Part shown: positions 1 to 64,000 of the stretch, one piece after another | How positions within the stretch are numbered: position 1 is the first letter of the stretch | How the letters are laid out: every line of letters starts with the position of its first letter | Sequence record: PQ471515.1 | Strand: one strand, 5' to 3' | Length of the DNA: 64,000 nucleotides | Program-made: the position numbers and the translations under genes | Notes under the pieces: generated by a model | Database searches by the model: none | Told to the model about the DNA's origin: nothing | What the model saw: the letters and a program-made list of their open reading frames with translations, nothing else

Positions 1-9
1 ATTGTTAAA

Positions 10-405
10 ATGGTGAACTATGTATTAAAAAACAACACATGGTCACTGCATGATGTACAATTAGAAGATATTGGTGAAGTTAGAGTATTTTGCTATGATG
101 GCGATTTGAACGAAACCACTGATTTGAGTAAATGTTTTAATATTTTTCTTGGTTATGAAATCAATAATCATTTTTATTCATTTGATGTGTATTTTGAACG
201 AGTTAAAATCAGAATTGCTAATGTAAATAGTGATTATTATGACACTAGAATTGAATTGAATTTTGACGATATTGATACTGAAGAAAAATTCTTTCAGTAC
301 AATCTCGTAAACGATCTAAATGGATTGACATTTGAGGACATTAAAGCTATACTTAAAGTTCAAAGATTGATTCCAGAAGAGGTTCTAAATCCCTTTAATG
401 ACTAG
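10..405 (+). CDS. Hypothetical protein, dispersed 'EE-FQ' paralog family
   Basis: C-terminal TEEKFFQYNLVND motif shared with 8 other ORFs in the window. Confidence 0.7.
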   Translation: MVNYVLKNNTWSLHDVQLEDIGEVRVFCYDGDLNETTDLSKCFNIFLGYEINNHFYSFDVYFERVKIRIANVNSDYYDTRIELNFDDIDTEEKFFQYNLVNDLNGLTFEDIKAILKVQRLIPEEVLNPFND

Positions 406-757
406 TTTAATAACTCGTATAATGCAAGATGTTCGTAAGAATCTTCATACTGGTAATTTTGATGATCCTAACATAAAAATATTATGTTATGATGTATTCA
501 CACTGGTACATCCATCAGAATCTAATAATTTATACATAGCATATACTTCTCCTAATATTTTGTATCAATTTGATTTATATAGTACAATGGCTAAGATAAC
601 ATTAGATGTTTCTAAGGAGCCAATTTTTATAGCAGTACGTGATTTTGAGTACACAGAAGAGTCATTATTCCAGTACTCAATGATAAATGACATTGGTGAC
701 TTGACATTAGAAGAGATAAATGTTATAGTTGGTATGTGTCGTTTGATTAATCCATAA
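398..757 (+). CDS. Hypothetical protein, EE-FQ family
   Basis: TEESLFQYSMIND motif; overlaps end of upstream paralog. Confidence 0.7.
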   Translation: MTSLITRIMQDVRKNLHTGNFDDPNIKILCYDVFTLVHPSESNNLYIAYTSPNILYQFDLYSTMAKITLDVSKEPIFIAVRDFEYTEESLFQYSMINDIGDLTLEEINVIVGMCRLINP

Positions 758-770
758 CTCGGAGCTTAAT

Positions 771-962
771 ATGTTTTTGAATTTGTTATGCTTATTTGGT
801 CGTACATTGGTTCTTGCTATTATTCATACACCTGGTATTCGTAATTATGTTTCTTATGAATTTAAGAAAAATTACCACAACAATACTGAAGTTCGTGCAA
901 CTAAGATGTGCAAAGACTTCAATGGAGATGTTCCACCATTCAAGAAGTACGAGGATGAATAA
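771..962 (+). CDS. Hypothetical protein
   Basis: GGAG SD upstream; coupled to next ORF. Confidence 0.55.
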   Translation: MFLNLLCLFGRTLVLAIIHTPGIRNYVSYEFKKNYHNNTEVRATKMCKDFNGDVPPFKKYEDE

Positions 963-1246
963 TGGAATTTATTGTTGCACCTGATGAACTAAAAACATTC
1001 ACGTTCCGAGACAATAACAATTATCCTTATACAAATCATTCATTGAATTCATTGCATGTTATATCAATCATTGCATCTGAATACAGAGACAATCCATGTA
1101 TTGATTTTAAAACCACTGATGGTGAATATACATGGGTAGTTCCGAACGATAAATACAGTTATCAGGGTGCAGTGGAGATCCGCGACTCGATTCTAAAGCA
1201 AATCGAAGATGGACATACTCATCCTAAACTAAACATTCAGTACTGA
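962..1246 (+). CDS. Hypothetical protein
   Basis: TAATG stop/start coupling. Confidence 0.65.
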   Translation: MEFIVAPDELKTFTFRDNNNYPYTNHSLNSLHVISIIASEYRDNPCIDFKTTDGEYTWVVPNDKYSYQGAVEIRDSILKQIEDGHTHPKLNIQY

Positions 1247-1406
1247 AATCGTTTAACCGGATAGCTTCTAGTCGGTACTGAATTCCTCCTTTTGTCTAGA
1301 AGCTATCACTCTTTTAAAGTATAATGATATCACCCTCATGGTTCATTATATTCATTACCCTCTAACAGTATCTTTTTTATTCCTCTTTGATACTGTATTT
1401 TAGAAG

Positions 1407-1436
1407 TTGACATTTTTACTTCTACTGTGTTATACT
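1407..1436 (+). promoter_or_regulatory. sigma70-type early promoter
   Basis: TTGACA-18-TATACT with TGn extended -10. Confidence 0.7.
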
Positions 1437-1486
1437 TAAGGCTGATTCATTATGAATCGGCCTTTTTTCTTGTGGGGATTAATGTA

Positions 1487-1903
1487 ATGAATAAAGAAGT
1501 TATTAGTTTAATTGATGAGTATATCAACCAAACATATCGTTTGATATTTTTAAATGAATTTGAGTCCAGAACAACGTATTATTCTGGTGAATATGAGATA
1601 ATGACTGGATCATTTCTTAACGGATACATGGAGTTTTTAGAACAAAGCGATAATGTTTTCATTTCCATATCTGAAAAACATGGTGATGATTATGTTATTG
1701 ATGTATGGCCTAATAAAGTAGAGATTGACACTACAAAGAAAATTGTAATTGATGTGGATGAATCGTTGTATGATTTAACTGAAGATATGTACATGCAACT
1801 AAATTTCGTTTACGATCTAACTAACATAAGTTATTCTAATCTAAGTAAATTATTTTATATTTCTGGTGTACTACATAATAACGTACAACAAAATAAAGGA
1901 TAA
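1487..1903 (+). CDS. Hypothetical protein, EE-FQ family
   Basis: LTEDMYMQLNFVYDL motif; start moved to ATG 1487 because the ORF-track start lies inside the promoter. Confidence 0.65.
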   Translation: MNKEVISLIDEYINQTYRLIFLNEFESRTTYYSGEYEIMTGSFLNGYMEFLEQSDNVFISISEKHGDDYVIDVWPNKVEIDTTKKIVIDVDESLYDLTEDMYMQLNFVYDLTNISYSNLSKLFYISGVLHNNVQQNKG

Positions 1904-1911
1904 ACATTTAA

Positions 1912-2316
1912 ATGTTGAAAATTCCACCACATACACTATCTATGCTAATTGAAAATGGTGTAATATTTTCTGAAGGGTGTAGTTCATTCTATACATGTGA
2001 CGTGGACCCGTACACATTTGAATACCGTTCATTTAAAAATACATTGAGTGTTCCATGTGAAGCTTCTGACAACATTGTACTTGTCGTTTCGTTCTATGGT
2101 GTACCAAACTTCTTCATTGATATATATTATGATTCTTTTAAGATACAAACATACGATCATTTTCTTGGTGAAGTGCTCTTGCAAATGCAGATTGAACATG
2201 TTACTATAGATGAAGATATGTTCTTTCAGCTATCTACTGTATACGATATGTGTGGGTTGACAGTTGACAACATTAATGGTATCTTTGAAATTGCCAGAAC
2301 CCTACGAGGAAGATGA
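1912..2316 (+). CDS. Hypothetical protein, EE-FQ family
   Basis: IDEDMFFQLSTVYDM motif; tandem paralog of upstream ORF. Confidence 0.7.
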   Translation: MLKIPPHTLSMLIENGVIFSEGCSSFYTCDVDPYTFEYRSFKNTLSVPCEASDNIVLVVSFYGVPNFFIDIYYDSFKIQTYDHFLGEVLLQMQIEHVTIDEDMFFQLSTVYDMCGLTVDNINGIFEIARTLRGR

Positions 2317-2317
2317 T

Positions 2318-2734
2318 ATGGTCAAAATTTTAAGTGACAATGCGGTTGATATTGTCATTGATGTACTTGAAAACAGTAATACATTTGAGAAGAAACACAG
2401 TACTGTATACTTCGGTGAAGATTGTTGGCTAAGTTATACATCTAATAATTCGTTTATAATTCGTGTTGAAAAGGGTGATGTTGGATTAACGATACATGCC
2501 TCCTATACTAAAACTGACAAACAAATAACTGTCATCGCTAACAAGCCAAGTACATCCGATTTCTGGGATAGTATTGATGATTGTGAACACTACACGTCAA
2601 CATTCTATGATACAGAAGAAGAACATTTCATGGATAGTACTGTTAAAGAATTATCTGTTCCATTTAAACTTATGAAAGCAGCAAGAGATTTTATTTTAAA
2701 ATACAAAAAAACAGGAGTTTATGATGCAATTTAA
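2318..2734 (+). CDS. Hypothetical protein, EE-FQ family (divergent)
   Basis: GAGGA SD at 2306-2310; TEEEHFMDSTV motif. Confidence 0.6.
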   Translation: MVKILSDNAVDIVIDVLENSNTFEKKHSTVYFGEDCWLSYTSNNSFIIRVEKGDVGLTIHASYTKTDKQITVIANKPSTSDFWDSIDDCEHYTSTFYDTEEEHFMDSTVKELSVPFKLMKAARDFILKYKKTGVYDAI

Positions 2735-3170
2735 TGGTAAGGTTTCTAAAGTAGGTTTAGTTTTTGAAAATTGTGAGTTCATTGAGATTGATGTAAAGAA
2801 TGTTTTATGGATGCATATTGCTGACGAGAAAACTCTGTGTAGTCGTTTTTCCAACGGTCTAACTATTAGTACTGGTATTGGTGAGTTCGGTATTGCATTA
2901 CGTAGTGACACACCATCTGATTTCATGGATAACTCAACACTGTTAGAACGTTTAAAAATGCGTGATGTTACACACGTTTATCTATATGATACTAACGGTG
3001 TTGAACAGCGTTATGTAGTTGAATGGGCTAATTATAACCTTAGTGATCAGTATTCAGTAAACCAGCGTGTACAACTCACCCCTGGTGGTAATATTGTGTT
3101 TGTTAGTTCAACTGGTAAATTAATCAGTGTAGATGATGCAAATATTGATTTATTCACTTCATATAACTAA
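2721..3170 (+). CDS. Hypothetical protein
   Basis: 149 aa ORF in co-directional run. Confidence 0.65.
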   Translation: MMQFNGKVSKVGLVFENCEFIEIDVKNVLWMHIADEKTLCSRFSNGLTISTGIGEFGIALRSDTPSDFMDNSTLLERLKMRDVTHVYLYDTNGVEQRYVVEWANYNLSDQYSVNQRVQLTPGGNIVFVSSTGKLISVDDANIDLFTSYN

Positions 3171-3181
3171 TACGAACTACT

Positions 3182-3601
3182 ATGAAAACAATCAAAACAC
3201 ATTTCAAAGATACATGGACAGAAGTAAGTACTGGTAATATTCAAGATATTGTATACAGTACTGAAACTATTCATGTCTATGATGAAGAGACAGCAGCCGA
3301 GCAGTTAAAGGTATTGCATCGTAGTGTAGGTGAACACACCGAGTATGGTGTCAAACATACTCGTGAATTGGTAAGTACTGATCATATTGACACACGTACT
3401 GTAAATCTATCAAAAGAAGAAATGTTTGATTTTATTCTAAACAATACTTTAACAATTCAACCAGATGGTTCACTATACAGTAAAACAGATGGTACACAAG
3501 TTCGTAAAAAGTACAATGTGACCATCAATGATACGGTGATGTCTGGATATGATTTAGTTGATGCAATCAACGAGTACGTTTCTATGCAGAGGTTGAAATG
3601 A
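3182..3601 (+). CDS. Hypothetical protein
   Basis: 139 aa ORF; ATGA coupling to next gene. Confidence 0.65.
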   Translation: MKTIKTHFKDTWTEVSTGNIQDIVYSTETIHVYDEETAAEQLKVLHRSVGEHTEYGVKHTRELVSTDHIDTRTVNLSKEEMFDFILNNTLTIQPDGSLYSKTDGTQVRKKYNVTINDTVMSGYDLVDAINEYVSMQRLK

Positions 3602-3963
3602 TTAATCTGATATATTTTACAATTATTTGTTGCATTACTATTGTACTTTGTCGTCTAATTCATGTATACTCATATCATAAAGCGTTGAGAATCGAACAAG
3701 AGATTTACAACGAAAACCGTGAGCCAGAGCCAGAGAAGCTACCCCGCTCACCATATGCATTGAAGCGTGAGATGCATTCGGAGAGTAAGAAGTGGGGTTA
3801 TGCAATAACCAAGCATGGTTATATCTACACTGCTGCAAATGGCTATTTTCAAATTCACCATGATCTTTCAGTTGCGATTGGAATTTTATGGGAAATGGAG
3901 GATATAGGTGGTTATGAGCGTACTAAATTTCCAAACTTACAAAATGATCCAGGAACTTCATGA
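3598..3963 (+). CDS. Hypothetical membrane-anchored protein
   Basis: N-terminal hydrophobic helix. Confidence 0.6.
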   Translation: MINLIYFTIICCITIVLCRLIHVYSYHKALRIEQEIYNENREPEPEKLPRSPYALKREMHSESKKWGYAITKHGYIYTAANGYFQIHHDLSVAIGILWEMEDIGGYERTKFPNLQNDPGTS

Positions 3964-4117
3964 AGAACATGATATAATTGTAGATGTAGAAAAGAAGGAA
4001 GTTGTTATGAAGAAGCAAGCATACCGCATCTTAGACAACTTCTATCTTAAGGCATTTATAATGAAGTTCTGTGCAGACGAGCACTTAACAGGACGTGTTA
4101 TACGCAAGGAGTCGTAG
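3944..4117 (+). CDS. Small hypothetical protein
   Basis: Fills gap between coupled ORFs; start uncertain. Confidence 0.45.
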   Translation: MIQELHEEHDIIVDVEKKEVVMKKQAYRILDNFYLKAFIMKFCADEHLTGRVIRKES

Positions 4118-4459
4118 ATGGACATGAGTTCAATAATTCAGTACTTGAGCGAGAATTTTGTCAAAATCATTTCACGTGGTGGTATGATTGTGCATCCTGA
4201 AACTGAAGATATGTATATCATTCGTTTTGATACAAATTCTTATGATCAAGTACTTGTTGTTTCGAAATTGGTAGGTTATAATGAAGTCGTTCAGTTCTGC
4301 TGTACCGAGTTCGGTATCTATATTAAAGATGCAGAAACCAATGAGATTTCACATTATTTTTATCACACACTGATGGGTACTAAAGATTTTGGATTGAAAT
4401 TCAATGATTTAGTACAATGTCACTATATGTTTAAAACATACCCAGCATCTGGGAAATAA
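4118..4459 (+). CDS. Hypothetical protein
   Basis: AAGGAG SD upstream. Confidence 0.65.
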   Translation: MDMSSIIQYLSENFVKIISRGGMIVHPETEDMYIIRFDTNSYDQVLVVSKLVGYNEVVQFCCTEFGIYIKDAETNEISHYFYHTLMGTKDFGLKFNDLVQCHYMFKTYPASGK

Positions 4460-4470
4460 GGAGTAACAAT

Positions 4471-5286
4471 ATGAGCAACATTTTCTTCAAAACCATTTCC
4501 TTCAAAAAAGAATCTTACTCTTACGCTTATGTAGATGGTAAAGTACTCAATATCGTTCTAGATGGTGTTGATGTGCCTGTTCAATTTACCAGTCATCAAG
4601 AAGCGATTGAGGGTGCTCAAGAGCTTAACAGCTTACTAAATGGCATTGAGAAGAAACCTGAAGTTAAATCTGACCTTGATTTATTGGTTGACAAAATTAA
4701 AAGTGGTGAACTATTATCAATTCTAGACCAGTGTAATGAAAAATTACGTGGTGTTGTTGGTGATGTACGTACTACAGTTCAAGATCGTCTACTTGAGCAA
4801 GCATTCAAAGAAGTTACTAAGAAAACTGAAGAACGTGTTGAAGGTATGATTAAAAACATTGATGACGTTCTCACTCATATGTTCACCAAGCCATACGAAT
4901 CAAGTACTGATTCTGAAGAGAAACAAGAAGAACCAGTAGAACGCACCAAGCCATCTATTGTTACTAAAGTTAAACATAGTTTTGGTTCACTGGATGATGT
5001 ATTTGGCTTTACAAATGTACGTGTTAGTACTGATGAAAAGCCAGAAGTTGATGAAATGCTCATTGGTGACATGACAACTGGTCAACTCAAAAAAGAGATT
5101 GATACCTTTGTTAATGAACTAATTAGTTCTGAACGTGCTGAAAATATGTTTAGCAGTATTTCAGCAAACTTCGGTAAAGAAGCAACTGAGCAAGCAGTAC
5201 AGGCATTCAAAGATTTGATTTACACTGTTGCAATTGCTAATCCAGAACAAACACTGGAAGAAGTTCTACGTAAAAACTTCAAATAA
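4471..5286 (+). CDS. Hypothetical acidic helical/coiled-coil protein
   Basis: AAGGAG SD; 271 aa E/K-rich; ends at bidirectional terminator. Confidence 0.7.
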   Translation: MSNIFFKTISFKKESYSYAYVDGKVLNIVLDGVDVPVQFTSHQEAIEGAQELNSLLNGIEKKPEVKSDLDLLVDKIKSGELLSILDQCNEKLRGVVGDVRTTVQDRLLEQAFKEVTKKTEERVEGMIKNIDDVLTHMFTKPYESSTDSEEKQEEPVERTKPSIVTKVKHSFGSLDDVFGFTNVRVSTDEKPEVDEMLIGDMTTGQLKKEIDTFVNELISSERAENMFSSISANFGKEATEQAVQAFKDLIYTVAIANPEQTLEEVLRKNFK

Positions 5287-5300
5287 GATATAGATAAAAG

Positions 5301-5327
5301 AAAAGCCACTACAATGTAGTGGCTTTT
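5301..5327. terminator. Bidirectional intrinsic terminator
   Basis: AAAAGCCACTAC-aat-GTAGTGGCTTTT between convergent genes. Confidence 0.85.
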
Positions 5328-5330
5328 TTG

Positions 5331-6488
5331 TTATGCGTTATAACCAACAATGACTACAGTACAGCCAAATGGTTCAACAACTTTTAATACAACATTATCA
5401 TCTGCATCGAGTTCAACTTCACTTAGAACAACATGATTGTCTTCAGCATAGACTTGAACTTGTGGGAGGATTTTACCATGTTCACTAGCAGGAATTGACA
5501 GTGTATACATGGAATCACCATCAACTGCCCAATCACTATCGGCATACGTATTGTGATATGGAGTGGTGTGTAAGGTTTTACCAATAATACTCAATGAGAT
5601 TGGAGCGTCATCGGTTTGGTACACAGTGATATTACCGCTAGGATCTACAATGAGGTCTACTCCAATTTGGAATAAATCACCACTGTATGCTTGTAGAGCA
5701 AGATACTCACCACGCTCATGAACAGTAGCTGGTACAGTTGCCATATACATGCCATCGGGCGTGTACTCAAACTGCGATAGAAGTACTGAAGTAACGAAGT
5801 CAATATCTTCGCCGCTTTCTAGTATATCAAATTCAATAGTTTTGGTATTATATATGTCAGAAGTGAGGATGATGGTTCCTTTACCGGATTGAGTAATTGG
5901 ATCAACTGGAATACTAAAAACATCATCAATTATTTCAGTTGTGAAGTACTCGGTTCCGTCAGGAAGTATAACGGTAATACGCATTCCAGTTGTATTAATG
6001 ACTGAACCTGCGTTGAATAGGCGACCACCTACCAAATCATCACCTACGAACGTTGGGAACATAAGGATGTTGTCTATATCTCTATCTATAATCCCGCATT
6101 CAGGGGTGTACATATTATATAGTGTTTGTGAACTACCTAGAATTGTTTTGTGCAAAAGAAACTTATAAACAAACCCAGTAGGATCTGATTCAAGTTTAGC
6201 ATCTGAGTATCCTCTTACGAAAAAAGAGTTCTTTCTTATTTCACTTAGGATTTGGTCATTAGTTTTGTTGTAGTTTAATTGATATCCTTGTATATCCTTT
6301 GTTGTAATTTGTACTTTACGATAAATTACATTACTTACAGGATCAAGTAAATCATATAATCTATGGCTTCTCTGACGATAGATTCGAACATTTTTGAGTT
6401 TAGTCCCATCGTTGAGAATTGCACCATCGACTACATAACCACATTCACCGAACTTATATCGTCCAGCAGCAGCAATCGATCTTGACAT
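5331..6488 (-). CDS. Putative virion structural protein
   Basis: 385 aa; GGAGG SD; preceded by the array-type TAAATA-N3-TATAAT motif; two C-terminal beta-rich repeats (VPATVHERG / IPASEHGK). Confidence 0.5.
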   Translation of the reverse strand: MSRSIAAAGRYKFGECGYVVDGAILNDGTKLKNVRIYRQRSHRLYDLLDPVSNVIYRKVQITTKDIQGYQLNYNKTNDQILSEIRKNSFFVRGYSDAKLESDPTGFVYKFLLHKTILGSSQTLYNMYTPECGIIDRDIDNILMFPTFVGDDLVGGRLFNAGSVINTTGMRITVILPDGTEYFTTEIIDDVFSIPVDPITQSGKGTIILTSDIYNTKTIEFDILESGEDIDFVTSVLLSQFEYTPDGMYMATVPATVHERGEYLALQAYSGDLFQIGVDLIVDPSGNITVYQTDDAPISLSIIGKTLHTTPYHNTYADSDWAVDGDSMYTLSIPASEHGKILPQVQVYAEDNHVVLSEVELDADDNVVLKVVEPFGCTVVIVGYNA

Positions 6489-6510
6489 TCATCCCTCCAT
6501 TGGTATAATT

Positions 6511-6525
6511 ATTATAATGTATTTA
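6511..6525 (-). promoter_or_regulatory. Putative late promoter motif
   Basis: Minus strand TAAATA-CAT-TATAAT. Confidence 0.6.
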
Positions 6526-6548
6526 TTATGGATAGGTAAAAAAGCACC

Positions 6549-6577
6549 TTGACTGAGTTGTGTTTTTGACGTATACT
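6549..6577 (+). promoter_or_regulatory. sigma70-type early promoter
   Basis: TTGACT-17-TATACT. Confidence 0.7.
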
Positions 6578-6604
6578 TAAATGGAATATCAATAAGGGGA
6601 TTTT

Positions 6605-7189
6605 ATGAGTGTTGTAGAAAAGCGATTAGTACTGAAAAATGGCAAAATGACTGTTAAGCTATACAAAGATGAAGCTGATTCTTTTATGGCTAAAGCAATT
6701 GAGAAATCTGAACGATATAAGATTCTTGCACCTGCAAGTAAATCGCCGTATGGATTTAATCACGCTCACAGTCATTTTGTAGGGATGGTATGTGAACATG
6801 CATCATTTGTACTTTTTAATGAAATTGAAAACTATTCAGGTATTGCACTTAACATTGATCCAGCGTTCCAAAGTGATGGTCGTGATGGTGAATGTGATAT
6901 CAAAGTAAACAACTTAAGAATTGAAGTGAAAGGCATCAAGTACAAATCGTGGACCGACTTTGGACCATGTGTTAGTACTCGACAGTTAAAAAATATACAG
7001 AAAAAAGCTGACGTTATTCTGTGGGTATTGTATAATGAGAAAAAGCAAGAATTCACATTTGAGGGATTCAACTATGTAAAAGACATTAGTTCGATTCCAG
7101 TTGTGCTAACAGGTGTACCAGGGCGACCGATGATTGAAAATCACCCAGTACTGAGTATTATTAAACCACTTCAGGAGTTACCATTATGA
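6605..7189 (+). CDS. PD-(D/E)xK restriction-endonuclease-like protein
   Basis: E...DGRDGECDIKVNNLRIEVK matches the D-x(n)-E-x-K catalytic signature. Confidence 0.5.
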   Translation: MSVVEKRLVLKNGKMTVKLYKDEADSFMAKAIEKSERYKILAPASKSPYGFNHAHSHFVGMVCEHASFVLFNEIENYSGIALNIDPAFQSDGRDGECDIKVNNLRIEVKGIKYKSWTDFGPCVSTRQLKNIQKKADVILWVLYNEKKQEFTFEGFNYVKDISSIPVVLTGVPGRPMIENHPVLSIIKPLQELPL

Positions 7190-7413
7190 TTACTGCCACT
7201 GTATATCAAGATATTAATGAAGAATTTAATTCTAAAATTGCATTTTTATCCTTTCCCGTATTGCCAGCTATTGGTGCTACGTTGAATCTTACAATCTGTG
7301 GCTTTGAAAAATACTATGAAGTACTAGATATTGAGTACTGTGCAGATGTTTATTCATGCAACAGTGAGATTGCTATTCCGGTGCAAATCGACATTATAGT
7401 AAAAGAGGTTTGA
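7186..7413 (+). CDS. Hypothetical protein
   Basis: ATGA coupling to upstream gene. Confidence 0.6.
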   Translation: MITATVYQDINEEFNSKIAFLSFPVLPAIGATLNLTICGFEKYYEVLDIEYCADVYSCNSEIAIPVQIDIIVKEV

Positions 7414-7415
7414 TT

Positions 7416-7874
7416 ATGTTTAAACACTTTCTAGTAATCACTGCTGTTGTATTCAGTACTTCCTGCTTTGTAGCACCAGTACATGCGGAAGACCAGCGTC
7501 AAACAATCAAGACGATTGGAACAGGGAAAGCCCAACCAAAACGTACTGCTGAAGAATACATGCCTGAGATGCGTGAACGTTACCGCCAGCAATACCGTGA
7601 AAAACATGCTAATGATAAGCCTATCAAAAAGCATAAATGGAATGTAGTCAAATCGCCATCGTTTTGTGCTGGGTATGCTAAGGTTAAGGATGAACAGCAC
7701 AACAAGCAGTACTATAAAGATATGTACACATTCTATGATTCGAGGATCTCGGATGATGACATGATGGCTGCTAAGGTTGATAAAGAAGAATTTCTTCAGG
7801 GTTATGACATGACCGATGATGACAAGATCATGGAATGTGTTGAAGTATATGAAAAATACAGAGGTTTTGAATGA
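7416..7874 (+). CDS. Putative exported protein
   Basis: Signal peptide ending PVHA-ED; GAGG SD. Confidence 0.6.
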   Translation: MFKHFLVITAVVFSTSCFVAPVHAEDQRQTIKTIGTGKAQPKRTAEEYMPEMRERYRQQYREKHANDKPIKKHKWNVVKSPSFCAGYAKVKDEQHNKQYYKDMYTFYDSRISDDDMMAAKVDKEEFLQGYDMTDDDKIMECVEVYEKYRGFE

Positions 7875-8314
7875 CACTTTTGCTGATTCTAGGTTTATTA
7901 GTGTCATATTTCATTTTTCTTAACATCTTCTCTGATGCATCACATTTTGCATATGCTTCAGCTATTGCAAAACACGAAGGGATAAAGAAGTATATTCCTG
8001 CATTGTTATTCTCATATATGTACCATCCAAGGTACTTTACACTAGGTGTGTTTGACAAGTATGTATACGACGAAAAAGCACTCAATGAAATTGAATACTT
8101 TGTAAGAACTCATGCTAATAACAATCCAAAATCATTAATTAACTTTACTGATAATCGTAAACGTGTTAGTATTAGAACTGACTTGTATCCTACCAGTCAC
8201 TTTCATCTAGGCGATTGTAGTGTGTACAGGGTTAGATACGAAAACTTACTGTTACCACCATCACATATAAGATACATAGAAAAATACTTGTTGAAATGTG
8301 TTGACTCCAAATAG
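7871..8314 (+). CDS. Hypothetical membrane-anchored protein
   Basis: N-terminal hydrophobic helix; ATGA coupling. Confidence 0.6.
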   Translation: MTLLLILGLLVSYFIFLNIFSDASHFAYASAIAKHEGIKKYIPALLFSYMYHPRYFTLGVFDKYVYDEKALNEIEYFVRTHANNNPKSLINFTDNRKRVSIRTDLYPTSHFHLGDCSVYRVRYENLLLPPSHIRYIEKYLLKCVDSK

Positions 8315-8330
8315 TAAATGGCAGTATAAT
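8301..8330 (+). promoter_or_regulatory. sigma70-type early promoter
   Basis: TTGACT-18-TATAAT; -35 lies in last codons of upstream gene. Confidence 0.7.
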
Positions 8331-8367
8331 AGCTTCGTACCGCAATAACTGACAAGAGGATTTAACG

Positions 8368-8826
8368 ATGGACGTATTAGCTACTCAATTCAAACGCAAC
8401 GCAGAAGAACGTGAAGGTTACCTAAGTATCAGTGAAGTGGTTGAAGATGGATTCAAGCAGTACATTTTCAACAGTGCAATTAAACTGAAGCCAACAAAAG
8501 ATTCACCGGACCGCAGCTTCACCAAGTGGATTGCATACTGGGAAGAGTCACCAATTGCAATCGAAATGACTGTCATCACTACAGTACTGGAAACTGGTTA
8601 CATCAAAGCAATTGTAGTTGATAAGAAAGTTCGTACTCTTGATGAAATCGGGACATACCCAGCACGTAACTCTAAAGTATTTGGGTGTTTAGTTGATGGT
8701 AAGTTTATGATTGAAAAAGATGCTAAGAACTATGTAATTGATAAACTACAAACCAGTGCTACTAAACAGGAAGTCGTAGACCAGAACGCAGTGGATGCTA
8801 TTAAAAAGGCATGGGGTCTGAAATAA
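8368..8826 (+). CDS. Hypothetical protein
   Basis: GAGGA SD; first gene after promoter. Confidence 0.7.
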   Translation: MDVLATQFKRNAEEREGYLSISEVVEDGFKQYIFNSAIKLKPTKDSPDRSFTKWIAYWEESPIAIEMTVITTVLETGYIKAIVVDKKVRTLDEIGTYPARNSKVFGCLVDGKFMIEKDAKNYVIDKLQTSATKQEVVDQNAVDAIKKAWGLK

Positions 8827-9248
8827 TGTTCACACTTAGCAATGCAAAGTATCTATTTCTTATTGCTATTATTGGTTGGGTGATGGCTCCAGTGCTTAAT
8901 GCACTGGGGTTTCCAGACGGACATAAACTTGTAAATGTTTCAGGTGTAATCCAGGGCATTTCATGGTATTCATTGATTATATTTTCTATATGTATTCATA
9001 CATTTGCACGTGATCACCGCCGTCTGCTTTTTGTTAAAGTATTCGGTACTAAGAGATATAGTTTTGTGTTTACATTTATTTTAATACCATGTATTATCTA
9101 TGCTTTTGTATTTGATTACTATACTTATCTGTGGGTGTGTGGTTCTATGTTTGTTATGTTGGAATATACAAGAACTGTTCAAAACTCATATGCTGATGAG
9201 TATTATGATCTTGAAGTTAAACGAAAATTAACGGAGCTAAACAAATGA
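8826..9248 (+). CDS. Hypothetical multi-pass membrane protein
   Basis: About 4 hydrophobic segments; TAATG coupling. Confidence 0.6.
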   Translation: MFTLSNAKYLFLIAIIGWVMAPVLNALGFPDGHKLVNVSGVIQGISWYSLIIFSICIHTFARDHRRLLFVKVFGTKRYSFVFTFILIPCIIYAFVFDYYTYLWVCGSMFVMLEYTRTVQNSYADEYYDLEVKRKLTELNK

Positions 9249-9670
9249 GGGGATACAATAAGATTTGTATTTTTGTATTTTTAGTTTGTGCAATCAATAC
9301 ATTTGGATATTACTGTACTGAAAACAACATTTCATATGGTTTAAATCCTTTGTGGTTTACAATTGCCAATGTAGCACAAATTGGTATTGCTGTTATGTCT
9401 GCACTTATGTTCTGTCCAATTGTAACTATGGATACTGATCATGAAAGGCTTGGATTTATCCGTGATACTGGAGACGAACCTTACAGTAGATTGATTGTGT
9501 TGTATCCATTTATTGTTATTTTAGGTACTAACATCCAACTTGGGTCTTTATCTAATAGTGTTACTTCAGCAGCCATTACAGTCTTTGCATTCACATTTTT
9601 TATGGTACACAAATCAGTACTCAAATGGCACATCACCAAAATGGCAGAGAAAGGTACGGAAAACAGTTGA
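9245..9670 (+). CDS. Hypothetical multi-pass membrane protein
   Basis: About 4 hydrophobic segments; likely paralog of upstream ORF. Confidence 0.6.
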   Translation: MRGYNKICIFVFLVCAINTFGYYCTENNISYGLNPLWFTIANVAQIGIAVMSALMFCPIVTMDTDHERLGFIRDTGDEPYSRLIVLYPFIVILGTNIQLGSLSNSVTSAAITVFAFTFFMVHKSVLKWHITKMAEKGTENS

Positions 9671-9695
9671 CGTGAGTTATTGAGTCATATATAAT
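9667..9695 (+). promoter_or_regulatory. sigma70-type early promoter
   Basis: TTGACG-17-TATAAT; upstream TGA stop is inside the -35. Confidence 0.65.
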
Positions 9696-9729
9696 TATTA
9701 CATCAAAACTGGGAAATGGTAAGGAACTT

Positions 9730-9981
9730 ATGAACATCGATAAGGTCAAAGAACTTAGTGAAGCACTAATTAAGAACGAAGAAGCTTGTGAAGAACTTCG
9801 CAGTACTATCAAAGTTGAGTACGCACGTCTTCAAGCTATGCTTCAGGAATCCGAATGGGTTGTAACTAAATCTATCGAAGCAATCTATAAGGATATCGAA
9901 TCCCTTTTCAACAAGAAAAGTAAGATTGAATCTGATTCATATAACAAACGTAAAGAGTTATCTACTGCACTTGGTATCTAA
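9730..9981 (+). CDS. Small coiled-coil hypothetical protein
   Basis: AAGGA SD; heptad-like E/K/L pattern. Confidence 0.65.
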   Translation: MNIDKVKELSEALIKNEEACEELRSTIKVEYARLQAMLQESEWVVTKSIEAIYKDIESLFNKKSKIESDSYNKRKELSTALGI

Positions 9982-9987
9982 AAGTAT

Positions 9988-10016
9988 TTGACTTAACCAA
10001 TAACATGGAGTACAAT
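9988..10016 (+). promoter_or_regulatory. sigma70-type early promoter
   Basis: TTGACT-17-TACAAT. Confidence 0.65.
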
Positions 10017-10055
10017 GTGCTCCTAATTTAATTATCAGCTAAAAAGGAAAACATT

Positions 10056-10316
10056 ATGAAATCTATTCTCGTTGCAGTTAACCTGGTTGCTTCCCCATCT
10101 TTTAACTTCAAACAAGTTGTTGCTGATAATCTGAAGAAGATCTGTCCAAACGCTGAATTGACTTTCTGTGTGTTTGATTCAGAAAAAGTAACTAAAGTTG
10201 ATCTAAACTATCTTTTGAACGAAGTACAAAGTATTTCTGGTGAAAGTAGTTTGGAAGTACTGAATACGGTTGCTGATGACTATGATGATACACTGGTAAT
10301 TTCGGAGAAATTCTAA
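10056..10316 (+). CDS. Hypothetical protein
   Basis: AAGGA SD after promoter. Confidence 0.65.
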   Translation: MKSILVAVNLVASPSFNFKQVVADNLKKICPNAELTFCVFDSEKVTKVDLNYLLNEVQSISGESSLEVLNTVADDYDDTLVISEKF

Positions 10317-10321
10317 ATCCA

Positions 10322-10741
10322 ATGCTTAGATTTATACATTACTTAATCAGTAAGTTCTTTGGTTATTATACTATTGAAGGTAAAGCTACGCTTGCACATA
10401 AAATCTTTGTAGCATTATGTGTGGGTGATTATGACGTATTGAATAAGCACTGTAAATCTAAAGCATGTATTGACATAATGGCACTTCGTATCTATGAGTG
10501 TCAGTTCAATAGATATAATTTTTACCAGTACAGATATGATAAAGATGATTTTGATAGCATTAAAATGCTAAAGAATTTATGTAATAATAAAAAGAATATG
10601 CATATATCTGAATTTGTTGCATTGTATTTTTATTTAAAAAGTTCATTATACATGAATACACTACAACGCTTCGATACTAGAATTAATGTATTCAACGATA
10701 AAGAATTTTATATCTATGATAAATTTTTAGATAAGGTTTAA
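10322..10741 (+). CDS. Hypothetical protein
   Basis: 139 aa ORF in operon. Confidence 0.55.
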   Translation: MLRFIHYLISKFFGYYTIEGKATLAHKIFVALCVGDYDVLNKHCKSKACIDIMALRIYECQFNRYNFYQYRYDKDDFDSIKMLKNLCNNKKNMHISEFVALYFYLKSSLYMNTLQRFDTRINVFNDKEFYIYDKFLDKV

Positions 10742-10742
10742 T

Positions 10743-11240
10743 ATGACAACTGTTTATATTGATAAACGCTTGGGAGTATTACTTACTGATTCAAAAGTGA
10801 CATCAACTGAGCAACGTTCATTTTTGAACCTATTCCCGTTGAAGCCAAAACTTAGTTATGGTGTAGTTTCACAAAAAACATTGTATGTACACGACCGACT
10901 GTTTAGTGCTTGCGGTGAGGTTAGTGAAATTAACAAAGTACTGAGATACTTGATTTCACAAGAGACTGTGATACCAGACCGCAAGGCGAGTTGTCACTGT
11001 GTTCTTGTGTCAAAAGATTACATCATTCACTTAATCGTTAATAAGGGTAAGTTTACCAAGAAGATTGATTATCTCCATAATGATTATACATTCTTTATGG
11101 GTAGTGGTGGTGAATACATGCTTGATGCAGCAGTACATGAAGAGTATAATACTCTTCTTGATAAGGTATTTGATACCTTCATGGATGTTCATAACCATGA
11201 TATCTATACCGATGATAATATTAATGTATACCGTTTTTGA
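10743..11240 (+). CDS. HslV/proteasome-beta-like Ntn-hydrolase (peptidase)
   Basis: N-terminal M-TT nucleophile, LLTDSKVT, conserved K, CG and GSGG motifs. Confidence 0.65.
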   Translation: MTTVYIDKRLGVLLTDSKVTSTEQRSFLNLFPLKPKLSYGVVSQKTLYVHDRLFSACGEVSEINKVLRYLISQETVIPDRKASCHCVLVSKDYIIHLIVNKGKFTKKIDYLHNDYTFFMGSGGEYMLDAAVHEEYNTLLDKVFDTFMDVHNHDIYTDDNINVYRF

Positions 11241-11262
11241 TTTCATTCATTAGGAGAAGTAA

Positions 11263-12228
11263 GTGAAAAAGCTTGATTTAAATGCAATTTCTGAAGAAGT
11301 ACTGGATGAGTGTTTTGCTAGTGAAGAAGTCAACGTATTAGAGGCTCTTGATTCCGTAGAAGAAGAAGAACATGACGGTCACAAGTTTGAGAAACCAAAA
11401 ACAGGTATCAGCTTAACTCGCCCTAAAGGGATAACGAATGAAATGCTCATCCAAGCAGTGCGTGATGGCATAGACGTTAAAAAGAACATTGACCTTTTGG
11501 TTCGCTACAACTATCCAATGGTAGTAAGTGTTGCACGTAAGTGTACATGTTTTATCCCATTTGAAGATAAGATTTCTTATGGTGTTGAAGGTTTAATGCG
11601 AGCAATTCATACGTTCGACACTACCAAAAATGTTAAGTTCATTACATATGCAACAACAACTGTGTACATGACAATCTATAACGAAAGTGCAGATGCTAAT
11701 TATCTAGTGCATTTCCCACGTTATATGAGTGTTAATAACATTTATGTGAAACGTTGTGTTGAAGAGTATCAAAGGAAACATGGTAAATACCCAACTCCTG
11801 AGATGGTGTCAAAAGAGACTGGTATTGAGATTCAACACGTTAAGAATTGTCTAACTTACAATAACACTTATGTAGCATTGAATATGAAAATGAGTAATGA
11901 TTCAGAAAGTACATTATCTGACATTGTTACTTCAGTTGAACCTGATTACAACTTAGGTGTAGAAACTGTCAGTACCCCACTGGTACAAAGTATTGCAGAA
12001 ATGATGAGTAACCTATCTACCAAAGACCGTGAATTGATTGAACGTGTACATGGTATTGGTTCTTATTCTGAACCAGAAACGCTACGAGAAATCATTGAGA
12101 GTGGTTTTGAAGATGAGAAGGGTAAGGTCATGACTGCTCGTTCTTCATTGCACCGTAAGTACTCTGAAGCAATGGAACGACTGCGTAAGATGGTTAAGAC
12201 AAAAGGTTATGAGTTCGAAGATTTTTAA
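11263..12228 (+). CDS. Phage-encoded sigma70-family RNA polymerase sigma factor
   Basis: Region 2 (YNYPMVVSVARK...GVEGLMRAIHTFD...KFITYAT) aligns without gaps to RpoD region 2; region 3 PTPEMVSKETG; region 4-like LSTKDRELIERVHG; GTG start with GGAG SD. Confidence 0.85.
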   Translation: MKKLDLNAISEEVLDECFASEEVNVLEALDSVEEEEHDGHKFEKPKTGISLTRPKGITNEMLIQAVRDGIDVKKNIDLLVRYNYPMVVSVARKCTCFIPFEDKISYGVEGLMRAIHTFDTTKNVKFITYATTTVYMTIYNESADANYLVHFPRYMSVNNIYVKRCVEEYQRKHGKYPTPEMVSKETGIEIQHVKNCLTYNNTYVALNMKMSNDSESTLSDIVTSVEPDYNLGVETVSTPLVQSIAEMMSNLSTKDRELIERVHGIGSYSEPETLREIIESGFEDEKGKVMTARSSLHRKYSEAMERLRKMVKTKGYEFEDF

Positions 12229-12232
12229 GATT

Positions 12233-12262
12233 AAAGGGTTGACTTCGGTCAGCCCTTTTTTT
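12233..12262 (+). terminator. cUUCGg-loop terminator (repeat cassette, no -10)
   Basis: GGGTTGAC-TTCG-GTCAGCCC-T7 directly after sigma gene. Confidence 0.85.
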
Positions 12263-12800
12263 TATGGGACAAATTTATTAATGGTGATACAATGATCTAT
12301 GTACAATCACAATGACAGTACTGGTACTGACAATCTTCCCCTACTTCACTTGAAAATGTAAAGGATAGATGAGCTTTTCATTGTAGCGAACAGCAAAAGA
12401 AACCCGTTAGATGTGGGCATAGTTTGAACCCCTCACGGCAATGCGGCTGTATAAAGAACCACGTTAGGATAGCTGGTGGTTCCTCGATAGACATATAAGG
12501 ATAACACCTTACGAATTATCTAAGGGAGAGTTATCGAATTTTGTACAGGAAAGTTGCGTCCAAAATTTGAGTACTCACATTAAGTATTTGATTGCATAGA
12601 TACTTAATGAAGATACACTATGTTTAAAAGTGTAGACCGTCATATGAAACTGAAGTAGAGAGAAACAGGATGACCCGCTTTCGCACTCGTTATGAGTAAT
12701 CTTCAATGCAATAGCTCTGATACCATCAGCGTCAAATTTCCCTCCGTGCGGGGGGGGGAAGAAAAATCCCTTCCTCAAATCCCGTCAATATTAAAAGTCC
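12263..12800. other. Long structured non-coding interval, candidate ncRNA or regulatory region
   Basis: About 540 bp with no credible ORF; several stems and a G9 tract. Confidence 0.4.
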
Positions 12801-12829
12801 TTGACAGTTATGATTCATTCGCGTAGAAT
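12801..12829 (+). promoter_or_regulatory. sigma70-type early promoter
   Basis: TTGACA-17-TAGAAT. Confidence 0.7.
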
Positions 12830-12893
12830 ACGTAGTATTAGAAGCGAACAGACATCTCGAAGAGATGGATGATTAACCACTAAGGAATATCTA

Positions 12894-13103
12894 ATGAATT
12901 CAGTAATCTTTTTAATTATTGCTCTTTCACCACAATCTGGTGTACAAATCACCCCAATGAATTCAATGAATCAATGCATTGCAGTACGTGACAGTACGTA
13001 TGAACAAGTAAACAGCGTTTCACTTAGAACAGTTGGTGAAGAATTAATGTGGTGTTACAATAGTAATACTAAAGAAAAACTAATTGTTGGACAAACAGAA
13101 TGA
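12894..13103 (+). CDS. Small putative exported protein
   Basis: Hydrophobic N-terminus, two Cys. Confidence 0.55.
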   Translation: MNSVIFLIIALSPQSGVQITPMNSMNQCIAVRDSTYEQVNSVSLRTVGEELMWCYNSNTKEKLIVGQTE

Positions 13104-13327
13104 GTTATGGTGTTCGTTTTGAGATTCGTTCTATTGTTATCAATGACGAGAAACAAGCATCGTTGGATGACGATATACGAGAACTATATCTATCATGTAT
13201 CCGTGCAAAATCTGAAGCAGATGCATTATCACAAATGATTGGTTTTAATTTCTTTCATGGATACTATTTGGTACGAGTTATCGAAGTTAAAAAAGTCACT
13301 TTTGAGTGTCTTGCTGGAGAAATATAA
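13100..13327 (+). CDS. Hypothetical protein
   Basis: ATGA coupling; IRAKSEADA motif like 17374-18022 ORFs. Confidence 0.55.
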   Translation: MSYGVRFEIRSIVINDEKQASLDDDIRELYLSCIRAKSEADALSQMIGFNFFHGYYLVRVIEVKKVTFECLAGEI

Positions 13328-13328
13328 A

Positions 13329-14123
13329 ATGAGCACTATAGATGAATTGATTCGCCGGAATTCAAAATACTACGAACCATCAGAAATTGTCGGCAACATT
13401 ACTAAATCTGAGTTCGGACCAAATACTCGAAAACTCATTCATGTAATGTCACGTGATGGCTTTAAATGTGATTGTTGTGGTGAATCCAATGTGGTATTCA
13501 CTTTACATAAGCACAGTACTAAAGACCGTTATAAATTCAGACCTTATGTACTTAAAGGGAAACGCCTTGTACGCATGACGTTAGACCATAATGTACTAGA
13601 CTGTCTTCAGGGCGGTAATGATAAAGAGAACATGACTGCATTGTGTGAGGATTGTAACGCATTACGCCAGCATAAGTTTGCTGAGTACAGTGAGTTTAAG
13701 TACTGGTATCATAACGCAGATCGTTCCATCGAGCCTGACGTTAACTACTGCTTCATTGAGTACATTAAGAATGCAAAAGATACATACATTCTAAAATCAA
13801 TGTCACCTATTACAGTGTTCCCTGAGAATCTATTCAGTACTATGCAGCGTGATTTTAAACGTGGTATCATTAATGCATTCAAACACTTAGACAAAGGTAT
13901 CAAGCACTTTGAGGTGCAATGCTTAAATGAAGGAATGAATCGTTTAGTACAAATTTACATGAAATCATTTATAGGTGTTGACACCGCACGTCTACCAGTA
14001 TATAATTACTTTATTGAAAGCGAAGAAGGTGAATCACTTCGTGATTATGGTGAAAGATTTAATAATAAAGTTTTCACTGCAATCGCAAACGAGATTCATT
14101 ACTATAAACCATATGTAATTTAA
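13329..14123 (+). CDS. HNH endonuclease-domain protein
   Basis: RDGFKCDCCG...TLDH...GGNDKENMTALCEDCN; start moved to ATG 13329. Confidence 0.75.
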   Translation: MSTIDELIRRNSKYYEPSEIVGNITKSEFGPNTRKLIHVMSRDGFKCDCCGESNVVFTLHKHSTKDRYKFRPYVLKGKRLVRMTLDHNVLDCLQGGNDKENMTALCEDCNALRQHKFAEYSEFKYWYHNADRSIEPDVNYCFIEYIKNAKDTYILKSMSPITVFPENLFSTMQRDFKRGIINAFKHLDKGIKHFEVQCLNEGMNRLVQIYMKSFIGVDTARLPVYNYFIESEEGESLRDYGERFNNKVFTAIANEIHYYKPYVI

Positions 14124-14137
14124 TTAGAGGATATATC

Positions 14138-14320
14138 ATGCAAATCATCATTCTTATCGTAGGTATCATTCTTGGTGTATATGGTCACTCCTGGATGAAC
14201 GAGAAGTTCCCTAATACCCGTCCTGAGTATTGCAGTACTAATGTATTCCAGAATAGTGATAAACCAAAGGATAGTATTGGTAAGAAACTGGACAAAGTAC
14301 TTGACGTAATCAACGAATAA
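14138..14320 (+). CDS. Small membrane-anchored protein
   Basis: GAGGA SD; N-terminal TM helix. Confidence 0.55.
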   Translation: MQIIILIVGIILGVYGHSWMNEKFPNTRPEYCSTNVFQNSDKPKDSIGKKLDKVLDVINE

Positions 14321-14329
14321 GGGTAAAGT

Positions 14330-14530
14330 ATGTTTAAATCAAATACAAATGTTGGTAAGAAGGTTCAATTACTTGAGGATGTATCCACTATGAGTGGAAC
14401 CTTCACTAAAGGTCACATCATGACTATTATTGCCGAAACATCCCGTGGGTGGGATTTGGAAGATGCTGATGGTAATCGCATCCTTGAGGCTGGATTCTAT
14501 GGTCATCGTGAATATAAAATCATTGATTAA
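14330..14530 (+). CDS. Small hypothetical protein
   Basis: 66 aa beta-rich ORF in operon. Confidence 0.6.
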   Translation: MFKSNTNVGKKVQLLEDVSTMSGTFTKGHIMTIIAETSRGWDLEDADGNRILEAGFYGHREYKIID

Positions 14531-14539
14531 GGATGCAAC

Positions 14540-14623
14540 ATGACTTTAGAGATTGTCTTTGGTATTGTTAGCTTAGTCGTCTGTGTGGGTTGGTTTGGGT
14601 ATCTGATGATTTTTGGTGATTAA
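14540..14623 (+). CDS. 27 aa single-TM peptide (not in ORF track)
   Basis: AAGGA SD; MTLEIVFGIVSLVVCVGWFGYLMIFGD. Confidence 0.45.
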   Translation: MTLEIVFGIVSLVVCVGWFGYLMIFGD

Positions 14624-14626
14624 TAC

Positions 14627-14654
14627 TTGACATAAGATATCAGTACTGTATAAT
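14627..14654 (+). promoter_or_regulatory. sigma70-type promoter, AGTACT subclass
   Basis: TTGACA-16-TATAAT with CAGTACTG abutting the -10. Confidence 0.7.
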
Positions 14655-14699
14655 GTTTATATCAAACGACACCCACTTTAACAAATAATAGGAAATATT

Positions 14700-14978
14700 A
14701 TGTCTTTTACCAAAGAAGAACGTGACCTTATTAAAAAAGCAATCTGGTTTTATGCTAATGAAGGGGAGTGCGATGAAGAAAAAGCACGTGAACTGTGTAA
14801 TATCCTTGAGCAGAAACAAGAACTGAAAGTTTATCGTATCCGTGTTTTGGATGACGGGGATCGTATTGTCCTAGCTGAAACAAAAGAAGAAGCAGAACAA
14901 ATCTTCACTGATAAAAACGAAAATCCACATTGGATGGAAGAAGTCTGTGAAGTAAAAAAAGGTACTTATATCGATTGA
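14700..14978 (+). CDS. Hypothetical protein
   Basis: AGGA SD; stop codon inside next -35. Confidence 0.65.
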   Translation: MSFTKEERDLIKKAIWFYANEGECDEEKARELCNILEQKQELKVYRIRVLDDGDRIVLAETKEEAEQIFTDKNENPHWMEEVCEVKKGTYID

Positions 14979-15003
14979 CTGTACTGAATAATAGCAGTAT
15001 AAT
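14975..15003 (+). promoter_or_regulatory. sigma70-type early promoter
   Basis: TTGACT-17-TATAAT. Confidence 0.7.
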
Positions 15004-15096
15004 GTTTATATCAAAGGGAATGCAGTGAAAGGAAAGACAGCATAATCGTACTCGTCACTGCGTTTCCACCCTTTTAAATTAAATGAGGAATTAACT

Positions 15097-15405
15097 ATGT
15101 TTCAAACTAACACTCAAGGTTTTGTAATCATCGATTTGAATCAAAACAGCGGTTATTGGATGAAACCTACTGACGCATGTATGCAGTTTGATTTTTTAGG
15201 TTACAGGATTAGTGTAAGTACTGGTGCTTCTGTACTGCGTGGTGGTTGTATCGTTGAACATCTGGTAACTGATCCAGAAGGTCGTGAGTATGAAATCGCA
15301 GGTTCAGTACAAGATGCCATTATGTTTGTATGTCAGCGTGAAATGAATAGTTCGAATTCAAATGCACTGACTCATGCTCTTTCTCAAGAAGTGGAGGTTC
15401 GTTAA
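15097..15405 (+). CDS. Hypothetical protein
   Basis: GAGGA SD; structured leader. Confidence 0.65.
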   Translation: MFQTNTQGFVIIDLNQNSGYWMKPTDACMQFDFLGYRISVSTGASVLRGGCIVEHLVTDPEGREYEIAGSVQDAIMFVCQREMNSSNSNALTHALSQEVEVR

Positions 15406-15656
15406 TGAAATATATCGTAGCAGTACTCGTTGCATTTTTACTCACTGCATGTGACGCTTCAACCAAAGAACGCACAAGTGATTTTATTCTCCCTATTGAA
15501 TTACAAGAAGCAGGATGTAAGATTTATCGTATGCAAAAGGATGGTGCTGGCGTAACCTTGTATACAGTTTATTGCCCTAATGCAAATACCAGTACTGGAT
15601 ACAGCAGCGGTAAAACACGAATCAATACTTCAGTGATTAATGGAGTACAACAATGA
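15405..15656 (+). CDS. Putative lipoprotein
   Basis: Lipobox LLTA-C. Confidence 0.7.
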   Translation: MKYIVAVLVAFLLTACDASTKERTSDFILPIELQEAGCKIYRMQKDGAGVTLYTVYCPNANTSTGYSSGKTRINTSVINGVQQ

Positions 15657-16021
15657 GCCTTGATACAACCCGTGCAACAGATTTATTAACTCGTATGAAT
15701 AATGAAGAATTTCTTGCTGAAATAAAGTACAAGCTTGAAAAACTGGCACGAAGTGCTGAAGTAATTGAAGTTGAAGGTCACTTACCAATGGACCAATTCC
15801 ATACGTTCAACGAAGATATGGTTTATTATCCAAATGAAATTTGGATTGAGTGGGAGTCATGGACTAACAAAACTCTACGCATTGAAGGTTATTGTGTGAA
15901 TTATGAATCTGAACCTGGTGATGTTACAAAAACTCTCTCCATTTGGTGTACAAAAACACATGAACTCGTTGAGGTGAATTTGAATTATATGAAAGGTTTC
16001 CGTTGGGGTGATGTTCAATGA
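15653..16021 (+). CDS. Hypothetical protein
   Basis: ATGA coupling. Confidence 0.6.
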   Translation: MSLDTTRATDLLTRMNNEEFLAEIKYKLEKLARSAEVIEVEGHLPMDQFHTFNEDMVYYPNEIWIEWESWTNKTLRIEGYCVNYESEPGDVTKTLSIWCTKTHELVEVNLNYMKGFRWGDVQ

Positions 16022-16293
16022 TTAAAAAACTATTGACAGTTGTCTTTGTATTCTGTACAATGTTTCTTACAGCATGTAATGAAGACGGCAGGTTTAGTGC
16101 AAAAGACTTAGTTCGTCAGGATTGTACATTCACAGGTAAGTCTTTTATTAACGAGTATGAAATATGTACACAATCAGGTCGTATCTGTGGTGGTTGGGAA
16201 AAACGTCAGGAGCGATTGTATGTATATGAATGCCCTGGTCATCTCAACAAAGTACTAAGCACACACAAACTTGTTTATGATAAGGTTGAATAA
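16018..16293 (+). CDS. Putative lipoprotein
   Basis: Lipobox FLTA-C; Cys-rich mature part. Confidence 0.7.
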   Translation: MIKKLLTVVFVFCTMFLTACNEDGRFSAKDLVRQDCTFTGKSFINEYEICTQSGRICGGWEKRQERLYVYECPGHLNKVLSTHKLVYDKVE

Positions 16294-16508
16294 TGACTAC
16301 CAATGAAATGATGCAGGTTATTTGGGATAAAGGTTGCGATCTTAAAATCACCAGTACTGATGTTCGTGTATTCAAAACTGAATATATGGAGTACTTGGAC
16401 CTTGATACTTATAATAATATTGTATCAATTGAACACAAAGGTGCAGTACTGGAAACAATTGACGTAGTACTGAAGAAAGCTACCGACCTATTAGGAGCGG
16501 CAGTGTGA
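16293..16508 (+). CDS. Hypothetical protein
   Basis: TAATG coupling. Confidence 0.6.
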   Translation: MTTNEMMQVIWDKGCDLKITSTDVRVFKTEYMEYLDLDTYNNIVSIEHKGAVLETIDVVLKKATDLLGAAV

Positions 16509-16651
16509 ATAACAAAGAGTGGGAAGAGTACCGTAAGAAGTGCAGGGAGTTTGATAAAGAACTAACTGGTACAGTGAATGCAGTAATGTGGGTATCTGTA
16601 ATTATTGCAGTTCTTGCGTTGGGTGCTATTATTATTAATAAATTATTCTAA
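16505..16651 (+). CDS. 48 aa single-TM protein (not in ORF track)
   Basis: GTGA coupling; MNNKEWEEYRKKCREFDK followed by a TM helix. Confidence 0.5.
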   Translation: MNNKEWEEYRKKCREFDKELTGTVNAVMWVSVIIAVLALGAIIINKLF

Positions 16652-16661
16652 GGCGAATATC

Positions 16662-16862
16662 ATGTTTACTTTATATCTCGCAGTAGTTCTCACCAATGGT
16701 GAAATCACTCGTACTATTGGTGAAGGTGTATATAAAACACCAGACCAGTGCTACTCTGCTACTCATTGGCCTCGCGATAGTGGGGATGAAACTCGCACTG
16801 AATTCAAATGCATGAAAGTAAAAGGTGATTTTGTTAACCTTAAGGTTATCGAGGCGAAATAA
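16662..16862 (+). CDS. Small putative exported protein
   Basis: Hydrophobic N-terminus and two Cys, like 12894-13103; start moved to ATG 16662. Confidence 0.55.
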   Translation: MFTLYLAVVLTNGEITRTIGEGVYKTPDQCYSATHWPRDSGDETRTEFKCMKVKGDFVNLKVIEAK

Positions 16863-17377
16863 TGGATATTAATGAGTTGTTGATCTTATTGTTTAATCGT
16901 GGAAATGATGTAAGACGTTCTGAATATCAAGACAAAATTCACATTGAAACTGATAAATGTTATGGTAAAACAACTCATGAGATTTTGAAGCCAAATGGCA
17001 AACGATATGCCGATGTATGTTTTCATGAACGAAGTGATGGTAGTGAAATAATCAGTACTGAAATTGTGTTTTATGATAGATCCTCGGCAGGTTCGTATGA
17101 AATAGAACTTATATATTGTCCTGGTTCAGAAACACACAATAAACGTCAGATATTATATGATGTTTATTCACCTCCAGGTGTAGCTGAATATTTTGTTATT
17201 GATTACAGTACTGAAGAAAGTGTGTTTCAACAGAGCTTGATTCATAACTTCCAGTTGAATGATCCAAATGTACCAAAGTTGTTCAAACTACTCGATACTA
17301 TCGATGTTGATTTTGAATTTGTTATGTGCATTAGAACTTCCTTGATCGATGAATTTATGGAACTACTTAATATATGA
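16862..17377 (+). CDS. Hypothetical protein, EE-FQ family
   Basis: TEESVFQQSLIHN motif. Confidence 0.65.
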   Translation: MDINELLILLFNRGNDVRRSEYQDKIHIETDKCYGKTTHEILKPNGKRYADVCFHERSDGSEIISTEIVFYDRSSAGSYEIELIYCPGSETHNKRQILYDVYSPPGVAEYFVIDYSTEESVFQQSLIHNFQLNDPNVPKLFKLLDTIDVDFEFVMCIRTSLIDEFMELLNI

Positions 17378-17595
17378 ATCGTTACTACATTGTGTATGAG
17401 CATGTATCTGAGTTTAATAATGTACGTGGTTATAAGAAAGAAGTACAGAAGATTGATGTATTTGTTCGTGCATTAAGTCCAACACATGCACTATTTAAAT
17501 TGTTTGATGAAGTAACTAAGTACAACACATCAAAAACACAACGCTATATTGAAACAGTACATAGTGTAATACTCACTGAATATGATGGAGAATGA
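17374..17595 (+). CDS. Small hypothetical protein (tandem paralog 1 of 3)
   Basis: VRALSPTHA motif. Confidence 0.55.
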   Translation: MNRYYIVYEHVSEFNNVRGYKKEVQKIDVFVRALSPTHALFKLFDEVTKYNTSKTQRYIETVHSVILTEYDGE

Positions 17596-17598
17596 CAA

Positions 17599-17817
17599 AT
17601 GAATTTATATCTAGTTGAAGGGTCAGTACAAGTATCCAAGCAAGACGGAGAAGGGTATCGTTTTTCACATGTAGAATATTTTAAGTACGTAGTAAAGGCC
17701 GATGGTCAGTACGACGCAGAAATTCAGGTTGAAGAATCATTCCGTAAGAAGAATAATATTGGTAAATTTGAATACCAAGACTTACAATTCACTGTATGGC
17801 CTAGCATTAATGACTAA
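17599..17817 (+). CDS. Small hypothetical protein (tandem paralog 2 of 3)
   Basis: VKADGQYDA motif. Confidence 0.55.
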   Translation: MNLYLVEGSVQVSKQDGEGYRFSHVEYFKYVVKADGQYDAEIQVEESFRKKNNIGKFEYQDLQFTVWPSIND

Positions 17818-18022
17818 GATGTGGTGGTGTCATGGTGTCTACAATGTCTATGAATATGGTAGATTCAAAATGAGCAGCACCTATGCCAGACGTGTTAATG
17901 CGAAAAACCAAGTTGATGCTGCTTGTGAGATTGTAGAGTGGTATGCAGAGTTCAATGCCATTGATTTTATGTACGAAATAGTTACAATAAATGTTGTACA
18001 AATTGACACGTCTCTGATATAA
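17810..18022 (+). CDS. Small hypothetical protein (tandem paralog 3 of 3)
   Basis: VNAKNQVDA motif; start moved to ATG 17810. Confidence 0.5.
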   Translation: MTKMWWCHGVYNVYEYGRFKMSSTYARRVNAKNQVDAACEIVEWYAEFNAIDFMYEIVTINVVQIDTSLI

Positions 18023-18058
18023 TAACTACATCAAAAAACAACTGCAACTGAGGATACT

Positions 18059-18721
18059 ATGTTAGTTAATCTTAATTTCATCACTTCTCCTGATTGGGCA
18101 TTGCGTGGTGTTTCTTTGAACTTTAAAGAAACTAATTTCGACTACATTGGTGATTGTACTTTAGTTAATGCTACATTTGATCCTCATCATCCTTTTTGGG
18201 CTGAGATTCATGATCCTAATGTAAACAATAGTACATCTGTTATGACTATTGTACAGACGAAACATACAGGTATTCTCGCAGGTTACAGACCTGAACATGC
18301 CATCAAGCACTTCACTGATTATGATGTAGTGGATGAATATCCAATGATCCATGAAGATGGAAGTTTATACACGTCAGAAGACTTCCGTGCTATCTTTAAT
18401 AGTACTGATGACATTCTGCCAAGTGGTCGTCCACGTCCTGAGTCTTATCTTATGCACCCATCTTATGGTGTAGCAGATACACTTGAACAGATTTTGACGA
18501 AGTACAAGAATCTTATTGAAGGTCCAGAAGAAATTGTCATGTGCTATCATCCAGTACTGAAGTCTGACCAACCAGAGAGTGGTGGGTGGCGTTGGCATAA
18601 GAATGGTGAGTACATCGGTACTAAGCGTAGTAAAGAACGCTTTGAGTACTTGTATGATGAGCCAGATGTTGAGGTTGTTTTATGTTATAATTTTCTTAAG
18701 GTGAAAAAGAAATGTATCTAG
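18059..18721 (+). CDS. Phage hypothetical protein
   Basis: GAGGA SD; SGGWRWHKNGEYIG motif. Confidence 0.65.
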   Translation: MLVNLNFITSPDWALRGVSLNFKETNFDYIGDCTLVNATFDPHHPFWAEIHDPNVNNSTSVMTIVQTKHTGILAGYRPEHAIKHFTDYDVVDEYPMIHEDGSLYTSEDFRAIFNSTDDILPSGRPRPESYLMHPSYGVADTLEQILTKYKNLIEGPEEIVMCYHPVLKSDQPESGGWRWHKNGEYIGTKRSKERFEYLYDEPDVEVVLCYNFLKVKKKCI

Positions 18722-18954
18722 TATTGAGTTTTGTAGTCGCATTATTGTTTATGTTCTACCCTACACTAGTAGCAGTAGCCACTAAACGAAAGCTGGTGGA
18801 TATCACTACTGTATTCTTGCTAAACGTGGCACTCGTTCTAGTGTCTATTATCATTCCCGTGAGCTTTACGGTTATTGACATGGCATCTGTATTACTATTC
18901 GTCTTCAGTTATCTTATGCTTATTGAAGAAAAACCTGTTGACAAACGTTTGTAG
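18712..18954 (+). CDS. Imm-like (superinfection immunity) membrane protein
   Basis: FYPTLVAVATKRK...VFLLNV pattern resembles the T4 Imm family. Confidence 0.45.
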   Translation: MYLVLSFVVALLFMFYPTLVAVATKRKLVDITTVFLLNVALVLVSIIIPVSFTVIDMASVLLFVFSYLMLIEEKPVDKRL

Positions 18955-18965
18955 TACTGTATAAT
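18938..18965 (+). promoter_or_regulatory. sigma70-type promoter, AGTACT subclass
   Basis: TTGACA-16-TATAAT with TAGTACTG abutting the -10. Confidence 0.7.
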
Positions 18966-19012
18966 GGTTCTTGTAGTCTGAAACTTAACACTTAAACTTG
19001 AGGATATAAAAC

Positions 19013-19339
19013 ATGTTATCAGTTCTAATTTCAATTCCTGCTCTAATTCTGTTATGGGTTATGGTTTTCGAATTCTTCATTAAAGACGAAACCGAGCGTG
19101 ATGAGTTTCGTGAGTTGTTTATGCTAGACTCACCTATTGCACGAATCTTCTTTGTTGTAGTACTTATTTCAGTACTGTCATGGTTAGTAAGTTTTGTATT
19201 ACCAATTGGACCATTTGTTTCAATTATGAATTTAGTTGAGAACATTGTTGGTATTGTATGGTTTACTAATGCATTGTTTGCTGGTAAAGTTTCCATTTGG
19301 GTTGATATCTTGAAAGATAAACTAACTAGTAAGAAGTAA
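19013..19339 (+). CDS. Hypothetical membrane protein
   Basis: GAGGA SD; 2-3 TM helices. Confidence 0.6.
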   Translation: MLSVLISIPALILLWVMVFEFFIKDETERDEFRELFMLDSPIARIFFVVVLISVLSWLVSFVLPIGPFVSIMNLVENIVGIVWFTNALFAGKVSIWVDILKDKLTSKK

Positions 19340-19417
19340 CGTTCAAAAAGTCTCTAATAGTATTAAATACTTCTGTACAAATAATATGTGCAGAAGTATT
19401 GCTCGTTAGAGGTTATA

Positions 19418-19783
19418 ATGAAAAAATATATAAGAATGATAATGGTGTTTGTAGTATTCATGCTTTATTCAAGGTTCAGTACAGCCGTACCTGCTTACCT
19501 TGATTGTATGGGAAACGATGGAACATGGCATGTACTTTCTAATGACCCACAAAATGGAAACAATATTGTCGTAGATGATGAGGTTTACCGTTTCAGGGCC
19601 GAGAGTTTGATTGGGAATAAAAAGGTATCGACATATAAATCAGATGCTGGTATAATAGCAAATGTAATATTGATAGTGGACCCCAAGACAAAGGATGGGG
19701 ATATTTACATAGTCATTTATCAAGATTCGTCGAATAAACGCGATCAGGACATTGATAAATTGAATATTCATTGTGAACTGTAA
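19418..19783 (+). CDS. Putative exported protein
   Basis: Signal peptide then YLDC; VVDDEVYRF similar to 20174 ORF. Confidence 0.6.
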   Translation: MKKYIRMIMVFVVFMLYSRFSTAVPAYLDCMGNDGTWHVLSNDPQNGNNIVVDDEVYRFRAESLIGNKKVSTYKSDAGIIANVILIVDPKTKDGDIYIVIYQDSSNKRDQDIDKLNIHCEL

Positions 19784-19793
19784 GGTATAACAA

Positions 19794-20177
19794 ATGATAA
19801 ACGATGTAATGCTTTATGTATTAATTACTCCGATTCTTATTAACTCAGTAATAACTATTTCAATGGCATTATTTGGTATAGCAGCAATTGTTTATGCTGT
19901 CAGTACTGGAAAGTATACTTTAATTAGTAAGGTTGATTCATGGTTCGCATCTGATAGTGTACCATATTCAGCTAGTATGATTACGATTGGTATTCTAATC
20001 GTTGCATTTACACTGCACTGTATTGGTTTTATTAATACAAGTATTTTTTCAGTTTTTATTGGTCTATCATTATATCCATCACTTTGGTACTTGATTTATG
20101 TAACCGATGTTTGGTATAATAACTACAAGCAGTACAAAGTGAAGAAATCCATTTTATCCAAAGGAAACAAATCATGA
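19794..20177 (+). CDS. Hypothetical membrane protein
   Basis: About 3 TM helices. Confidence 0.6.
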   Translation: MINDVMLYVLITPILINSVITISMALFGIAAIVYAVSTGKYTLISKVDSWFASDSVPYSASMITIGILIVAFTLHCIGFINTSIFSVFIGLSLYPSLWYLIYVTDVWYNNYKQYKVKKSILSKGNKS

Positions 20178-20524
20178 AAGTAATTTTGTTTTTTGTTTGT
20201 ATGATTATATGTGGTATGTCTTATGCAGAACCATTACCTGGACTAGTCTGTACTGAAGGTGATATTAAACACATTTACCAAGGTGATAGCGATGACCATA
20301 CTATCGTTTATATCGACGGTGAAGTGTATAATTTTGTTAAAGAACATACCGTAGGTGACATTAGTTTTACGCAGTACTCGAACGATACTGATCCCAATAT
20401 GCTTGCATTTCTTCAAGTTGATGTATATGAAGATAGTAATGGCGAACAGTATGTTAAACTTGTGATGATGCGTAAGGCAGCAAAACAGGCATCATTCGGT
20501 GGCTTGTGTAAATATGAGGACTAA
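20174..20524 (+). CDS. Putative exported protein
   Basis: Signal peptide ending SYA-EP, then GLVC; YIDGEVYNF. Confidence 0.6.
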   Translation: MKVILFFVCMIICGMSYAEPLPGLVCTEGDIKHIYQGDSDDHTIVYIDGEVYNFVKEHTVGDISFTQYSNDTDPNMLAFLQVDVYEDSNGEQYVKLVMMRKAAKQASFGGLCKYED

Positions 20525-20528
20525 ACAT

Positions 20529-20720
20529 ATGTTGATTTATCAATGTGATAACATTCGTGTTATGCAGCATCCCTACTTACAAATCTTTGATGTGCAGCAG
20601 TATATGGAAGGTGATGACCCAAGAACCTATGGTCGTAAGTATGATTACTTCACTGTAAAGCAGTGTCGTAACATCAAAGAAGTACGACAATTAGTTCAAG
20701 AACTTCAAAATAAAGGTTGA
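20529..20720 (+). CDS. Small hypothetical protein
   Basis: GAGGA SD; TGA stop lies within downstream cassette. Confidence 0.55.
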   Translation: MLIYQCDNIRVMQHPYLQIFDVQQYMEGDDPRTYGRKYDYFTVKQCRNIKEVRQLVQELQNKG

Positions 20721-20746
20721 CTTCGGTCAGCCTTTTTTGTTATAAT
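20712..20746 (+). promoter_or_regulatory. Terminator/promoter repeat cassette
   Basis: GGTTGAC-TTCG-GTCAGCC-T6; TTGACT-18-TATAAT. Confidence 0.85.
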
Positions 20747-20775
20747 TATTTCATCAAATACTGGGGATTTTAATT

Positions 20776-21216
20776 ATGTACGTATATCGTTTTGAACTTA
20801 AATTCAGTTATATTGAACCTAACTTAGATCCAGCAAAAACAGTAGGTCCGTTCGCACGGTACTCTTCACGATACAGTACTAAAAATGGATTTGACCGTTT
20901 GTGCATGACCACGCCTTCGCAATTCCAACCAGAACCAACTGAAGATGGAATCTATTCAATCAAACGTGGCTGGGCATTTGGCTGTCAGAGTTTGAATGAT
21001 TTGTTTAAGTTCTTTACTATGGACTTGGGTAAATTACATCGTGCAGGGTTTGCTGTATCAGTATATGAAGTTCCTGATAGTCATGTTGACATTGGTCGTA
21101 GTCAGGTTCAGTACTATTGTGGTAGTGCCAATCTGGTTCGTATCATGTCAGTGAAAGAAGCAAAGGATGAGTATCGCCAAAGTAAAAGAGTAATACATGA
21201 GGCTGTATATGGATAA
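20776..21216 (+). CDS. Phage hypothetical protein
   Basis: 146 aa; first gene after cassette. Confidence 0.65.
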   Translation: MYVYRFELKFSYIEPNLDPAKTVGPFARYSSRYSTKNGFDRLCMTTPSQFQPEPTEDGIYSIKRGWAFGCQSLNDLFKFFTMDLGKLHRAGFAVSVYEVPDSHVDIGRSQVQYYCGSANLVRIMSVKEAKDEYRQSKRVIHEAVYG

Positions 21217-21553
21217 GACTCAAATAGAATTAAAAAAATTTGTTTCGTTTTATCTACCCAATGACCCACGTTGTACACAATATGATGTTGCATATTACAA
21301 TGCATTGACTACACAGTTAATGAAGAAATTCAAACAGTGTTTGACTGTATTCAATGATGATGGTAGACGTAGATATAGAATCATTCCAATGAATGATGAA
21401 AACGATAACTACTTTGACTTTGATGTTGTTTTTCGAGCATACAATGATGATAGAATAAAATTAAATTATGAGCAAATAATGCTTGACCTCAGTGTTATCT
21501 GTGTTATAATTACTCACATAGCCGAACTTGATGGTTTAAAAGAATGGTATTAA
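21209..21553 (+). CDS. Hypothetical protein
   Basis: GAGG SD at 21199. Confidence 0.6.
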   Translation: MDKTQIELKKFVSFYLPNDPRCTQYDVAYYNALTTQLMKKFKQCLTVFNDDGRRRYRIIPMNDENDNYFDFDVVFRAYNDDRIKLNYEQIMLDLSVICVIITHIAELDGLKEWY

Positions 21554-21567
21554 CTTAGAGGATAATC

Positions 21568-21834
21568 ATGAAGCTTAAATTACAATACAATGGTTTTACT
21601 TTGCGTAACGACACTGAGTTTGTCAATCGTTCACCAGGTGCTGAGTTGTTTTTGCGAGAGATGAACATTCCTTTCGTCATCACTACTGTTGGTGACCGTG
21701 AAGTGCTACAATACGCAGAGCATCCAGTTATTGATGTTCCGTGGTATTCTGAGCATATGTATATGGATATGGCCCGTCGCTACGACTGTAAGTTCGTAGT
21801 TGAAGGTGATAAAATTACAGTCCAATTCAAATAA
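21568..21834 (+). CDS. Hypothetical protein
   Basis: GAGGA SD. Confidence 0.65.
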   Translation: MKLKLQYNGFTLRNDTEFVNRSPGAELFLREMNIPFVITTVGDREVLQYAEHPVIDVPWYSEHMYMDMARRYDCKFVVEGDKITVQFK

Positions 21835-21845
21835 GGTAACTTAAA

Positions 21846-22139
21846 ATGATCAGTACTTCAGTAAATGCAAGCATCGTGGCAGACGTAGAAATGGTTAAAG
21901 AATGTACAGACGAAACCCTTCGCAACATGTACATCAATGATTTGATTTCAGAGTACGGAAGTCGTGGTGTTCATGAGTTTGTTCGCCTAAGCGGTGAATT
22001 GATGAAGAATCGCATTCGTATGAAGCTTAATGTGCATCCAAAAGCATGGGCGTTTACAATGAAGTACGCTGAAGATATTGTTGAGTTGCGTCGCAATGAT
22101 GTGTATAATCGTTTACACAATGGTACATTAAAGGACTAA
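21846..22139 (+). CDS. Hypothetical protein
   Basis: AAGG SD; followed by hairpin. Confidence 0.65.
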   Translation: MISTSVNASIVADVEMVKECTDETLRNMYINDLISEYGSRGVHEFVRLSGELMKNRIRMKLNVHPKAWAFTMKYAEDIVELRRNDVYNRLHNGTLKD

Positions 22140-22144
22140 ATTAT

Positions 22145-22176
22145 AGGAATCCGTAAAAGGATTCCTGTTCTTGTTT
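22145..22176 (+). terminator. Putative intrinsic terminator
   Basis: AGGAATCC-GTAAAA-GGATTCCT followed by GTTCTTGTTT. Confidence 0.6.
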
Positions 22177-22189
22177 ATAAGGTAATAAA

Positions 22190-22414
22190 ATGAAATATCT
22201 AGTACTAGTACTGCTATTCTTGAGTACTGTTGTATGTGCTAAACCAAAGTATCATGTAGTGTGTATCAACGAGATGGAAGGATATACTGAAACATATAAG
22301 AACCATATTGTTGAAGTTGCAGCCCAAGGTTCCTATGGGACCATCATCTTCCTTAAGAACAATGTGATTGTTCAGTACAAAAAAGATTCAAATTGTAAAG
22401 TGACTAAAAAATGA
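22190..22414 (+). CDS. Small putative exported protein
   Basis: Signal peptide ending VCA-KP. Confidence 0.6.
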   Translation: MKYLVLVLLFLSTVVCAKPKYHVVCINEMEGYTETYKNHIVEVAAQGSYGTIIFLKNNVIVQYKKDSNCKVTKK

Positions 22415-22484
22415 TCTAGATCAATTTTTCAGATATTCTCTGTAAATAATAGCAGTACAGAACATTATTTTACGGAGGTGTAAT

Positions 22485-22721
22485 ATGGAAACTATAATCA
22501 TCATATGTGCGTTGTTTGCATTTTTGGTAATGTGGTCACCAACATTCATTGCATATAAAATGAAAAATAAAAATGCAGAAGCAATTATGTACGTAAACTT
22601 ATGTTGCATACTAACTTATGGAATACTTTTATTCTTTACTGAATTTACATTAATCCCAGTAGTAGTTTGTTCATCAATGTTTATTTGGTTGTTTCTGCTT
22701 TATGAATCTATTAAAAAATAA
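22485..22721 (+). CDS. Imm-like (superinfection immunity) membrane protein
   Basis: WSPTFIAYKMKNKNAEAIMYVNL pattern; GGAGG SD. Confidence 0.55.
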   Translation: METIIIICALFAFLVMWSPTFIAYKMKNKNAEAIMYVNLCCILTYGILLFFTEFTLIPVVVCSSMFIWLFLLYESIKK

Positions 22722-22729
22722 AAGATATA

Positions 22730-22759
22730 GGGTTGGTAATATGCCATCCCTTTTACTTT
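22730..22759 (+). terminator. Putative intrinsic terminator
   Basis: GGGTTGG-loop-CCATCCC-TTTTACTTT. Confidence 0.55.
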
Positions 22760-22775
22760 ATGTGGGGTTTAATTA

Positions 22776-23348
22776 ATGAATAGAAAAGGTAAGTTCAAAG
22801 TATCAAAGAAGAACAAAAGTTCTAGATTTAGACCTATAACTTTAACTTTTAAGGCTAAAGAAGAATTAACTGCACTTAGTAAAAAGATAATTTCATCTAA
22901 GATTAAAGTATCATACGTAAATTCGGTAAAATTTCAGAAGGTTAAACCACAAGACAAACTCATTTCACTTATATTTAAACGTAATGATTTTGAGATATTA
23001 GTAGATGATTATAGAGCCTATAATGCTGGATTCATTCATGTCACTTGTAATACCGAACTAACTGAGTTGGAACATTTGACATGTATCATAAGTGTAGATA
23101 ACGGTGTGGTGAAGTACAATTTTTTACATTTTACCAATATCAATAATGGAATGGGTGTACAATCCAGACCTATAGTACCTACATGTGATGTGACTAATTT
23201 AGCAAAGCTCAATGAAGAAGAATATTTTCAAGAAAGCATTGTAACTGAGCATTTAGATGCTATAATAGCAACTTACAAAGAATGCATATGGGTTTTGAAT
23301 GCGATAAAGCCCAAATTGTGTTTAATGAATGTCGTTCGTGATTTATAA
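22776..23348 (+). CDS. Hypothetical protein, EE-FQ family with basic N-terminus
   Basis: NEEEYFQESIV motif; K/R-rich first 50 aa. Confidence 0.65.
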   Translation: MNRKGKFKVSKKNKSSRFRPITLTFKAKEELTALSKKIISSKIKVSYVNSVKFQKVKPQDKLISLIFKRNDFEILVDDYRAYNAGFIHVTCNTELTELEHLTCIISVDNGVVKYNFLHFTNINNGMGVQSRPIVPTCDVTNLAKLNEEEYFQESIVTEHLDAIIATYKECIWVLNAIKPKLCLMNVVRDL

Positions 23349-23361
23349 CTGGAGATGTAGT

Positions 23362-23805
23362 ATGGGTTGGATTAACGTTAATAGCATTGAACTAAATGAG
23401 CAAGACATATTTGCCTTTGTTAATTTGGTAGAGAACATTGCTATTAAAGGTCGTCTGTTTAGTTCATCGGACGGTAAAAAATGGATCTCTCTTATGAACG
23501 ACAATGGCGAGATTTATGACGTTATGCAACTACCTCATTGGGCTTATAAGAATACATCTGATGATGTGATGGCTGCTGTTATGCGTGAGTTTGAGAAGCT
23601 GCCAGGTGGTGATATTAAGAACATCGTATTCAATGCAGAACGCATGAACTACACACCAGAGCAGCTTCAACAGTTGGCAATTGCTGCCTATCAAGCTGCC
23701 ATTAAGAAACCTGAATGTGTGATATTAAAGTACACACCGAACTTGAAGTTAACACTAGAAGATATGGATTCCTTTATCTTCAGTTCAGAACTTAAACAGT
23801 ACTGA
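23362..23805 (+). CDS. Hypothetical protein
   Basis: GGAG SD at 23351; start moved to ATG 23362. Confidence 0.6.
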   Translation: MGWINVNSIELNEQDIFAFVNLVENIAIKGRLFSSSDGKKWISLMNDNGEIYDVMQLPHWAYKNTSDDVMAAVMREFEKLPGGDIKNIVFNAERMNYTPEQLQQLAIAAYQAAIKKPECVILKYTPNLKLTLEDMDSFIFSSELKQY

Positions 23806-23876
23806 TTTGACTTTGGAACAACCATTTCATATGTGATATAATCTTAAGTGTCTGTTGAAATAAACAGCACATGAAG

Positions 23877-23884
23877 TATAAATA
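23877..23884 (+). promoter_or_regulatory. T4-late-type TATAAATA box
   Basis: Exact TATAAATA 32 bp upstream of the 23917 start. Confidence 0.45.
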
Positions 23885-23916
23885 TTAAAGTAATTTATCT
23901 CTTTAAGGAGTATGAA

Positions 23917-24300
23917 ATGGTTGATAAATGGAATAAGAAAGATCCATCGCATGATGTGGATATTTCTGGAATTGATAATGCACATAAGCATAAGTATCTT
24001 GATTCACTAGGTCTACTAAAGCCTGACCAAAGTCTTGCACATGATCGTCCTTCACGCGAAAAAGCTTTCAGTTTAGAATCACTAGGCCATGAATTGAATC
24101 GTGTATTTGAAGATCATCCAATTTATGTACGTGATATCATTGAGAAACTTAAAGTGACTCCTAAAGAGCACTTCAAGGCAACAGTACACGCAGCATTCCG
24201 TGCACTACATGAAGCACTAAAGAAAACTCATAACCTTCGTAAGATTCATGATGATATCGTGAACTCTATTGAAGGCGAAAAACATAAGTTTAAAAAATAA
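23917..24300 (+). CDS. Hypothetical His/Lys-rich protein, possible late/virion-internal
   Basis: AAGGAG SD; shares DKW and YxxSLGLL motifs with 25172 ORF. Confidence 0.6.
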   Translation: MVDKWNKKDPSHDVDISGIDNAHKHKYLDSLGLLKPDQSLAHDRPSREKAFSLESLGHELNRVFEDHPIYVRDIIEKLKVTPKEHFKATVHAAFRALHEALKKTHNLRKIHDDIVNSIEGEKHKFKK

Positions 24301-24303
24301 TTA

Positions 24304-24340
24304 AAAGGGGTTGACTTCAGTCAGCCCTTTGTCGTATAAT
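24304..24340 (+). promoter_or_regulatory. Terminator/promoter repeat cassette
   Basis: GGGTTGAC-TTCA-GTCAGCCC-TTT; TTGACT-18-TATAAT. Confidence 0.8.
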
Positions 24341-24387
24341 ATTTTCATCAAGTGATACAAAATACAAACAACGTGAGGTATTAAATT

Positions 24388-24501
24388 ATGCAAGGTACTA
24401 AATTCATCATCGCTGCCCTAATCGCTGCTGTTGTAGTGGGTACAGTATGTTATTCAATTGACACCTATATCAATACACCTAGTGTTGAACAAACCAAATA
24501 A
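24388..24501 (+). CDS. 37 aa single-TM peptide (not in ORF track)
   Basis: GAGG SD; MQGTKFIIAALIAAVVVGTVC. Confidence 0.5.
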   Translation: MQGTKFIIAALIAAVVVGTVCYSIDTYINTPSVEQTK

Positions 24502-24509
24502 GGGATATC

Positions 24510-24773
24510 ATGGCTGAAACATTATCACTATATGCGTTAGTACTGTTATTTGTCGGATTTCTTCCCGCACTCATTACAGCCATTCGTGTTGTTAAACATG
24601 AAGCTGCATTGATTGTATGTAGTATTGGGTCGAACATTCTATTGTATTTCTTTTTGACAAACACTATTGTACTGTTCGCTTTCTTTATCATGATTCTGTG
24701 GGTACTTGTAATTCTCGGATTCTTCATTTGGTCATTGGTTGATCCTAAGAAAAAAACAGGAGAAGTGAAATGA
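24510..24773 (+). CDS. Imm-like (superinfection immunity) membrane protein
   Basis: FLPALITAIRVVKHEAALI...IWSLV pattern. Confidence 0.45.
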   Translation: MAETLSLYALVLLFVGFLPALITAIRVVKHEAALIVCSIGSNILLYFFLTNTIVLFAFFIMILWVLVILGFFIWSLVDPKKKTGEVK

Positions 24774-25066
24774 AATTAATTATTGTAATGATGATGTTTT
24801 TGGCTTTCCCAGTACTGGCTACTCCTAATCTGGACTGCACACTGTTGCGTTCAGATGGTGACACACTTGAAATCAACACATATGAACTCTTTGGTCCAAG
24901 TGTAGTGGAGAATGAAACCACCTACAATTTCAAAGCTATTGACTTTGAAGGTAATGTTCCAGTACTAACTACAATGACTATTGACAAAACTACTTTACTC
25001 GGACGAATCACCACACAACGCGGAGAAAGTAAAACATTCACAGCGAAAGCTGACTGTAACTACTAA
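24770..25066 (+). CDS. Putative exported protein
   Basis: Signal peptide ending VLA-TP, then NLDC. Confidence 0.6.
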   Translation: MKLIIVMMMFLAFPVLATPNLDCTLLRSDGDTLEINTYELFGPSVVENETTYNFKAIDFEGNVPVLTTMTIDKTTLLGRITTQRGESKTFTAKADCNY

Positions 25067-25086
25067 TGGTATAGTACAGTGAAAAT

Positions 25087-25126
25087 AGGGTTGACTTCGG
25101 TCAACCTTTTCTTTATACTATAAATA
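25087..25126 (+). promoter_or_regulatory. Terminator/promoter cassette with overlapping TATAAATA
   Basis: GGTTGAC-TTCG-GTCAACC-T4; TTGACT-17-TATACT; TATAAATA at 25119-25126. Confidence 0.75.
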
Positions 25127-25171
25127 TAGTCATAGAGAATAAACAATATGAAATCTATGGAGAGAAATCAA

Positions 25172-26659
25172 ATGCCAGGTCAATTTACTGATAAAAATGG
25201 CGGGAACATGGCAGGTCACTCTGATAAATGGAGTGAACGCAATCGTCGTCAAAATAGCTACCAAGCAGGACAGGGGTCACGTGGTTCACGTAATCAAGGG
25301 ACAGGTTTAGCTGGTAAGGCAAACGCAGAAGCAGGTGAAGTTAAGAGTACTGAGAACATGACTGAACTAGAAAAGCTACGTTATGTTAACTCATTGGGTC
25401 TTCTTAACGCAACACAGAAACAACGCCTTGCTGATATGGAACGTGCTGAAAAAGAACAAGCAGTTCCTAAAGAAGAACCAAAACCAGAAGCTCCTAAAGC
25501 AGCTAACCCTGTTAAAGAGTTATCTGATAACTTAGGTAAGATCTTTGCTAACAAACCACAGTTGATTCAGGGTATTGTCAAAGCACTACAGGCAGTTCCT
25601 AAAGAAGAACTCAAAGGTAAAGCACAAGCTGTACTTGATGCAATGAAAGGTAATAAGAGCACTGAACCTACTGAAGTATTCAGTACTATCATGCGTGCAC
25701 TTGAAGGTACACACAAAGAAGATTCCAAAGAACCTGAACAGGGTGAAGCAAGTCTTGATGGTATTCTTAAAACTTTTGATAATATTGGTAAAGCAGACCG
25801 TGCTAATGCCCAGCAAGTCAAGAATGTACTGGCTAAACTTGAAAACCGTTTAGAAGGTAAAGACGATAAGGTTAAGCTCGTATCAGATGCAGTTAACAGT
25901 GCACTTAAATCTTATGTACAAGGTGAGAAAAGTCGCTTCGTAACAGCTATGGATGCTGCATTCAACACTATGAAAAAGTATGAAGCAGAACATGGTGAGA
26001 AAGTGACACCTGATGGATATCTACTACGTAAAGATGAAGAAGGTGCAGTTGAACAGAAAGATGTTGAGCCTGAGCAAGAAGATCTACCTGATACCGTTGA
26101 TATGGATGGATACATTCATCGTCCTGAGATGGAAGAGTTTGGGTCAGATAAAGAAGGTTTTGAACATGCAATGGAAGTATATAAAGCATTAGTTAAAAAT
26201 CCAGATTATGCTAACCGTTTTGTTGACGAGTTTGATAGTGCATGGAATAACTATAAAGACAAAGGTTATGACTTCCCTGCTGAAGCTGCATTCTTTGAAC
26301 TTGGTAAACTATTAGCTAAACATGGAATTGACGTTGGTTCATCTGATTCTGATGGTATGGAAGAAGAACATCTTGAAATGACTGATAAATCAATTCATGA
26401 ACTTCAAAAGTTAATGATGTGGATATCCGAGATTGGTAAAAAAGCAGGTGCTGATAGTAAAAGTATCAACAAAAATATTAGTTGGATTAAAGATAATGTT
26501 GGTAACAATGCTCGTAAACTTCAAAAGGCTTGGGCTGATTTAGTAAATGGTGCAGATGATGTTGACATTGAATCACCAGAAGCATATGAGTATGCACTAA
26601 CTACACTTGATAACTCATTCAAAGAGTACGACCGTGGTGTTGGAAAGGATAAAAAATAA
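25172..26659 (+). CDS. Large charged helical protein, possible virion-internal
   Basis: About 495 aa E/K/A/D-rich; GGAG SD at 25159 favours ATG 25172 over the track start 25148. Confidence 0.6.
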   Translation: MPGQFTDKNGGNMAGHSDKWSERNRRQNSYQAGQGSRGSRNQGTGLAGKANAEAGEVKSTENMTELEKLRYVNSLGLLNATQKQRLADMERAEKEQAVPKEEPKPEAPKAANPVKELSDNLGKIFANKPQLIQGIVKALQAVPKEELKGKAQAVLDAMKGNKSTEPTEVFSTIMRALEGTHKEDSKEPEQGEASLDGILKTFDNIGKADRANAQQVKNVLAKLENRLEGKDDKVKLVSDAVNSALKSYVQGEKSRFVTAMDAAFNTMKKYEAEHGEKVTPDGYLLRKDEEGAVEQKDVEPEQEDLPDTVDMDGYIHRPEMEEFGSDKEGFEHAMEVYKALVKNPDYANRFVDEFDSAWNNYKDKGYDFPAEAAFFELGKLLAKHGIDVGSSDSDGMEEEHLEMTDKSIHELQKLMMWISEIGKKAGADSKSINKNISWIKDNVGNNARKLQKAWADLVNGADDVDIESPEAYEYALTTLDNSFKEYDRGVGKDKK

Positions 26660-26666
26660 ACATTTA

Positions 26667-26701
26667 AAAGGTTGACTTCGGTCAACCTTTTTTTGTAAAT
26701 A
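26667..26701 (+). terminator. cUUCGg terminator cassette followed by TAAATA
   Basis: AAAAGGTTGAC-TTCG-GTCAACCTTTT; no sigma70 -10, but TTTTG-TAAATA as in the array promoters. Confidence 0.8.
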
Positions 26702-26730
26702 TTGTAGAGGGTTTTATAAGAGGTAATGCA

Positions 26731-27343
26731 ATGTTTAAATATGTTTTATTTTCACTTGTATTGTTTACTGATATAGTTTATAGTACTGAATACCAGTGCT
26801 CCATTGCTAGACAGGAGTTTAGAAACGGTGAGTTCTATACCAAGTCTTACACTAGAGGATTGGTACATGACAATAATAAAACTATAGGGTTCAATGCATT
26901 TGATAACAAAGATCGATATACGTCTGGAATACTATCTGAACGTAAGTCGGATATACTAGGTATCGAGCGTGAATTCCGGTGACACGGTTGCAATGTGTAA
27001 TGATATTGAGAGTACTAAGAAAGTATATACTAATGGTGAAAATACTTTTAGATTCCACAATCTTACTACCAATGAAAGTTTATACTTCTACAACTGTAAA
27101 GAGTTCATTAAACCTGTGGATAACTCATGTGATATGCCGGAGCCAAAAACTGCTGTATGTGAGGAACCACAATCTAAAGCTGACAAAGATTCAAAAGATA
27201 AGAAAGACAAAGCTGACAAATCGGATAAAAAAGAAAACAAAAAGAAAGCTAAAGATGATAAAGATAAAAAGTCCCCTAAGCCAAATCCATTTGAAAAGCC
27301 AAAGAATGAAAAGCCAAAACCAGACATGACATGTAAAATATAA
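26731..27343 (+). pseudogene. Exported protein apparently split by a +1 frameshift near 26960-26982
   Basis: Signal-peptide ORF 26731-26982 plus overlapping ORF 26969-27343 together resemble the layout of 27410-27823. Confidence 0.4.
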
Positions 27344-27346
27344 AAG

Positions 27347-27383
27347 AAAAGGGTTGACTTCGGTCGGCCCTTTTTGCTATAAT
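27347..27383 (+). promoter_or_regulatory. Terminator/promoter repeat cassette
   Basis: GGGTTGAC-TTCG-GTCGGCCC-T5; TTGACT-18-TATAAT. Confidence 0.85.
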
Positions 27384-27409
27384 CATTTTATCAACTACTG
27401 GAGGCAAAC

Positions 27410-27823
27410 ATGTTAAAAGTTATTTTCCGTTCTATCAGTTCATTACTTCTTATGATTAGTTCAGTTTGTTATGCAAATGAAGTATCTGATTTATTTGAGA
27501 AGAATTACCCAACTGCACAAGAGATGGGTGTTTTAAAATGCAAGCTAACTTCGTACAACATCATCGGCAGTAAACTTGTACTGGAACATGAACGTAGTAC
27601 ACCAATCCCTCTAGTAGAAGAAGGTAGTACCTTTAGCTTCAAGTACGGGGTGAACGTAACATCTGGTGTAATGAACAATGTTGATGCAGAGACTGGTTCA
27701 ACATGGAGTACTAGTGGCAAAGATGTGTTTCATCGTATGCGTGAAAATGGTAAACTAAAGTACGTATATGAAAGTTCATTCATGAAACGTGTATTCATTA
27801 TAAAAAATTGTGTACCAGCATAA
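27410..27823 (+). CDS. Putative exported protein
   Basis: GGAGG SD; signal peptide ending CYA-NE; two Cys. Confidence 0.65.
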   Translation: MLKVIFRSISSLLLMISSVCYANEVSDLFEKNYPTAQEMGVLKCKLTSYNIIGSKLVLEHERSTPIPLVEEGSTFSFKYGVNVTSGVMNNVDAETGSTWSTSGKDVFHRMRENGKLKYVYESSFMKRVFIIKNCVPA

Positions 27824-27834
27824 GGAACAACATC

Positions 27835-28110
27835 ATGCGTTCATTTGAAAACTTAATCGGTAAACTTCGCTTACAAGAAATTGAAGCTGATGTGAAGGAA
27901 TTATCTGAAACTAAGAGTTACATTCATTTAGATGAACTGTTTATTAAGTACGGTGAGATTGGTTTTAAGTCATTATTTGTTTTTGTCATGAAGGTGCATA
28001 GTTTAAAGTACTTTGATTTGAGTTCAAAAGACGGACAACCAAATCTGTATTACATGTATTATCTTAAGAACATAGACGAAGCTAATACATTATTCTTAGA
28101 ATATATGTAG
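27835..28110 (+). CDS. Hypothetical protein
   Basis: AAGGA SD; start moved to ATG 27835. Confidence 0.55.
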   Translation: MRSFENLIGKLRLQEIEADVKELSETKSYIHLDELFIKYGEIGFKSLFVFVMKVHSLKYFDLSSKDGQPNLYYMYYLKNIDEANTLFLEYM

Positions 28111-28119
28111 GGGTAAAAA

Positions 28120-28458
28120 ATGGAACAACATTTTGAATTAATTAATAAGGTATCATTTTATGTAGTATCGTTAATTTGGGTGTATTACATGTTTGGTTAC
28201 ATTATTGCATTCTTCCGATACACGACCTTGTATCAACGCATATACTACGATGCACCAATTTCATTTTTGATGTTCTGTGCATGTACGTGGGGGATAATTG
28301 AAGCACTGGTATGTGGATATAGTACGGACGAATTAAATCTCGTATCGGTGTTGACATTACTAACAATTGCTACTATGATAGCTACAGTTCCGATATTTTT
28401 GCTCTTTAAACTGCTTCATCGCATCGATGAGTGGCGTAATAAAATCCCTGAAAAGTAA
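28120..28458 (+). CDS. 3-TM membrane protein family member
   Basis: TM1-FFRY, C-terminal RNKIPEK. Confidence 0.65.
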   Translation: MEQHFELINKVSFYVVSLIWVYYMFGYIIAFFRYTTLYQRIYYDAPISFLMFCACTWGIIEALVCGYSTDELNLVSVLTLLTIATMIATVPIFLLFKLLHRIDEWRNKIPEK

Positions 28459-28467
28459 GGATTGATA

Positions 28468-28809
28468 ATGATTTTTTACACTAATGCGTTTGCTTATGCC
28501 GTTGCATCAATCTACATTGTGTACTTCTTATTTGGTGGAGTACTGTACTTCTTTAAGTACAAAACATTGTTTAACCGAATGTATCCAAATCATCCAATTG
28601 TAGTAGTACTTTTGATGATTTCTGTTGCTCACATCATTGTAGAAACAATAATGGGTATCAGTGCAGTACATTACAGTCTAGGTACTATTGTAATTATTAC
28701 TATGATCATCGCATACATTTTAGTAATGGGTTCTGGTTTATTTGGGAATGTAGCAATGAAAATGTATAATCGAATCAAAACATTACGTGATAATCTACCG
28801 GAGCGTTGA
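28468..28809 (+). CDS. 3-TM membrane protein family member
   Basis: TM1-YFFKY, C-terminal LRDNLPER. Confidence 0.65.
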   Translation: MIFYTNAFAYAVASIYIVYFLFGGVLYFFKYKTLFNRMYPNHPIVVVLLMISVAHIIVETIMGISAVHYSLGTIVIITMIIAYILVMGSGLFGNVAMKMYNRIKTLRDNLPER

Positions 28810-28810
28810 G

Positions 28811-29155
28811 ATGTATAATTTAAATTTAATATCATATATCATAACAACACTGTTTACTTTCTATGCCTTTGTTGGTATACTCCTACTGTACTTTAAATTT
28901 TATAAACTCTTTGACCGTTTTTATCCGTCATTAGAACATGAATTCTTATTAGTGATGTACATCTGTCTAACGTTTATGTCTACATTTTTCACTGCATCTG
29001 ATGGTATCATTGGTATTAAAGCTGAAGAACCAAATGGGAGTACGCTTGTTGCCTTTATTCTGGTAGGATTTTTCAGTACTTATATTACCTTTATTTCAGG
29101 ATGTACCGTGATTGATTATCTTGTGAAATTACGAGATAAAATGCCAAATCGATAG
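28811..29155 (+). CDS. 3-TM membrane protein family member
   Basis: TM1-YFKF, C-terminal LRDKMPNR. Confidence 0.65.
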   Translation: MYNLNLISYIITTLFTFYAFVGILLLYFKFYKLFDRFYPSLEHEFLLVMYICLTFMSTFFTASDGIIGIKAEEPNGSTLVAFILVGFFSTYITFISGCTVIDYLVKLRDKMPNR

Positions 29156-29164
29156 GGGATTGCT

Positions 29165-29422
29165 ATGTTTGCATTGCGTAATAAAAACACAAAAGAGATT
29201 CTATGTATCTCAACAGTATGGGATTGTGCAGGAAGTGAAATGATTCTCGAAGAAGGTTCAGGTGATTGTGTTTATGTTGTTCAGGATCGTCGCGAACTGG
29301 AATCATTACTTGACGAATTTAATGCTGGTGGAAATCCTAAAAGTACTCAATTCCCTGAGATCAGGAATCCAGCACCACCAGGCTCTTATGAAATTCTACA
29401 ACTGTGGGAGATGGATAAGTAA
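29165..29422 (+). CDS. Hypothetical protein, paralog of 31285-31554
   Basis: MFALRNK...YVVQD...PE...YEI pattern. Confidence 0.6.
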   Translation: MFALRNKNTKEILCISTVWDCAGSEMILEEGSGDCVYVVQDRRELESLLDEFNAGGNPKSTQFPEIRNPAPPGSYEILQLWEMDK

Positions 29423-29802
29423 TGCGACAAATGCACAAAGTAACCGAGCTAAACAAGCGTCTGATTAAACAATCAATGTTTGAGGATAAAGAGTCTTACT
29501 ATAACTTCAAACGTGCTGTAGAGGCTGCTATCCACATTCAGAAGCTTAAAGATAGTGGATGTATTATTCTCGAAAATGGTTCTGACGTTGTTACTGATGA
29601 CTTCAGTGTAGCGTTTGATGTTTCACCTGATGGTTCGCTATCAATGCCACGCTTAGGGACTGGTGACATGACTGTGTGGGTAGGTTTCACTATGGGGAAT
29701 GTACCGGGCACGGTGTATGTAGATGATGCTGAGTTGAAAGAAAGCTTCAAAAACTTATCGCATCTTGAACCACAATACGCACATGAAATGAATTTATTTT
29801 GA
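29422..29802 (+). CDS. Hypothetical protein
   Basis: TAATG coupling. Confidence 0.6.
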   Translation: MRQMHKVTELNKRLIKQSMFEDKESYYNFKRAVEAAIHIQKLKDSGCIILENGSDVVTDDFSVAFDVSPDGSLSMPRLGTGDMTVWVGFTMGNVPGTVYVDDAELKESFKNLSHLEPQYAHEMNLF

Positions 29803-29803
29803 G

Positions 29804-29831
29804 TTGACAAACTCATTCAGTACTGTATAAT
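29804..29831 (+). promoter_or_regulatory. sigma70-type promoter, AGTACT subclass
   Basis: TTGACA-16-TATAAT with CAGTACTG abutting the -10. Confidence 0.7.
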
Positions 29832-29878
29832 GTTTATCAAGGGGATGAACTTCTCATCCCCACAATCGAGGAATTGTC

Positions 29879-30433
29879 ATGATTACTTTTAAGAAAACTG
29901 CTAACCACATCCATGAGATCTACATTAACGGTCACAAAGCTGGCCTTCTTCGTTTACTCGCCCATCATCCGAATATTACCGTATCTGATAATGAACCTAA
30001 AGATTGGCGTGTATTTTTCTTTGGAAAGTACAGTGATTTTCAAGTATCAAACCTGAAGAACATTCGTTCAGTATGCACGTTAACTGAAATTAAAGAAAAG
30101 TTAACCAAAGCATTGAAAACGAATCTAGATAGTGTTCTTCCACCTGATAACTTTGTAGAGAAAGGATATGCCTTAGCTCATTTCAAAGATGGTACTATTC
30201 AATCTATCAGTACTGAATATGAATATCAATGGACTGAGTACTTCACTTATGGATCGCGTAATACATTGATGGCTTCACGTAGTAAATTGGAAGAAGTACT
30301 GACTCGTATGAATGAACGCGAGCGTCAATTTTATGACAAACCAGAAATGTGGAGTTCAACTTACATTGACCGTATTGACTATGTTATTATGACTCCAATC
30401 TTTGACACTGCTTACTATGATTCTTTGAAATAA
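29879..30433 (+). CDS. Hypothetical protein
   Basis: GAGGA SD; first gene after promoter. Confidence 0.65.
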   Translation: MITFKKTANHIHEIYINGHKAGLLRLLAHHPNITVSDNEPKDWRVFFFGKYSDFQVSNLKNIRSVCTLTEIKEKLTKALKTNLDSVLPPDNFVEKGYALAHFKDGTIQSISTEYEYQWTEYFTYGSRNTLMASRSKLEEVLTRMNERERQFYDKPEMWSSTYIDRIDYVIMTPIFDTAYYDSLK

Positions 30434-30444
30434 GGATAACTTAT

Positions 30445-30621
30445 ATGAAACTACGTACTCGTAATCGACTGATGGATGCACTGTACCATGAACAGCTTTC
30501 ACTGAATGAAGTGAAGCGACAGTTAATGTACACATATCTGTTACCCGCTCGCATTGCAAAACAACGTGCTAAAGAATTGCTGAAAGAAGCAATCGAGTAC
30601 TGGGAATCTGATTCGTACTAA
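30445..30621 (+). CDS. 58 aa hypothetical protein (not in ORF track)
   Basis: AAGGA SD; MKLRTRNRLMDALYHEQ. Confidence 0.55.
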   Translation: MKLRTRNRLMDALYHEQLSLNEVKRQLMYTYLLPARIAKQRAKELLKEAIEYWESDSY

Positions 30622-30649
30622 TTGTCACGTTAATTAAGTGAGGCGATAA

Positions 30650-30901
30650 ATGAAAATTTTATTAGTTCTAATACTACTAATTGTTTTACCATTTACGTTA
30701 GTATCCCCTGAACTTGCATGGAATGTGTTTGTGTACTTACTATGTACTATTGTAGTAAATGGTATCTTGTTCTTAGTTCTATTCATAAATGGAATAGGAC
30801 ACGGTGGAGGATGGACCAGTACTGCTGATATTGTACATAAAACCACTATGTTTTTATTTGTAGTGTGGAATTTATTCTGGACTTGGTTTGTGTTCTTCTA
30901 A
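30650..30901 (+). CDS. Hypothetical membrane protein
   Basis: GAGG SD; about 3 TM helices. Confidence 0.55.
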   Translation: MKILLVLILLIVLPFTLVSPELAWNVFVYLLCTIVVNGILFLVLFINGIGHGGGWTSTADIVHKTTMFLFVVWNLFWTWFVFF

Positions 30902-30911
30902 TTAAAAAAAT

Positions 30912-31283
30912 ATGAATATAGATTTGAAAGGTGCAACACGAACTGTCATACTCATTGGGGAATATGCTATCAAGATTCCAACCTTTAAAAGTTGGAAGCT
31001 ATTCTTAACAGGGATGATAGCTAACCTCAATGAACGTTCATGGATGCAGTACTCCAAGCGTAGTGATACTGGTATCTGTCCTACTTTGTGGTCATCATGT
31101 ACTGGACTAGTAACTGTACAGAAGCGTTGTAAGCCAGTACAACATAGGGGTTTATTTTGGGTGGAGTTGTGTGCTTTAGCATTGAATTCAGAGTTAAGTA
31201 CTGACTTCTTCTATTCAGATGCGAAGCCAGAAAACTTTGGGTATCTGTGTGGTAAGTTGGTTAAACTTGATTATGGAGATTAA
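30912..31283 (+). CDS. Minimal protein-kinase-like protein
   Basis: GATRTV (Gly-loop), YAIKIP, NLNE, DAKPENF, LDYG. Confidence 0.55.
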   Translation: MNIDLKGATRTVILIGEYAIKIPTFKSWKLFLTGMIANLNERSWMQYSKRSDTGICPTLWSSCTGLVTVQKRCKPVQHRGLFWVELCALALNSELSTDFFYSDAKPENFGYLCGKLVKLDYGD

Positions 31284-31284
31284 T

Positions 31285-31554
31285 ATGTACGCATTGTATA
31301 ATAAAGAAAAGAAACGATTTGCTAAGGTTGAAATTTCGATTGATACATTTGACATGTTGGAGTACTGTATTGTAACGGATTTATATGCTAACTTGTATTA
31401 CGTTCTTGATGACGTATCAGTACTGCAACGATTGCTTGAGAATTCCAAAAGCCAATGCCAGGGCATCTATGATGGTTCATCTTATGAAACACCTGAGTGT
31501 TCCTACGGCTATCTGGACGGGTATGAGATTGTGAAGTTGGGGATTGTTGAATAA
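31285..31554 (+). CDS. Hypothetical protein, paralog of 29165-29422
   Basis: MYALYNK...YVLDD...PE...YEI pattern; GGAG SD. Confidence 0.6.
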   Translation: MYALYNKEKKRFAKVEISIDTFDMLEYCIVTDLYANLYYVLDDVSVLQRLLENSKSQCQGIYDGSSYETPECSYGYLDGYEIVKLGIVE

Positions 31555-31640
31555 ATGGATTAAACAATGAAGAAGTGTATCATTCTTTGTTCTAATCACC
31601 ATCGCATGGTACATTCTGGTAGACTATGTTTGATTGAAAG
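31553..31640 (+). pseudogene. Remnant of HNH endonuclease C-terminus
   Basis: Frame from 31567 reads MKKCIILCSNHHRMVHSG; no N-terminal part. Confidence 0.45.
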
Positions 31641-31643
31641 AAA

Positions 31644-31680
31644 AAAAGGGTTGACTTCAGTCGGCCCTTTTTGCTATAAT
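31644..31680 (+). promoter_or_regulatory. Terminator/promoter repeat cassette
   Basis: GGGTTGAC-TTCA-GTCGGCCC-T5; TTGACT-18-TATAAT. Confidence 0.85.
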
Positions 31681-31708
31681 CATTTCATCGAAACGAGAGG
31701 ATGAATAC

Positions 31709-32146
31709 ATGACACGCATTAACTTAGTACACGTTAAAGAACTTGCTGACCAACATCTGATGGCTGAATATCGTGAACTCCCACGTGTATTTGGTGCTGT
31801 ACAAAAACACGTTCAAGCACGTAAGCGTGTACGTGATTTCAAAATTAACAGTACTTACCTGTTAGGTTCAGGTCATGTAACATTCTTCTACAACAAGTTA
31901 CTGTACTTACAGAAGCGTCATATTGATATTGTTAACGAATGTTTGCGTCGTGGTATGAAGATTCAAAACACTGAAGTAAACGACATTAGCGGCTTCCCTG
32001 CTGAGTTTTGTAATGACTACGTACCATCGGAGTCAGAGATTAAAATGTCTCGTGAGCGTTTGATTGAGAAGCTCCAGATGAAGCCTACTTGGTATAAATT
32101 TACTGACGTTGACTTACCTGATTACTATACCGAGATGATTAAATAA
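31709..32146 (+). CDS. denV: Pyrimidine-dimer DNA glycosylase (T4 endonuclease V)
   Basis: MTRINL...[21 protein letters not shown]...KRVRDFKI...GHVTFFY, nearly identical to T4 DenV including catalytic Thr2 and Glu23. Confidence 0.95.
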
Positions 32147-32161
32147 ATAGCGATTAAAAAA

Positions 32162-32377
32162 ATGATACTTGACACTGCTAGATACAAGTTTACAAACAAT
32201 CCGAACACTGTCCGAACACTCACCCTGAAATGGTGGTTGAGACATCGTGATACTGATTTGAATACACAAACCGTATCAGAACTTATCTCGTCAATTATAG
32301 AATTAAGCGATGATGATTGTGTTGAAAACAATATATATAATCTATGGAATGATTATGTTAACAAAACAAAGGGTTGA
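32162..32377 (+). CDS. Small hypothetical protein
   Basis: TGA stop lies inside downstream cassette. Confidence 0.5.
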   Translation: MILDTARYKFTNNPNTVRTLTLKWWLRHRDTDLNTQTVSELISSIIELSDDDCVENNIYNLWNDYVNKTKG

Positions 32378-32408
32378 CTTCGGTCAGCCCTTTTTGCTAT
32401 AATTATTT
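32368..32408 (+). promoter_or_regulatory. Terminator/promoter repeat cassette
   Basis: 41 bp identical to the copies at 33752 and 36512. Confidence 0.85.
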
Positions 32409-32445
32409 TATAGAAATTAAAGTACTAAATTGGAGTTTTTAATTA

Positions 32446-33744
32446 ATGCCAGCTAAAAAAACAACTGAACAATTCATTAAAGACGCAAAAGAAAAAAGAA
32501 CTGACATTGATTTTGATTATAGTAAAGTTAATTATATTAATTCTTTTACAAAAGTAACTATTATTGATCCTGAATTTGGTGAGTTTGATATTACACCCAA
32601 TCACTTTTTAAGTGGTAGTGGGCATCCTATCCGTGGTGGTTCATCTAAAAAAACAACAGAACAATTTATTAAAGACGCGAAAGAAAAAAGAACTGATATT
32701 GATTTTGAATATAGTAAAGCGGTGTACGTTAATTATAGAACAAAAGTAACTATTATAGATCCTGAATATGGTGAGTTCAGTGTTACACCAAGCAACTTTT
32801 TAAGTGGTAGTGGGCATCCTTCTAGATCTATTAATAACGATATTGTAAAAAAAACAAAAACAACAGAACAATTTATTAAAGAAGCAAAAGAAAAGAGATC
32901 TGACATTGATTTTGATTATAGTAAAGTTAATTATATTAATACTAAAACAAAAGTAACTATTATTGATCCTGAATTTGGTGAGTTTGATATTACACCGAAA
33001 AGCTTTTTAAGTGGTAGTGGGCATCCTATCCGTGGTGGTTCATCTAAAAAAACAACAGAACAATTTATTAAAGACGCGAAAGAAAAAAGAACTGATATTG
33101 ATTTTGAATATAGTAAAGTTAACTATGTTAATAACAAAACAAAAGTAACTGTTATAGATCCTGAATATGGTGAGTTCGATATTACACCTAATAGTTTTTT
33201 ACGTGGCTGTGGGCATCCTAGAAGGGGAGGTAAAGCTAAAAAAACAACAGAACAATTTATTAAAGACGCGAAAGAAAAAAGAACTGATATTGATTTTGAA
33301 TATAGTAAAGTTAACTATGTTAATAACAAAACAAAAGTAACTGTTATAGATCCTGAATATGGTGAGTTCAGTGTTACACCAGATGATTTTTTAAGAGGTA
33401 GTGGGCATCCATTGCGTGCAGGTTATTCCCAGCAATATGCATATGTTAACATTATTTCAGACAACGATTTACCTATTGCTTTAAAATATGGTATTGAAAA
33501 ACAAAAAGGAAAACGTGTTAAGCAACAAAATAAAAAATCATTATTTAAAGTAAAACTAATTTGTGTATATAGTTTCCCAACTGTGATAAATTGTAAGGAA
33601 GCAGAAAAAGAATGCAAGAGACTATTTGGTAATGGTATCTTGTCTAAAAAAGAAATGCCAGATGGATATACAGAAACAACTACAATCACTAATTTAGAAA
33701 AAATTTTATCGATCTATGAAAAGTGGGGTGGTGTAAAACAATAG
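32446..33744 (+). mobile_element. Free-standing homing endonuclease-like gene (5 DNA-binding repeats + T5orf172/GIY-YIG-like C-terminus)
   Basis: Five KTTEQFIK...DPEFGEF...GHP repeats; C-terminal LKYGI..R..QQN...EAEK...DGYTET. Confidence 0.7.
32455..33429 (+). repeat. Five intragenic tandem repeats of about 192 nt
   Basis: Near-identical DNA and protein units visible directly. Confidence 0.9.
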
Positions 33745-33749
33745 CACAT

Positions 33750-33800
33750 AAAAAGGGTTGACTTCGGTCAGCCCTTTTTGCTATAATTATTTCATCAACT
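33750..33800 (+). promoter_or_regulatory. Terminator/promoter repeat cassette
   Basis: 51 bp exact direct repeat with 36510-36560; TTGACT-18-TATAAT. Confidence 0.9.
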
Positions 33801-33813
33801 CAAGAGGTAATAC

Positions 33814-34056
33814 ATGAAACTATCTTTTATACGATTGGCTGAATTCTTTGGTACTGATGTAATTACTTTACAACAAATTGCAGACAATACTTCATTAAGT
33901 ACACAAGAAGTACTTGACTTAGATGTAATTCAGTGCGATAATACTTCCATCGATTACAAAGAAGGTCTTGTCGAAAAAGATAAGATTCAAGCTAAGATTA
34001 ATGGTGCTGGACGGGTTCAGTACTGGAAAGGAGTTTTAAGTAATGTTAATTTATGA
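33814..34056 (+). CDS. Small hypothetical protein
   Basis: GAGG SD; native composition (two AGTACT sites). Confidence 0.6.
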   Translation: MKLSFIRLAEFFGTDVITLQQIADNTSLSTQEVLDLDVIQCDNTSIDYKEGLVEKDKIQAKINGAGRVQYWKGVLSNVNL

Positions 34057-35458
34057 CGAGCTTGGTGTTGGATACCATTTTACCGATGTTGTGCAATTGG
34101 AGGGTGAATATGTACGCGACGCACGAGAAGACACACCACTTGATAAAATAAAAACACTTAATTCACTAATAATAAAAAATATAATACACATTGAATTATT
34201 ACAAGGATTTGTCGTTGATGGCATAGATGAGTATAATAAAAAAAGATATTCTAAAAAATTTCGACAACCAAAATGTAATTTGAAAATAGCATTTTGGTAT
34301 GATGGTTTATTGTTCATTCAAGGTTATAAACAATTTCTTTCCAACTTAAGTTCAGGAAACTATTGTCCGGGTGAAAAAATATATAATTTAGAAAAAACCA
34401 TTTTATCTGCAAAAAATAAACTATCCGGTGGGTGTAGTATAATAACTGGGAATGGTGAGTGGCTGGGGAGAACAAATACTAAACTTTATGCACTCTGCAC
34501 GAAAACCAATAAACCTTGGGAATTCACCATCGGTACACAATATTCTCAGAATTGTCCTGACTGTAAAAAAAGCAAAAAAACTAATAAAGACTTAGATGTG
34601 TTTTTTGAACAACAATGTATAAAATTAAATGCAAAATTTATTGGTATTTTCATGTATAATGGTGTAGATAATAGTATTGTCAAATCGGTATGTAATTGTT
34701 GTGGTAATGAACGTATGGATTATGGAATAACGTTTCGTGCGGGCAGTAGAAAAAGTTTATGCCCACTTGAATCAAGCAGAGTAGAAAAAATAAAAAAATC
34801 CCAATACTTACAAAATGAAGTTTTGGAAGAAAAAATAAAAACTGCAATGAAAATCCATAATATAAGATTTGATGATTCTAACAAATTTGAACCTGAGAAA
34901 TACGCAAATGTCAAAACTACTATTATAAATTATATTGATTCGAGTGGAACCCCTGGTAGTACATGTCTTTCAAATTTGATTTATAATACAGACAAACGAA
35001 GTATTGGTTCAAAAAACATGACTAATGGTGGTGAGTTGTATACAAATTCATTTGGAAATATGTACAAACTAGGTCACACGACAAAAACAAGTCGTAGGAT
35101 ATACGAACAAAATTTATCCTTCTCCAAAAAAAATATATTATGGAAAAATGAACTAATTTTAAAGTTTCCTGGTGAAAATGGGTATGGTCGAGCGATTTAT
35201 TTTGAAAAAACAATTTTAGATTATGTAAATAATATAATTGATTGGGTGAAAAACGTTCAAAAAACACCAATATTCGCCCGTGGTTGTGTTGACGAAGGTG
35301 ATGGACATACTGAAACATTTTTAAAGATATATGAATCATATTTTAGATATAAATTGAATGAATTGTACTTGACATATAAAGATGAATGGGATATAATTAT
35401 TTTCAAAGATGAAAAGAATTTTATTTCTAATACAAGAGATACTAAAAATGACCAATGA
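34043..35458 (+). mobile_element. Putative T5orf172/GIY-YIG-type homing endonuclease-like gene
   Basis: C-terminal GELY...YKLGHT...RRIYEQN...FEKTIL...DGHTETF; CxxC pairs; very A-rich. Confidence 0.6.
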
Positions 35459-36506
35459 ACAAATTATTGATATTTTAAACAAACTTGGATATGATGAAAT
35501 AACAATTAATGTGGATAAATGTACATATGATGTATTTCATCCTAAAAGAAAAATAATTTATACTGGTATGGATTTAAATAAGATCAACTTTAATACAAAA
35601 GCAATAAAATTTCCACCGTTGGATTATAACACAATAAAATTAAGTTGTGAGAATATTTTCAAAGATAGTGAATGTAAATTTTGTTATTTGGAATATAATG
35701 AAAACAAACCAAATGACACAAAAGTTTTTTATTGTGCACCTAAAAGAAAAAAACCAACCAGTATATATTATAGACATTTGGTGAGTGGTGGTATTCGTAT
35801 TAATGTTGAATGGGATATTGAAGACATCTATGATAATGTCTTGATTAAAATAAAAGATATGGATGGTTTTGATATTGATCATGTTGAATATAATGAAAAA
35901 GAAACTTCAAAAACTATAATTCATTTTAAACACCCAAATAGATTATTAACAGTTAAAAATGAATTTAGATATATAATGAGAGATAATTGGTCATTAAAAG
36001 AACCGCAGATTTCATTAGACGAAATAAATGAGATTGGTAAGAAATTTTCAAAAGAACATCCAAAATATAAGTATCTTGGATGTAAAAGATTCAAAGGTTC
36101 AAAATCGATATTATCGTTTGTTAAAATCGATAATGGAAAAATTTGGAATCCATCATATGAATCAATAGTTTATAGTAATATTAACAGTGATGTTGGTGGA
36201 TATATTGCAAATGATATAAAAAATTTATATATATTTAAAACTGATTCATTTGTTGGAACATTTATATGCAATGAAACAAAATTTAACTTTCATAAAAATG
36301 AAAGGGAGTTTTGGTTGGATGATGGGGAGATTGAGATAATTGGACAATTCAATGAACGATATTCTTTTTTAAAAGGTATTGTAGATACAGTTAATAGTGA
36401 AATAGAAATAGATCATGATTTAGATATTGTTGGATATACGTGTATTAGGAAAATACATAATATTGAATATATACAACAACGTTGTTATGATTTATTCAAT
36501 TTATAA
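35448..36506 (+). CDS. Hypothetical protein, possibly degenerate homing endonuclease
   Basis: Same atypical A-rich composition; repeated EYNE..P..TK-like units; catalytic motif not convincing. Confidence 0.4.
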   Translation: MTNEQIIDILNKLGYDEITINVDKCTYDVFHPKRKIIYTGMDLNKINFNTKAIKFPPLDYNTIKLSCENIFKDSECKFCYLEYNENKPNDTKVFYCAPKRKKPTSIYYRHLVSGGIRINVEWDIEDIYDNVLIKIKDMDGFDIDHVEYNEKETSKTIIHFKHPNRLLTVKNEFRYIMRDNWSLKEPQISLDEINEIGKKFSKEHPKYKYLGCKRFKGSKSILSFVKIDNGKIWNPSYESIVYSNINSDVGGYIANDIKNLYIFKTDSFVGTFICNETKFNFHKNEREFWLDDGEIEIIGQFNERYSFLKGIVDTVNSEIEIDHDLDIVGYTCIRKIHNIEYIQQRCYDLFNL

Positions 36507-36509
36507 CAA

Positions 36510-36560
36510 AAAAAGGGTTGACTTCGGTCAGCCCTTTTTGCTATAATTATTTCATCAACT
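36510..36560 (+). promoter_or_regulatory. Terminator/promoter repeat cassette
   Basis: 51 bp exact direct repeat with 33750-33800. Confidence 0.9.
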
Positions 36561-36575
36561 GATGAGGATAACGAA

Positions 36576-37346
36576 ATGACCAGAGAAGCACGTAGCATTC
36601 AAATTCAGAAAAACTTCAACTCCATGATGGTTGCTCTTGAGTGTTTGCTCGACGATAACAGTACTGTAAAAAGTATGGTTGTCAGCGGTGCACCTGGTGT
36701 TGGTAAGACTTACACCCTGTCACAACGCCTCCAGAAAGCTCATGACGCAGCAGAATGGAACGTAGCCACTATCAGTGGTAAAATGACTACTCTTGCTCTG
36801 TACGAAGTTCTGTACAAGAATCGTCATAGCACCAACGTATTAGTACTGGATGATATGGACAGCATCTTTGATTCAGAAGACGGTATGAACCTGCTCAAAG
36901 CAGTACTGGACAGCGGTAAACGTACTGTGTCTTACATGACTAGCTCTAAGTACTTAACTACCAACGGTATCCCTAACAGCTTTGATTTTAACGGTCGTAT
37001 CGTATTCATTACTAACAAAGATTTAGCACTGAATGCTAAAGCTAAAACCAAAATGTCTGCTCACTATGCTGCTCTTATGTCTCGCTCTGTGTATGTTGAC
37101 TTACAGATCCAGACTAAAAGCGATATCATGATTCACATTGAAAACGTAATGAACAAGACCAATATCCTGTCAACTAAAGGTGTTAATAGTAATGGTAGCA
37201 AAGCAATCCTGAATTGGATGCTGAAACATGAAGATGCACTTCGTGCTCCTTCACTGCGTATGCCTCTGTTGATTTCAGCAGTATACAACAACAACCCGTA
37301 TGATTGGGAAGAGCAGTGCGAAAACTTGTTCCTTGAGAAAATTTAA
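36576..37346 (+). CDS. AAA-type P-loop ATPase
   Basis: Walker A VVSGAPGVGKT; Walker B VLVLDDMD; FITN sensor; SRS arginine finger. Confidence 0.85.
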   Translation: MTREARSIQIQKNFNSMMVALECLLDDNSTVKSMVVSGAPGVGKTYTLSQRLQKAHDAAEWNVATISGKMTTLALYEVLYKNRHSTNVLVLDDMDSIFDSEDGMNLLKAVLDSGKRTVSYMTSSKYLTTNGIPNSFDFNGRIVFITNKDLALNAKAKTKMSAHYAALMSRSVYVDLQIQTKSDIMIHIENVMNKTNILSTKGVNSNGSKAILNWMLKHEDALRAPSLRMPLLISAVYNNNPYDWEEQCENLFLEKI

Positions 37347-37355
37347 TTACATGTA

Positions 37356-37384
37356 TTGACAGTACTACCATAGTGTAGTACTAT
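37356..37384 (+). promoter_or_regulatory. sigma70-type promoter with two AGTACT sites
   Basis: TTGACA-17-TACTAT; AGTACT at 37361 and 37377. Confidence 0.6.
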
Positions 37385-37413
37385 AACTTAATATTCACCA
37401 CCGGAGATACGAT

Positions 37414-37752
37414 ATGCTTGAGTTTTTTAATTCAGATACAATGCTTAGTATTACTTTGATTTATCTGTTTGGTTTTTTCTTTTATCATGCACTAGTTGTA
37501 GTACTATGGTATTTTAAAAAGAAAATCGTTTTCAAACTGTATCCTGATGGAAACATTTCACTACTTCTTTTCACTATTATCCAAGGTATGTTTGCAATTG
37601 TTGGTCTTATCGCACACTTAATTTATTGTGCTAATCCACAGTTGAACTCAATATCACAATATATTGTATTCCTTGGATTACTAATTTGGGTGCTGATATA
37701 CTTGTTTAATCTCATCATTAATGGTAGAGCAAAAATTCGTGGGGACTTCTAA
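37414..37752 (+). CDS. 3-TM membrane protein family member
   Basis: TM1-WYFKK; first of 7 coupled paralogs. Confidence 0.65.
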   Translation: MLEFFNSDTMLSITLIYLFGFFFYHALVVVLWYFKKKIVFKLYPDGNISLLLFTIIQGMFAIVGLIAHLIYCANPQLNSISQYIVFLGLLIWVLIYLFNLIINGRAKIRGDF

Positions 37753-38099
37753 TGTTTGAATCTTATCTTGAGTTTTTAAAGAGTAGTTCTGTTGCACATT
37801 CAATTGCAGGGATTATTCTAACAGGTTATGTAACATTTTGGGTAGTTATGTTTCTAGGATGGTATTTTAAACGACAATTCTATAAGCGTAATGGTGAAGA
37901 TTTTATGAATTCTTTCGTTAATCAATCGTTGTTTGCATCAACATTGATAGCATGTATTGTAGCAACACTCACAGGAAAGGTACTGCCAGCATTCTCCGCA
38001 GTTTACGGTACATTGGGTATGATATGTGTAGTTTTTTACTTGATCATTAAACTTTGTTGTGTTATGATTGACCTTCGAAACAAGATACCGGAGGAATGA
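37752..38099 (+). CDS. 3-TM membrane protein family member
   Basis: TM1-WYFKR; C-terminal LRNKIPEE. Confidence 0.65.
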   Translation: MFESYLEFLKSSSVAHSIAGIILTGYVTFWVVMFLGWYFKRQFYKRNGEDFMNSFVNQSLFASTLIACIVATLTGKVLPAFSAVYGTLGMICVVFYLIIKLCCVMIDLRNKIPEE

Positions 38100-38434
38100 T
38101 GGAATATTTTTTACACTTACTGCCGTGGTATATGAAAGTTAGTACTATGTACTATATTCTTAGTGCTGGATTCTACTTTCTGATGTGGTTCTTCAAACGA
38201 CCAATTTCAGTATTCATCTCTGATAACATGCTGCAATTAAAATTACACGCATGGTTTTTTATGGCGATGTTTATGCCTATTATTCACTACTCAATGATTA
38301 GTAGAGGTTTACGTTCTAATGGTGAACCAATTATATTAGTATTCTATTGGGGTTCAACTATTGCATATGTAAGTTTGTTGTTGATCCCAGCCGTTCATAA
38401 ATTACGTGCTAAAGTTCCTGATGCGAGGTACTAA
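38096..38434 (+). CDS. 3-TM membrane protein family member
   Basis: TM1-WFFKR; C-terminal LRAKVPD. Confidence 0.65.
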   Translation: MMEYFLHLLPWYMKVSTMYYILSAGFYFLMWFFKRPISVFISDNMLQLKLHAWFFMAMFMPIIHYSMISRGLRSNGEPIILVFYWGSTIAYVSLLLIPAVHKLRAKVPDARY

Positions 38435-38748
38435 TGGATATCTTAACATTGATTTACACGTTGTATTCATTCTATTTTATTATGTGTTGGGTTGGATTTT
38501 TATTTGTACTGAAGATGTTTGATTATGTTGAAAAACAGATAAAAGAATTTTGTATTCCTTTTATTGGGTCAACCATTATTAGTATTACTTGTTTGTATTA
38601 TTTGGTATGTGATCCACCTGATGATACAGCTATGATTGATTTCATGTTATTGCCAACAACTGTTATTTTTTTATGTAGTCTGATGCCACCGATTAGCCGT
38701 GGACTAACTGAATTTAGACGCAATCAAAAGCGTAAACGAGGGATGTGA
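38434..38748 (+). CDS. 3-TM membrane protein family member
   Basis: Three hydrophobic segments, basic tail. Confidence 0.6.
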   Translation: MDILTLIYTLYSFYFIMCWVGFLFVLKMFDYVEKQIKEFCIPFIGSTIISITCLYYLVCDPPDDTAMIDFMLLPTTVIFLCSLMPPISRGLTEFRRNQKRKRGM

Positions 38749-39116
38749 TGGAAATTGCACTTATTATATTAACTGCTATGTTGTTTATTAGTACAATTGT
38801 TATTATTGGCAAGTTCTTCTGTGTATCCTTCTTGGAAACCGTATACGATGAAATTGCTGATGATTATGAATTACATGCGGGATTTTTTACTACGTATTGG
38901 ATTAGTTTATTACTACTTATCACTGTATGGATTTTACATATATTCAAATGGGGTATGGTAGATGGTGATCCAGTACTGGCAATTATCTGTGTAGTGTTTG
39001 GTCTACTCGGTGGTGCTGTCCATAATCTGATGGTAATTTGGCAAACCGTACAATATGTATTAGTTCCACATTTTCAGAGAATGCACCAAAGCATCAAATA
39101 CCGCAAACGAGGATAA
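38745..39116 (+). CDS. 3-TM membrane protein family member
   Basis: TM1-GKFFC; basic tail. Confidence 0.6.
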   Translation: MMEIALIILTAMLFISTIVIIGKFFCVSFLETVYDEIADDYELHAGFFTTYWISLLLLITVWILHIFKWGMVDGDPVLAIICVVFGLLGGAVHNLMVIWQTVQYVLVPHFQRMHQSIKYRKRG

Positions 39117-39117
39117 C

Positions 39118-39480
39118 ATGAATAATATTGAATTATCTTTTATTGGTCAATTAATGGTAATGGCGTATACATTTATCTTCTCACTGAATGCATTCGTGTG
39201 CATTGGGAAGTACTTCCATAAGCGACCATTATCAAATATATATGATGTAATACAAAGGAGATATAGTCCAGCATATACTGTGTTGAGTACAGCATTCAAT
39301 TTTGGTTTTATTCTAATGCTGGTTTCATTATTAACATCGAGTTCGAATTTTATAACATTTGGTATTATGGTATGTTCACTAACACTGTGTGTGGTTATTC
39401 TCTGTGCATCCGTTGAGTTGCTGGCATGGATGTATAATAAGATTTCCGAAATCCATGAGCGTTTAGGTAAGAGGAACTAA
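39118..39480 (+). CDS. 3-TM membrane protein family member
   Basis: TM1-GKYFHKR; basic tail. Confidence 0.6.
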   Translation: MNNIELSFIGQLMVMAYTFIFSLNAFVCIGKYFHKRPLSNIYDVIQRRYSPAYTVLSTAFNFGFILMLVSLLTSSSNFITFGIMVCSLTLCVVILCASVELLAWMYNKISEIHERLGKRN

Positions 39481-39481
39481 A

Positions 39482-39853
39482 ATGAGTTATCGTGAAATAT
39501 TTTCGATCATTACTATTATTGTGTTTAGTTTAGGTTCTTTGATTTGGTTATTGTATTACTTCTGTGTAACCCCAGTATATAATATGCTAAATTCAGTTCG
39601 CTCTGATGTTGGTATTGTTTCTTTTATTATCTTCATGGCATATTATATGCTAAGTATCACAGGTTTGGTTTCGGTTGTTATCTTTGACCTTGGACCGAAT
39701 CAAGATGGCATGGAGATGTGGGAATTGATAACGATGTTTGCATGTATGATACCTGCATTTGGTGTATGTGCTGGTGTATTTTATGGGTTGTGTAAAGGTG
39801 TGAACTACTTAAAAAATATCCACAATACTATTCGTAAAAAACGTATGTTATAA
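39482..39853 (+). CDS. 3-TM membrane protein family member
   Basis: TM1-YYFC; basic tail. Confidence 0.6.
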   Translation: MSYREIFSIITIIVFSLGSLIWLLYYFCVTPVYNMLNSVRSDVGIVSFIIFMAYYMLSITGLVSVVIFDLGPNQDGMEMWELITMFACMIPAFGVCAGVFYGLCKGVNYLKNIHNTIRKKRML

Positions 39854-39854
39854 T

Positions 39855-39883
39855 AAAAAATCCAGTACTATAATAGTACTGGA
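39855..39883. terminator. Bidirectional terminator
   Basis: A6-TCCAGTACTA-taa-TAGTACTGGA between convergent genes. Confidence 0.8.
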
Positions 39884-39889
39884 TTAATT

Positions 39890-41014
39890 TTAATTATCTA
39901 AGCCACCAATTACACTGAACTGTGTGGTAACGTCTGAACTATTATCTATGTAAGTTCTTCTACCAACATAATATAGTTGTCCTTTTGCTTGAATAAAAGT
40001 TACGGTCCCTGTATTAAATGATATAATATCATTGTATGTAATGTCAGGTGGTAGTGATGCTGATAACGCAGTAACTTTACTTAATGCAGCACTAGTACTA
40101 CCATTTATACCAGCAGCAATACTACCAGTACCATAGAACTTATTATCTTTACCAATGAATACGTTGGCTGATGCTTGTGTAGCTGATGTTATTGCCTTAC
40201 CAATTTGGAATGCGGTTCCTATGGTGTATGGTGTGCTCCTGGCAGCGTCTATGCTTTGTGTATATCCATCCCCTAGCTGACCATTAACTTTGTCACCACA
40301 TGAGTATAGAGTACCATTGAGGCTGTATATGATCCCACGGTTAGAGAAGCTAACAGCTTCTGCATTAGTCCATACTGGTGCGGTGTATGAGTTTACACGA
40401 CTAGCGGTCGTTCCTAGACCTAGTATACCATATGTGTTATCACCACATCCAAACCATTGTCCAGAACTGTTTTGATAGAACACTGAACGTTCTGTTGATT
40501 CCATGCGTACAGCATCCACAGCACCACTTTTAACGAACGAAGTTGATGAGGATGTAGTACCAGTACCCAATGCACCATAAGTGTTTGTACCAATCGCATA
40601 GATTGATCCTAGTGGTGTCATAACACGTATACAGTTATATCCCAATTGAACTTTACATTCAAATAGGTTGTCCCATATTTCAGGAACAGCAGAAAATAAA
40701 TTTGTAATTTCGAACCATGATGTTGTCGAACCAGTTAATCCTATACTGCTTTTGTTTCCTAAAATGAAAACAGTTTTGTCCTTCTTAATTATCCATGATG
40801 ATAGAAAGCCTATCTCACAGCTATGAACATTTGATTCGATTTGGGTAATATAATACTTAACGGTGTTATCACCCATAAATGCCGCAGCACCGGATGCAAA
40901 AAGGTTTCCAGTTTGTTTATTTAAAATGTAGTTATTGTTTCCATATACACTAACATCATAAGAACTTTCTTGTTTTTCGTTCCCATAATCAAATAACAAT
41001 ACGAAAGGTAACAT
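39890..41014 (-). CDS. MLPF-tag protein 17, RCC1/BLIP-II-like beta-propeller
   Basis: MLPFVLLFDYGN; YAIGTNTYGALGTG and FGCGDNTYGILGLG repeats. Confidence 0.75.
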   Translation of the reverse strand: MLPFVLLFDYGNEKQESSYDVSVYGNNNYILNKQTGNLFASGAAAFMGDNTVKYYITQIESNVHSCEIGFLSSWIIKKDKTVFILGNKSSIGLTGSTTSWFEITNLFSAVPEIWDNLFECKVQLGYNCIRVMTPLGSIYAIGTNTYGALGTGTTSSSTSFVKSGAVDAVRMESTERSVFYQNSSGQWFGCGDNTYGILGLGTTASRVNSYTAPVWTNAEAVSFSNRGIIYSLNGTLYSCGDKVNGQLGDGYTQSIDAARSTPYTIGTAFQIGKAITSATQASANVFIGKDNKFYGTGSIAAGINGSTSAALSKVTALSASLPPDITYNDIISFNTGTVTFIQAKGQLYYVGRRTYIDNSSDVTTQFSVIGGLDN

Positions 41015-41030
41015 GATAAAATCTCCTTGT

Positions 41031-41045
41031 GTTATACTTTATTTA
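41031..41045 (-). promoter_or_regulatory. Putative late promoter motif
   Basis: TAAATA-AAG-TATAAC. Confidence 0.6.
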
Positions 41046-41091
41046 ATCATTTTATAATGTACAATTTTACAGCGATTTAATTGAGGTACTC

Positions 41092-41742
41092 ATGAATAAA
41101 AGAAGTAAGTTCTATCAAGAATATTTCACTAAACAGAAACGATTCACAAAAAAATACTTTACATCATCCCACCGACCAGTTGCAAGTTACAAACGTCCTA
41201 ATACTAACTATCTTACTGGTGGCAAGTTTAGTGCAAAGTTCGAATTACTTATGCGTGAAAAGAATATCAAGATGCATTACGCAGAGACGAGAAAAAACTC
41301 ATCAATTATTTGCTCTGATTTTCTTGAGTACGGTTGCTTAACTTATAAATTCAATGATGTATATTTGTATATTGATGTTGATTGTAACAGTACTCTTATG
41401 TTTGAGATTTCAATTCACCCAAATCACAACCGTTATATAAACATTAACTTGATTGATAAAGTACTGATTGGTATATCTAGTACTGATGGTGGTGGATTTG
41501 AATTTATTGCTTCAAAATATGATGAAGATTTCGTACTTTACCCAGTACTTGATGATGTGAAAGATATTCTCAATTCATTAAAAGGAAGTCAATACAAATT
41601 ATCTGAAGAACAGCTATTTCAGTACTCACTTATTCATGATGATATCGAGATATACTTAGAGTGTGCGAGAATATTGGAGTATCTTTATAATGAACTAACA
41701 ACAACTGGTAAAGTGACTGCATTCACATTATATAATATGTAA
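41092..41742 (+). CDS. Hypothetical protein, EE-FQ family with basic N-terminus
   Basis: SEEQLFQYSLIHD motif; GAGG SD; only + strand gene in the array. Confidence 0.7.
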   Translation: MNKRSKFYQEYFTKQKRFTKKYFTSSHRPVASYKRPNTNYLTGGKFSAKFELLMREKNIKMHYAETRKNSSIICSDFLEYGCLTYKFNDVYLYIDVDCNSTLMFEISIHPNHNRYININLIDKVLIGISSTDGGGFEFIASKYDEDFVLYPVLDDVKDILNSLKGSQYKLSEEQLFQYSLIHDDIEIYLECARILEYLYNELTTTGKVTAFTLYNM

Positions 41743-41768
41743 AAGAAAAGCCAGTACATAGTACTGGC
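41741..41768 (-). terminator. Intrinsic terminator
   Basis: GCCAGTAC-tat-GTACTGGC-TTTTCTTTT on minus strand. Confidence 0.8.
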
Positions 41769-41774
41769 ATTATA

Positions 41775-42911
41775 TTAAACTGGTGGAGAATTATATGGCT
41801 CAAATTTATAAGTTGTCGTAGCAGTACCAGCAATGGCGTTGTTAGCTAGTATGTACATAGTCCTATAGTCGATTACCACCACAGTAATACTACCACCAAA
41901 AGCATAGTCTGTTATGTTATTAGTGTTGAATGGTAAATTAGATGAACTGGTCCATGTATTAGCTGTTGTGCTATTTGTACCATTGGAATAGCCGACACTA
42001 GATGCACCAGTTGTCCATAAGTTTCCATCATTGAACAACGATACATGGTTAGCTGTATATGATTTATTAGGTATAGAACTATCAATTGGTGTATTCCAAA
42101 CTTTAGTAACCCATGTTGTAACTGCTGTATTATTAGTAACGCCATTACCTAATGAACCATTTATTGGTATACCTCTTATATAAGAAGTGTTAGTACTAGG
42201 GTCAACATATCCAAATGTATATGTATCAAATGCAAATTGAAAACAATCAGAACTCGGTAATGTGTACAGTAATGTATATGAAGACGTGTTTATTGATGAA
42301 TTTGTACCGTTCACGCCTTGGTATAAAATACCACTAGCCAATATTTGATTATTATTTTTTGTTATAGTGTTCATTGATGGATATGTTTTCACATCACGCA
42401 CATCATTAGTCACATATGTTTGTGTTGATAATGCAACGTTACTACCATTACCTATAACCCCTGTATTTGCACCACTCCCATAAAGTGAACCATCATTCAA
42501 AAGAACCATTGTAACATTACCATTTCCCGTAATTGTTTTAATATTACTAACATCCACCGCAGCAAATACAGTTGATGTTAAATCAGTGAAACGTGTATAA
42601 TGTGATGTTGTGCCATTGATTGGTGTCGCAAAACCAGAATACAATATTCTATTTTCTTTGGTAATAAGGAATGTTCCAGTAACACCATTTGAATGGATAT
42701 CAACAATATTATCTCCCATTAATACCCAATCACTTACGAATGTTGTTGTACCAGTACCTAACCCATGTGTAGTGTTGTAACCACGTCCATACACTCTACC
42801 ATCACTGAGTAATGTTACCACACATTGACCACCACCACCAAGGATAACTTTTTGGATAGTACTCTTTACTTTTATATTCCCGTACTTAACCATTCTTGCA
42901 AAAGGTAACAT
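41775..42911 (-). CDS. MLPF-tag protein 16, RCC1-like
   Basis: MLPFARMVKYGN; LLSDGRVYGRGYNTTHGLGTG. Confidence 0.75.
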   Translation of the reverse strand: MLPFARMVKYGNIKVKSTIQKVILGGGGQCVVTLLSDGRVYGRGYNTTHGLGTGTTTFVSDWVLMGDNIVDIHSNGVTGTFLITKENRILYSGFATPINGTTSHYTRFTDLTSTVFAAVDVSNIKTITGNGNVTMVLLNDGSLYGSGANTGVIGNGSNVALSTQTYVTNDVRDVKTYPSMNTITKNNNQILASGILYQGVNGTNSSINTSSYTLLYTLPSSDCFQFAFDTYTFGYVDPSTNTSYIRGIPINGSLGNGVTNNTAVTTWVTKVWNTPIDSSIPNKSYTANHVSLFNDGNLWTTGASSVGYSNGTNSTTANTWTSSSNLPFNTNNITDYAFGGSITVVVIDYRTMYILANNAIAGTATTTYKFEPYNSPPV

Positions 42912-42926
42912 CCTTTTTCTCCTTTA

Positions 42927-44072
42927 TTAATTATTCATACCCTTAGTACTCAATAACACATATTCATATTGTGATGTTGAGTAACCTGGTAATAGATCTG
43001 TTGAGCTTGAATATATTCCTGTACCATATAATAACCCAGAATTAGATACAACATAACTATTGTCATTATTAATTGCATATCTTGGATTTGAATTGTCAGG
43101 TATAATTGTATTATTAACAATAAAACTACTGCTATTATTATTAATTCCGGCTCCAGATTTGCCTGTTGAACCTGTACAATACCATTTGTTTTCATAAAGG
43201 ACAACAGTTAGGTATGTATCGTTAAAAATGTAACTAGGTGCTGTCGAGAAATTTGGGAGTTTATATAAAGTTGTTCTACCTACTTCACCAATATTGTTAC
43301 TTTTAACTCCATTCCCAAGTTGACCATTAAACTGTGAACCTGCACAATATAAACCATCAGATTTAGAAATAAAGAAACAATTAATATTAGCAGTAAAATC
43401 AATTACATCAGAACTTATTAATTTTTTTGAACTCACTGTTTTAGTTCCTAATATCTGACCAACACTTCCATTTCCACACCCGTAAAAATCATTTGAAGTA
43501 TCCAAATACCAAAAAGTACCCGTTTGTTCTGGACTTAGGGAAATTTTTTTGGCATTCGTGTATACTGTGTTTAATTGGAATGCTCGTGCTCCAGTACTAC
43601 CATGTTGGCCTGAATAGTTAATACCTCCACTGTAAACTTCTCCAGATGACGCTAGTGCGAAAATATCATATCCATTTAGAGCAACATCAACGATTTGTTC
43701 TGGATTTAAACCAGCATTAATAAAAGTAGTTGTTCTGTCAGTGAATGTGGTAGTTGATGATGCTGTACTTCCAGTTAAGCCACGAATAGATCCACTTGAA
43801 AGAACTCGGTTGTCAAATGTTGTACAAATCGTAGTACCTGAATTACTCCATATATTTTTTATTCCAGTTGTACTTAAAACCCAATCACCAGTATATATAG
43901 TATTACTGGCTGAACCATTACCAAACGTACTACCTAAGTTTTGACCTCTTATGTATAAATCCCCACTATCAAGTAGCACCATACAATATAAACCTCGTGC
44001 AACAATCTTTTTAATACCTGGCAATGGCTGCACTTCATTTCCGTAATCAAACATTCTAACAAAAGGTAACAT
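42927..44072 (-). CDS. MLPF-tag protein 15, RCC1-like
   Basis: MLPFVRMFDYGN; LYCAGSQFNGQLGNG. Confidence 0.75.
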   Translation of the reverse strand: MLPFVRMFDYGNEVQPLPGIKKIVARGLYCMVLLDSGDLYIRGQNLGSTFGNGSASNTIYTGDWVLSTTGIKNIWSNSGTTICTTFDNRVLSSGSIRGLTGSTASSTTTFTDRTTTFINAGLNPEQIVDVALNGYDIFALASSGEVYSGGINYSGQHGSTGARAFQLNTVYTNAKKISLSPEQTGTFWYLDTSNDFYGCGNGSVGQILGTKTVSSKKLISSDVIDFTANINCFFISKSDGLYCAGSQFNGQLGNGVKSNNIGEVGRTTLYKLPNFSTAPSYIFNDTYLTVVLYENKWYCTGSTGKSGAGINNNSSSFIVNNTIIPDNSNPRYAINNDNSYVVSNSGLLYGTGIYSSSTDLLPGYSTSQYEYVLLSTKGMNN

Positions 44073-44084
44073 AATTATTCTCTC

Positions 44085-45203
44085 CTATATTACTATTTTT
44101 TCTTCAGTATATATTAATGCTTTATCTGAGGTAGTGTATCCAGGTAAAGGATACAATCTACCTGCAACATAACATATGTCATTTTCTATATAATATGATG
44201 AATATGTACTGTCAAAGAATATAGGCTCTATTGAAGTTGGTGCATTGATCATCTTAGTAAATGCTGGAACCGGACCAGGTGCAAAACTTGCATTTGTACT
44301 GGTAAACCCATAATTATCGGAAACTGCGGACACATAATAATCGGTTCCATTCTGGATTATTATTCTTGCTGCAACCGAACTACTATTATTAACGATTTTA
44401 GGAAATGCAAATGTGGCTGCATTATATGTGAATGGTAACGAACAAGAAACTAAAGTTGCAGTTGCACCAGACACTGATGTTCCATATTTATTGTTGACGT
44501 TTCCTCTGGCAAATACACCACTAGCGGTATTAAGCACTACAACAGCAACTGTTGCTGAATAACCCAAAACCCCTGTTGCAATTTGGGTAAACCCAGTGGA
44601 ACTAGGTATTTGACTAGCGTTTGGGTTTCCAGAACCATAAAGAACACCAGAATTAGTTAATGCCCATACGTTTGCATACATTAATTTGAATGACTTGACA
44701 TCACTGACTATCGTATTTTTAACAAAAGATGTACTACTACTTGGTGTGCTCATTCCAAATATATATTGCGTATTCGTACCAATGAACCACAATTCTCCTA
44801 AGTTTGTCAGTACCCCTATACAGTTACGTAACGCATTAACTTGAACATCAATTATTGTACCAGTTACTGCATTAAAAATCGAACTACAATTAACAAATAT
44901 ATTACTTGTTGGATAACCAAATGCAGTAGTTTCACCGCTGCACATATACTGACCGTCTTTGAGTTTTAAAAATGTCCACGTAGGTGAATAGTAAAAGTCA
45001 TCAACATTTTCATATATCAAAGTCCACTTATCAGCCGATGTAGTAACATCACCAAACTTACCATTTGTATTTGGTCCCGCAGCATATAATTTACCACTTG
45101 TTGTTAAGAATAAAATACCACTAGTTCCGTCCGTGACCATTTTACGTATTTTCGTAACTTCTCTTACATTTCCGTACTTAACCATTCTTGCAAAAGGTAA
45201 CAT
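44085..45203 (-). CDS. MLPF-tag protein 14, RCC1-like
   Basis: MLPFARMVKYGN; LTTSGKLYAAGPNTNGKFG. Confidence 0.75.
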   Translation of the reverse strand: MLPFARMVKYGNVREVTKIRKMVTDGTSGILFLTTSGKLYAAGPNTNGKFGDVTTSADKWTLIYENVDDFYYSPTWTFLKLKDGQYMCSGETTAFGYPTSNIFVNCSSIFNAVTGTIIDVQVNALRNCIGVLTNLGELWFIGTNTQYIFGMSTPSSSTSFVKNTIVSDVKSFKLMYANVWALTNSGVLYGSGNPNASQIPSSTGFTQIATGVLGYSATVAVVVLNTASGVFARGNVNNKYGTSVSGATATLVSCSLPFTYNAATFAFPKIVNNSSSVAARIIIQNGTDYYVSAVSDNYGFTSTNASFAPGPVPAFTKMINAPTSIEPIFFDSTYSSYYIENDICYVAGRLYPLPGYTTSDKALIYTEEKIVI

Positions 45204-45220
45204 AATTCCCTCCTTTATTC

Positions 45221-45267
45221 TTTATACTATATTTAATCAAAAAGAAAAGCCAGTACTCTGTACTGGC
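45221..45267 (-). promoter_or_regulatory. Terminator + late promoter cassette
   Basis: GCCAGTAC/GTACTGGC hairpin, T-tract, TAAATA-TAG-TATAAA. Confidence 0.75.
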
Positions 45268-45273
45268 ACTATA

Positions 45274-46623
45274 TTACAACAAATGTATTTCTGTGAGTGT
45301 TTGATATGTTACACCGTTGTACACACCTCTCCAATATACCTTACCTTCAGTACTAACCACTAATAATCCATATGTTGTAAACCCAAGAGTACCACCAACA
45401 TACATAGCATCTTTGATTTTAATACCAATGTCTTCATATGTAAATGAAGCGACTGCTCCCGCTTGCCATGAAGGACTAGCATAGTAATCACTATAAACAC
45501 CATGTGCTTTATATATTGATGTTGTTCCGGGTTCAAAAATTACAGTTCCACAGTAGTTCATTCGTATTTTGGTACTGGATGAAGTTGGTACATTTATACC
45601 TACATCATCTTTAATCCCTGTAGTTAGGACGTTAAAACCACCCGCTACACGGTTGACGTCATCCGCACCGATTAGAAACATACCAACGTTGTAGCCCATA
45701 TAATACACACTACTTGTACCATTCCAGAAAGAAAAACCACCACCATTACCACAGCGATATAGTTGTGAATTTGAGCAGTACATCATGCCTTCGTTTGTTG
45801 CATCAAAATCATCTGCTGTTCCGATTACAGCCACTGTAGTCCACGTTTTAATCACTTGGTTTGCACTAGCTGGTTTTTGTATACCATATCGTATATTATA
45901 TCCCTTACCTACGATTGTACCATCTTCTAATTTGGCATAAAGTACAGGTCTATTACCAACAAAATACACATTATTATGTGACATGTCTATTGTGCATCTT
46001 AATGAAACTGCTTTTTGTGTCAATTGATTATCTTTAGTAAAAGAAGTAAAGTAGTAATCTGATGTGGAGTTGTTTATTAAACCTTGAATCGACAAACCCA
46101 TATACCAGATTTCACCATTAGTGTTCAATGCTGCCAAAATACAACTATATTTTGAAGTGTATGCTGGGGTTAATGATGTTGCTGGACCTTTATCATATCC
46201 ACCACAGAATACCATTTCCACAACTTCACCTACGTTAGAAAAATAAGAAGATACATTTATAAAACCATTTGTTATAAAAGGTGCTGTAGTTATACTTGAA
46301 TGTGTGAATATTCCATTTGCATATACACCACAAAAATGATATGAACCATCATTATCTTTAACTATTATTCCATTTGATAGTAGCCAAAAATTGTTTACAT
46401 TTTTTCGTACTAATTCAATTCCTGTACCATTGGTTGGTGTTATACCAAAAGAAACATATTTTGTTTGACCAATACCATATAAATTTCCATTTGATGCTAA
46501 TATTGCACCAAACCAATTACCACCACCATTCCTATCATGACCCATACCAATGGAGTCGAATTTCTTCACAGTAGAGGCTTCAACTTTATTTCCGTACTTA
46601 ATCATTCTCGCAAAAGGTAACAT
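45274..46623 (-). CDS. MLPF-tag protein 13, divergent RCC1-like
   Basis: MLPFARMIKYGN at 46623 (track start lies in the promoter); ASNGNLYGIG, LNTNGEIWYMG. Confidence 0.7.
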   Translation of the reverse strand: MLPFARMIKYGNKVEASTVKKFDSIGMGHDRNGGGNWFGAILASNGNLYGIGQTKYVSFGITPTNGTGIELVRKNVNNFWLLSNGIIVKDNDGSYHFCGVYANGIFTHSSITTAPFITNGFINVSSYFSNVGEVVEMVFCGGYDKGPATSLTPAYTSKYSCILAALNTNGEIWYMGLSIQGLINNSTSDYYFTSFTKDNQLTQKAVSLRCTIDMSHNNVYFVGNRPVLYAKLEDGTIVGKGYNIRYGIQKPASANQVIKTWTTVAVIGTADDFDATNEGMMYCSNSQLYRCGNGGGFSFWNGTSSVYYMGYNVGMFLIGADDVNRVAGGFNVLTTGIKDDVGINVPTSSSTKIRMNYCGTVIFEPGTTSIYKAHGVYSDYYASPSWQAGAVASFTYEDIGIKIKDAMYVGGTLGFTTYGLLVVSTEGKVYWRGVYNGVTYQTLTEIHLL

Positions 46624-46639
46624 ATTTCCTCCTTTATTC

Positions 46640-46686
46640 ATTATACTATATTTAATCAAAAAGAAAAACCAGCACTCAAGTACTGT
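46640..46686 (-). promoter_or_regulatory. Terminator + late promoter cassette
   Basis: Imperfect hairpin, T-tract, TAAATA-TAG-TATAAT. Confidence 0.7.
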
Positions 46687-46694
46687 CCTATATT

Positions 46695-47432
46695 TTAGAC
46701 TGAATTGTTAGGATAATATCTCCCACGTCCCCATATTATTCGCACAGCACCACCACCAGCAGCCGTATAAGAAGAATTATCCCATATACTACCACCACCA
46801 CCATACCTCTTACCAGCACCACCACTACCAGCACCACCATTATATGAACCATCGTAGCTACCACCAATACCATTAGCACCTTGAACAATGATACCAGTAC
46901 CACCACCCGTACCAATGAACGAGGTATTATAGAATGCACCACCACCACCGCCACCGCCAGCACCATTTTCACCAGTGATTGCATTTCCGTTACCACCTTT
47001 ACCAGTGTAGCCACCAGCACCACCACCAATGACTGCACCACCACTTAAACCAGTGTTGCCACCATTACCACCACCATCATTAATAGCGTTAGCAGCTTTT
47101 CCACCTAGTCCACCAACCGTATATGCACCAGTGAAGCTAACACATAGTTTTTCAGTTCCACGATATAAACCGTTTTCAACTGCTGTAGTAGTGTTGGGAT
47201 GTGTAAGAGAAACACTTAAGTACTCACCACCAGAAACCGGAATATTATTACGCCACGATAAGCCGCCACCAGCACCACGTTGACCACCCGGAGAAATAAC
47301 ACATACTGATATTTCGGTAACGCCAGCAGGAACTGTAAATTGTGTTGTTCCTATTGTCGTGATTAATTGTTCACCATGTGGCTTATATTCAATTTTATTC
47401 CCGAACTTAACCATTCTTGCAAAAGGTAACAT
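46695..47432 (-). CDS. MLPF-tag protein 12, glycine-rich domain
   Basis: MLPFARMVKFGN; GTTQFTVPAGVTEI and GAGGGGGG runs typical of phage fibre Gly-rich domains. Confidence 0.75.
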   Translation of the reverse strand: MLPFARMVKFGNKIEYKPHGEQLITTIGTTQFTVPAGVTEISVCVISPGGQRGAGGGLSWRNNIPVSGGEYLSVSLTHPNTTTAVENGLYRGTEKLCVSFTGAYTVGGLGGKAANAINDGGGNGGNTGLSGGAVIGGGAGGYTGKGGNGNAITGENGAGGGGGGGAFYNTSFIGTGGGTGIIVQGANGIGGSYDGSYNGGAGSGGAGKRYGGGGSIWDNSSYTAAGGGAVRIIWGRGRYYPNNSV

Positions 47433-47449
47433 AATTCCCTCCTTTATTC

Positions 47450-47496
47450 ATTATACTATATTTAACCAAAAAGAAAAGCCAGTACAGAGTACTGGC
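47450..47496 (-). promoter_or_regulatory. Terminator + late promoter cassette
   Basis: GCCAGTAC/GTACTGGC hairpin, T-tract, TAAATA-TAG-TATAAT. Confidence 0.75.
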
Positions 47497-47502
47497 ATTG
47501 TA

Positions 47503-48636
47503 TTAAGGTTTATTTTTATAATTAATTTCTACATAGTTACGTTGTGTTCCAGTATATCCTGGAACATTCCCTATATTTCCATTACCTGCACCAAACAGAC
47601 GTTCTCCGACTGCAAAATATGTCCCATAGAAACAACCATCAAACACAGGAACATCATTATAATTTGATATGTAATTATCCATTGAATCCATTCTAGTGTA
47701 TGTAGTCAGAGTTACATTTGTACCTATACCATATGCACCATAAGGGTTAGTACCAGCAACATAATACCCAGTGGGTGTACATATTACTGGTGAATTTGCC
47801 CCTGATCTCGTGTGGATAAATCTAAATGTACCTTCAGGTACTGGTGCTTCTTTACTGAATAATGTTGTAGCTACTACTGGGTAATCAATACCATAACTAT
47901 TACCACTCAACCACGTTTTACCATCACTATCTTTGAATAATGAACAGGATTGTGTGCATCCGAACAGATTCAAATTGGTTACATTTGGAAATTTACTAAT
48001 TTGTGTATATACCAGAACTGTGGTTGCGGCAGCACTACCAAGTTGTCCACGACCATTATCACCCGCACTGTACATGTACCCATCGGTCTTTAATATTATA
48101 CTAGCGTTTCCTAAAATATCAAAATCAACAACATCCGTTTGTGTTAATGTAGCTATAGGATAACGAAAATTCACTGCCTCACCAGTACCAAATTGACAAT
48201 TGGTGTTTACCCCACATCCATATAAGTTGCCGTTTTGCATTAATATAAACAAACCTGTTGTCATTTTAATTTTCTTAATATTAAGAATATCTATATCTTG
48301 GAATATGTGTGTTACATTTACAAATGTGGTTGAGTTAACAGTACTTGAACCATAATAAGAACCGTTCCCGCTACCAAAGAATTCATCGCCTTTTCTGTAC
48401 ATTGCACATAGACTGCCACCCCATACATCATCAACTCCAGTGTCAATTTGAATAACTGAAGTAACACTAGTTGTTGCACCAGTGCCAAGTTCACCACCTG
48501 AATTGAATCCAAAACCATACAAATCTCCACTTTCGGTGAGCACCAAAACACTGTTATTGGTTGTGCATGAAATCTTTTTGATATTATTAGATGGTCTTTT
48601 ATTTCCGTACTTAACCATTCTTGCAAAAGGTAACAT
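47503..48636 (-). CDS. MLPF-tag protein 11, RCC1-like
   Basis: MLPFARMVKYGN; YSAGDNGRGQLGS, YGFGFNSGGELGTG. Confidence 0.8.
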   Translation of the reverse strand: MLPFARMVKYGNKRPSNNIKKISCTTNNSVLVLTESGDLYGFGFNSGGELGTGATTSVTSVIQIDTGVDDVWGGSLCAMYRKGDEFFGSGNGSYYGSSTVNSTTFVNVTHIFQDIDILNIKKIKMTTGLFILMQNGNLYGCGVNTNCQFGTGEAVNFRYPIATLTQTDVVDFDILGNASIILKTDGYMYSAGDNGRGQLGSAAATTVLVYTQISKFPNVTNLNLFGCTQSCSLFKDSDGKTWLSGNSYGIDYPVVATTLFSKEAPVPEGTFRFIHTRSGANSPVICTPTGYYVAGTNPYGAYGIGTNVTLTTYTRMDSMDNYISNYNDVPVFDGCFYGTYFAVGERLFGAGNGNIGNVPGYTGTQRNYVEINYKNKP

Positions 48637-48653
48637 ATTTCCCTCCTTTATTC

Positions 48654-48700
48654 ATTATACTATATTTAATCAAAAAGAAAAGCCAGTATCAAGTACTGGC
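48654..48700 (-). promoter_or_regulatory. Terminator + late promoter cassette
   Basis: GCCAGTA/TACTGGC hairpin, T-tract, TAAATA-TAG-TATAAT. Confidence 0.75.
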
Positions 48701-48714
48701 ATAGTTTTATAGTA

Positions 48715-49824
48715 TCATTTCGGCATTGTAATTGCAGACCATGAGTTCGTGGTAATAGGACCTGGCACATACAAAAAAGAACCACAAGCATAAATTTGAT
48801 TATTACCATCAAATACTATACTAAAATGTGCACATGTGTATAATGCTGATTTTTCTGGGTTGTAATTATCTAAAGTTAGTGTATTGGTGAATCTACTCAA
48901 ACTACCACCAGAACCATTTCTACCAAATTCACCAGTACTATATATCTTTCCTTCGGTTGTTGCGTACATATTAACACGTGAAGTTGTACTTGATTTTGAT
49001 ATTTTATGTATCTTACTATCAATAGTAGTGGAGTTAAATGCAAATGGATATAATAGTGTGTTCGTTGTAATACCGTTACCAAGTTGACCAACATACTGCC
49101 AACCTGCGTTGTATATATTGCTGGCTGAATAAGCAAGAGTACCAGTACTGTTACCACCAAACAGTTTAACACTGGTTAACCTGCTTACTAGTGTAGTATA
49201 CTGTCCTGAACTTACGCCAAGTGAACCATACTCACTACTCCCACAACCGAGAAGTTCACCATTTGATGTTAATATTAATGTGTTATTCTGTGTACCCAAT
49301 ATATCAAGGACTGTATTAGCTCCGGTATTAATAACTGAAACAAAAGTACTCTGAGCCGTGGAATACCCACCACCGAGTGAATAGTTACCATTCATGCCTC
49401 TACCATAAACAATCGAACCACTAGCATCAACGTAGTGCATTGTATCTGCACCAATTGATATCATTTTAATATTAGATATATGTGGAAATGAAGAAGTAAC
49501 ATTCAAACCACCCAACGGAATCATAGTATTTCCTGTGCCTAATTGTGTGGTAACTCCATGCATTATGAATTCTTCACCCTTGATATAAAGAATATTGTAC
49601 GCCCCAGCCCATGCATCAGTAACACCTTCTGAAATTAATATCCAAGTATTTCTTGTTGCTGTATTTGTAACGTTTAACTGAAAATACGAATTAACCCCAC
49701 AACCATAAAGTGAGCCATCGCCATAGAGGACGTACAAATTATCAAGACCGCACAGTACTTTCTTTATCTTTGGAGCTTCAGGTGCAATATTCCCGTAATC
49801 AAACATTCTAACAAATGGTAACAT
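48715..49824 (-). CDS. MLPF-tag protein 10, RCC1-like; close paralog of 57861-58970
   Basis: MLPFVRMFDYGN; YNAGWQYVGQLGNG. Confidence 0.8.
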   Translation of the reverse strand: MLPFVRMFDYGNIAPEAPKIKKVLCGLDNLYVLYGDGSLYGCGVNSYFQLNVTNTATRNTWILISEGVTDAWAGAYNILYIKGEEFIMHGVTTQLGTGNTMIPLGGLNVTSSFPHISNIKMISIGADTMHYVDASGSIVYGRGMNGNYSLGGGYSTAQSTFVSVINTGANTVLDILGTQNNTLILTSNGELLGCGSSEYGSLGVSSGQYTTLVSRLTSVKLFGGNSTGTLAYSASNIYNAGWQYVGQLGNGITTNTLLYPFAFNSTTIDSKIHKISKSSTTSRVNMYATTEGKIYSTGEFGRNGSGGSLSRFTNTLTLDNYNPEKSALYTCAHFSIVFDGNNQIYACGSFLYVPGPITTNSWSAITMPK

Positions 49825-49833
49825 AATTTCTCC

Positions 49834-50724
49834 TTAATATGTCTTATGAACTGCATTGCCCTTTGCGTTAATAGTTCCACCAAAAAATGTATACACCGTA
49901 GATGTTTTACCATCACTAATCACTTCTATTCCTATCGCAAATGATACCGAAGGAACACTCACAGTACTGATCATAACCCATGAATTAGTGTTAGTATCAT
50001 AATATCCAACATTACCACCCCTGAATAAATAAATCCTTTCATTAAAATAACACAAATACGGATTGGATGATCCTGTCGTTGATACCGGCACTGAACCAGC
50101 GTACTTAGTAAAGATTTCAGTACTTACATTGTATATGTATAAGTCATTACCATAAACAATACTAATAGAATTTGTTTTTTCATTATACGCAACACATCCA
50201 CAATACATTACCCAAGAATAACCACTCGGCATAGTCTTCGTAAGTATTACTTTCGTATCTAAGTCAATTATATAAAATTTATTTACATTACCACCAAATA
50301 CATACATCTTAGACCCAACTAAACATGATGCAATATTGTATACACTGCTAACCGTACTAGAACCCCATGAGTACCTCGTTCCGTCGGTTCCATATACACT
50401 CATTAATTCACTCGGTCCAGAACCACCAAATATATACATCCTACCATTATAGTACTCCATTGTTCCTGCGTTGTGCGTGGAATCTATGGTAACTAGTGTA
50501 CTAAAATCATTCAGTACTGGATTATACCTGTAAATCATTAAACCATCAATATTTCCATCAGTGGTAGTACCTCGTGTACAGTATATGTAAGTTTGATCTG
50601 TACACGTCAACGGATAACGCATAGGTGATGGTATTGTGCCAGTAGGTTCTAATAGTTCATATATCCCACTAAATCCATTATTGATTGTATTCCCATAACT
50701 CAACATCCTTCCAAATGGTAACAT
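49834..50724 (-). CDS. MLPF-tag protein 9, Kelch-repeat beta-propeller
   Basis: MLPFGRMLSYGN; GRMYIFGG, SKMYVFGG, IYLFRGG...YDT..NSW. Confidence 0.8.
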   Translation of the reverse strand: MLPFGRMLSYGNTINNGFSGIYELLEPTGTIPSPMRYPLTCTDQTYIYCTRGTTTDGNIDGLMIYRYNPVLNDFSTLVTIDSTHNAGTMEYYNGRMYIFGGSGPSELMSVYGTDGTRYSWGSSTVSSVYNIASCLVGSKMYVFGGNVNKFYIIDLDTKVILTKTMPSGYSWVMYCGCVAYNEKTNSISIVYGNDLYIYNVSTEIFTKYAGSVPVSTTGSSNPYLCYFNERIYLFRGGNVGYYDTNTNSWVMISTVSVPSVSFAIGIEVISDGKTSTVYTFFGGTINAKGNAVHKTY

Positions 50725-50742
50725 CTCTCTCTCCTAAAAAGA

Positions 50743-50791
50743 ATTATAATGTATTTAATCAAAAAAGCCCAGCACTTATTCAGTACTGAGC
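50743..50791 (-). promoter_or_regulatory. Terminator + late promoter cassette
   Basis: Imperfect hairpin, T6, TAAATA-CAT-TATAAT. Confidence 0.7.
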
Positions 50792-50797
50792 AGATTA

Positions 50798-51745
50798 TTA
50801 TGTGAACTTATACATAACAGTGCTTCTATCGTTCGCACCACCACCACCAAAAAATGAATACGCTTCACGTTTTCCAGCAATATAACCGTACCATGTGTAG
50901 TAGGCAGAAGAAGTGTTAGTTCTTATACGTGTCCATGTCCCATTAGGTTCACGTTTAGTGACAAATGTACCCAAAATATAATATAATGTTCCATCGACAA
51001 TTATGAATCCTGCACCAGACGAAGTAATAGGAGAAAAAGATGGAATTACTTGCGTGAACGCATTTGTTGACGGATCATAATTATACATTGTACTACCTAT
51101 TACTAGATATACTAACCCTTCATAAAAAATAACACTAGGGGATTCAACGTTTAGTGTTGGGGTAGTTATTCCAGATCTAACAGTTCTCCATACTTTGGTA
51201 ATATAATTATATGCAACAATAACTTCCTTTACACTACTAGACTGACCACCAAAATAAAAAATTTCATTCCCAATACATACTCCTGCATGGTTATACCTCG
51301 CAGGTGGTCTTCCACTATCATTTGAAATAATTTCTATTGAATTAGTACCAACCTTGTGACGAAAGAATTGAGAAGATGCGTTATTGCTTGAGTTCGCCCC
51401 ACCAAAACCATATATATATCCATCAGGTGTATAAACCAATGGGGTAGATCTTAAATTTCTCAAATTACTAGAAGGAATCTGATAAAACGTATTATCTGAC
51501 GCATTATAATAAAAGAAATCATTTAAGTAAGTAGATCCAGTTCCAGTTATACCTCCTCCAGTTCCAGTTATACCTCCATAAAAATATACATATGGAAACT
51601 CTTCTACATTTGTTGAACATGATGACGTATAATTCCTTCCGGGTGGATTATACCCTGTACTATTGAATGTTATCTGTTCTGATATTCCCAAAAATACGCT
51701 AGGAGCAATATTCCCATAATCAAACATTCTTACAAAAGGTAACAT
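50798..51745 (-). CDS. MLPF-tag protein 8, Kelch-repeat beta-propeller
   Basis: MLPFVRMFDYGN; PPARYNHAGVCIGNEIFYFGG, YIYGFGG, YDPSTNAF. Confidence 0.85.
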   Translation of the reverse strand: MLPFVRMFDYGNIAPSVFLGISEQITFNSTGYNPPGRNYTSSCSTNVEEFPYVYFYGGITGTGGGITGTGSTYLNDFFYYNASDNTFYQIPSSNLRNLRSTPLVYTPDGYIYGFGGANSSNNASSQFFRHKVGTNSIEIISNDSGRPPARYNHAGVCIGNEIFYFGGQSSSVKEVIVAYNYITKVWRTVRSGITTPTLNVESPSVIFYEGLVYLVIGSTMYNYDPSTNAFTQVIPSFSPITSSGAGFIIVDGTLYYILGTFVTKREPNGTWTRIRTNTSSAYYTWYGYIAGKREAYSFFGGGGANDRSTVMYKFT

Positions 51746-51755
51746 ATTTCTCTCC

Positions 51756-52886
51756 TTAATTTAATAATGCCCCTGGCAAATCCACTTTGACGAATTGTGC
51801 ATATGCTGAGGAATTTTGATCAAAGTTTGGTCCCAATCCATAAAATGAGCTAATGCCGTCTTCATTTGTGTATATGATATAAACGTTCTTTACATCATTT
51901 CCGCATATAAATCGAATGTCTTTCGTTTGTGTTCCCGCTGGAACATTACGAAGGTTAACAACGCCATTACTTGCATTGTTATCAGCCGACGCAATTGGTA
52001 ATTGATTTTGACCATATTGACCACGCATATTTTTTGCATCTAAACCAAACACAGTATCTGATACCGCACCAACTTTCAAAAATGAACCAAAACTATTATT
52101 GAATGACTTTGGAAATGTACCACTATAAACACTTCTCCCATCTGATAATACCGCTGAACTGAATTTCCCGCTATTCGATATGGCAAATTCATTGTAAGGA
52201 AGTGTACCCATTTTGGTATATACAGAATATGAATTAGTGGAAGTATTATCAATAATCTTATTACCATTATATCCAATACCATACTGGTATCCGGCAGCAT
52301 CTTGAACTATACACAAAGGACCACTTGGGGTTTGTGTCAACGAAACAACACGTTCAACTTGTATATCACCAAATGTATTTCTTCGCCATGTTCTATCTAT
52401 TATAGTACTAGTATTACCCAAAGATAATGCCACACTATATAATAGATTGTTTTCAGTAAAAATGGCAACATAATATGCGTGGTTAATAACTTGCTTCATC
52501 CCAGCATCAATAACTTCCTGTGGAATATGATCAGTAACATCCAACCAATCAAGGTTAGATGATGCAATATCTGGAGTACTGAATTTGTCAAATCTAGTTG
52601 AGCCACAAACTAGCACTCTATCATCATTTGTCAAAGCCACTGTGCTAGTCTGCATATTAGAACTGAATGATTTAACATTACTAATGTTAGACTTGTACCA
52701 ACCCTTATCAGCAGCACCCACCGTGAATCCGGTTCCCATTGATCCACTTGTACTTGTACCATAAGCCCACATCTCACCACTATATGTTAGTGCCATACAG
52801 TGGCTTCCATTTGCTTGGAAATCCTTTATACCAGTGGGAGCAGCCACTGTATTCCCATAATCAAACATTCTAACAAAAGGTAACAT
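51756..52886 (-). CDS. MLPF-tag protein 7, divergent RCC1-like
   Basis: MLPFVRMFDYGN at 52886 with GGAG SD; ALTYSGEMWAYGTSTSGSMGTG. Confidence 0.7.
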   Translation of the reverse strand: MLPFVRMFDYGNTVAAPTGIKDFQANGSHCMALTYSGEMWAYGTSTSGSMGTGFTVGAADKGWYKSNISNVKSFSSNMQTSTVALTNDDRVLVCGSTRFDKFSTPDIASSNLDWLDVTDHIPQEVIDAGMKQVINHAYYVAIFTENNLLYSVALSLGNTSTIIDRTWRRNTFGDIQVERVVSLTQTPSGPLCIVQDAAGYQYGIGYNGNKIIDNTSTNSYSVYTKMGTLPYNEFAISNSGKFSSAVLSDGRSVYSGTFPKSFNNSFGSFLKVGAVSDTVFGLDAKNMRGQYGQNQLPIASADNNASNGVVNLRNVPAGTQTKDIRFICGNDVKNVYIIYTNEDGISSFYGLGPNFDQNSSAYAQFVKVDLPGALLN

Positions 52887-52907
52887 AACTAAAATCTCCA
52901 TATAATA

Positions 52908-52956
52908 ATTATAATGTATTTACAAAAAAATACCAGTACGTATTTCAGTACTGGTA
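52908..52956 (-). promoter_or_regulatory. Terminator + late promoter cassette
   Basis: TACCAGTAC/GTACTGGTA hairpin, T7, TAAATA-CAT-TATAAT. Confidence 0.75.
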
Positions 52957-52961
52957 TAATG

Positions 52962-54143
52962 TTATGGTAAAATAATAGCTTGTAACGAACTCATACCCAA
53001 TGTTGGGACACTCGCCTGTGGTGCTGGTGAATTCAATTTTGGTGATGAAACCGCATATGACATTCCTGAACCCAAATCTGGATCAAAAACTACAGCACAA
53101 TAATTCCCACTATATATAAGTCCATTCTTGTATCCTTGTGCACTTTGAATGCATTTCGTGAACGTACCAATATCTGTAGTGGCATTTATTAAGTTCCTCC
53201 CACGATAACCGCAGGTGTATATGAAATTATCATCGCCTATGTACATACTAGAATCCCCAGAAGAACTACATAGATACGACATATAAGCACGCATGTTTTT
53301 AGGAGCAACTGACAATGTACCTGCATAGAATTTATTATTCGAACCCGTAATATCACCATCACCCAATGCACCAAAACTTCCCCAGCCAGTACCGTAATAT
53401 CTCTTATCACTCAAAAATATAATACAGTTGTTATTACACATCTTGATTTGATATATCAATGAAGGATCAACCCCAGGGAATGATTCAGTGAATGTTAGAA
53501 CAGCCGGATCAGTACTAGCATTACATTGATGATATGTATTAGTACCAGCGGACAAGATTGTTCCATTAGCTAACAGAATTCTCGCAGTACCAGTACCAGC
53601 AGTACAAGCAACTGCACTTCCTGCACTTCCGGTGTATATTTGTCTGAAAGTAAAGAAACCAACAGTTTTACTTCCCTGCCCACTCCAACCAGTATTATCA
53701 ACTCCACACGCCCATACTGAACCATCTTGCATGATCATCATTACACCAAAGCGTTCTATTGAAATATAAACAATCTTCGTTGTATCAACTGCACTAAATC
53801 TAGAAGTTATATCAGTCCATACCTTAACACTTACCGCCGTCGCACTGGAAGTAGGATCTTCACCAGCTATCATTATCCTCCCATTGTTAGTAAGATACAT
53901 TGTCTGACTATAACCAGTACTACAAAACTTAACACTATCAGTCTCTGGAACTTTTAACCACTCGTTGTAACGTGTTACGTTAGTGTTATTACCTAACTGA
54001 TAATAGTTATTCATCCCAGATACATATAACACACCATCCTTTATTAAACTATAAGTCGCACTATAGTCACTACAGGTATAACGTGTACCCACAGGTCGCT
54101 CAACGACGTTCCCATAATCAAACAATCTAACAAAAGGTAACAT
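52962..54143 (-). CDS. MLPF-tag protein 6, RCC1-like
   Basis: MLPFVRLFDYGN; YVSGMNNYYQLGN, YGTGWGSFGALGDG. Confidence 0.75.
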   Translation of the reverse strand: MLPFVRLFDYGNVVERPVGTRYTCSDYSATYSLIKDGVLYVSGMNNYYQLGNNTNVTRYNEWLKVPETDSVKFCSTGYSQTMYLTNNGRIMIAGEDPTSSATAVSVKVWTDITSRFSAVDTTKIVYISIERFGVMMIMQDGSVWACGVDNTGWSGQGSKTVGFFTFRQIYTGSAGSAVACTAGTGTARILLANGTILSAGTNTYHQCNASTDPAVLTFTESFPGVDPSLIYQIKMCNNNCIIFLSDKRYYGTGWGSFGALGDGDITGSNNKFYAGTLSVAPKNMRAYMSYLCSSSGDSSMYIGDDNFIYTCGYRGRNLINATTDIGTFTKCIQSAQGYKNGLIYSGNYCAVVFDPDLGSGMSYAVSSPKLNSPAPQASVPTLGMSSLQAIILP

Positions 54144-54163
54144 AATAAAATCTCCGTAATTAA

Positions 54164-54208
54164 ATTATATAGTATTTACAAAAAATACCAGTACATATTT
54201 CAGTACTG
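54164..54208 (-). promoter_or_regulatory. Terminator + late promoter cassette
   Basis: CAGTAC/GTACTG hairpin, T6, TAAATA-CTA-TATAAT. Confidence 0.7.
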
Positions 54209-54216
54209 ACCTATTA

Positions 54217-55338
54217 TTAAAAGGGCAACGGTAACTCAGTAAAAGTACTTACGTCCGGTAAACCATACATTGAATTAGCATCACCACAGTAATACCACTT
54301 CGTAGAATCATGTACCACCGATAAACGCTGTGCACATAACACTTCCTGTATGTCATTAAACACCATCGGGACTAACTCATATGTATCCGCAAATGAAGAT
54401 ACACCACCACTCGCATGAAAAGTATTCGTCCCAGCATAAAATAACTGATTAGTGTTCTTACCCACAGCAAATGTCATCAATATCCCATCATTCGCCCATA
54501 AAGAAGAAAACTTATCAACACTACCAGAAAGCTCTGTGTAAGTACTCGTAATGGCACTCGCAGCCGCCGCATTACCCATCTGTTTATTCAAGTTCTGTCC
54601 AGCAATAAAATATCTCGTGCGTGCACTAGAATCAGTATATAATAACCCAGTGTTCGTAGTCATCATTCCAATGTCCTTAATCGTCATACCAGTCTGTGAA
54701 TAACTTAGATACGAAGTTAAATTAACATTATTACCCAACGAACCGTTATCACTCATACCACAACGATGTAATATACCACTTGTATCAACGTAGATTGTAC
54801 TAACTAAACTCGTATACAACTCTTGTACATTATTCGCAATAAACACAGCAGTCGCCTTATTACTAACCCCACCAAATGATAGGTTATTATCAAATCCCTT
54901 AGCGTATAATTGATTATTAGTAGTCAATAATCCAATCGTGAAATAAGACATTTTCATATCCCTTACTGTACTCAAATCTACTGCTCCAAATTGGTGCGTA
55001 ACATCTGTCCATGTGAAAATCTGTGCACTACCAACACCACCCGTTTCAAACCATTTGTCACCACAGTACAATATGCGATTACCCTTAGTAAAGATAACTG
55101 TTACCAATCCACTACCACACGCAAACTTTACATCACTTCTAACCTTCGTCCAATTAAGTACATAGGTAGTGGTGTTATTACCTATACCTAACTTGCCATA
55201 ACGGTTATAACCACGCACCCACAAATCACCACTCTTAGTAATTAATAGTAATGCGTCTCCTGTACTTATTATTCGAAATCCCGAACTAGGATCAGGTGTA
55301 ATATTTCCATAATCAAACAATCTAACAAAAGGTAACAT
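54217..55338 (-). CDS. MLPF-tag protein 5, RCC1-like
   Basis: MLPFVRLFDYGN; LWVRGYNRYGKLGIG. Confidence 0.75.
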   Translation of the reverse strand: MLPFVRLFDYGNITPDPSSGFRIISTGDALLLITKSGDLWVRGYNRYGKLGIGNNTTTYVLNWTKVRSDVKFACGSGLVTVIFTKGNRILYCGDKWFETGGVGSAQIFTWTDVTHQFGAVDLSTVRDMKMSYFTIGLLTTNNQLYAKGFDNNLSFGGVSNKATAVFIANNVQELYTSLVSTIYVDTSGILHRCGMSDNGSLGNNVNLTSYLSYSQTGMTIKDIGMMTTNTGLLYTDSSARTRYFIAGQNLNKQMGNAAAASAITSTYTELSGSVDKFSSLWANDGILMTFAVGKNTNQLFYAGTNTFHASGGVSSFADTYELVPMVFNDIQEVLCAQRLSVVHDSTKWYYCGDANSMYGLPDVSTFTELPLPF

Positions 55339-55347
55339 GATTTTCTC

Positions 55348-56541
55348 CTATGATTGCCATAACTGCGTTGGCATTAATGTTAATGTTTTAATTACGGAAG
55401 TACCATCCGGTAAGTTACCACCTGAACCGTTAAAGCCCCCACATGCATATAATTTATAATCTTTAGTTATAATTATTGTTCTGGACCAGTCTTTGGATGC
55501 CATAAGAACATTGTCATATCCACCCTGTATCGCACTTAAAGAAAACGCCCCCCACGAAGTAATTACTGTTGTATTTCCCGTCCCTTCTTGACCATATGTA
55601 TTGATGCCTGCACTCCTGACATATGATGGGTATTGAGCCATAGGTGCACCAATTGTTGAGTTACCCATATTACTAGGACACAGGAAACCATCACTAATAT
55701 TCACTATAACCTGTGAATTCTGAACTGTAGTTAATTGGTTTGTAGTTGAAGTAGTACCATTCCCAGCTTGTCCAGAATTGTTTCTACCACTCCAGTACAC
55801 CCTACCGGCAGTGAACCACCAGGTAACATCATAAGTAGCACTTATATAATCGACGTTGGATCGTATTAATTTATTAGTAAAAACGTATGAGCTAGTCCCA
55901 CCACCACTTTCACCAAAGTTATCCTTACCACAAAACCATGCTTCTTTATTTGTTTTGAGATAGTGCGTACCCTGTAATGAACACGCCAATTGAGAAACTT
56001 CACCCATACCAGTAACAACTGTTAGTACTGGAATGGAATTTTGGTTACCTGTTCCACATTCGGCATTTGCATTTTTACCACAAACAACTACTCTTCCATC
56101 GTGTAGTAATATTCTAGTACTTTCACCTATATGTACACTCTTGATTAAATTAGCGTGTACATTTATTTTGTTAAATGCGGCAGTAACATCAGTCCATGTT
56201 CTAAAATAACCATTAACTGGAGTTGCATCTCCATAATCGGGGAATGCTACAGTATTCCCTGTGAAATATATTCTATTATCCAAGTCAATCATCAATGAGC
56301 CATGAACGCCTAACCAAAAGGCTGCACAGTGCGTTGCCAGTACTGTAAAAGTAGAAACTGTCGATTGATTCCCTAGACCTAATTGGCTCAAGTTATTACC
56401 ACCATAACCGTATAGTGTATTCGTGGGCTTATGTAGATACATAGCATTAGTATAATGTTGCTGTAAAACATCAGTGAACTCAACTGGATCAGGAATAGGC
56501 AGTTTATTCCCGTATTTAACCATTCTTGCAAAAGGTAACAT
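55348..56541 (-). CDS. MLPF-tag protein 4, RCC1-like
   Basis: MLPFARMVKYGN; WFCGKDNFGESG, WSGRNNSGQAGNG, SAGINTYGQEGTG. Confidence 0.8.
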   Translation of the reverse strand: MLPFARMVKYGNKLPIPDPVEFTDVLQQHYTNAMYLHKPTNTLYGYGGNNLSQLGLGNQSTVSTFTVLATHCAAFWLGVHGSLMIDLDNRIYFTGNTVAFPDYGDATPVNGYFRTWTDVTAAFNKINVHANLIKSVHIGESTRILLHDGRVVVCGKNANAECGTGNQNSIPVLTVVTGMGEVSQLACSLQGTHYLKTNKEAWFCGKDNFGESGGGTSSYVFTNKLIRSNVDYISATYDVTWWFTAGRVYWSGRNNSGQAGNGTTSTTNQLTTVQNSQVIVNISDGFLCPSNMGNSTIGAPMAQYPSYVRSAGINTYGQEGTGNTTVITSWGAFSLSAIQGGYDNVLMASKDWSRTIIITKDYKLYACGGFNGSGGNLPDGTSVIKTLTLMPTQLWQS

Positions 56542-56558
56542 ATTTCCCTCCTTTATTC

Positions 56559-56607
56559 ATTATACTATATTTAATCAAAAATAAATGCCAGTACACAGTA
56601 CTGGCAT
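56559..56607 (-). promoter_or_regulatory. Terminator + late promoter cassette
   Basis: ATGCCAGTAC/GTACTGGCAT hairpin, T-tract, TAAATA-TAG-TATAAT. Confidence 0.75.
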
Positions 56608-56611
56608 AATA

Positions 56612-57790
56612 TTATCGGTTAAATTTAAAATCTGTTATGTGTGTCCATGTATGATTTAATGGTGTACTCATTGGTGTAAAGCCAGCAGGGTCTGACAAAG
56701 CTGTACCACGTGCGTACATAAATTGATTGCCAGTACAATCCATTATAGCATAAGAACGTTTTGCTGTGCCACATTTGAACCCAACTGCACTACTTGGGGT
56801 CGGTAATACTTCAAATGTAGGTGCATTTGAACTACCACCCCCATCTTTTGTTCCAGCTATGTACAGAACTCCATTAGTATCAATGATTAAGTTAGTCCAA
56901 TATACTTGTTCTCGTCCAGCAAAAAAATATGTTAAATCACCTGGTACAAATGGTAACGTTCCTTTATATATTGTGGTATTAACATCCACTGGTGCACCAG
57001 CTACACCCCATGAACTCATATAGTTTCTCCCACTTGCGTAGAATGTAGTTCCTTTACCGTAAAGTATTAATGTTGCTAGACTTGTTCGCATTGCATTATA
57101 TTCAAACTCAGGATCATCAGTAGCGTCCTTAAAAATCTGTGTCCATGTTGTTATATTGCCAGTAGTTGTAACACCCATTTGATAATAATAATTATCACCA
57201 GTAGCATAGAATTCTTTAGGGCCAGTTTGTACAATTGCATTCCTATTAGTTAACCAAAAATCTAATGTATTAGTCTTGATCTTGGTTGGTGTGTAATTCG
57301 CCACGGTATTTCCTTTTCCGAAATAACCATTAGCGTTATTTCCATGACCCCATAAATCACCATTAGTTGTGCGTAGGAATAATGTACCAATATTGAATCC
57401 AACTTTTTCTATAGTACTTATGTCAATACCAACAGTCGTGTACTTCGTTGTAAAATCTTGAAAAGTACTCCAATAATTAGATGAACCATTAAACATGGTT
57501 TGTTTACCAGTGTACTTCACTTTATTATCTTTAGTGATAAGTAATGTCCCCCACACTGACGCGAACATCAACTTAACATTTTCCATAACAAAGTATGGCT
57601 TACCGTATGCTGACGCGGTAGAGTTCAAACCTAATAGTTGTCCATTATTACTACAACCCCATACTTCGCCGTTATCCAAAAGCATCAACATAGTAGGTTT
57701 GCCAGATGATACATCCAAAAAGAAATCTTTTGGTGTTGGTACACCAGGTGTAATATTTCCATAATCAAACATTCTAACAAAAGGTAACAT
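56612..57790 (-). CDS. MLPF-tag protein 3, RCC1-like
   Basis: MLPFVRMFDYGN; LWGHGNNANGYFGKG, YATGDNYYYQMG. Confidence 0.75.
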   Translation of the reverse strand: MLPFVRMFDYGNITPGVPTPKDFFLDVSSGKPTMLMLLDNGEVWGCSNNGQLLGLNSTASAYGKPYFVMENVKLMFASVWGTLLITKDNKVKYTGKQTMFNGSSNYWSTFQDFTTKYTTVGIDISTIEKVGFNIGTLFLRTTNGDLWGHGNNANGYFGKGNTVANYTPTKIKTNTLDFWLTNRNAIVQTGPKEFYATGDNYYYQMGVTTTGNITTWTQIFKDATDDPEFEYNAMRTSLATLILYGKGTTFYASGRNYMSSWGVAGAPVDVNTTIYKGTLPFVPGDLTYFFAGREQVYWTNLIIDTNGVLYIAGTKDGGGSSNAPTFEVLPTPSSAVGFKCGTAKRSYAIMDCTGNQFMYARGTALSDPAGFTPMSTPLNHTWTHITDFKFNR

Positions 57791-57807
57791 ATTTCCCTCC
57801 TTTATTC

Positions 57808-57854
57808 ATTATACTATATTTAATCAAAAATAAAAGCCAGTATCAAGTACTGGC
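57808..57854 (-). promoter_or_regulatory. Terminator + late promoter cassette
   Basis: GCCAGTA/TACTGGC hairpin, T-tract, TAAATA-TAG-TATAAT. Confidence 0.75.
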
Positions 57855-57860
57855 ATCGTA

Positions 57861-58970
57861 TTACTTGGGTAATGGAATTGTGGTCCATCTATTTGCGGCA
57901 ACGTCACCTGGTACATATGTAGGACTACCACTTACAGCAATAGTTTCATTACCATCATATACAACACTGAAGTTTGTGCACGTATACAACGCTGCGGCAT
58001 CTGGATTGTAATTTTCAAGTGTTAGTGTATTGGTGAACAAATTCAATGCAGTAGTTGAGCCGTTTTTACCATATGCACCTGTAGTATATATCTTTCCTTC
58101 TGTTGTTGAGTACATATTAACATATGACCCAGATGATGATTTAGCAATTTTATCTATCTTGCTATCTATTGTTTTAGAGTTAAATTGAAATGGATATACC
58201 TGTACGTTAGTATCTAAACCATTTCCCAGTTCCCCATTTAACTGCCACCCTGTGTGGTACATTCCCGCATTTGTATATGCAAGCGTACTATACGCATTAC
58301 CACCCATTATTTTAGTGCCAGATAATTTTAAACCAAACGATGTCCACTTACCAGTTTCATTTCCTATGGAACCATAAGCACTTGTACCACACGCACGAAG
58401 CTCGCCATTTGACGTTAGAAGCACTGTATTATTAACGTTACCAAATATATCAATAACCTGATTAGTGCCATTATTCAGTACTGAAGTAAAAGTACTCTGT
58501 GAGTAAGTACTACCTGAACCAACAGAACCATTTGTGTTCATACCTCTTCCATATACAATTTTACCATCAGCACTAACATAGTGCATTGAATCAAAACCAA
58601 TGGATATCATTTTAATATCAGATATATCTGGAAATGAAGAAGTTACATCTACTCCACCTAGTGGAATTGTATTATTTCCTAAACCTAATGAGACATTAGT
58701 TCCGTGCATTATAAATTTATCTTCTTTAAAATATAAAATATTATATCCACCAGCCCATGCATTATTAACGCCATTTGTAATCAGTACCCATTTATTTTGT
58801 GTAGTAGTTCCAGTAATATTTAACTGTTGATAGTTATTGATTCCACAACCATATAGCGATCCATCACCATATAGTACATATAAATTATCATATCCTGCAA
58901 TAACTTTCTTTATTTTTTTGGGTACAGGTGCTACATTCCCATACTTTAACATTCTTCCAAAAGGTAACAT
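57861..58970 (-). CDS. MLPF-tag protein 2, RCC1-like; close paralog of 48715-49824
   Basis: MLPFGRMLKYGN; same 369 aa length and colinear sequence as protein 10. Confidence 0.8.
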   Translation of the reverse strand: MLPFGRMLKYGNVAPVPKKIKKVIAGYDNLYVLYGDGSLYGCGINNYQQLNITGTTTQNKWVLITNGVNNAWAGGYNILYFKEDKFIMHGTNVSLGLGNNTIPLGGVDVTSSFPDISDIKMISIGFDSMHYVSADGKIVYGRGMNTNGSVGSGSTYSQSTFTSVLNNGTNQVIDIFGNVNNTVLLTSNGELRACGTSAYGSIGNETGKWTSFGLKLSGTKIMGGNAYSTLAYTNAGMYHTGWQLNGELGNGLDTNVQVYPFQFNSKTIDSKIDKIAKSSSGSYVNMYSTTEGKIYTTGAYGKNGSTTALNLFTNTLTLENYNPDAAALYTCTNFSVVYDGNETIAVSGSPTYVPGDVAANRWTTIPLPK

Positions 58971-58987
58971 TATTTTCTCCTTTATTC

Positions 58988-59037
58988 ATTATACTATATT
59001 TAATACAAAAAGAAATGCCAGTACACAGTACTGGCAT
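58988..59037 (-). promoter_or_regulatory. Terminator + late promoter cassette
   Basis: ATGCCAGTAC/GTACTGGCAT hairpin, T-tract, TAAATA-TAG-TATAAT. Confidence 0.75.
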
Positions 59038-59043
59038 ATTAAT

Positions 59044-60192
59044 TCATTGTATAAATGACATATCTACTTCTGTATAATTAAGAACGTTCTGTCCAGAAAT
59101 ACCACCCATTACTACTATTGCAAGGCCACAATAATATAATTTTCCAGTATCCGTAAGTATAAGTGATCCAGATGGACTGCGTACCAAATCACACGAACTA
59201 TTAAAAGAAGTATAAGAAGGAGTATAGGAGTACTGATTATTATTATTACCAACACCTAATTGCCCAAACCCATTCGTTCCAGAAGCATATAGAACTTCAT
59301 CTGCTTTGACAATATGTGATGCCATGTTACCAACACAAGTATATAGAGTATAAACTCCTGAACTCAATAATGTCGGAGTTTTATATTGTATATCTGTAGA
59401 TGTAGAAGTACCACCTGTACCAAATTCGTTCCCATATTGTGCACCGAACTGTTTACCACAAGCGTACAAATTATTATCCGATTTGATAAAAAATGTACTC
59501 TGATAACTTACATTAAAATCTATAACATCCGAAGAAATCATCGTCACCCCAGTAATAGAAGTTTGATTACCCGTGCCCAACTGATAGTAATAGTTAAAAC
59601 CACAACCCCATAAAGTATTATCTTCTTTTAGGTATATGTTACCAACTGCCTTTTTAACCGAAGTTATAGTATCTATCCTTTTGAATGTGTTAAAAGAATT
59701 AATGTTTGTACCATCACCAAATGATGATAGGTTCGAGTTATTGTTCGCTCCACAACAATACAATGTACCATCGTTTGTTATCAAATTTACCTTCATATCA
59801 TAAAAACTACTCATGTACTTTATATCAGAAACATTAATACCACCTGATGTTATCCACGTGGTACAGTCCGTCCACAAAGTTTTTCTATCAGTTACACCAG
59901 TGAATGCCTTCGTGTTACCAGTGATAAAAACTTTTCCAGTACCTTTCTCTTCATACAATTGACAATCACTACTGTTATCTTCCAATAGAACTCGTTTAAC
60001 ATTCTCCGCACAAAGAATAAATTTACTCGATGCTACACCTGTACCAGTACCCCAATTCGTCGCAGAAGATGCATACAACTTATCAGTATAAGTATCATGA
60101 AGATACATAGAATCACTGGAATATATTTTAAAACGCCCTTCTTTCTCAGGTATAATATTCCCATAATCAAACATTCTAACAAAAGGTAACAT
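59044..60192 (-). CDS. MLPF-tag protein 1, RCC1-like
   Basis: MLPFVRMFDYGN at 60192 with GGAGG SD; LWGCGFNYYYQLGTG, YASGTNGFGQLGVG. Confidence 0.8.
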   Translation of the reverse strand: MLPFVRMFDYGNIIPEKEGRFKIYSSDSMYLHDTYTDKLYASSATNWGTGTGVASSKFILCAENVKRVLLEDNSSDCQLYEEKGTGKVFITGNTKAFTGVTDRKTLWTDCTTWITSGGINVSDIKYMSSFYDMKVNLITNDGTLYCCGANNNSNLSSFGDGTNINSFNTFKRIDTITSVKKAVGNIYLKEDNTLWGCGFNYYYQLGTGNQTSITGVTMISSDVIDFNVSYQSTFFIKSDNNLYACGKQFGAQYGNEFGTGGTSTSTDIQYKTPTLLSSGVYTLYTCVGNMASHIVKADEVLYASGTNGFGQLGVGNNNNQYSYTPSYTSFNSSCDLVRSPSGSLILTDTGKLYYCGLAIVVMGGISGQNVLNYTEVDMSFIQ

Positions 60193-60208
60193 ATTCCCTC
60201 CTTTATTC

Positions 60209-60223
60209 ATTATATCATATTTA
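60209..60223 (-). promoter_or_regulatory. Putative late promoter motif at head of array
   Basis: TAAATA-TGA-TATAAT. Confidence 0.65.
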
Positions 60224-60240
60224 CCCCAAAAAGAAAACCC

Positions 60241-60269
60241 TTGACAACCTTCCAGTACTGTTGTACAAT
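60241..60269 (+). promoter_or_regulatory. sigma70-type promoter for micro-gene array
   Basis: TTGACA-17-TACAAT with CAGTACTG in the spacer; divergent from array promoter. Confidence 0.75.
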
Positions 60270-60294
60270 AGAAGGAATATAAGGAGAACTACAC

Positions 60295-60522
60295 ATGACA
60301 AATACTCTTAAGTACTACCTCAATACTCTAAATGAACTAGAGTACGCGAAGTTTCTCGCGGATAGTTCGTGGCTAATTGAGCTAAAAACACATAACAGTA
60401 CTGGATGTAACCTTATGCTGAACAATGCACTTGATACCCTTGTAGTGAGCATTTTACACAACAACATCTGCGGGGATAGAAACAAACAATTATCAAAAAT
60501 CTTAGTACTGGTAGCTCTATGA
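60295..60522 (+). CDS. Micro-gene array member (divergent)
   Basis: AAGGAG SD; MTNTLKYYL...ILVLVAL. Confidence 0.6.
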   Translation: MTNTLKYYLNTLNELEYAKFLADSSWLIELKTHNSTGCNLMLNNALDTLVVSILHNNICGDRNKQLSKILVLVAL

Positions 60523-60731
60523 ACACTATGAACATTGAACAGTACTACATTGATGCACTACCAACAAAAGGTCTACGAGAAAGCCTACTGTATACACAAA
60601 ATAATTATATAAACCTCAAACATTGTCCTAAACTCTTGAACTCGTACAGGAATAATAAAATAAGAAATGCTGTACAAGGGGTAGAAAGTATGCAATACTA
60701 TTACATCCTAACCCTTTTAATCGAGCACTAA
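60519..60731 (+). CDS. Micro-gene array member
   Basis: MNTMNIEQYYIDALP...YYILTLLIEH. Confidence 0.65.
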   Translation: MNTMNIEQYYIDALPTKGLRESLLYTQNNYINLKHCPKLLNSYRNNKIRNAVQGVESMQYYYILTLLIEH

Positions 60732-60732
60732 T

Positions 60733-60918
60733 ATGTATAAAGAATTCTACTGTAGTAAGCTGCACAAACAATACAGAGATTCATTTCCCAATGAACCTAT
60801 GGATATGAATAGTCCCTTTTATAAATTTGACTTCAGACTGGAGACACGTTATGCAATAGAACATCAATTTCCTGAAACTAAGTACTTATCTATCATGAAC
60901 CTCATCTTTAAGTTCTAA
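60733..60918 (+). CDS. Micro-gene array member
   Basis: MYKEFY...YLSIMNLIFKF. Confidence 0.65.
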   Translation: MYKEFYCSKLHKQYRDSFPNEPMDMNSPFYKFDFRLETRYAIEHQFPETKYLSIMNLIFKF

Positions 60919-60929
60919 AAGAGTACTAT

Positions 60930-61142
60930 ATGAAAACAATGAACATACACCAGTACTACTTAGATATTCTCCCTAAAGATGTACAGTTCATCCTTAAACA
61001 AGAATACAGTACTTTAAAAAACCTTAAAAGAACCGCACCGAATGCATTAATCCTGCACCAAAAAAATGTAGTTGATAATATTCTACAAGGTGTACCAGGG
61101 ACCGAGTACTTTAACATAATAAGGCTAATTACATTACCATGA
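60930..61142 (+). CDS. Micro-gene array member
   Basis: MKTMNIHQYYLDILP...YFNIIRLITLP. Confidence 0.65.
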   Translation: MKTMNIHQYYLDILPKDVQFILKQEYSTLKNLKRTAPNALILHQKNVVDNILQGVPGTEYFNIIRLITLP

Positions 61143-61324
61143 ATCATATATTATACTATTACCAAAATCTATCCGACAGGGACAAGTACACCCACAACTC
61201 CAATGTATGGTACTACAAACGCGGTAGTATAAGAGACAAACAACATTACTTCTGTATTGCTATAAAAGAAGCACTAACAACTAAGTACACGTACAGAGCA
61301 GTACTGAAACTTATTGATATGTAA
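61139..61324 (+). CDS. Micro-gene array member
   Basis: C-terminal KYTYRAVLKLIDM. Confidence 0.65.
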   Translation: MNHILYYYQNLSDRDKYTHNSNVWYYKRGSIRDKQHYFCIAIKEALTTKYTYRAVLKLIDM

Positions 61325-61334
61325 AGAGAATACT

Positions 61335-61517
61335 ATGAGCATTGAATTGTACTTAAGTAAATTACAGCCTGGCGATAGATTCATCTACAATCAGTTCTGT
61401 ATCAACTACAAGAACGGGAGCAACAAATATCGTCGAGGATACCTATATACAAGCACAAGAGATGCACAAAACGAAAAGTACACATACAGAGAAGTACTTA
61501 AACTAATCTCTATTTGA
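61335..61517 (+). CDS. Micro-gene array member
   Basis: C-terminal AQNEKYTYREVLKLISI; start moved to ATG 61335. Confidence 0.65.
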   Translation: MSIELYLSKLQPGDRFIYNQFCINYKNGSNKYRRGYLYTSTRDAQNEKYTYREVLKLISI

Positions 61518-61525
61518 GGTAATAT

Positions 61526-61711
61526 ATGAATACATTTGAGTACTATACAAATAAACTATCTATGCCTGAAAGATCTCATCTCTATGTGTGGAGAAATGCG
61601 TATAAAAGCGGCAATAAACTTATACAAAGAAATTCCCTTACAGTGTGTACAAATTTAATTAAAGCAGAGTACCGCACATATATTGAAGTACTGAAACTGA
61701 TAGCAATCTAA
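61526..61711 (+). CDS. Micro-gene array member
   Basis: MNTFEYY...YIEVLKLIAI. Confidence 0.65.
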   Translation: MNTFEYYTNKLSMPERSHLYVWRNAYKSGNKLIQRNSLTVCTNLIKAEYRTYIEVLKLIAI

Positions 61712-61719
61712 GGTACTCT

Positions 61720-61899
61720 ATGCAAGAATTCTATATCTATAAACTCCAGCACAAAGATAGATACAACTATAATAAATTCCAAAGGTACTACACAGTCGGG
61801 AACAAAAGAGATAAAAAACGTTATCTACTCTCGTGTACAGTAGAAGCACAAAACGAAAAGTACACGTACAGAGAAGTACTTAAACTAATCTCAATCTAA
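61720..61899 (+). CDS. Micro-gene array member (59 aa, not in ORF track)
   Basis: MQEFYIYKL...AQNEKYTYREVLKLISI. Confidence 0.65.
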   Translation: MQEFYIYKLQHKDRYNYNKFQRYYTVGNKRDKKRYLLSCTVEAQNEKYTYREVLKLISI

Positions 61900-61906
61900 G
61901 GTAGAC

Positions 61907-62095
61907 ATGAACACTTTTGAGTACTACTTCAATAAACTAAACCACATAGAACAAAGTATGCACCACACATTTATTCAGAACCATCAATCATCTTCACCTC
62001 TAATTAAAAACATATCGATTGAGATTATAACTAACAATGTACTGTCATCTGAACGTTATATGTATATTGATGTACTGAAACTCATCTCTATGTAA
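61907..62095 (+). CDS. Micro-gene array member
   Basis: MNTFEYY...YIDVLKLISM. Confidence 0.65.
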   Translation: MNTFEYYFNKLNHIEQSMHHTFIQNHQSSSPLIKNISIEIITNNVLSSERYMYIDVLKLISM

Positions 62096-62103
62096 GGAAT
62101 AAT

Positions 62104-62283
62104 ATGCAAGAATACTATATAGAACACATAAGCATTAAAGACCGTTTCATGTACGACACCTTCGTGAAGTACTACAACTTGGCAACTAACAGTACTAAAA
62201 ATATTAATCTCAATAGCTGCATTCATCACGCACTAACAAAAGATAATCCCTTCAGGGAAATCCTCGCACTAGCATCTGTATAA
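62104..62283 (+). CDS. Micro-gene array member (59 aa, not in ORF track)
   Basis: AAGGA SD; MQEYYIEHI...FREILALASV. Confidence 0.6.
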   Translation: MQEYYIEHISIKDRFMYDTFVKYYNLATNSTKNINLNSCIHHALTKDNPFREILALASV

Positions 62284-62294
62284 AGGAAAACCAA

Positions 62295-62954
62295 ATGAAA
62301 CTTAATGCACACAGCAAACAATACCTTAAGCACTTTAAGTACCTCAACAGTATTCAAGCAGAATCTATTACATCTGCATATACGTATCACCCAAATGTAC
62401 TAAAGAAACGAAATAAAAAGAAAAAATCCAGAAATGTTCTCGTATCTAAGAACCTCAAATCGTACTTGAAGAAAAATAATATAGCTCTTGCTTTTATTAA
62501 TATCTATAATACTGATTTAAAAGTATTGAGTACTAATACCAGCACAAAAGCACTAAAGAATGCATCTATCTATATACACATGGATAATATCCCGTGCACT
62601 ATAATTCTATCTTTCGGGAATGTATACTTCTTCGGGAATTGTAATAGCACCCATGATATCAGTACTGCACAATTCCAAATCGGAGATATGTACTGCATGG
62701 GTTCAGAAAAAATACACGATAACATGCACTTCTTCCAAAAGCAACGTACTAACGAAACTGATACAGTACTGCAATTCCTCAAAGAACTAGAACACAAAGA
62801 ATTATCCGACGAAGAAGAATTCATGTACAGTACTGTAATCGATAATCCAGGACTCTATAAAAACGCGTACAAACTAACAAAACATGTACAGGAACTTATC
62901 AGTACTGATAAGAAATTTCATCACCTCATTACGTATATTACAAACTATGTATAA
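62295..62954 (+). CDS. Hypothetical protein, EE-FQ family with basic N-terminus
   Basis: SDEEEFMYSTVIDN motif; AAGGA SD. Confidence 0.65.
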   Translation: MKLNAHSKQYLKHFKYLNSIQAESITSAYTYHPNVLKKRNKKKKSRNVLVSKNLKSYLKKNNIALAFINIYNTDLKVLSTNTSTKALKNASIYIHMDNIPCTIILSFGNVYFFGNCNSTHDISTAQFQIGDMYCMGSEKIHDNMHFFQKQRTNETDTVLQFLKELEHKELSDEEEFMYSTVIDNPGLYKNAYKLTKHVQELISTDKKFHHLITYITNYV

Positions 62955-63132
62955 AGAATACTACATAGATAAACTCCCAATGCATCTACAATACCTTGTA
63001 CCAACAGAACCATTGGGTATAGAAAAAGACTACGAAAAAGACTACTTCGTTAAGTGCACTAAATCCTCGATAGATATTGACGACTATAATCGAGTACTGT
63101 ATCACATCATTTTACTAATATATAAGTACTAA
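62947..63132 (+). CDS. Micro-gene array member
   Basis: MYKEYYIDKLP...LYHIILLIYKY; start moved to ATG 62947. Confidence 0.65.
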   Translation: MYKEYYIDKLPMHLQYLVPTEPLGIEKDYEKDYFVKCTKSSIDIDDYNRVLYHIILLIYKY

Positions 63133-63133
63133 T

Positions 63134-63313
63134 ATGCACAAACATAAAGAATTCTACTTGTCGTACCTTAATTCCGATATAGTAACATCCAATACCTTCA
63201 GTACTAAAATTATCTATAATGAATTAATGAAAGAATGTATTAAAGGTGCTATTAACCCTAAAGATACGTATGACTTGTACTATGCAGTACTAACCCTTGT
63301 TTTCACGAAATAA
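63134..63313 (+). CDS. Micro-gene array member (59 aa, not in ORF track)
   Basis: MHKHKEFYL...LYYAVLTLVFTK. Confidence 0.6.
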   Translation: MHKHKEFYLSYLNSDIVTSNTFSTKIIYNELMKECIKGAINPKDTYDLYYAVLTLVFTK

Positions 63314-63321
63314 CACATAAT

Positions 63322-63510
63322 ATGAATAACCACAAAGAATACTACATAGATAAACTCCCAATGTATCTACAGAGCCATATACCAAACGTTGCATTGGGAA
63401 TAAAAGATGACGCAAAAACAATGTTCCAAGAATGTACTAAGTACACCCTAATGTTCGAGGATAGAACATATAAACTGTACTACATCCTCGCCCTAATATT
63501 CAAGTACTAA
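63322..63510 (+). CDS. Micro-gene array member
   Basis: MNNHKEYYIDKLP...LYYILALIFKY. Confidence 0.65.
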   Translation: MNNHKEYYIDKLPMYLQSHIPNVALGIKDDAKTMFQECTKYTLMFEDRTYKLYYILALIFKY

Positions 63511-63520
63511 AGAGAACAAT

Positions 63521-63703
63521 ATGCATAAAGAATACTACACACAATTTCTCCCCAGTATATTTGAACACTACGCCAGATATAAAGTCCCCCTGGATAACGA
63601 TTTGGCAGTACTGGGATTCAATAACTGCATAGAACGAAGTATAGAAAATAGTAGTAGTTATGACCAGCTATATAACACTATCCTACTTATATTCAGGTAC
63701 TAA
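63521..63703 (+). CDS. Micro-gene array member
   Basis: MHKEYY...LYNTILLIFRY. Confidence 0.65.
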   Translation: MHKEYYTQFLPSIFEHYARYKVPLDNDLAVLGFNNCIERSIENSSSYDQLYNTILLIFRY

Positions 63704-63704
63704 T

Positions 63705-63896
63705 GTGTATAAAGAATACTACATAAAAGATTTACCACCGCACCTTCAAGGTAATCTGTTAGAAGATGAACCTCGCGGTATCAATGCACAAAACGATAAA
63801 GTGTACTTTACTATGTGCACTAAAGCATGTATACTAGATTTTGATAGCTACCATCGAGTACTGTATCATGTACTGTACCTAGCTTTCGTGTACTAA
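63705..63896 (+). CDS. Micro-gene array member
   Basis: GTG start; (M)YKEYYIKDLP...LYHVLYLAFVY. Confidence 0.6.
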   Translation: MYKEYYIKDLPPHLQGNLLEDEPRGINAQNDKVYFTMCTKACILDFDSYHRVLYHVLYLAFVY

Positions 63897-63905
63897 GAGA
63901 ACAAT

Positions 63906-64000
63906 ATGCATAAAGAATTCTACTTAAGCCATCTGGAACTAAACTCCCAAATGCTTATACCACTAAAACCAATAGATATCAAGGATAAGAAAAATACCAA
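63906..64000 (+). CDS. Micro-gene array member, truncated by window end
   Basis: MHKEFYLSHL. Confidence 0.55.
   Translation, partial: MHKEFYLSHLELNSQMLIPLKPIDIKDKKNT

Follow-up and report, generated by a model that had tools for sequence, protein, structure and literature searches.

AGTACT, a hyper-abundant palindrome of RaK2-like jumbo phages, as a possible phage counterpart of HIP1

The terminal 64 kb of Escherichia phage Turkey3 (Asteriusvirus, one of the RaK2-like jumbo phages), the stretch analysed here and called the window, is crowded with the palindrome AGTACT. This raises the question of whether the hexamer is a by-product of codon, protein and base usage or a word selected in its own right. 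The initial annotation had proposed a selected self-mark from counts made by eye, and those counts are exact, with 25 sites in positions 1-10,000 and 30 in 60,241-64,000.

Abundance, codon usage and conservation

Across positions 1-64,000 we find 178 AGTACT sites, 43 of them in the extended form CAGTACTG, lying in all frames and between genes. This compares with 21.8±4.3 expected and a maximum of 33 in 100 dinucleotide-preserving shuffles, which confirms the over-representation. AGTACT ranks first by raw count among all 4096 hexamers, though two of its bases are G/C, and the whole Turkey3 genome shows the same excess of about 8-fold (981 versus 123 expected). The resulting density is 2.7 per kb, versus 0.2 per kb in E. 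coli (11 sites in a 50-kb host sample). AGTACT is the recognition site of ScaI/Eco255I. The avoidance of palindromes that had been cited as usual in lytic phages is present here in extreme form, with GCGC and 24 of the 64 six-base palindromes absent from the whole Turkey3 genome, and AGTACT runs opposite to it.

The codons AGT, ACT, GTA and TAC are common in Turkey3, which would favor an artefact of codon, amino-acid or dinucleotide usage. We permuted synonymous codons separately in all 121 annotated CDS, a procedure that retains proteins, dipeptides and codon usage, and the excess does not vanish: 151 coding sites are observed against 47.9±6.0 (maximum 67), giving a z of 17.2, the highest of any hexamer. 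For Serratia BF the same shuffle gives a z of about 18, and for RaK2 one of about 14. Coding sites are divided 70/33/48 among frames 0/1/2, and the motif is denser in non-coding DNA (27 sites, 5.0 per kb) than in coding DNA (2.6 per kb). Moreover, the motif itself shapes codon usage. Ser-Thr pairs are encoded as AGT-ACT in 408 of 777 cases versus 118 expected, and tyrosine uses TAC in 79% of cases where the context permits AGTACT and in 34% elsewhere. The Ser-Thr dipeptide is itself 1.5 times as frequent as expected (777 versus 526). AGTACT thus bends codon choice and even Ser-Thr frequency, and neither protein sequence nor codon usage accounts for its excess. Usage as the source of the excess is refuted by the dinucleotide and synonymous shuffles, and we give it virtually no weight; the synonymous shuffle and the context-dependent codon choice bear out the earlier description of a selected DNA-level word.

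Enrichment grows stepwise from GTAC through AGTAC and AGTACT to CAGTACTG, whose 43 copies in the window compare with about 0.7 expected. The site is preceded by C in 46% of cases and followed by G in 46%, with both in 23%; the two flanking bases are mutually independent, which fits two half-sites. In diverged relatives (86.6% overall identity), 104 of 130 aligned AGTACT sites are intact (80%, versus 53.5% for other hexamers), and no other of the 304 hexamer classes is as well conserved. Divergence within the six bases is 5-7%, compared with 12-14% in the flanks, so that the conserved footprint is exactly 6 bp, and the T at position 6 is conserved as well as positions 1-5. Between relatives 26 sites were lost and 26 gained, and this balance indicates that it is density that is maintained. 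Biased gene conversion would also yield above-background conservation of AGTACT.

The excess is clade-wide, being common to Asteriusvirus, Eneladusvirus and Alcyoneusvirus, and in this clade it is always accompanied by total absence of GCGC, a word found at 7 per kb in the host and not at all in the phage. Among IMG/VR loci, all ten with a capsid protein of at least 90% identity have both the AGTACT excess and no GCGC, and all 30 at 63-72% identity have neither feature. The link between the two words is one of co-occurrence. Furthermore, a separate lineage, a distant environmental relative (L060), carries TTCGAA 68 times versus 7 expected (shuffle z of about 9), which argues for a lineage-specific reader.

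Arrangement along the genome

In the core genome the gaps between AGTACT sites are near Poisson (CV 0.93), so that no positional logic is visible there. A dense block begins within the window at 60,200-64,000 (+ strand), where 30 sites fall in 3.8 kb, about 8 per kb, in an array of small paralogous ORFs, and it runs on past the record origin as far as about 22.2 kb of the genome. The sequence it covers includes the homologue of the 21-kb direct terminal repeat found in phage fEgEco12 (PMC13070987). The highest densities, 7-11 per kb, are reached at and next to the terminal repeat, and on its right side the block ends sharply in Turkey3 as well as in a RaK2-like genome. The high-density non-coding DNA includes about 1.8 kb at the genome terminus with no annotated ORF. 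Genuine Chi sites are also enriched, and nine co-oriented copies within the terminal repeat suggest that end-processing enzymes have shaped this region.

Just inside the terminal repeat and outside the window, at 30.0-39.1 kb of the genome, AGTACT is absent over 9 kb. Here AGTACA occurs 49 times on the + strand in all frames and TGTACT not once, and AGTAC as a whole occurs 54 times on the + strand versus once on the - strand. The AGTACA-only domain is kept in a 121Q-like phage, and the strand orientation of AGTAC recurs in a relative whose proteins there are about 56% identical; the RaK2-like genome has no oriented domain of the AGTACA type. The restriction to one strand indicates that the selected unit is strand-oriented at least in this domain, which a purely symmetric dimer model does not predict.

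The annotation had also listed all reading frames, stop codons, promoter spacers and terminator stems as places of the motif, and it is observed at each of them. A sigma-70-type promoter at 14,627-14,654 (+ strand) consists of TTGACA, a 16-nt spacer and TATAAT, with AGTACTG abutting the -10 element. Promoters of the same class, with AGTACTG then TATAAT, lie at 18,938-18,965 and 29,804-29,831 (both +), and AGTACTGTATAAT has 15 copies on the + strand genome-wide. A promoter-like stretch at 37,356-37,387 (+) has two AGTACT 16 bp apart, one overlapping the -35 element (TTGAC-AGTACT) and the other the -10 region, and a promoter at 60,241-60,269 (+; TTGACA, 17 nt, TACAAT) carries CAGTACTG in its spacer. 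The motif occupies fixed promoter positions, and pairs of sites 20-23 bp apart are over-represented. On the - strand, about ten intrinsic-terminator hairpins between RCC1-like paralogues (45,249-59,037; for example 59,037-59,015, 56,607-56,585, 47,496-47,478 and 45,267-45,249) contain AGTACT in their GCCAGTAC...GTACTGGC stems, and terminator-like sites number 20 versus 6.9±2.3 in shuffles.

A possible self-mark and its rivals

We tentatively favor, at close to even chances, the reading that positive selection acts on AGTACT as a word in the DNA itself, that the word is maintained across RaK2-like jumbo phages as their counterpart of HIP1, and that a symmetric reader recognizes it as a self-mark. 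Double-stranded AGTACT would be read by a putative phage-encoded factor of two-fold symmetry, either a dimeric binding protein or an enzyme of the restriction-modification type, and would mark phage DNA through its density relative to that of E. coli. The mark would be densest at the genome terminus, terminal repeat and early region, presumably the DNA exposed first, would be paired with the complete lack of the host-abundant GCGC, and would additionally be built into early promoters. Each site probably benefits the phage by helping to protect, organise or handle its DNA as opposed to that of the host. A more elaborate version, which we consider unlikely, is a two-word code for self and non-self, in which AGTACT would be the dense positive mark for a dedicated phage factor, GCGC, purged from the phage and abundant in the host, would be a handle for destroying host DNA, and the reader would be directional near the genome end (the AGTACA-only domain). 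If this code were true, the positive word could be switched by lineage, as in the TTCGAA relative.

AGTACT and HIP1 (GCGATCGC of cyanobacteria) are both short palindromes, many-fold over-represented at roughly one per gene, and both lie inside and between ORFs in every frame. Both show conservation across genomes beyond background, pointing to selection and not replenishment, and both have lineage-specific variants, can flag foreign genes by their absence, and have no assigned function (Xu, Lawrence and Durand, 2018; PMC5861425). The features of a HIP-type word found for AGTACT are over-representation after controls, occurrence in all frames and intergenically, and conservation beyond control words. 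A further trait of HIP-type words is a periodicity of 10-90 kb in site density; for AGTACT the gap statistics give the near-Poisson CV noted above. The two differ in that AGTACT is a 6-bp, AT-rich word of a lytic jumbo-phage clade and HIP1 an 8-bp, GC-rich word of cellular genomes. Unlike HIP1, AGTACT clusters at the genome terminus and terminal repeat, forms part of promoters and terminators, goes together with a total loss of GCGC, and gives way in one domain to an oriented half-palindrome. HIP1 is reported to be methylated, and methylation of AGTACT is hypothetical. Chi, DUS/USS and KOPS are likewise genome-wide selected words of the density type that mark self DNA for a dedicated machine, although they are asymmetric, depend on orientation and have known readers, whereas AGTACT is palindromic with a reader that is only putative. 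An oriented variant of AGTACT is seen only in the one 9-kb domain outside the window.

Methylation of AGTACT or its GTAC core by a clade-conserved orphan methyltransferase, the dense methyl mark being selected as an epigenetic self-mark or as a block to a host nuclease or silencer, is in our estimate improbable, though it has several points in its favor. The sharp-edged 6-bp footprint is typical of type II recognition, TTCGAA of the parallel lineage is another classical type II word, and HIP1 offers a methylated precedent. A search of the genome for a methyltransferase, as the annotation had suggested, returned two conserved orphan enzymes as candidates for AGTACT recognition. One is a C5-methyltransferase of 286 aa (63-100% identity across all genera), whose best solved relatives are the DNMT3A/B catalytic domains; the other is an unannotated Dam-family N6A methyltransferase at 63,090-63,614 of the genome (PF05869, E 5e-32), also conserved, and since GATC is depleted to 0.52 of expectation this enzyme may not be a GATC methylase. 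However, status as a target does not by itself account for 8-fold enrichment, AGTACT is not in excess in 50 viral contigs that encode homologues of the C5 enzyme, and phage ECGD1, whose C5 enzyme is 50% identical, avoids AGTACT entirely (0 versus 14 expected). Lost AGTACT sites show no excess of C-to-T changes. A-5mC is a substrate of McrBC, and a relative propagates on K-12 according to its host field despite the sensitivity expected of such a mark. Against methylation also stands the normal cutting of fEgEco12 DNA by ten restriction enzymes, a set that did not include ScaI (PMC13070987).

The oriented domain, with its counterpart in the diverged relative, speaks for a strand-readable functional unit, AGTAC. 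A machine working in one direction, such as a primase-helicase, a translocase or a nuclease attenuator of the Chi type, would read AGTAC where the DNA is single-stranded or unwound, and the palindrome would be the cheapest way to put AGTAC on both strands. The enrichment of AGTACA and AGTACG (z of 4.3 and 3.7) and the co-oriented Chi sites of the end-processing region agree with such a unit. We regard this reading as distinctly unlikely, since strand asymmetry is slight beyond that one domain, the RaK2-like genome does without such a domain, position 6 is as conserved as the rest, and a lack of need does not explain the avoidance of the reverse orientation within the domain. A neutral mutation or repair bias that keeps making AGTACT, through very-short-patch-type repair or biased gene conversion, would fit the balanced gains and losses, maintained density and near-Poisson spacing, and drive of this type mimics conservation. 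It seems very unlikely to us, because the 18 words one mismatch away from AGTACT show no depletion (z -2.0 to +4.3), contrary to what VSP-type drive predicts, the 9-kb domain retains its 49 AGTACA unconverted, protein sequence is bent towards Ser-Thr, and sites sit at fixed promoter positions. Repair of the Dcm/Vsr type is further unsupported in that no Vsr-like gene was found beside the C5 methyltransferase, six ORFs flanking it having no match in Pfam.

That the motif works at the RNA level (AGUACU), perhaps by signalling processing or stability, is less probable again. A palindrome does enter mRNA from either transcribed strand, AGTACA lies on the coding strand of the oriented domain, and bin counts over the region of + strand genes at 40-145 kb give about two AGTACA for every TGTACT. 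Nevertheless, an RNA motif does not call for a perfect palindrome with symmetric C/G flanks, AGTACT is densest in non-coding DNA including the ORF-free terminus, and the codon shuffle shows the near-cognate word similarly enriched in both orientations. Finally, AGTACT might titrate or recruit a host protein. The candidate is SlmA, a nucleoid-occlusion factor that binds as a dimer to a two-fold-symmetric site, GTGAGTACTCAC, with an AGTACT core (PMC3020112). With about 1000 sites, each copy of the phage genome would form a large sponge. SlmA requires G and T at positions 1 and 2 and a purine at position 3 on both sides of AGTACT (PMC3020112), yet these flanks are rarer than chance around phage AGTACT (GTR, 32 versus 56), C precedes 46% of the sites and G only 8%, and the Turkey3 genome holds no full SlmA-type site. 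We find this reading hardly credible.

ORFs without the motif

The initial annotation had further held that AGTACT is absent from homing-endonuclease ORFs as recent foreign DNA. The local observation stands: the intervals 32,421-33,909 and 34,019-36,660 have no site in their interior, and two sites (33,909 and 34,019) fall in the small native ORF of 243 bp (phrog_34150; 33,814-34,056, + strand). The three motif-free ORFs look like recent foreign DNA, with GC of 24-29.5% and GTAC at chance. The one at 32,446-33,744 (+; GC 29.5%, no AGTACT, one GTAC) resembles homing endonucleases of the HNH type and contains internal repeats of about 200 bp. It matches phrog_559/681 HNH endonuclease (E 1e-78) and is the only one of the three with a clear identity. 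The two at 34,043-36,506 (+; GC 29.4% and 24.4%, no AGTACT) are absent from phages TH47 and ECO103 4-12-1, which lack the segment 34,047-36,503, and this points to an insertion. Of these, the ORF at 34,043-35,458 resembles HEG-type proteins of the CapR/DUF723/T5orf172 kind in language-model features only, and that at 35,448-36,506 received no family assignment. As a rule the claim fails, since four other HEG-like genes elsewhere in the genome have normal or high numbers of AGTACT, among them a paralogue of the 32,446 ORF with five in 1.1 kb.

AGTACT excess and codon usage in Turkey3

The window corresponds to positions 297,209-361,208 of Escherichia phage Turkey3 (PQ471515.1, 361,208 bp; 100% identity), which is kin to 121Q and PBECO4 (Asteriusvirus, RaK2-like jumbo myoviruses). 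Whole-genome counts were taken on the complete Turkey3 genome rebuilt from this record. The AGTACT excess is real and very strong. The window holds 178 copies against 21.8±4.3 expected from dinucleotide shuffles, the top raw count among 4096 hexamers and above all AT-only words. GTAC occurs 564 times against an expected ~206, the AGTAC 5-mer reaches z=12.9, and AGTACT still stands at z=6.9 when conditioned on its 5-mers. The flanks prefer C at -1 and G at +1 (47% each), and CAGTACTG is present in 43 copies in the window (~0.7 expected). The local counts of the initial annotation, including its two empty ORF stretches, proved exact on recount.

Synonymous codons were also shuffled within each of the 121 annotated genes, preserving the proteins and per-gene codon usage. 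Coding AGTACT then stands at 151 copies against 47.9±6.0 (z=17.2), and no hexamer scores higher. The word is thus an outlier among hexamers as first proposed, both by rank (1 of 4096) and under a codon- and protein-preserving control, which rules out a codon or dipeptide artefact and leaves an origin in codon usage or composition practically no probability. As initially described, sites fall in every reading frame (70, 33 and 48 in frames 0, 1 and 2 of the window CDS), in promoters and in terminator stems; their density in non-coding DNA of the window is twice that in coding DNA. Genome-wide, Ser-Thr pairs are encoded AGT-ACT in 408 of 777 cases (118 expected), with the dipeptide itself 1.5 times over expectation. 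In ..AG TAY T.. contexts 79% of Tyr codons are TAC, versus 34% elsewhere, and Val-Leu is encoded GTA-CTN in 51% of cases versus 20% expected. This context-dependent codon choice matches the prediction of a DNA-level constraint. The phage encodes tRNA-Ser(ACT) and tRNA-Ser(GCT) within a set (Ser(ACT), Ser(GCT), Ser(TGA) and two Thr(TGT)) at 42716-47180 of the Turkey3 segment L008, just upstream of the window, and this set suits the many AGT and ACT codons that the motif brings in.

Three ORFs of the window lack the motif: an HNH-type endonuclease ORF (32,446-33,744; phrog_559/681, E 1e-78), a CapR/DUF723/T5orf172-like ORF assigned from language-model features only (34,043-35,458) and an ORF without family assignment (35,448-36,506). 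Their GC content is 24-29.5%, GTAC is at chance level, and segment 34,047-36,503 is missing in TH47 and ECO103. The initial annotation had described AGTACT as absent from HEG-like ORFs. This is correct for the named stretches but fails as a rule, since four other HEG-like genes of the genome, among them a paralogue of the 32,446-33,744 ORF, carry 1-5 sites each at normal or higher density. Low GC, absence in relatives and the sites in other HEG-like genes indicate that lack of AGTACT marks recent arrival rather than gene class, in keeping with the original view of these ORFs as recent foreign DNA. The HNH-type ORF also contains internal repeats of ~200 bp (window 32,365-33,419), which show up in comparison with a relative, where one ~620-bp segment gives staggered, self-like matches.

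Conservation and placement of the sites

Aligned with a 121Q-like genome (86.6% identity), AGTACT is intact at 104 of 130 sites, compared with 53.5% for other hexamers, and is the best conserved among 304 hexamer classes. The raised conservation is seen in each frame as well as in non-coding DNA. The six motif positions diverge by 5-7%, the flanks, position -1 included, by 12-14%. Together with the shuffle result (z=17.2), this supports the core proposal of the initial annotation that AGTACT is a selected DNA mark. Losses and gains relative to the 121Q-like genome are equal (26 each), so that density is kept while individual sites turn over. A longer repeat or mobile element as carrier was rejected, as the flanks are nearly without information beyond position -1.

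In the genome core AGTACT is near-Poisson at 2.4 per kb. Regular spacing or phasing was likewise rejected, since the gaps are near-Poisson save for a small 20-23 bp peak that reflects promoters with two sites. A dense block of 7-11 sites per kb runs from 60.2 kb of the window over the record origin to genome position ~22.2 kb, where it ends sharply. By homology with fEgEco12, for which a 20,993-bp direct terminal repeat confirmed by digestion is reported (PMC13070987), this block spans the terminal repeat plus ~4-5 kb ahead of it. The initial ~1.8 kb of the repeat carries 19 AGTACT and no annotated ORF. The complete RaK2-like genome likewise has a sharp-edged dense block of 20 kb.

In sigma-70-type promoters the motif holds fixed positions: 15 copies of AGTACTTGCAA lie across the -35 element, and 15 + strand copies of AGTACTGTATAAT adjoin the -10 element. 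Both occur together in some promoters, at a distance of 20 bp. The AGTACTGTATAAT promoters contain TACTGTATA, but a LexA box was rejected because no second half-site at the right spacing was seen by eye. A link to gene starts or stops was also rejected, the profile over long ORFs of the whole genome being flat with two exceptions. Sites are depleted at the ribosome-binding site (within 20 nt ahead of start codons), and a small peak shows 8-12 nt past the stop codon, the first 20 nt there holding 28 sites versus ~13 per bin elsewhere. The motif also forms the terminator stems GCCAGTAC...GTACTGGC in an array of ~18 RCC1/HERC1-like paralogous genes on the - strand (window 39,890-60,192). Each paralogue there is followed by a near-identical ~100-bp intergenic unit of terminator and AT-rich promoter-like stretch, and copy number varies among relatives.

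Two regions depart from this pattern. At Turkey3 22.2-27.9 kb, immediately inside the terminal repeat, AGTACT is missing and GTAC is not in excess. Turkey3 30,005-39,127 (segment L003, outside the window) has 49 AGTACA on the + strand, in all three frames, with 0 TGTACT and 0 AGTACT, so that the selected unit is oriented there and the full palindrome excluded. The homologous domain of a 121Q-like phage shows 46 versus 0, although the one protein checked from it is only ~56% identical between the two lineages. The RaK2-like genome has no oriented AGTACA domain, and the domain's proteins match no Pfam family and are orphans confined to Asteriusvirus.

Phylogenetic range and the absence of GCGC

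The same hexamer test gives a rank-1 AGTACT excess in TH47, ECO103 4-12-1, Serratia phage BF and Klebsiella phage RaK2, with synonymous-shuffle z of ~18 in BF and ~14 in RaK2. AGTACT also ranks first in the complete RaK2-like genome, with 945 copies against 119, and CAGTACTG stands there at 246 against 3. We further collected IMG/VR relatives through the capsid protein and grouped them by capsid identity. All 10 loci at ≥90% identity have a 3-6-fold AGTACT excess and zero GCGC; none of the 30 loci at 63-72% shows AGTACT excess or GCGC loss. These observations suggest that the two traits arose together.

GCGC is absent from the 361,208 bp of Turkey3 (359 expected), including window 1-64000, and from the RaK2-like genome (227 expected). 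It is missing from all clade members examined and normal in more distant relatives. GCGC-free loci of the compared set are L013, L014, L016-L022 and L024-L035, and GCGC absence and AGTACT excess co-occur exactly. Host E. coli has 0.22 AGTACT and 7.1 GCGC per kb (50-kb sample), so that the two words distinguish phage from host DNA very well. Carrying GCGC may be lethal for a reason intrinsic to the phage, for instance a GCGC-directed nuclease that might be used on host DNA. Among six-base palindromes, 24 of 64 are entirely missing from the Turkey3 genome (each expected 11-37 times), and two more occur at most twice. The missing ones include two with the same GTAC core as AGTACT, namely GGTACC and CGTACG. 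Lytic phages can thus select for one restriction-type palindrome while purging nearly all others.

One lineage uses another word. In 21 kb around the capsid gene of contig IMGVR_UViG_3300044959_000303 (L060; capsid protein 65% identical), TTCGAA occurs 68 times against 7.1 expected and TCGA 313 times against 72. TTCGAA is spread over all frames and scores z of ~9 in the synonymous shuffle, independent of codon usage, and GCGC is depleted too (3 versus 25).

Candidate readers and interpretation

AGTACT has a sharp 6-bp footprint with two-fold symmetry, and its two flanks vary independently. We tentatively favor a density-type self-mark that would be read by a symmetric phage-encoded factor. A methylation target is possible but rather unlikely. 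The rest of the genome does hold two clade-conserved orphan methyltransferase candidates, as the initial annotation envisaged. One is a 286-aa C5 cytosine methyltransferase (Turkey3 281,036-281,896; L008 31036-31896), closest among solved structures to DNMT3A/B catalytic domains (E 1e-23). The other is a Dam-family N6-adenine methyltransferase annotated as hypothetical (Turkey3 63,090-63,614; segment L004 13090-13614; PF05869, E 5e-32, NPPY motif), the sole candidate returned by a regex scan for amino-methyltransferases. Against this reading, 50 viral contigs with C5 homologues show no AGTACT excess, so the family fails as a predictor, and ECGD1, whose cytosine methylase is 50% identical, has zero AGTACT. 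A 5mC deamination signature at lost sites was rejected, just 4 of ~28 single changes being of that type. Our literature search found no methylome of these phages.

The oriented domain at 30.0-39.1 kb is not predicted by a purely symmetric reader and keeps a strand-reading machine in play; we nevertheless consider a strand-read 5-mer unlikely as the general explanation. Neutral drive is very unlikely: no one-mismatch neighbor of AGTACT is depleted, which argues against a Dcm/Vsr-type repair drive, and no Vsr-like gene adjoins the C5 methyltransferase. A signal acting in RNA is highly improbable. Titration of SlmA is barely credible; its site GTGAGTACTCAC contains AGTACT, but the flanks that SlmA needs are disfavored in the phage sites. 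Returning to the self-mark reading, the Turkey3 motif is best classed with HIP1, as a variant carried by phages, HIP1 itself having no established function (PMC5861425).

Hyper-abundant palindromes have been an open problem ever since HIP1 was described, and a lytic coliphage clade offers a far more tractable system, with cultivable laboratory strains as hosts, a 360-kb genome and just two methyltransferase candidates. Nature also supplies contrasts, namely inserts free of the motif, the oriented domain, sister lineages that lack the trait and a lineage with another word. No description of the excess was found in the literature searched; among the genome papers of the group, text look-ups covered those on fEgEco12 and CBB and met no mention of such a motif. 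The phenomenon bears on phage genome signatures, on recent gene transfer within phages and on the design or recoding of therapeutic jumbo phages.

Several further observations concern the same genomes. In TH47, A4, UE-S1, ph0011 and JNE01 the C5 methyltransferase match either begins only at residue 78 or is broken up over ~1.9 kb, which suggests that the gene carries an insertion. In the genome with the Dam-family ORF, GATC stands at about half its expected frequency. Chi (GCTGGTGG) is enriched ~15-fold (23 + 12 copies versus ~2.3 expected), with 9 co-oriented copies in the terminal repeat (Turkey3 1,983-20,994; L003) and 8 in the dense block of the RaK2-like genome (OU509535.1 35,328-48,995; L016). 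TATTTA and TAAATA are strongly avoided on the coding strand of the window CDS (synonymous-shuffle z of -8.0 and -5.7) and resemble ATAAATA, the late-promoter motif reported for the relative CBB (PMC5259590).

Follow-up and report, generated by a model that had tools for sequence, protein, structure and literature searches.

We describe here a sigma70-family factor encoded by Escherichia phage Turkey3, and propose that it is a middle sigma, made early in infection, that reads an extended -10 class of promoters (class B, GrGACA-N16-TGnTATAAT) with a non-canonical set of residues. We consider this assignment probable, on the evidence of the gene's position, the residues it has lost and kept, the distribution of promoter classes in the genome, and the way in which box and protein change together among related phages. 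The gene is already known and annotated as a phage sigma, and its departures from the primary sigmas are real and family-wide.

The sigma gene and its locus

The DNA analyzed (the window) corresponds to the final 64 kb of the Escherichia phage Turkey3 genome (PQ471515.1, 361,208 bp), with which it shares 100% identity, and several sister phages are ~98–99% identical to it. Coordinates are those of the window unless marked as record positions, a window position being the record position minus 297,208; genome-wide counts were made on the public Turkey3 record of 361,208 bp. Turkey3 is a RaK2/121Q-like jumbo phage. The RaK2/121Q-like 'group 2' jumbo phages are without an RNA polymerase of their own and encode sigma factors (PMC7824862). 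The features of the locus are as follows.

9667–9695, + strand: class A host-type promoter, TTGACG-N17-TATAAT, heading a five-gene unit in which the sigma gene is last
11252–11257, + strand: ribosome-binding site of the sigma gene, AGGAGA, 5 nt upstream of its GTG, read directly from the sequence
11263–12228, + strand: phage sigma70-family sigma gene, GTG start, 321 aa, regions 1.2–4.2
12233–12264, + strand: intrinsic terminator directly 3' of the sigma gene, with an 11-bp stem, a TTCG loop and a T run
12266–12293, + strand: class B ('middle') promoter with GGGACA-N16-TACAAT and a TG at -15/-14, possibly read by the sigma
12300–12790, + strand: stretch devoid of ORFs after this promoter, possibly encoding a non-coding RNA

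The product of 11263–12228 is identical to XMR01419.1, annotated as 'RNA polymerase sigma factor' in Escherichia phage Turkey3. The class A promoter at the head of the unit would imply that the sigma is expressed early through host sigma70. Public RNA-type runs yield only short, fragmentary contigs of low depth over 9500–13500, which are possibly DNA, and a search of one literature library for experimental work on this phage sigma family found none.

The gene directly upstream of the sigma gene (10743–11240, + strand) lies in the same transcription unit and encodes a 165-aa protein with a weak match to the HslV-family peptidases (phrog_1040, E 2.8e-6) and no match in Pfam. A protease subunit co-expressed with the sigma could bear on turnover of the host sigma, although this is pure speculation. 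A short way downstream of the locus is an HNH endonuclease gene (13329–14120, + strand; phrog_35175, E 2.2e-148), and an HNH gene likewise lies right after the sigma gene of GAP32; homing endonucleases seem to favor the neighborhood of the sigma locus.

A divergent sigma closest to groups 1 and 2

The 321-residue protein matches Pfam Sigma70_r2 (PF04542; E 2.6e-9, 37 bits against a cut-off of 24) and Sigma70_r3 (PF04539; E 1.3e-11, 44.8 bits against a cut-off of 25.3), and its only PHROG match is to phrog_351 (E 4.6e-48). Pfam Sigma70_r4 gives no match to it, even at E = 1, because an insertion of eight residues lies between the two helices of the region 4.2 helix-turn-helix, a feature that the earlier note on this DNA did not report. 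Residues 250–313 align to region 4 of SigB and RpoD with the eight extra residues placed in the turn (phmmer, MAFFT), and the AF2 model has confident region 4 helices at 253–263, 274–279 and 293–313, with the insertion forming a confident, short, hairpin-like excursion. The mean pLDDT of the model is 68, with values of 70–89 in the sigma2, sigma3 and sigma4 domains and below 50 in the N-terminal 50 residues, which are acidic and poorly modeled; the fold, as modeled, is that of a complete sigma2-sigma3-sigma4 protein. Foldseek searches with this model return sigmaS (5ipl_F, E 3.8e-11) and mycobacterial SigA, both in initiation complexes, as the top matches, with low TM scores (~0.4) that stem from a different arrangement of the domains in the free model.

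All of the curated NCBIfam sigma models score far below their cut-offs, the best being TIGR02393 (RpoD_Cterm; 96 bits against 354), with TIGR02980 (SigBFG; 67.7 bits against 234) and TIGR02479 (FliA; 61.6 bits against 189.6) behind it. Region 1.1 and the long non-conserved region of primary sigmas are absent, the protein having 321 aa in all with ~50 residues before region 1.2. The gp55 family profile phrog_234 does not match this sigma and matches only another gene of the phage, described below. We would class the protein as a divergent sigma that is nearest to groups 1 and 2 in both sequence and fold but falls outside every curated subfamily. Its nearest matches in sequence and structure are E. 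coli sigmaS and the group 1/2 sigmas, although it differs from these in a unique insertion within the region 4.2 helix-turn-helix and in a changed region 2.2.

Residues replaced and retained relative to sigma70

The earlier note had aligned part of the protein without gaps to residues 414–456 of E. coli sigma70, and this alignment was reproduced both by phmmer against solved structures and by MAFFT with MG1655 RpoD. The residue assignments drawn from it are also correct throughout: F427 and Y430 are retained, W433/W434 are T/T, R436/Q437 are Y/M, and T440/R441 are Y/N. Of the other residues, F419 and K426 are unchanged, E420 and R423 show only the conservative replacements E420D and R423K, and N383 and D403 are likewise retained. 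Further changes, absent from that note, are found at H455/E458, which are Y/V, and in region 2.2, where Q406/E407/N409 are S/Y/V. In sigma70, H455 and E458 read G-14 of the extended -10. Region 3.0 of the Turkey3 sigma begins P-R-Y-M-S-V, and the recognition helix of region 4.2, behind the hairpin-like insertion, is R-S-S-L-H-R-K-Y.

Other sigmas have lost the Trp dyad too: E. coli FliA, with Q-R at these positions, is without it altogether, and RpoH, with H-W, is so in part. Among the phage proteins, position 433 is T, S, A or V and position 434 is T, S or A in all 18 close and distant homologues and in all eight phage genomes compared; loss of the tryptophans is, over this set of sequences, a trait of the phage family.

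It is likely, as proposed before, that the specificity of the protein is unlike that of host sigma70, since the residues concerned with the fork junction and with -12 and -35 readout differ from those of primary sigmas. The more particular suggestion that it recognizes a non-TATAAT promoter does not agree with what we find, because a near-perfect TGnTATAAT characterizes the sole promoter class of this genome that is left as an orphan, and the residues of the A-11 pocket (F419, Y430, K426, E420D and R423K) are retained together with N383.

Promoter classes in the Turkey3 genome

The intergenic -10-like sites were sorted into three classes, of host type (A), middle (B) and late (C). Class A consists of TTGACA or TTGCAA, a spacing of 16–17 bp, and TATAAT, and fills the early regions; examples lie at record positions 4196–20601 and at window positions 14649, 14998 and 18960. 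We note that ~90% of class A sites (29/32) have G at -13, and that many early promoters have a conserved downstream TTACATCAAGG element. Class B consists of a GrGACA box, a spacing of exactly 16 bp, and TATAAT with T-15, G-14 and A-13. Searches with the strict pattern give 21 sites on the + strand and 0 on the - strand, against 0.67 expected, and class B never has G at -13 in Turkey3, 121Q or RaK2. Both the -35 box and the -15 to -13 segment may serve to separate the two classes. In addition to the promoter behind the sigma gene, class B includes the following.

23815–23842, + strand: second class B promoter in the window, GGAACA-N16-TATAAT with TG at -15/-14
Record 214043–214070: class B promoter of the clamp gene

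Class B promoters precede the genes for clamp, ssb, primase and gyrase and other genes of replication and nucleotide metabolism, and are also found before the gp55-like gene (-10 at record 191468) and before four paralogous ORF-free stretches. One of these stretches, of ~500 nt, is headed by the promoter at 12266–12293; this stretch, with its putative ORF-free transcript (~12300–12790), begins 60 nt after the sigma gene. Its paralogues are at record 61944–62132, 111779–112189 and 196247–196424, and the four are 74–93% identical over 70–190 nt, each lying immediately downstream of a class B promoter. A search of Rfam with the stretch after the sigma gene gave only sub-threshold matches, to the terminator hairpin. 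We regard the four stretches as candidate middle-phase non-coding RNAs.

The 361-kb genome contains one Sigma70_r2 gene and one gp55-type gene, and a search of it for a second sigma70-family gene found none. Homologues of AsiA and MotA were sought in the Turkey3 genome, and a helix-turn-helix protein in the operon of the sigma, and neither search found any. The unclassified intergenic gaps are mostly terminators or artefacts of crude gene calls, and no fourth motif was seen in them by eye. With one sigma70-family gene, a late class matched to gp55 and no fourth motif, class B is therefore the candidate target of the sigma.

The palindrome AGTACT is present at ~8 times its expected frequency in Turkey3 (981 against 122), and similarly so in 121Q, RaK2, GAP32 and CBB. 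It is found in coding and non-coding DNA, in terminator stems (e.g. 47480–47495 of the window) and in the flanks of early (class A) promoters.

Late promoters and the gp55-type factor

The earlier note had put forward TAAATA-N3-TATAAT, as seen at 47450–47464, as a candidate promoter for the sigma. The features that bear on this are listed here.

47450–47464, - strand: TAAATA-tag-TATAAT cassette, a late-class copy, with a terminator hairpin before it and AAGGAGG then ATG after it
45235, 48668, 50757, 52922, 54178, 56573, 57822, 59002 and 60223, - strand: further copies of the cassette (start of TAAATA)
Record 191432–192370 (outside the window): gp55-type late sigma gene, beside SbcCD homologues

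The motif itself is real, but it is not a distinct promoter, being a minus-strand copy of the late class. Class C has 54 intergenic TAAATA sites genome-wide, each within 120 nt upstream of a gene start, with the consensus TAAATA-N3-4-(T/C)ATA and no fixed -35-like partner. The sites precede the genes for tail sheath, tube, portal, prohead protease, major capsid protein and fibers, and the motif resembles the T4 late promoter TATAAATA. A full TATAAT follows TAAATA mainly in ~10 near-identical cassettes of the minus-strand gene array in the window, and elsewhere the sequence is YATA. The combined motif reaches ~10 copies because this array repeats a whole terminator-promoter-RBS cassette, and, the cassettes being near identical, the TATAAT part has therefore been copied rather than independently selected. 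As a separate promoter the combined motif is thus rejected, and it finds no support as the target of the sigma, since it is a subset of a T4-like late class that lies before virion genes in a genome with a gp55-type factor.

The alternative raised alongside it, in which a gp55-type late sigma encoded elsewhere reads TAAATA, proves the better reading given a T4-like late motif and a gp55-type gene. A search for a gp55 homologue located one gp55-type gene, elsewhere in the 361-kb genome, with matches to phrog_12791 (E 1.4e-152) and to phrog_234 (E 1.5e-16, at record 191912–192328), and the gene is kept in all eight phages, that is, in Turkey3 and in 7/7 relatives checked. TAAATA would be an ordinary late class served by the gp55-type factor, and the Turkey3 sigma is not likely to be its reader. 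The counterpart of T4 gp55 in Turkey3 is a separate gene and not the sigma studied here; it adjoins the SbcCD homologues, mirroring the T4 gene order 55-47-46, although its product is larger (~280–310 aa, against 185 aa for T4 gp55). We note that the annotated start of this gene is probably too far upstream: the class B -10 at record 191468 lies inside the annotated ORF, the PHROG match of the protein begins at residue 36, and an ATG at record 191531 with a GGAG ribosome-binding site is probably where translation starts.

Covariation of the class B box with the sigma

Eight phages were compared (Turkey3, 121Q, RaK2, GAP32, CBB, fHe-Yen9-04, Munch and Hallingskeid), with the search for the box anchored only on TGnTATAAT and the commonest hexamer 16 bp upstream taken for each lineage. 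The class B boxes obtained are these.

Turkey3 and 121Q: GrGACA
Munch: GGACAA, the same core with a one-base shift away from the -10
Hallingskeid: GGGATA/G
RaK2: TGAACA
GAP32 and CBB: GAAACG/A
fHe-Yen9-04: GrAACr

Class A stays TTGACA across all eight phages, and within class B T-15, G-14 and TATAAT are invariant across the lineages, as is the start of region 3.0 in the sigma (P-R/K/E-Y/H-x-S-V). To our knowledge region 4.2 of host sigma70 is invariant among these enterobacterial hosts. The box thus drifts while class A and host region 4.2 are fixed, which argues that the reader of the box is phage-encoded and evolving.

Among the -35 contacts of sigma70, R584 reads -31, with R584A preferring A:T, and E585 and R588 read -33 (PMC2613000). 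Phages whose box has C at position 5 have R/K at residue 584 of the sigma, and Hallingskeid, with T at position 5 (22/27 sites), has H. At residue 585, S/T goes with G at box position 3, and G/A goes with A; RaK2 keeps His at 588 although its box position 3 is A. A maximum-likelihood tree of the sigma has three clades, Hallingskeid with Munch (82/86), Turkey3 with 121Q and RaK2 (94/97), and the GAP32 group (99/100), and on this tree the position-3 change of the box occurs twice independently and the position-5 change once. Changes in the box follow those of the sigma at 584 and 585, which are -35 contact positions in sigma70, a correspondence resting on three or four evolutionary events.

The base at -13 also varies with the protein: sigmas with N at 441 and R/K at 454 go with A, and those of the GAP32 clade, with R and E at these positions, go with G, in what is a single event; the A at -13 predicted for Hallingskeid held in 25/27 sites. 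Covariation of positions 436/437 with the -13 base was considered and rejected, as Munch and Hallingskeid have R-Q at these positions yet A at -13. We also observe that the region 4.2 insertion in the Munch sigma is two residues longer than in the others, beside the one-base shift of its box, which may be a coincidence or a linked change.

Models for the role of the sigma

In the model that we favor, host sigma70 would transcribe the sigma gene early, from a promoter of consensus type, and the product of the gene would displace sigma70 on the host core RNA polymerase and direct the polymerase to class B. The remodeled region 4.2 would read the GrGACA-type box, and TATAAT would still be read, as region 2.3 keeps the A-11 pocket, with N383 contributing as well. 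The missing Trp wedge and H455/E458 could be offset by the near-perfect -10, the TG elements and AT-rich flanks, and other conserved residues, such as the P-R-Y-M-S-V at the start of region 3.0, may also compensate. The phage sigma would turn on the replication genes and the gp55-type gene, giving a cascade that would pass from host sigma70 to the phage sigma and then to the gp55-like factor at the TAAATA late promoters, with the host core used throughout. The residue changes, the placement of the promoter class and the covariation are observed, and we infer core binding, timing and the assignment of the factor to its class. There are counterpoints to be considered. The extended -10 of class B is the very element that sigma70 reads through H455/E458 and Q437/T440, and the phage sigma is without all four; the core-binding residues Q406, E407 and N409 of region 2.2 are changed; and covariation would also arise if another phage factor had co-evolved with the box, although one would then not expect the changes to lie at the cognate contact residues of the sigma.

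The main rival explanation is that class B is read by host sigma70 together with a box-binding phage activator, analogous but not homologous to MotA/AsiA, and that the phage sigma has another target. It has the merit that T-15, G-14 and TATAAT are optimal sigma70 elements, that H455, E458, Q437 and T440 are just the residues the phage sigma is without, and that T4 middle promoters follow the same logic (PMC2613000). We nonetheless think it unlikely, in that the genome has no AsiA or MotA homologue, the sigma operon has no helix-turn-helix protein, no fourth motif was seen that might be the sigma's alternative target, and the changes in the box coincide with changes at the sigma's own positions 584 and 585. 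A different view is that the sigma acts mainly as a competitor or decoy, displacing sigma70 from core for host shut-off and having no promoter class of its own. The missing melting tryptophans, the presumed early expression and the acidic N-terminus would suit such a role, but the helices of regions 2.4, 3.0 and 4.2 are strongly conserved in the family and covary with promoter positions, which a pure decoy would not need, and we hold this to be quite improbable. Least credible of all is the reading proposed in the earlier note, that the phage sigma reads TAAATA(-N3-TATAAT). Altered -10 readout residues and an abundant motif well placed before genes speak for it; against these, the sites lie ahead of virion genes and look like T4 late promoters, all eight phages have a gp55-type sigma, the sites offer no fixed -35-like partner to a full-length sigma with region 4, and the TATAAT part is largely confined to the repeated cassette of one array, with YATA elsewhere.

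Beyond the assignment of class B to the Turkey3 sigma, we lean cautiously toward a broader proposal for the family. Members of this sigma family would open consensus extended -10 promoters without the Trp wedge or the canonical residues that read TG and -12, and would read a -35-like box through a helix-turn-helix with a hairpin insertion; phage genera would have re-coded the box together with positions 584/585, to give mutually orthogonal pairs of sigma and promoter on the enterobacterial core.

Relationship to other phage transcription switches

The gp28 protein of the Bacillus phage SPO1 is a sigma70-family factor, made early from promoters of host type, that takes the place of the host primary sigma on the host core polymerase and switches transcription to phage-specific middle promoters as one step of a sigma cascade. 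We propose that the Turkey3 sigma acts likewise on the host core. The two systems differ in that SPO1 gp28 is small and its -35 and -10 are both unlike the host consensus, whereas in Turkey3 the -10 remains TGnTATAAT and phage specificity is confined to the box. They part again at the late step, for which Turkey3 would rely on a T4 gp55-type factor and not on a second sigma of the same kind. The middle promoters of T4, which depend on appropriation of sigma by MotA/AsiA, have a host-like -10 and a phage box that replaces the -35 element, and share with class B the logic of a host-like (often extended) -10, a phage box and replication genes downstream. However, the Turkey3 box is probably read by region 4.2 of a dedicated sigma, and not by an activator on a remodeled sigma70.

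In CBB and GAP32, a TGAAACG box with a TATA -10 has been described before DNA-synthesis genes, together with a predicted late motif ATAAATA (PMC5259590), and both of these published promoter classes were recovered in those genomes here. The CBB and GAP32 papers speak of 'divergent RpoD-like' promoters but assign no reader to the class, and they do not note the residue changes in the sigma or the change of box with sigma across genera.

Implications

Samples from gut, manure and wastewater commonly contain RaK2/121Q-like jumbo phages, which are also candidates for use in phage therapy. If the assignment is true, it completes a three-step cascade of host sigma70, phage sigma and gp55-type factor that uses only the host core polymerase. 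It would also mean that a sigma70-family protein reads and melts the consensus TGnTATAAT by means of other residues, and would bear on the extent to which the Trp dyad and H455/E458 are needed. The lineage-specific pairs of box and residue offer a natural experiment on -35 recognition, and possibly a source of orthogonal sigma/promoter pairs.

Follow-up and report, generated by a model that had tools for sequence, protein, structure and literature searches.

Seventeen genes with a common N-terminal peptide

We analyzed a 64-kb stretch of DNA (64,000 nucleotides of record PQ471515.1; hereafter the window) and found 17 minus-strand genes in tandem at 39890-60192, interrupted by one plus-strand ORF (Table 1). 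The source is a 121Q/PBECO4-type jumbo coliphage, with Escherichia phage Turkey3 (Asteriusvirus type) 99.7% identical to the window. All 17 genes start with the 12-residue tag M-L-P-F-x-(R/L)-(M/L)-x-x-(Y/F)-G-N, and a degenerate nucleotide pattern encoding the tag has 17 matches in the window, every one of them at an array gene (0.00 expected in shuffles). The bodies that follow are 14 RCC1-like propellers, two Kelch propellers, and one glycine-rich protein, the same counts as in the initial annotation: Pfam RCC1/WD40_RLD families match 13 of the bodies, and a divergent one (g05), for which the Pfam search gave no match, is covered by PHROG 4219 (E = 5e-18, residues 1–442). Three mechanically called ORFs overran the true ATG upstream; the genes end at 46623, 52886, and 60192, where the start codon is preceded by a GGAG-type ribosome-binding site. 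As described earlier, the bodies are rich in T, S, G, N, and Y (41–56%); their charge is close to neutral, and no signal peptide was seen in the 17 proteins, as judged by inspection only. Among near-identical genomes, the array is a hypervariable region, and of 50,697 phage records, Turkey3 alone has the Kelch gene g10. The array itself is already known, as the initial annotation had supposed, and carries the label "DNA condensation/RCC1"; we found no description of the tag. The database names "chromosome condensation," "HERC1 ubiquitin ligase," and "NS1A-binding" are unsupported and reflect name transfers from the fold.

The motif TAAATA-N3-5-(A/T)ATA lies 18–23 nt upstream of the ATG in 12 of the genes and matches the late motif given for the structural genes of phage CBB (PMC5259590, Table S7); the array genes are late genes. 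The shared promoter cassette proposed earlier holds for these 12, whereas the remaining five genes lack the motif and start 9–15 nt past the preceding stop. Hairpins of the terminator type stand between the units of the array, with 22 terminator-like hairpins found against 8.5 expected in shuffles.

Table 1. Genes, promoter motifs, and hairpins of the array (positions in the window; lengths in amino acids)
Feature	Position	Strand	Length	Description	Evidence	Remark
g01	39890-41014	-	374	tag + RCC1-like propeller	Pfam	tag at 40979-41014
ORF	41092-41742	+
g02	41775-42911	-	378	tag + RCC1-like propeller	Pfam	start 15 nt past g03 stop
g03	42927-44072	-	381	tag + RCC1-like propeller	Pfam	start 12 nt past g04 stop
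g04	44085-45203	-	372	tag + RCC1-like propeller	Pfam
g05	45274-46623	-	449	tag + divergent RCC1-like body	PHROG 4219
g06	46695-47432	-	245	tag + glycine-rich domain	AlphaFold, Foldseek	CBB_144 homologue
g07	47503-48636	-	377	tag + RCC1-like seven-blade propeller	Pfam, AlphaFold
g08	48715-49824	-	369	tag + RCC1-like propeller	Pfam	start 9 nt past g09 stop
g09	49834-50724	-	296	tag + Kelch propeller	Pfam Kelch families; PHROG 12615, full length
g10	50798-51745	-	315	tag + Kelch propeller	Pfam	start 10 nt past g11 stop
g11	51756-52886	-	376	tag + RCC1-like propeller	Pfam
g12	52962-54143	-	393	tag + RCC1-like propeller	Pfam
g13	54217-55338	-	373	tag + RCC1-like propeller	Pfam	start 9 nt past g14 stop
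g14	55348-56541	-	397	tag + RCC1-like propeller	Pfam
g15	56612-57790	-	392	tag + RCC1-like propeller	Pfam
g16	57861-58970	-	369	tag + RCC1-like propeller	Pfam
g17	59044-60192	-	382	tag + RCC1-like propeller	Pfam	first gene of array
Late-promoter-like motif	60211-60223	-				before g17
Same motif	58990-59002	-
Same motif	57810-57822	-
Same motif	56561-56573	-
Same motif	54166-54178	-
Same motif	52910-52922	-
Same motif	50745-50757	-
Same motif	48656-48668	-
Same motif	47452-47464	-
Same motif	46642-46654	-
Same motif	45223-45235	-
Same motif	41033-41045	-
Terminator-like hairpin + T-run	59015-59037	-				between g17 and g16
Similar hairpin	57836-57854	-
Similar hairpin	56585-56607	-
Similar hairpin	54187-54210	-
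Similar hairpin	52930-52957	-
Similar hairpin	50767-50791	-
Similar hairpin	48682-48700	-
Similar hairpin	47478-47496	-
Similar hairpin	46670-46685	-
Similar hairpin	45249-45267	-
Similar hairpin	41750-41768	-

The tag in related phages and their virions

Across related jumbo phages, namely Mimasvirus, Eneladusvirus, the Salmonella Munch-like group, and Xanthomonas XaC1, the tag recurs with the consensus M-(L/I)-P-F-x-R-hydrophobic-x-x-Y-G-N; its variants MLPF.R, MIPF.R, and MFPIPI are specific to lineages. Its carriers include GAP32_001 and GAP32_002; CBB_144, 247, 536, 537, and 548–554; 16 Munch genes; and genes of Yersinia fHe-Yen9-04 and XaC1. A search of 1.84 billion proteins with a profile of residues 1–30 gave 54 clusters, 53 of which were matched at the N terminus, and genuine tags in IMG/VR were confined to 12 jumbo contigs of 109–378 kb. 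The relatives add to the bodies LamG_3 (a LamG-like lectin), an RCC1+Kelch fusion, Gly_rich_2, and unknown folds, and the tag spans at least six body types across genera. Relatives of the bodies beyond the tag-bearing phage clade are without it.

Published virion proteomes show a strong enrichment of tag proteins. Mass spectrometry of CBB virions detected 9 of the 11 tag proteins, against 55 of 554 proteins overall (Fisher p = 2.4e-8), and that of phAPEC6 detected 8 of 11 (gp003, 005, 006, 007, 009, 010, 549, and 551), leaving two and three undetected, respectively; GAP32_001 is structural, also by mass spectrometry. Sequence coverage reached 51% for CBB_549 and 41% for CBB_536, and peptide counts per tag protein were low. 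The published CBB list includes three tryptic peptides from within the tag (CBB_536, CBB_553, and CBB_548): tag residues 7–12 are retained in mature CBB virions, while residues 1–6 are never seen, given the cleavage by trypsin behind R6 or K9. The tag is thus not removed in the manner of the T4 capsid-targeting sequence (CTS), and of the capsid-targeting-like signal suggested by the initial annotation, the sorting to virions is supported and the cleaved, T4-type form is contradicted. The link between tag and incorporation is a correlation; the proteomes suggest that the tag is a retained address label loading the proteins into the particle, and we infer that it is the cause of their incorporation.

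As for the place in the virion, we tentatively favor an external display, on the hair-like fibers seen on capsid and tail of 121Q, phAPEC6, and CBB and not yet assigned to proteins. The lectin and fiber-like folds among the tagged bodies (Foldseek gave fiber-like matches for the glycine-rich body) point to such a location, as do the near-neutral charge and the T/S/G/N/Y richness. Tags and hairs do not fully coincide, GAP32 having tag proteins and not being described as hairy, and the inner body also present in 121Q and phAPEC6 counts against outside display.

On balance, we consider a location inside the head unlikely. There, an uncut targeting signal in the style of the T4 internal proteins would bind the prohead core and bring the proteins inside, for example into the inner-body rod, perhaps to be ejected with the DNA as variable binders of host defense proteins. 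The head genes resemble those of T4 and include a gp21-like prohead protease, and the CTS of IPI, IPII, IPIII, and Alt resembles the tag in being a short N-terminal peptide (about 10–12 residues), the sole common part of a diverse set of otherwise unrelated, fast-evolving proteins; its locus, in a T4-related myovirus, is hypervariable like the array. The CTS suffices for cargo to be taken into the particle (PMC3012670, PMC9026906), and an uncleavable variant in T4 targets all the same. The authors of the phAPEC6 study proposed RCC1-like proteins for the inner body, and propellers and Kelch domains serve generally as scaffolds for protein binding. The CTS is, however, a propeptide cut by the gp21 protease at L/I-x-E, whereas the tag persists in mature virions and no conserved Glu or L/I-x-E site was found within or after it. 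T4 cargo is described as basic and is internal, in contrast to the neutral, lectin- or propeller-like cargo of the array; LamG lectin and glycine-rich fiber-like domains typically belong to the external parts of virions, and the few peptides per protein also speak against the interior. The phiKZ-type inner-body and ejection families are paralogous head proteins in jumbo phages, and 121Q-type heads likewise show an inner body, but the phiKZ-type proteins are processed at S/A-x-E, a common N-terminal peptide is not reported for them, and they lack similarity to phAPEC6 proteins according to the phAPEC6 authors.

We regard as improbable a different protein-level role common to the family, be it as a recognition site for a chaperone or assembly factor of the phage, in oligomerization, or in the infected cell or lysis, with detection in virion preparations due to co-purification. 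The same virion preparations hold plainly nonstructural proteins (thymidylate synthase, RecA-like, ssDNA-binding, and topoisomerase proteins in phAPEC6; a Clp protease subunit in CBB), so abundant late proteins may co-purify, and the tag is unstructured in models, like many kinds of recognition peptide. Arguing for genuine incorporation are the strong enrichment in two independent phages, the structural member in a third, the late, structural-type promoter, and the coverage attained in CBB.

Conservation and predicted structure of the tag

Mean pairwise identity is 0.80 for the tag versus 0.21 for the bodies. At the seven conserved codons of the tag (2, 3, 4, 6, 10, 11, and 12), pN/pS within the window is 0.056 (pS = 0.41, pN = 0.023), and the comparison with CBB gives pS = 0.64 and pN = 0.058. 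Codon choice at invariant residues is mixed (Pro: CCT 35, CCA 24, CCG 6; Tyr: TAT 31, TAC 31), and other genera encode the same residues by different codons. The tag is conserved as a peptide, not as DNA; synonymous sites vary freely, so the purely nucleotide-level conservation that the initial annotation had named as fatal to a peptide signal is not what we found.

These values largely refute, as a sole explanation, the view that what is conserved is the DNA or mRNA itself, either as a duplication or shuffling cassette homogenized by gene conversion or as a translation-initiation region, with the peptide incidental; we give it very little credence. Almost no variation occurs in the first 13 bases within Asteriusvirus (15 of 17 genes), the 40 bases upstream are near-identical in eight genes, and homology blocks between phages stop shortly past the tag, yet the tag persists even with a different sequence upstream. 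Shuffling is probably aided by the cassette, which cannot by itself account for the conservation of the tag.

We also considered predicted structures. The AlphaFold model of g07, from an alignment of 22 rows only, has a pTM of 0.85 with residues 1–13 mostly at pLDDT <50, and that of g06 has a pLDDT of 93 with residues 1–10 at 49. The tag is thus modeled, in two different folds, as a low-confidence, unpacked extension beside confident bodies. Low pLDDT can arise from trivial causes. The g07 body matches UVR8, RCC1, and the HERC2 RLD (TM about 0.78, Foldseek E = 1e-23), which share its seven-blade propeller fold at an identity of 13–19% only. That the tag belongs to the fold, for example as a closing ("velcro") strand of the propeller, can be practically dismissed despite the faint likeness of its Y-G-N end to a hairpin recurring in the internal repeats: the same peptide stands on Kelch, LamG, glycine-rich, and unknown folds, it is unpacked in both models, Pfam RCC1 matches start downstream of it, and alignments with the RCC1-like proteins of Clostridioides, Bacillus, and Brevibacillus phages begin only at residue 19–36.

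Proposed role and body exchange

We think it probable that the tag is a retained, peptide-level signal for virion incorporation that loads a set of hypervariable binding modules. A docking or sorting peptide for interchangeable heads had been proposed initially, and selection, distribution, proteomes, and tag peptides support it; as a whole, that first interpretation is partly supported. Secondary receptor-binding proteins of the KP32gp38 type have, like the tag proteins, a retained N-terminal peptide that works as a modular connector whatever domain it carries; it docks on the T4gp10-like branching domain of the primary receptor-binding protein and in KP32 is required for incorporation into the virion (PMC13352976). 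That peptide has about 29 residues and serves one trimeric tailspike per phage, whereas the 12-residue tag is found on up to 17 propeller, lectin, or glycine-rich proteins per genome. In K64-1, the relative whose tailspike system is hyperbranched, there are no tag genes. By analogy only, the tag may be likened to dockerin–cohesin pairs of cellulosomes, in which many different functional modules bear the same conserved plug and are assembled on a shared scaffold; a dockerin folds into a domain of about 70 residues, mostly at the C terminus, in contrast to a linear N-terminal peptide on a virus particle.

Under the proposed incorporation signal, each protein would combine a compact binding module (RCC1-like propeller, Kelch propeller, or glycine-rich domain, and a LamG-type lectin in relatives) with a flexible N-terminal extension outside the fold, which would attach, and stay attached, to a single conserved site on a structural part of the particle. 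DNA homology blocks between related phages stop at codons 13–18 of the neighboring gene, and their limits are the conserved terminator, late promoter, ribosome site, and tag, so recombination can swap whole bodies without loss of the address. With the address kept intact through such exchange, shared docking would allow a single phage to carry a large, fast-changing set of different heads.

A common N-terminal peptide on unrelated folds

The window is 99.7% identical to the final 64 kb of the record of Escherichia phage Turkey3, a jumbo myovirus of 361 kb that belongs to the 121Q/PBECO4/phAPEC6 type (Asteriusvirus). The 17 minus-strand genes of the array (g01 to g17) all begin with the same 12 residues, here called the tag (consensus among related jumbo phages M-(L/I)-P-F-x-R-hydrophobic-x-x-Y-G-N), and carry a GGAG-type ribosome site directly 5' of it. 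These 17 sites were all the matches of a degenerate DNA pattern within the window, with 0.00 expected, and the mean pairwise identity was 0.80 for the tag versus 0.21 for the bodies, the domains that follow it. The array proteins are near neutral in charge and have a T/S/G/N/Y content of 41–56%; in Turkey3, they are annotated as "E3 ubiquitin-protein ligase HERC1," "regulator of chromosome condensation," "NS1A-binding protein," or "hypothetical protein."

Positions of the tag genes and of other features in the window
Feature	Position	Strand	Description
Array, g01 to g17	39890-60192	-	17 genes beginning with the tag
g05	45274-46623	-	Divergent RCC1-like protein (PHROG 4219)
g06	46695-47432	-	Member of a widespread phage glycine-rich family
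g07	47503-48636	-	
g08	48715-49824	-	
g09	49834-50724	-	Kelch
g10	50798-51745	-	Kelch
g17	59044-60192	-	First gene of the array
ORF within the array	41092-41742	+	216 residues, PHROG 34359; sole opposite-strand gene within the array
ORF of similar size	62295-62954		
Small-protein paralog family	60295-63896	+	About 14 tandem ORFs of 59-82 residues
Lone gene	5331-6488	-	385 residues, amid plus-strand genes; without tag
Late-promoter-like motif	6513-6525		Before the lone gene; only such motif outside the array
Negative GC skew	40000-64000		From array start to window end

Compared with Pfam, 13 of the 17 bodies matched RCC1 or RCC1-like-domain models and two matched Kelch models, while g05 and g06 had no match. 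The RCC1-like matches (PF25390, PF00415, or PF13540) reached E values down to 9e-34 yet stayed under the PF25390 gathering score; Pfam, together with AlphaFold and Foldseek for g07 (TM 0.78 to UVR8), places them among the RCC1-repeat seven-blade propellers. The Kelch assignments rest on Kelch_6 in g10 (44.9 bits versus a Pfam cut-off of 25.3) and Kelch_2 in g09 (24.6 versus 21.3 bits). For g06, no Pfam match was found at E ≤ 1, and many of its homologs carry PF21722 (Gly_rich_2), which Munch_544 of Salmonella phage Munch matches at 25.6 bits. The g06 fold matched "glycine-rich domain-containing" proteins in BFVD (E = 1.6e-13); its viral matches were glycine-rich-domain proteins, some of them named tail fiber, baseplate, or minor tail, and the best solved structure, a weak match, was a fiber of cyanophage Pam3 (E = 2e-3).

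In related phages, the tag also precedes several subfamilies of LamG_3/concanavalin-like lectins and Gly_rich_2 proteins, as well as three or more kinds of body that match nothing in Pfam. Uncultivated jumbo phages encode tagged proteins of 667–676 residues (L024:140-2161 and, in L031 and L047, ORFs of 667 and 676 residues), and the one long protein scanned against Pfam, L024:140-2161, is a fusion of an RCC1-like and a Kelch propeller. A protein homology search with g07 returned only eight matches, indicating that paralogs this divergent lie largely beyond the range of such a search. With the Kelch protein g10 and the LamG protein CBB_551 as queries, tblastn found matches only in their own phages and no donors; judged by sequence, these two bodies are unique.

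The AlphaFold model of g07 (pTM 0.85), which matches the UVR8, HERC2, and RCC1 propellers at a TM of about 0.78, has residues 1–3 and 5–13 at pLDDT below 50. In the model of g06 (pLDDT 93, pTM 0.90), residues 1–10 average a pLDDT of 49 and the first secondary structure does not appear before residue 20. The tag is unpacked in both models and is thus predicted to be a free N-terminal extension in two unrelated folds. A role as the closing (velcro) strand of the RCC1 propeller was rejected on the basis of these models and of the presence of the tag on unrelated folds.

Constraint, predicted late expression, and possible exchange

The initial annotation had proposed the tag as a docking or sorting signal and had set against this a conservation purely at the nucleotide level, as of a translation-initiation or recombination element. 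Such DNA-only conservation did not hold: at the seven conserved tag codons within the window, pS was 0.41 and pN was 0.023, a ratio of 0.056, and the ratio at the four variable codons was 0.79. Among 65 tags from six phages, codon choice was mixed at invariant residues, with Pro3 encoded by CCT, CCA, and CCG (35, 24, and 6 times), Tyr10 by TAT and TAC (31 times each), and Gly11 by four codons. As synonymous sites vary and residues do not, the constraint acts on the peptide. Residue 2 is uniform within each genome (Leu in 17/17 copies here, Ile in 16/16 copies in Munch), and each genome holds one tag variant of its own throughout all its copies.

The sequence TAAATA-N3-5-(A/T)ATA is found 18–23 nt 5' of the ATG in 12 of the 17 array genes, and the other five begin 9–15 nt past the preceding stop. 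The authors of the CBB study found this motif, (A/C/G)TAAATA..., before structural genes and likened it to the late promoter of T4; the tag genes 537, 551, 552, and 553 are among those listed (Table S7, PMC5259590). The 12 array genes with the motif are thus predicted late genes of the Rak2-like type. Terminator-like hairpins separate the units of the array, and a sigma-70 scan was uninformative, with fewer promoter-like sites than in shuffles. The lone minus-strand gene with a late-promoter-like motif outside the array may encode another late or virion protein.

Orthologs with more than 90% identity in the phAPEC6 and 121Q arrays were found only for g06, g08, and g17. Blocks of homology with these arrays stop at codons 13–18 of the neighboring gene, just past the tag, a pattern that fits whole-body exchange between conserved cassettes. 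An ORF (gp011c) similar in size to the one on the opposite strand flanks the phAPEC6 array, and the small-protein paralogs share recurring motifs, such as C-terminal ...VLKLI(S/A)(I/M). The negative GC skew persists over the plus-strand genes at 60.3–64 kb, where the AT skew is strongly positive.

Distribution of the tag and its presence in virions

Tag genes occur in Mimasvirus (GAP32_001 and 002; CBB_144, 247, 536, 537, and 548–554), in Eneladusvirus (Yersinia phage fHe-Yen9-04), in 16 genes of Salmonella phage Munch (as MIPF.RI..YGN), and, as the variant MFPIPIIS.YGN, in Xanthomonas phage XaC1. The tag variants known across genera include MLPF.R, MIPF.R, MFPIPI, and MLPFPIISNTN. In a degenerate-pattern scan of IMG/VR, matches were counted as genuine tags if they opened an ORF and had a ribosome site 5' of it; such tags were confined to 12 jumbo contigs (109–378 kb, 2–11 tags per contig), the remaining matches being internal or within tiny ORFs. 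When 1.84 billion representative proteins were searched with a profile built from residues 1–30, 54 clusters matched at E ≤ 0.001, and the match was N-terminal in 53. Klebsiella phage K64-1 (Alcyoneusvirus) has no tag ORF in its complete genome, even with a loose pattern, and has many tailspike genes instead.

Relatives of the bodies outside the tag clade lack the tag. Alignments with the RCC1-like proteins of Clostridioides, Bacillus, and Brevibacillus phages start only at residues 19–36, and other N-termini are found on the glycine-rich homolog gp19 of PVP-SE1 and on most metagenomic homologs. Glycine-rich homologs of other lineages (P0013-P0041, L003:4998-5840) begin with M-(L/I)-E-(L/M)-L. 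This start may be the counterpart of the tag in those lineages or just a feature of the glycine-rich family; checked as a comparable multifold tag within the first 50 kb of PVP-SE1, it occurred on gp19 alone.

Published whole-virion proteomes, whose lists for both phAPEC6 and CBB also contain evident nonstructural proteins, place many tag proteins in the particle. In phAPEC6, for which the authors counted eleven RCC1-like proteins and speculated on a chromatin-type role ("DNA condensation protein"), eight were detected (gp003, 005, 006, 007, 009, 010, 549, and 551). The CBB proteome comprises 55 of 554 proteins and includes 9 of the 11 tag proteins (144, 247, 536, 537, 548, 549, 551, 552, and 553; Fisher p = 2.4e-8 for enrichment), and all six structural proteins singled out by the authors as missing from GAP32 carry the tag. 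GAP32_001 has been reported as structural by mass spectrometry. Several intact tag ORFs in phAPEC6 (L009; MK817115, 1-18000) have no annotation in the GenBank record, three of them of about 370–400 residues and one a 244-residue glycine-rich ORF; if missing from the search database, they would be undetectable by the published proteomics.

The supplementary peptide table of CBB contains tryptic peptides from within the tag (CBB_536 residues 7–20, CBB_553 residues 7–13, and CBB_548 residues 10–20), and the tag is therefore not removed in mature virions, at least from residue 7 on. Like the T4-type capsid targeting sequence (PMC3012670, PMC9026906), the tag is a short N-terminal peptide common to diverse, otherwise unrelated cargo of one phage. 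The T4 peptide, however, is removed by the prohead protease at L/I-x-E, and since the tag is retained, it lacks the property defining that family. There is no conserved Glu in or after the tag, and a conserved prohead-protease site was rejected, Glu at position 9 being frequent only in CBB. The KP32-type docking peptide (PMC13352976) resembles the tag in being retained, modular, conserved, and N-terminal on its cargo, but that cargo is a tailspike/depolymerase receptor-binding protein, whereas the tag precedes propellers of the RCC1 and Kelch types, a glycine-rich domain, and LamG lectins. The copy number also differs, and a T4gp10-like branching-domain partner is part of the KP32 system; the structural genes of the present phage are located outside the window.

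A candidate address for the virion

Published work already describes the array and its association with virions; a tag common to several folds was not mentioned in the literature searched on these phages or by motif. We consider it reasonably probable that the tag is a retained peptide address for the virion. Display on the outside of the particle is favored because of the lectin and fiber-like folds, the neutral charge, and the hair-like fibers of 121Q, phAPEC6, and CBB, whose preparations also show detached hairy tails; a location inside, which the inner body of 121Q-type heads would allow, is less probable.

A more specific model, which we offer only tentatively, is that the tag acts as a plug for one conserved socket on the hair-like fibers of the capsid and tail sheath or on their anchors. 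The socket would take any protein beginning with the 12-residue peptide, and as many as 17 lectin-like heads could form a mixed coat on one virion and be exchanged rapidly. Plug and socket would stay matched within each phage lineage, which would have a plug variant of its own. If true, the model would extend a cellulosome-like principle to a virus particle and would name components of the hairs.

Describing these genes as encoding tagged virion proteins is a testable statement and replaces the misleading name transfers "DNA condensation protein," "HERC1 ubiquitin ligase," and "NS1A-binding protein." It also means that an entire class of accessory proteins of the virion can be recognized by one simple sequence rule, including unknown folds and ORFs left unannotated in published records, across the three named genera, the Salmonella Munch-like and Xanthomonas XaC1 phages, and many uncultivated jumbo phages. 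The tag proteins are candidates for the hair-like fibers and the inner body of 121Q-type particles. The tag would be a third example, unrelated in sequence, of a short N-terminal address peptide in phage assembly, and the conserved address and promoter cassette would let a hypervariable array swap whole domains.
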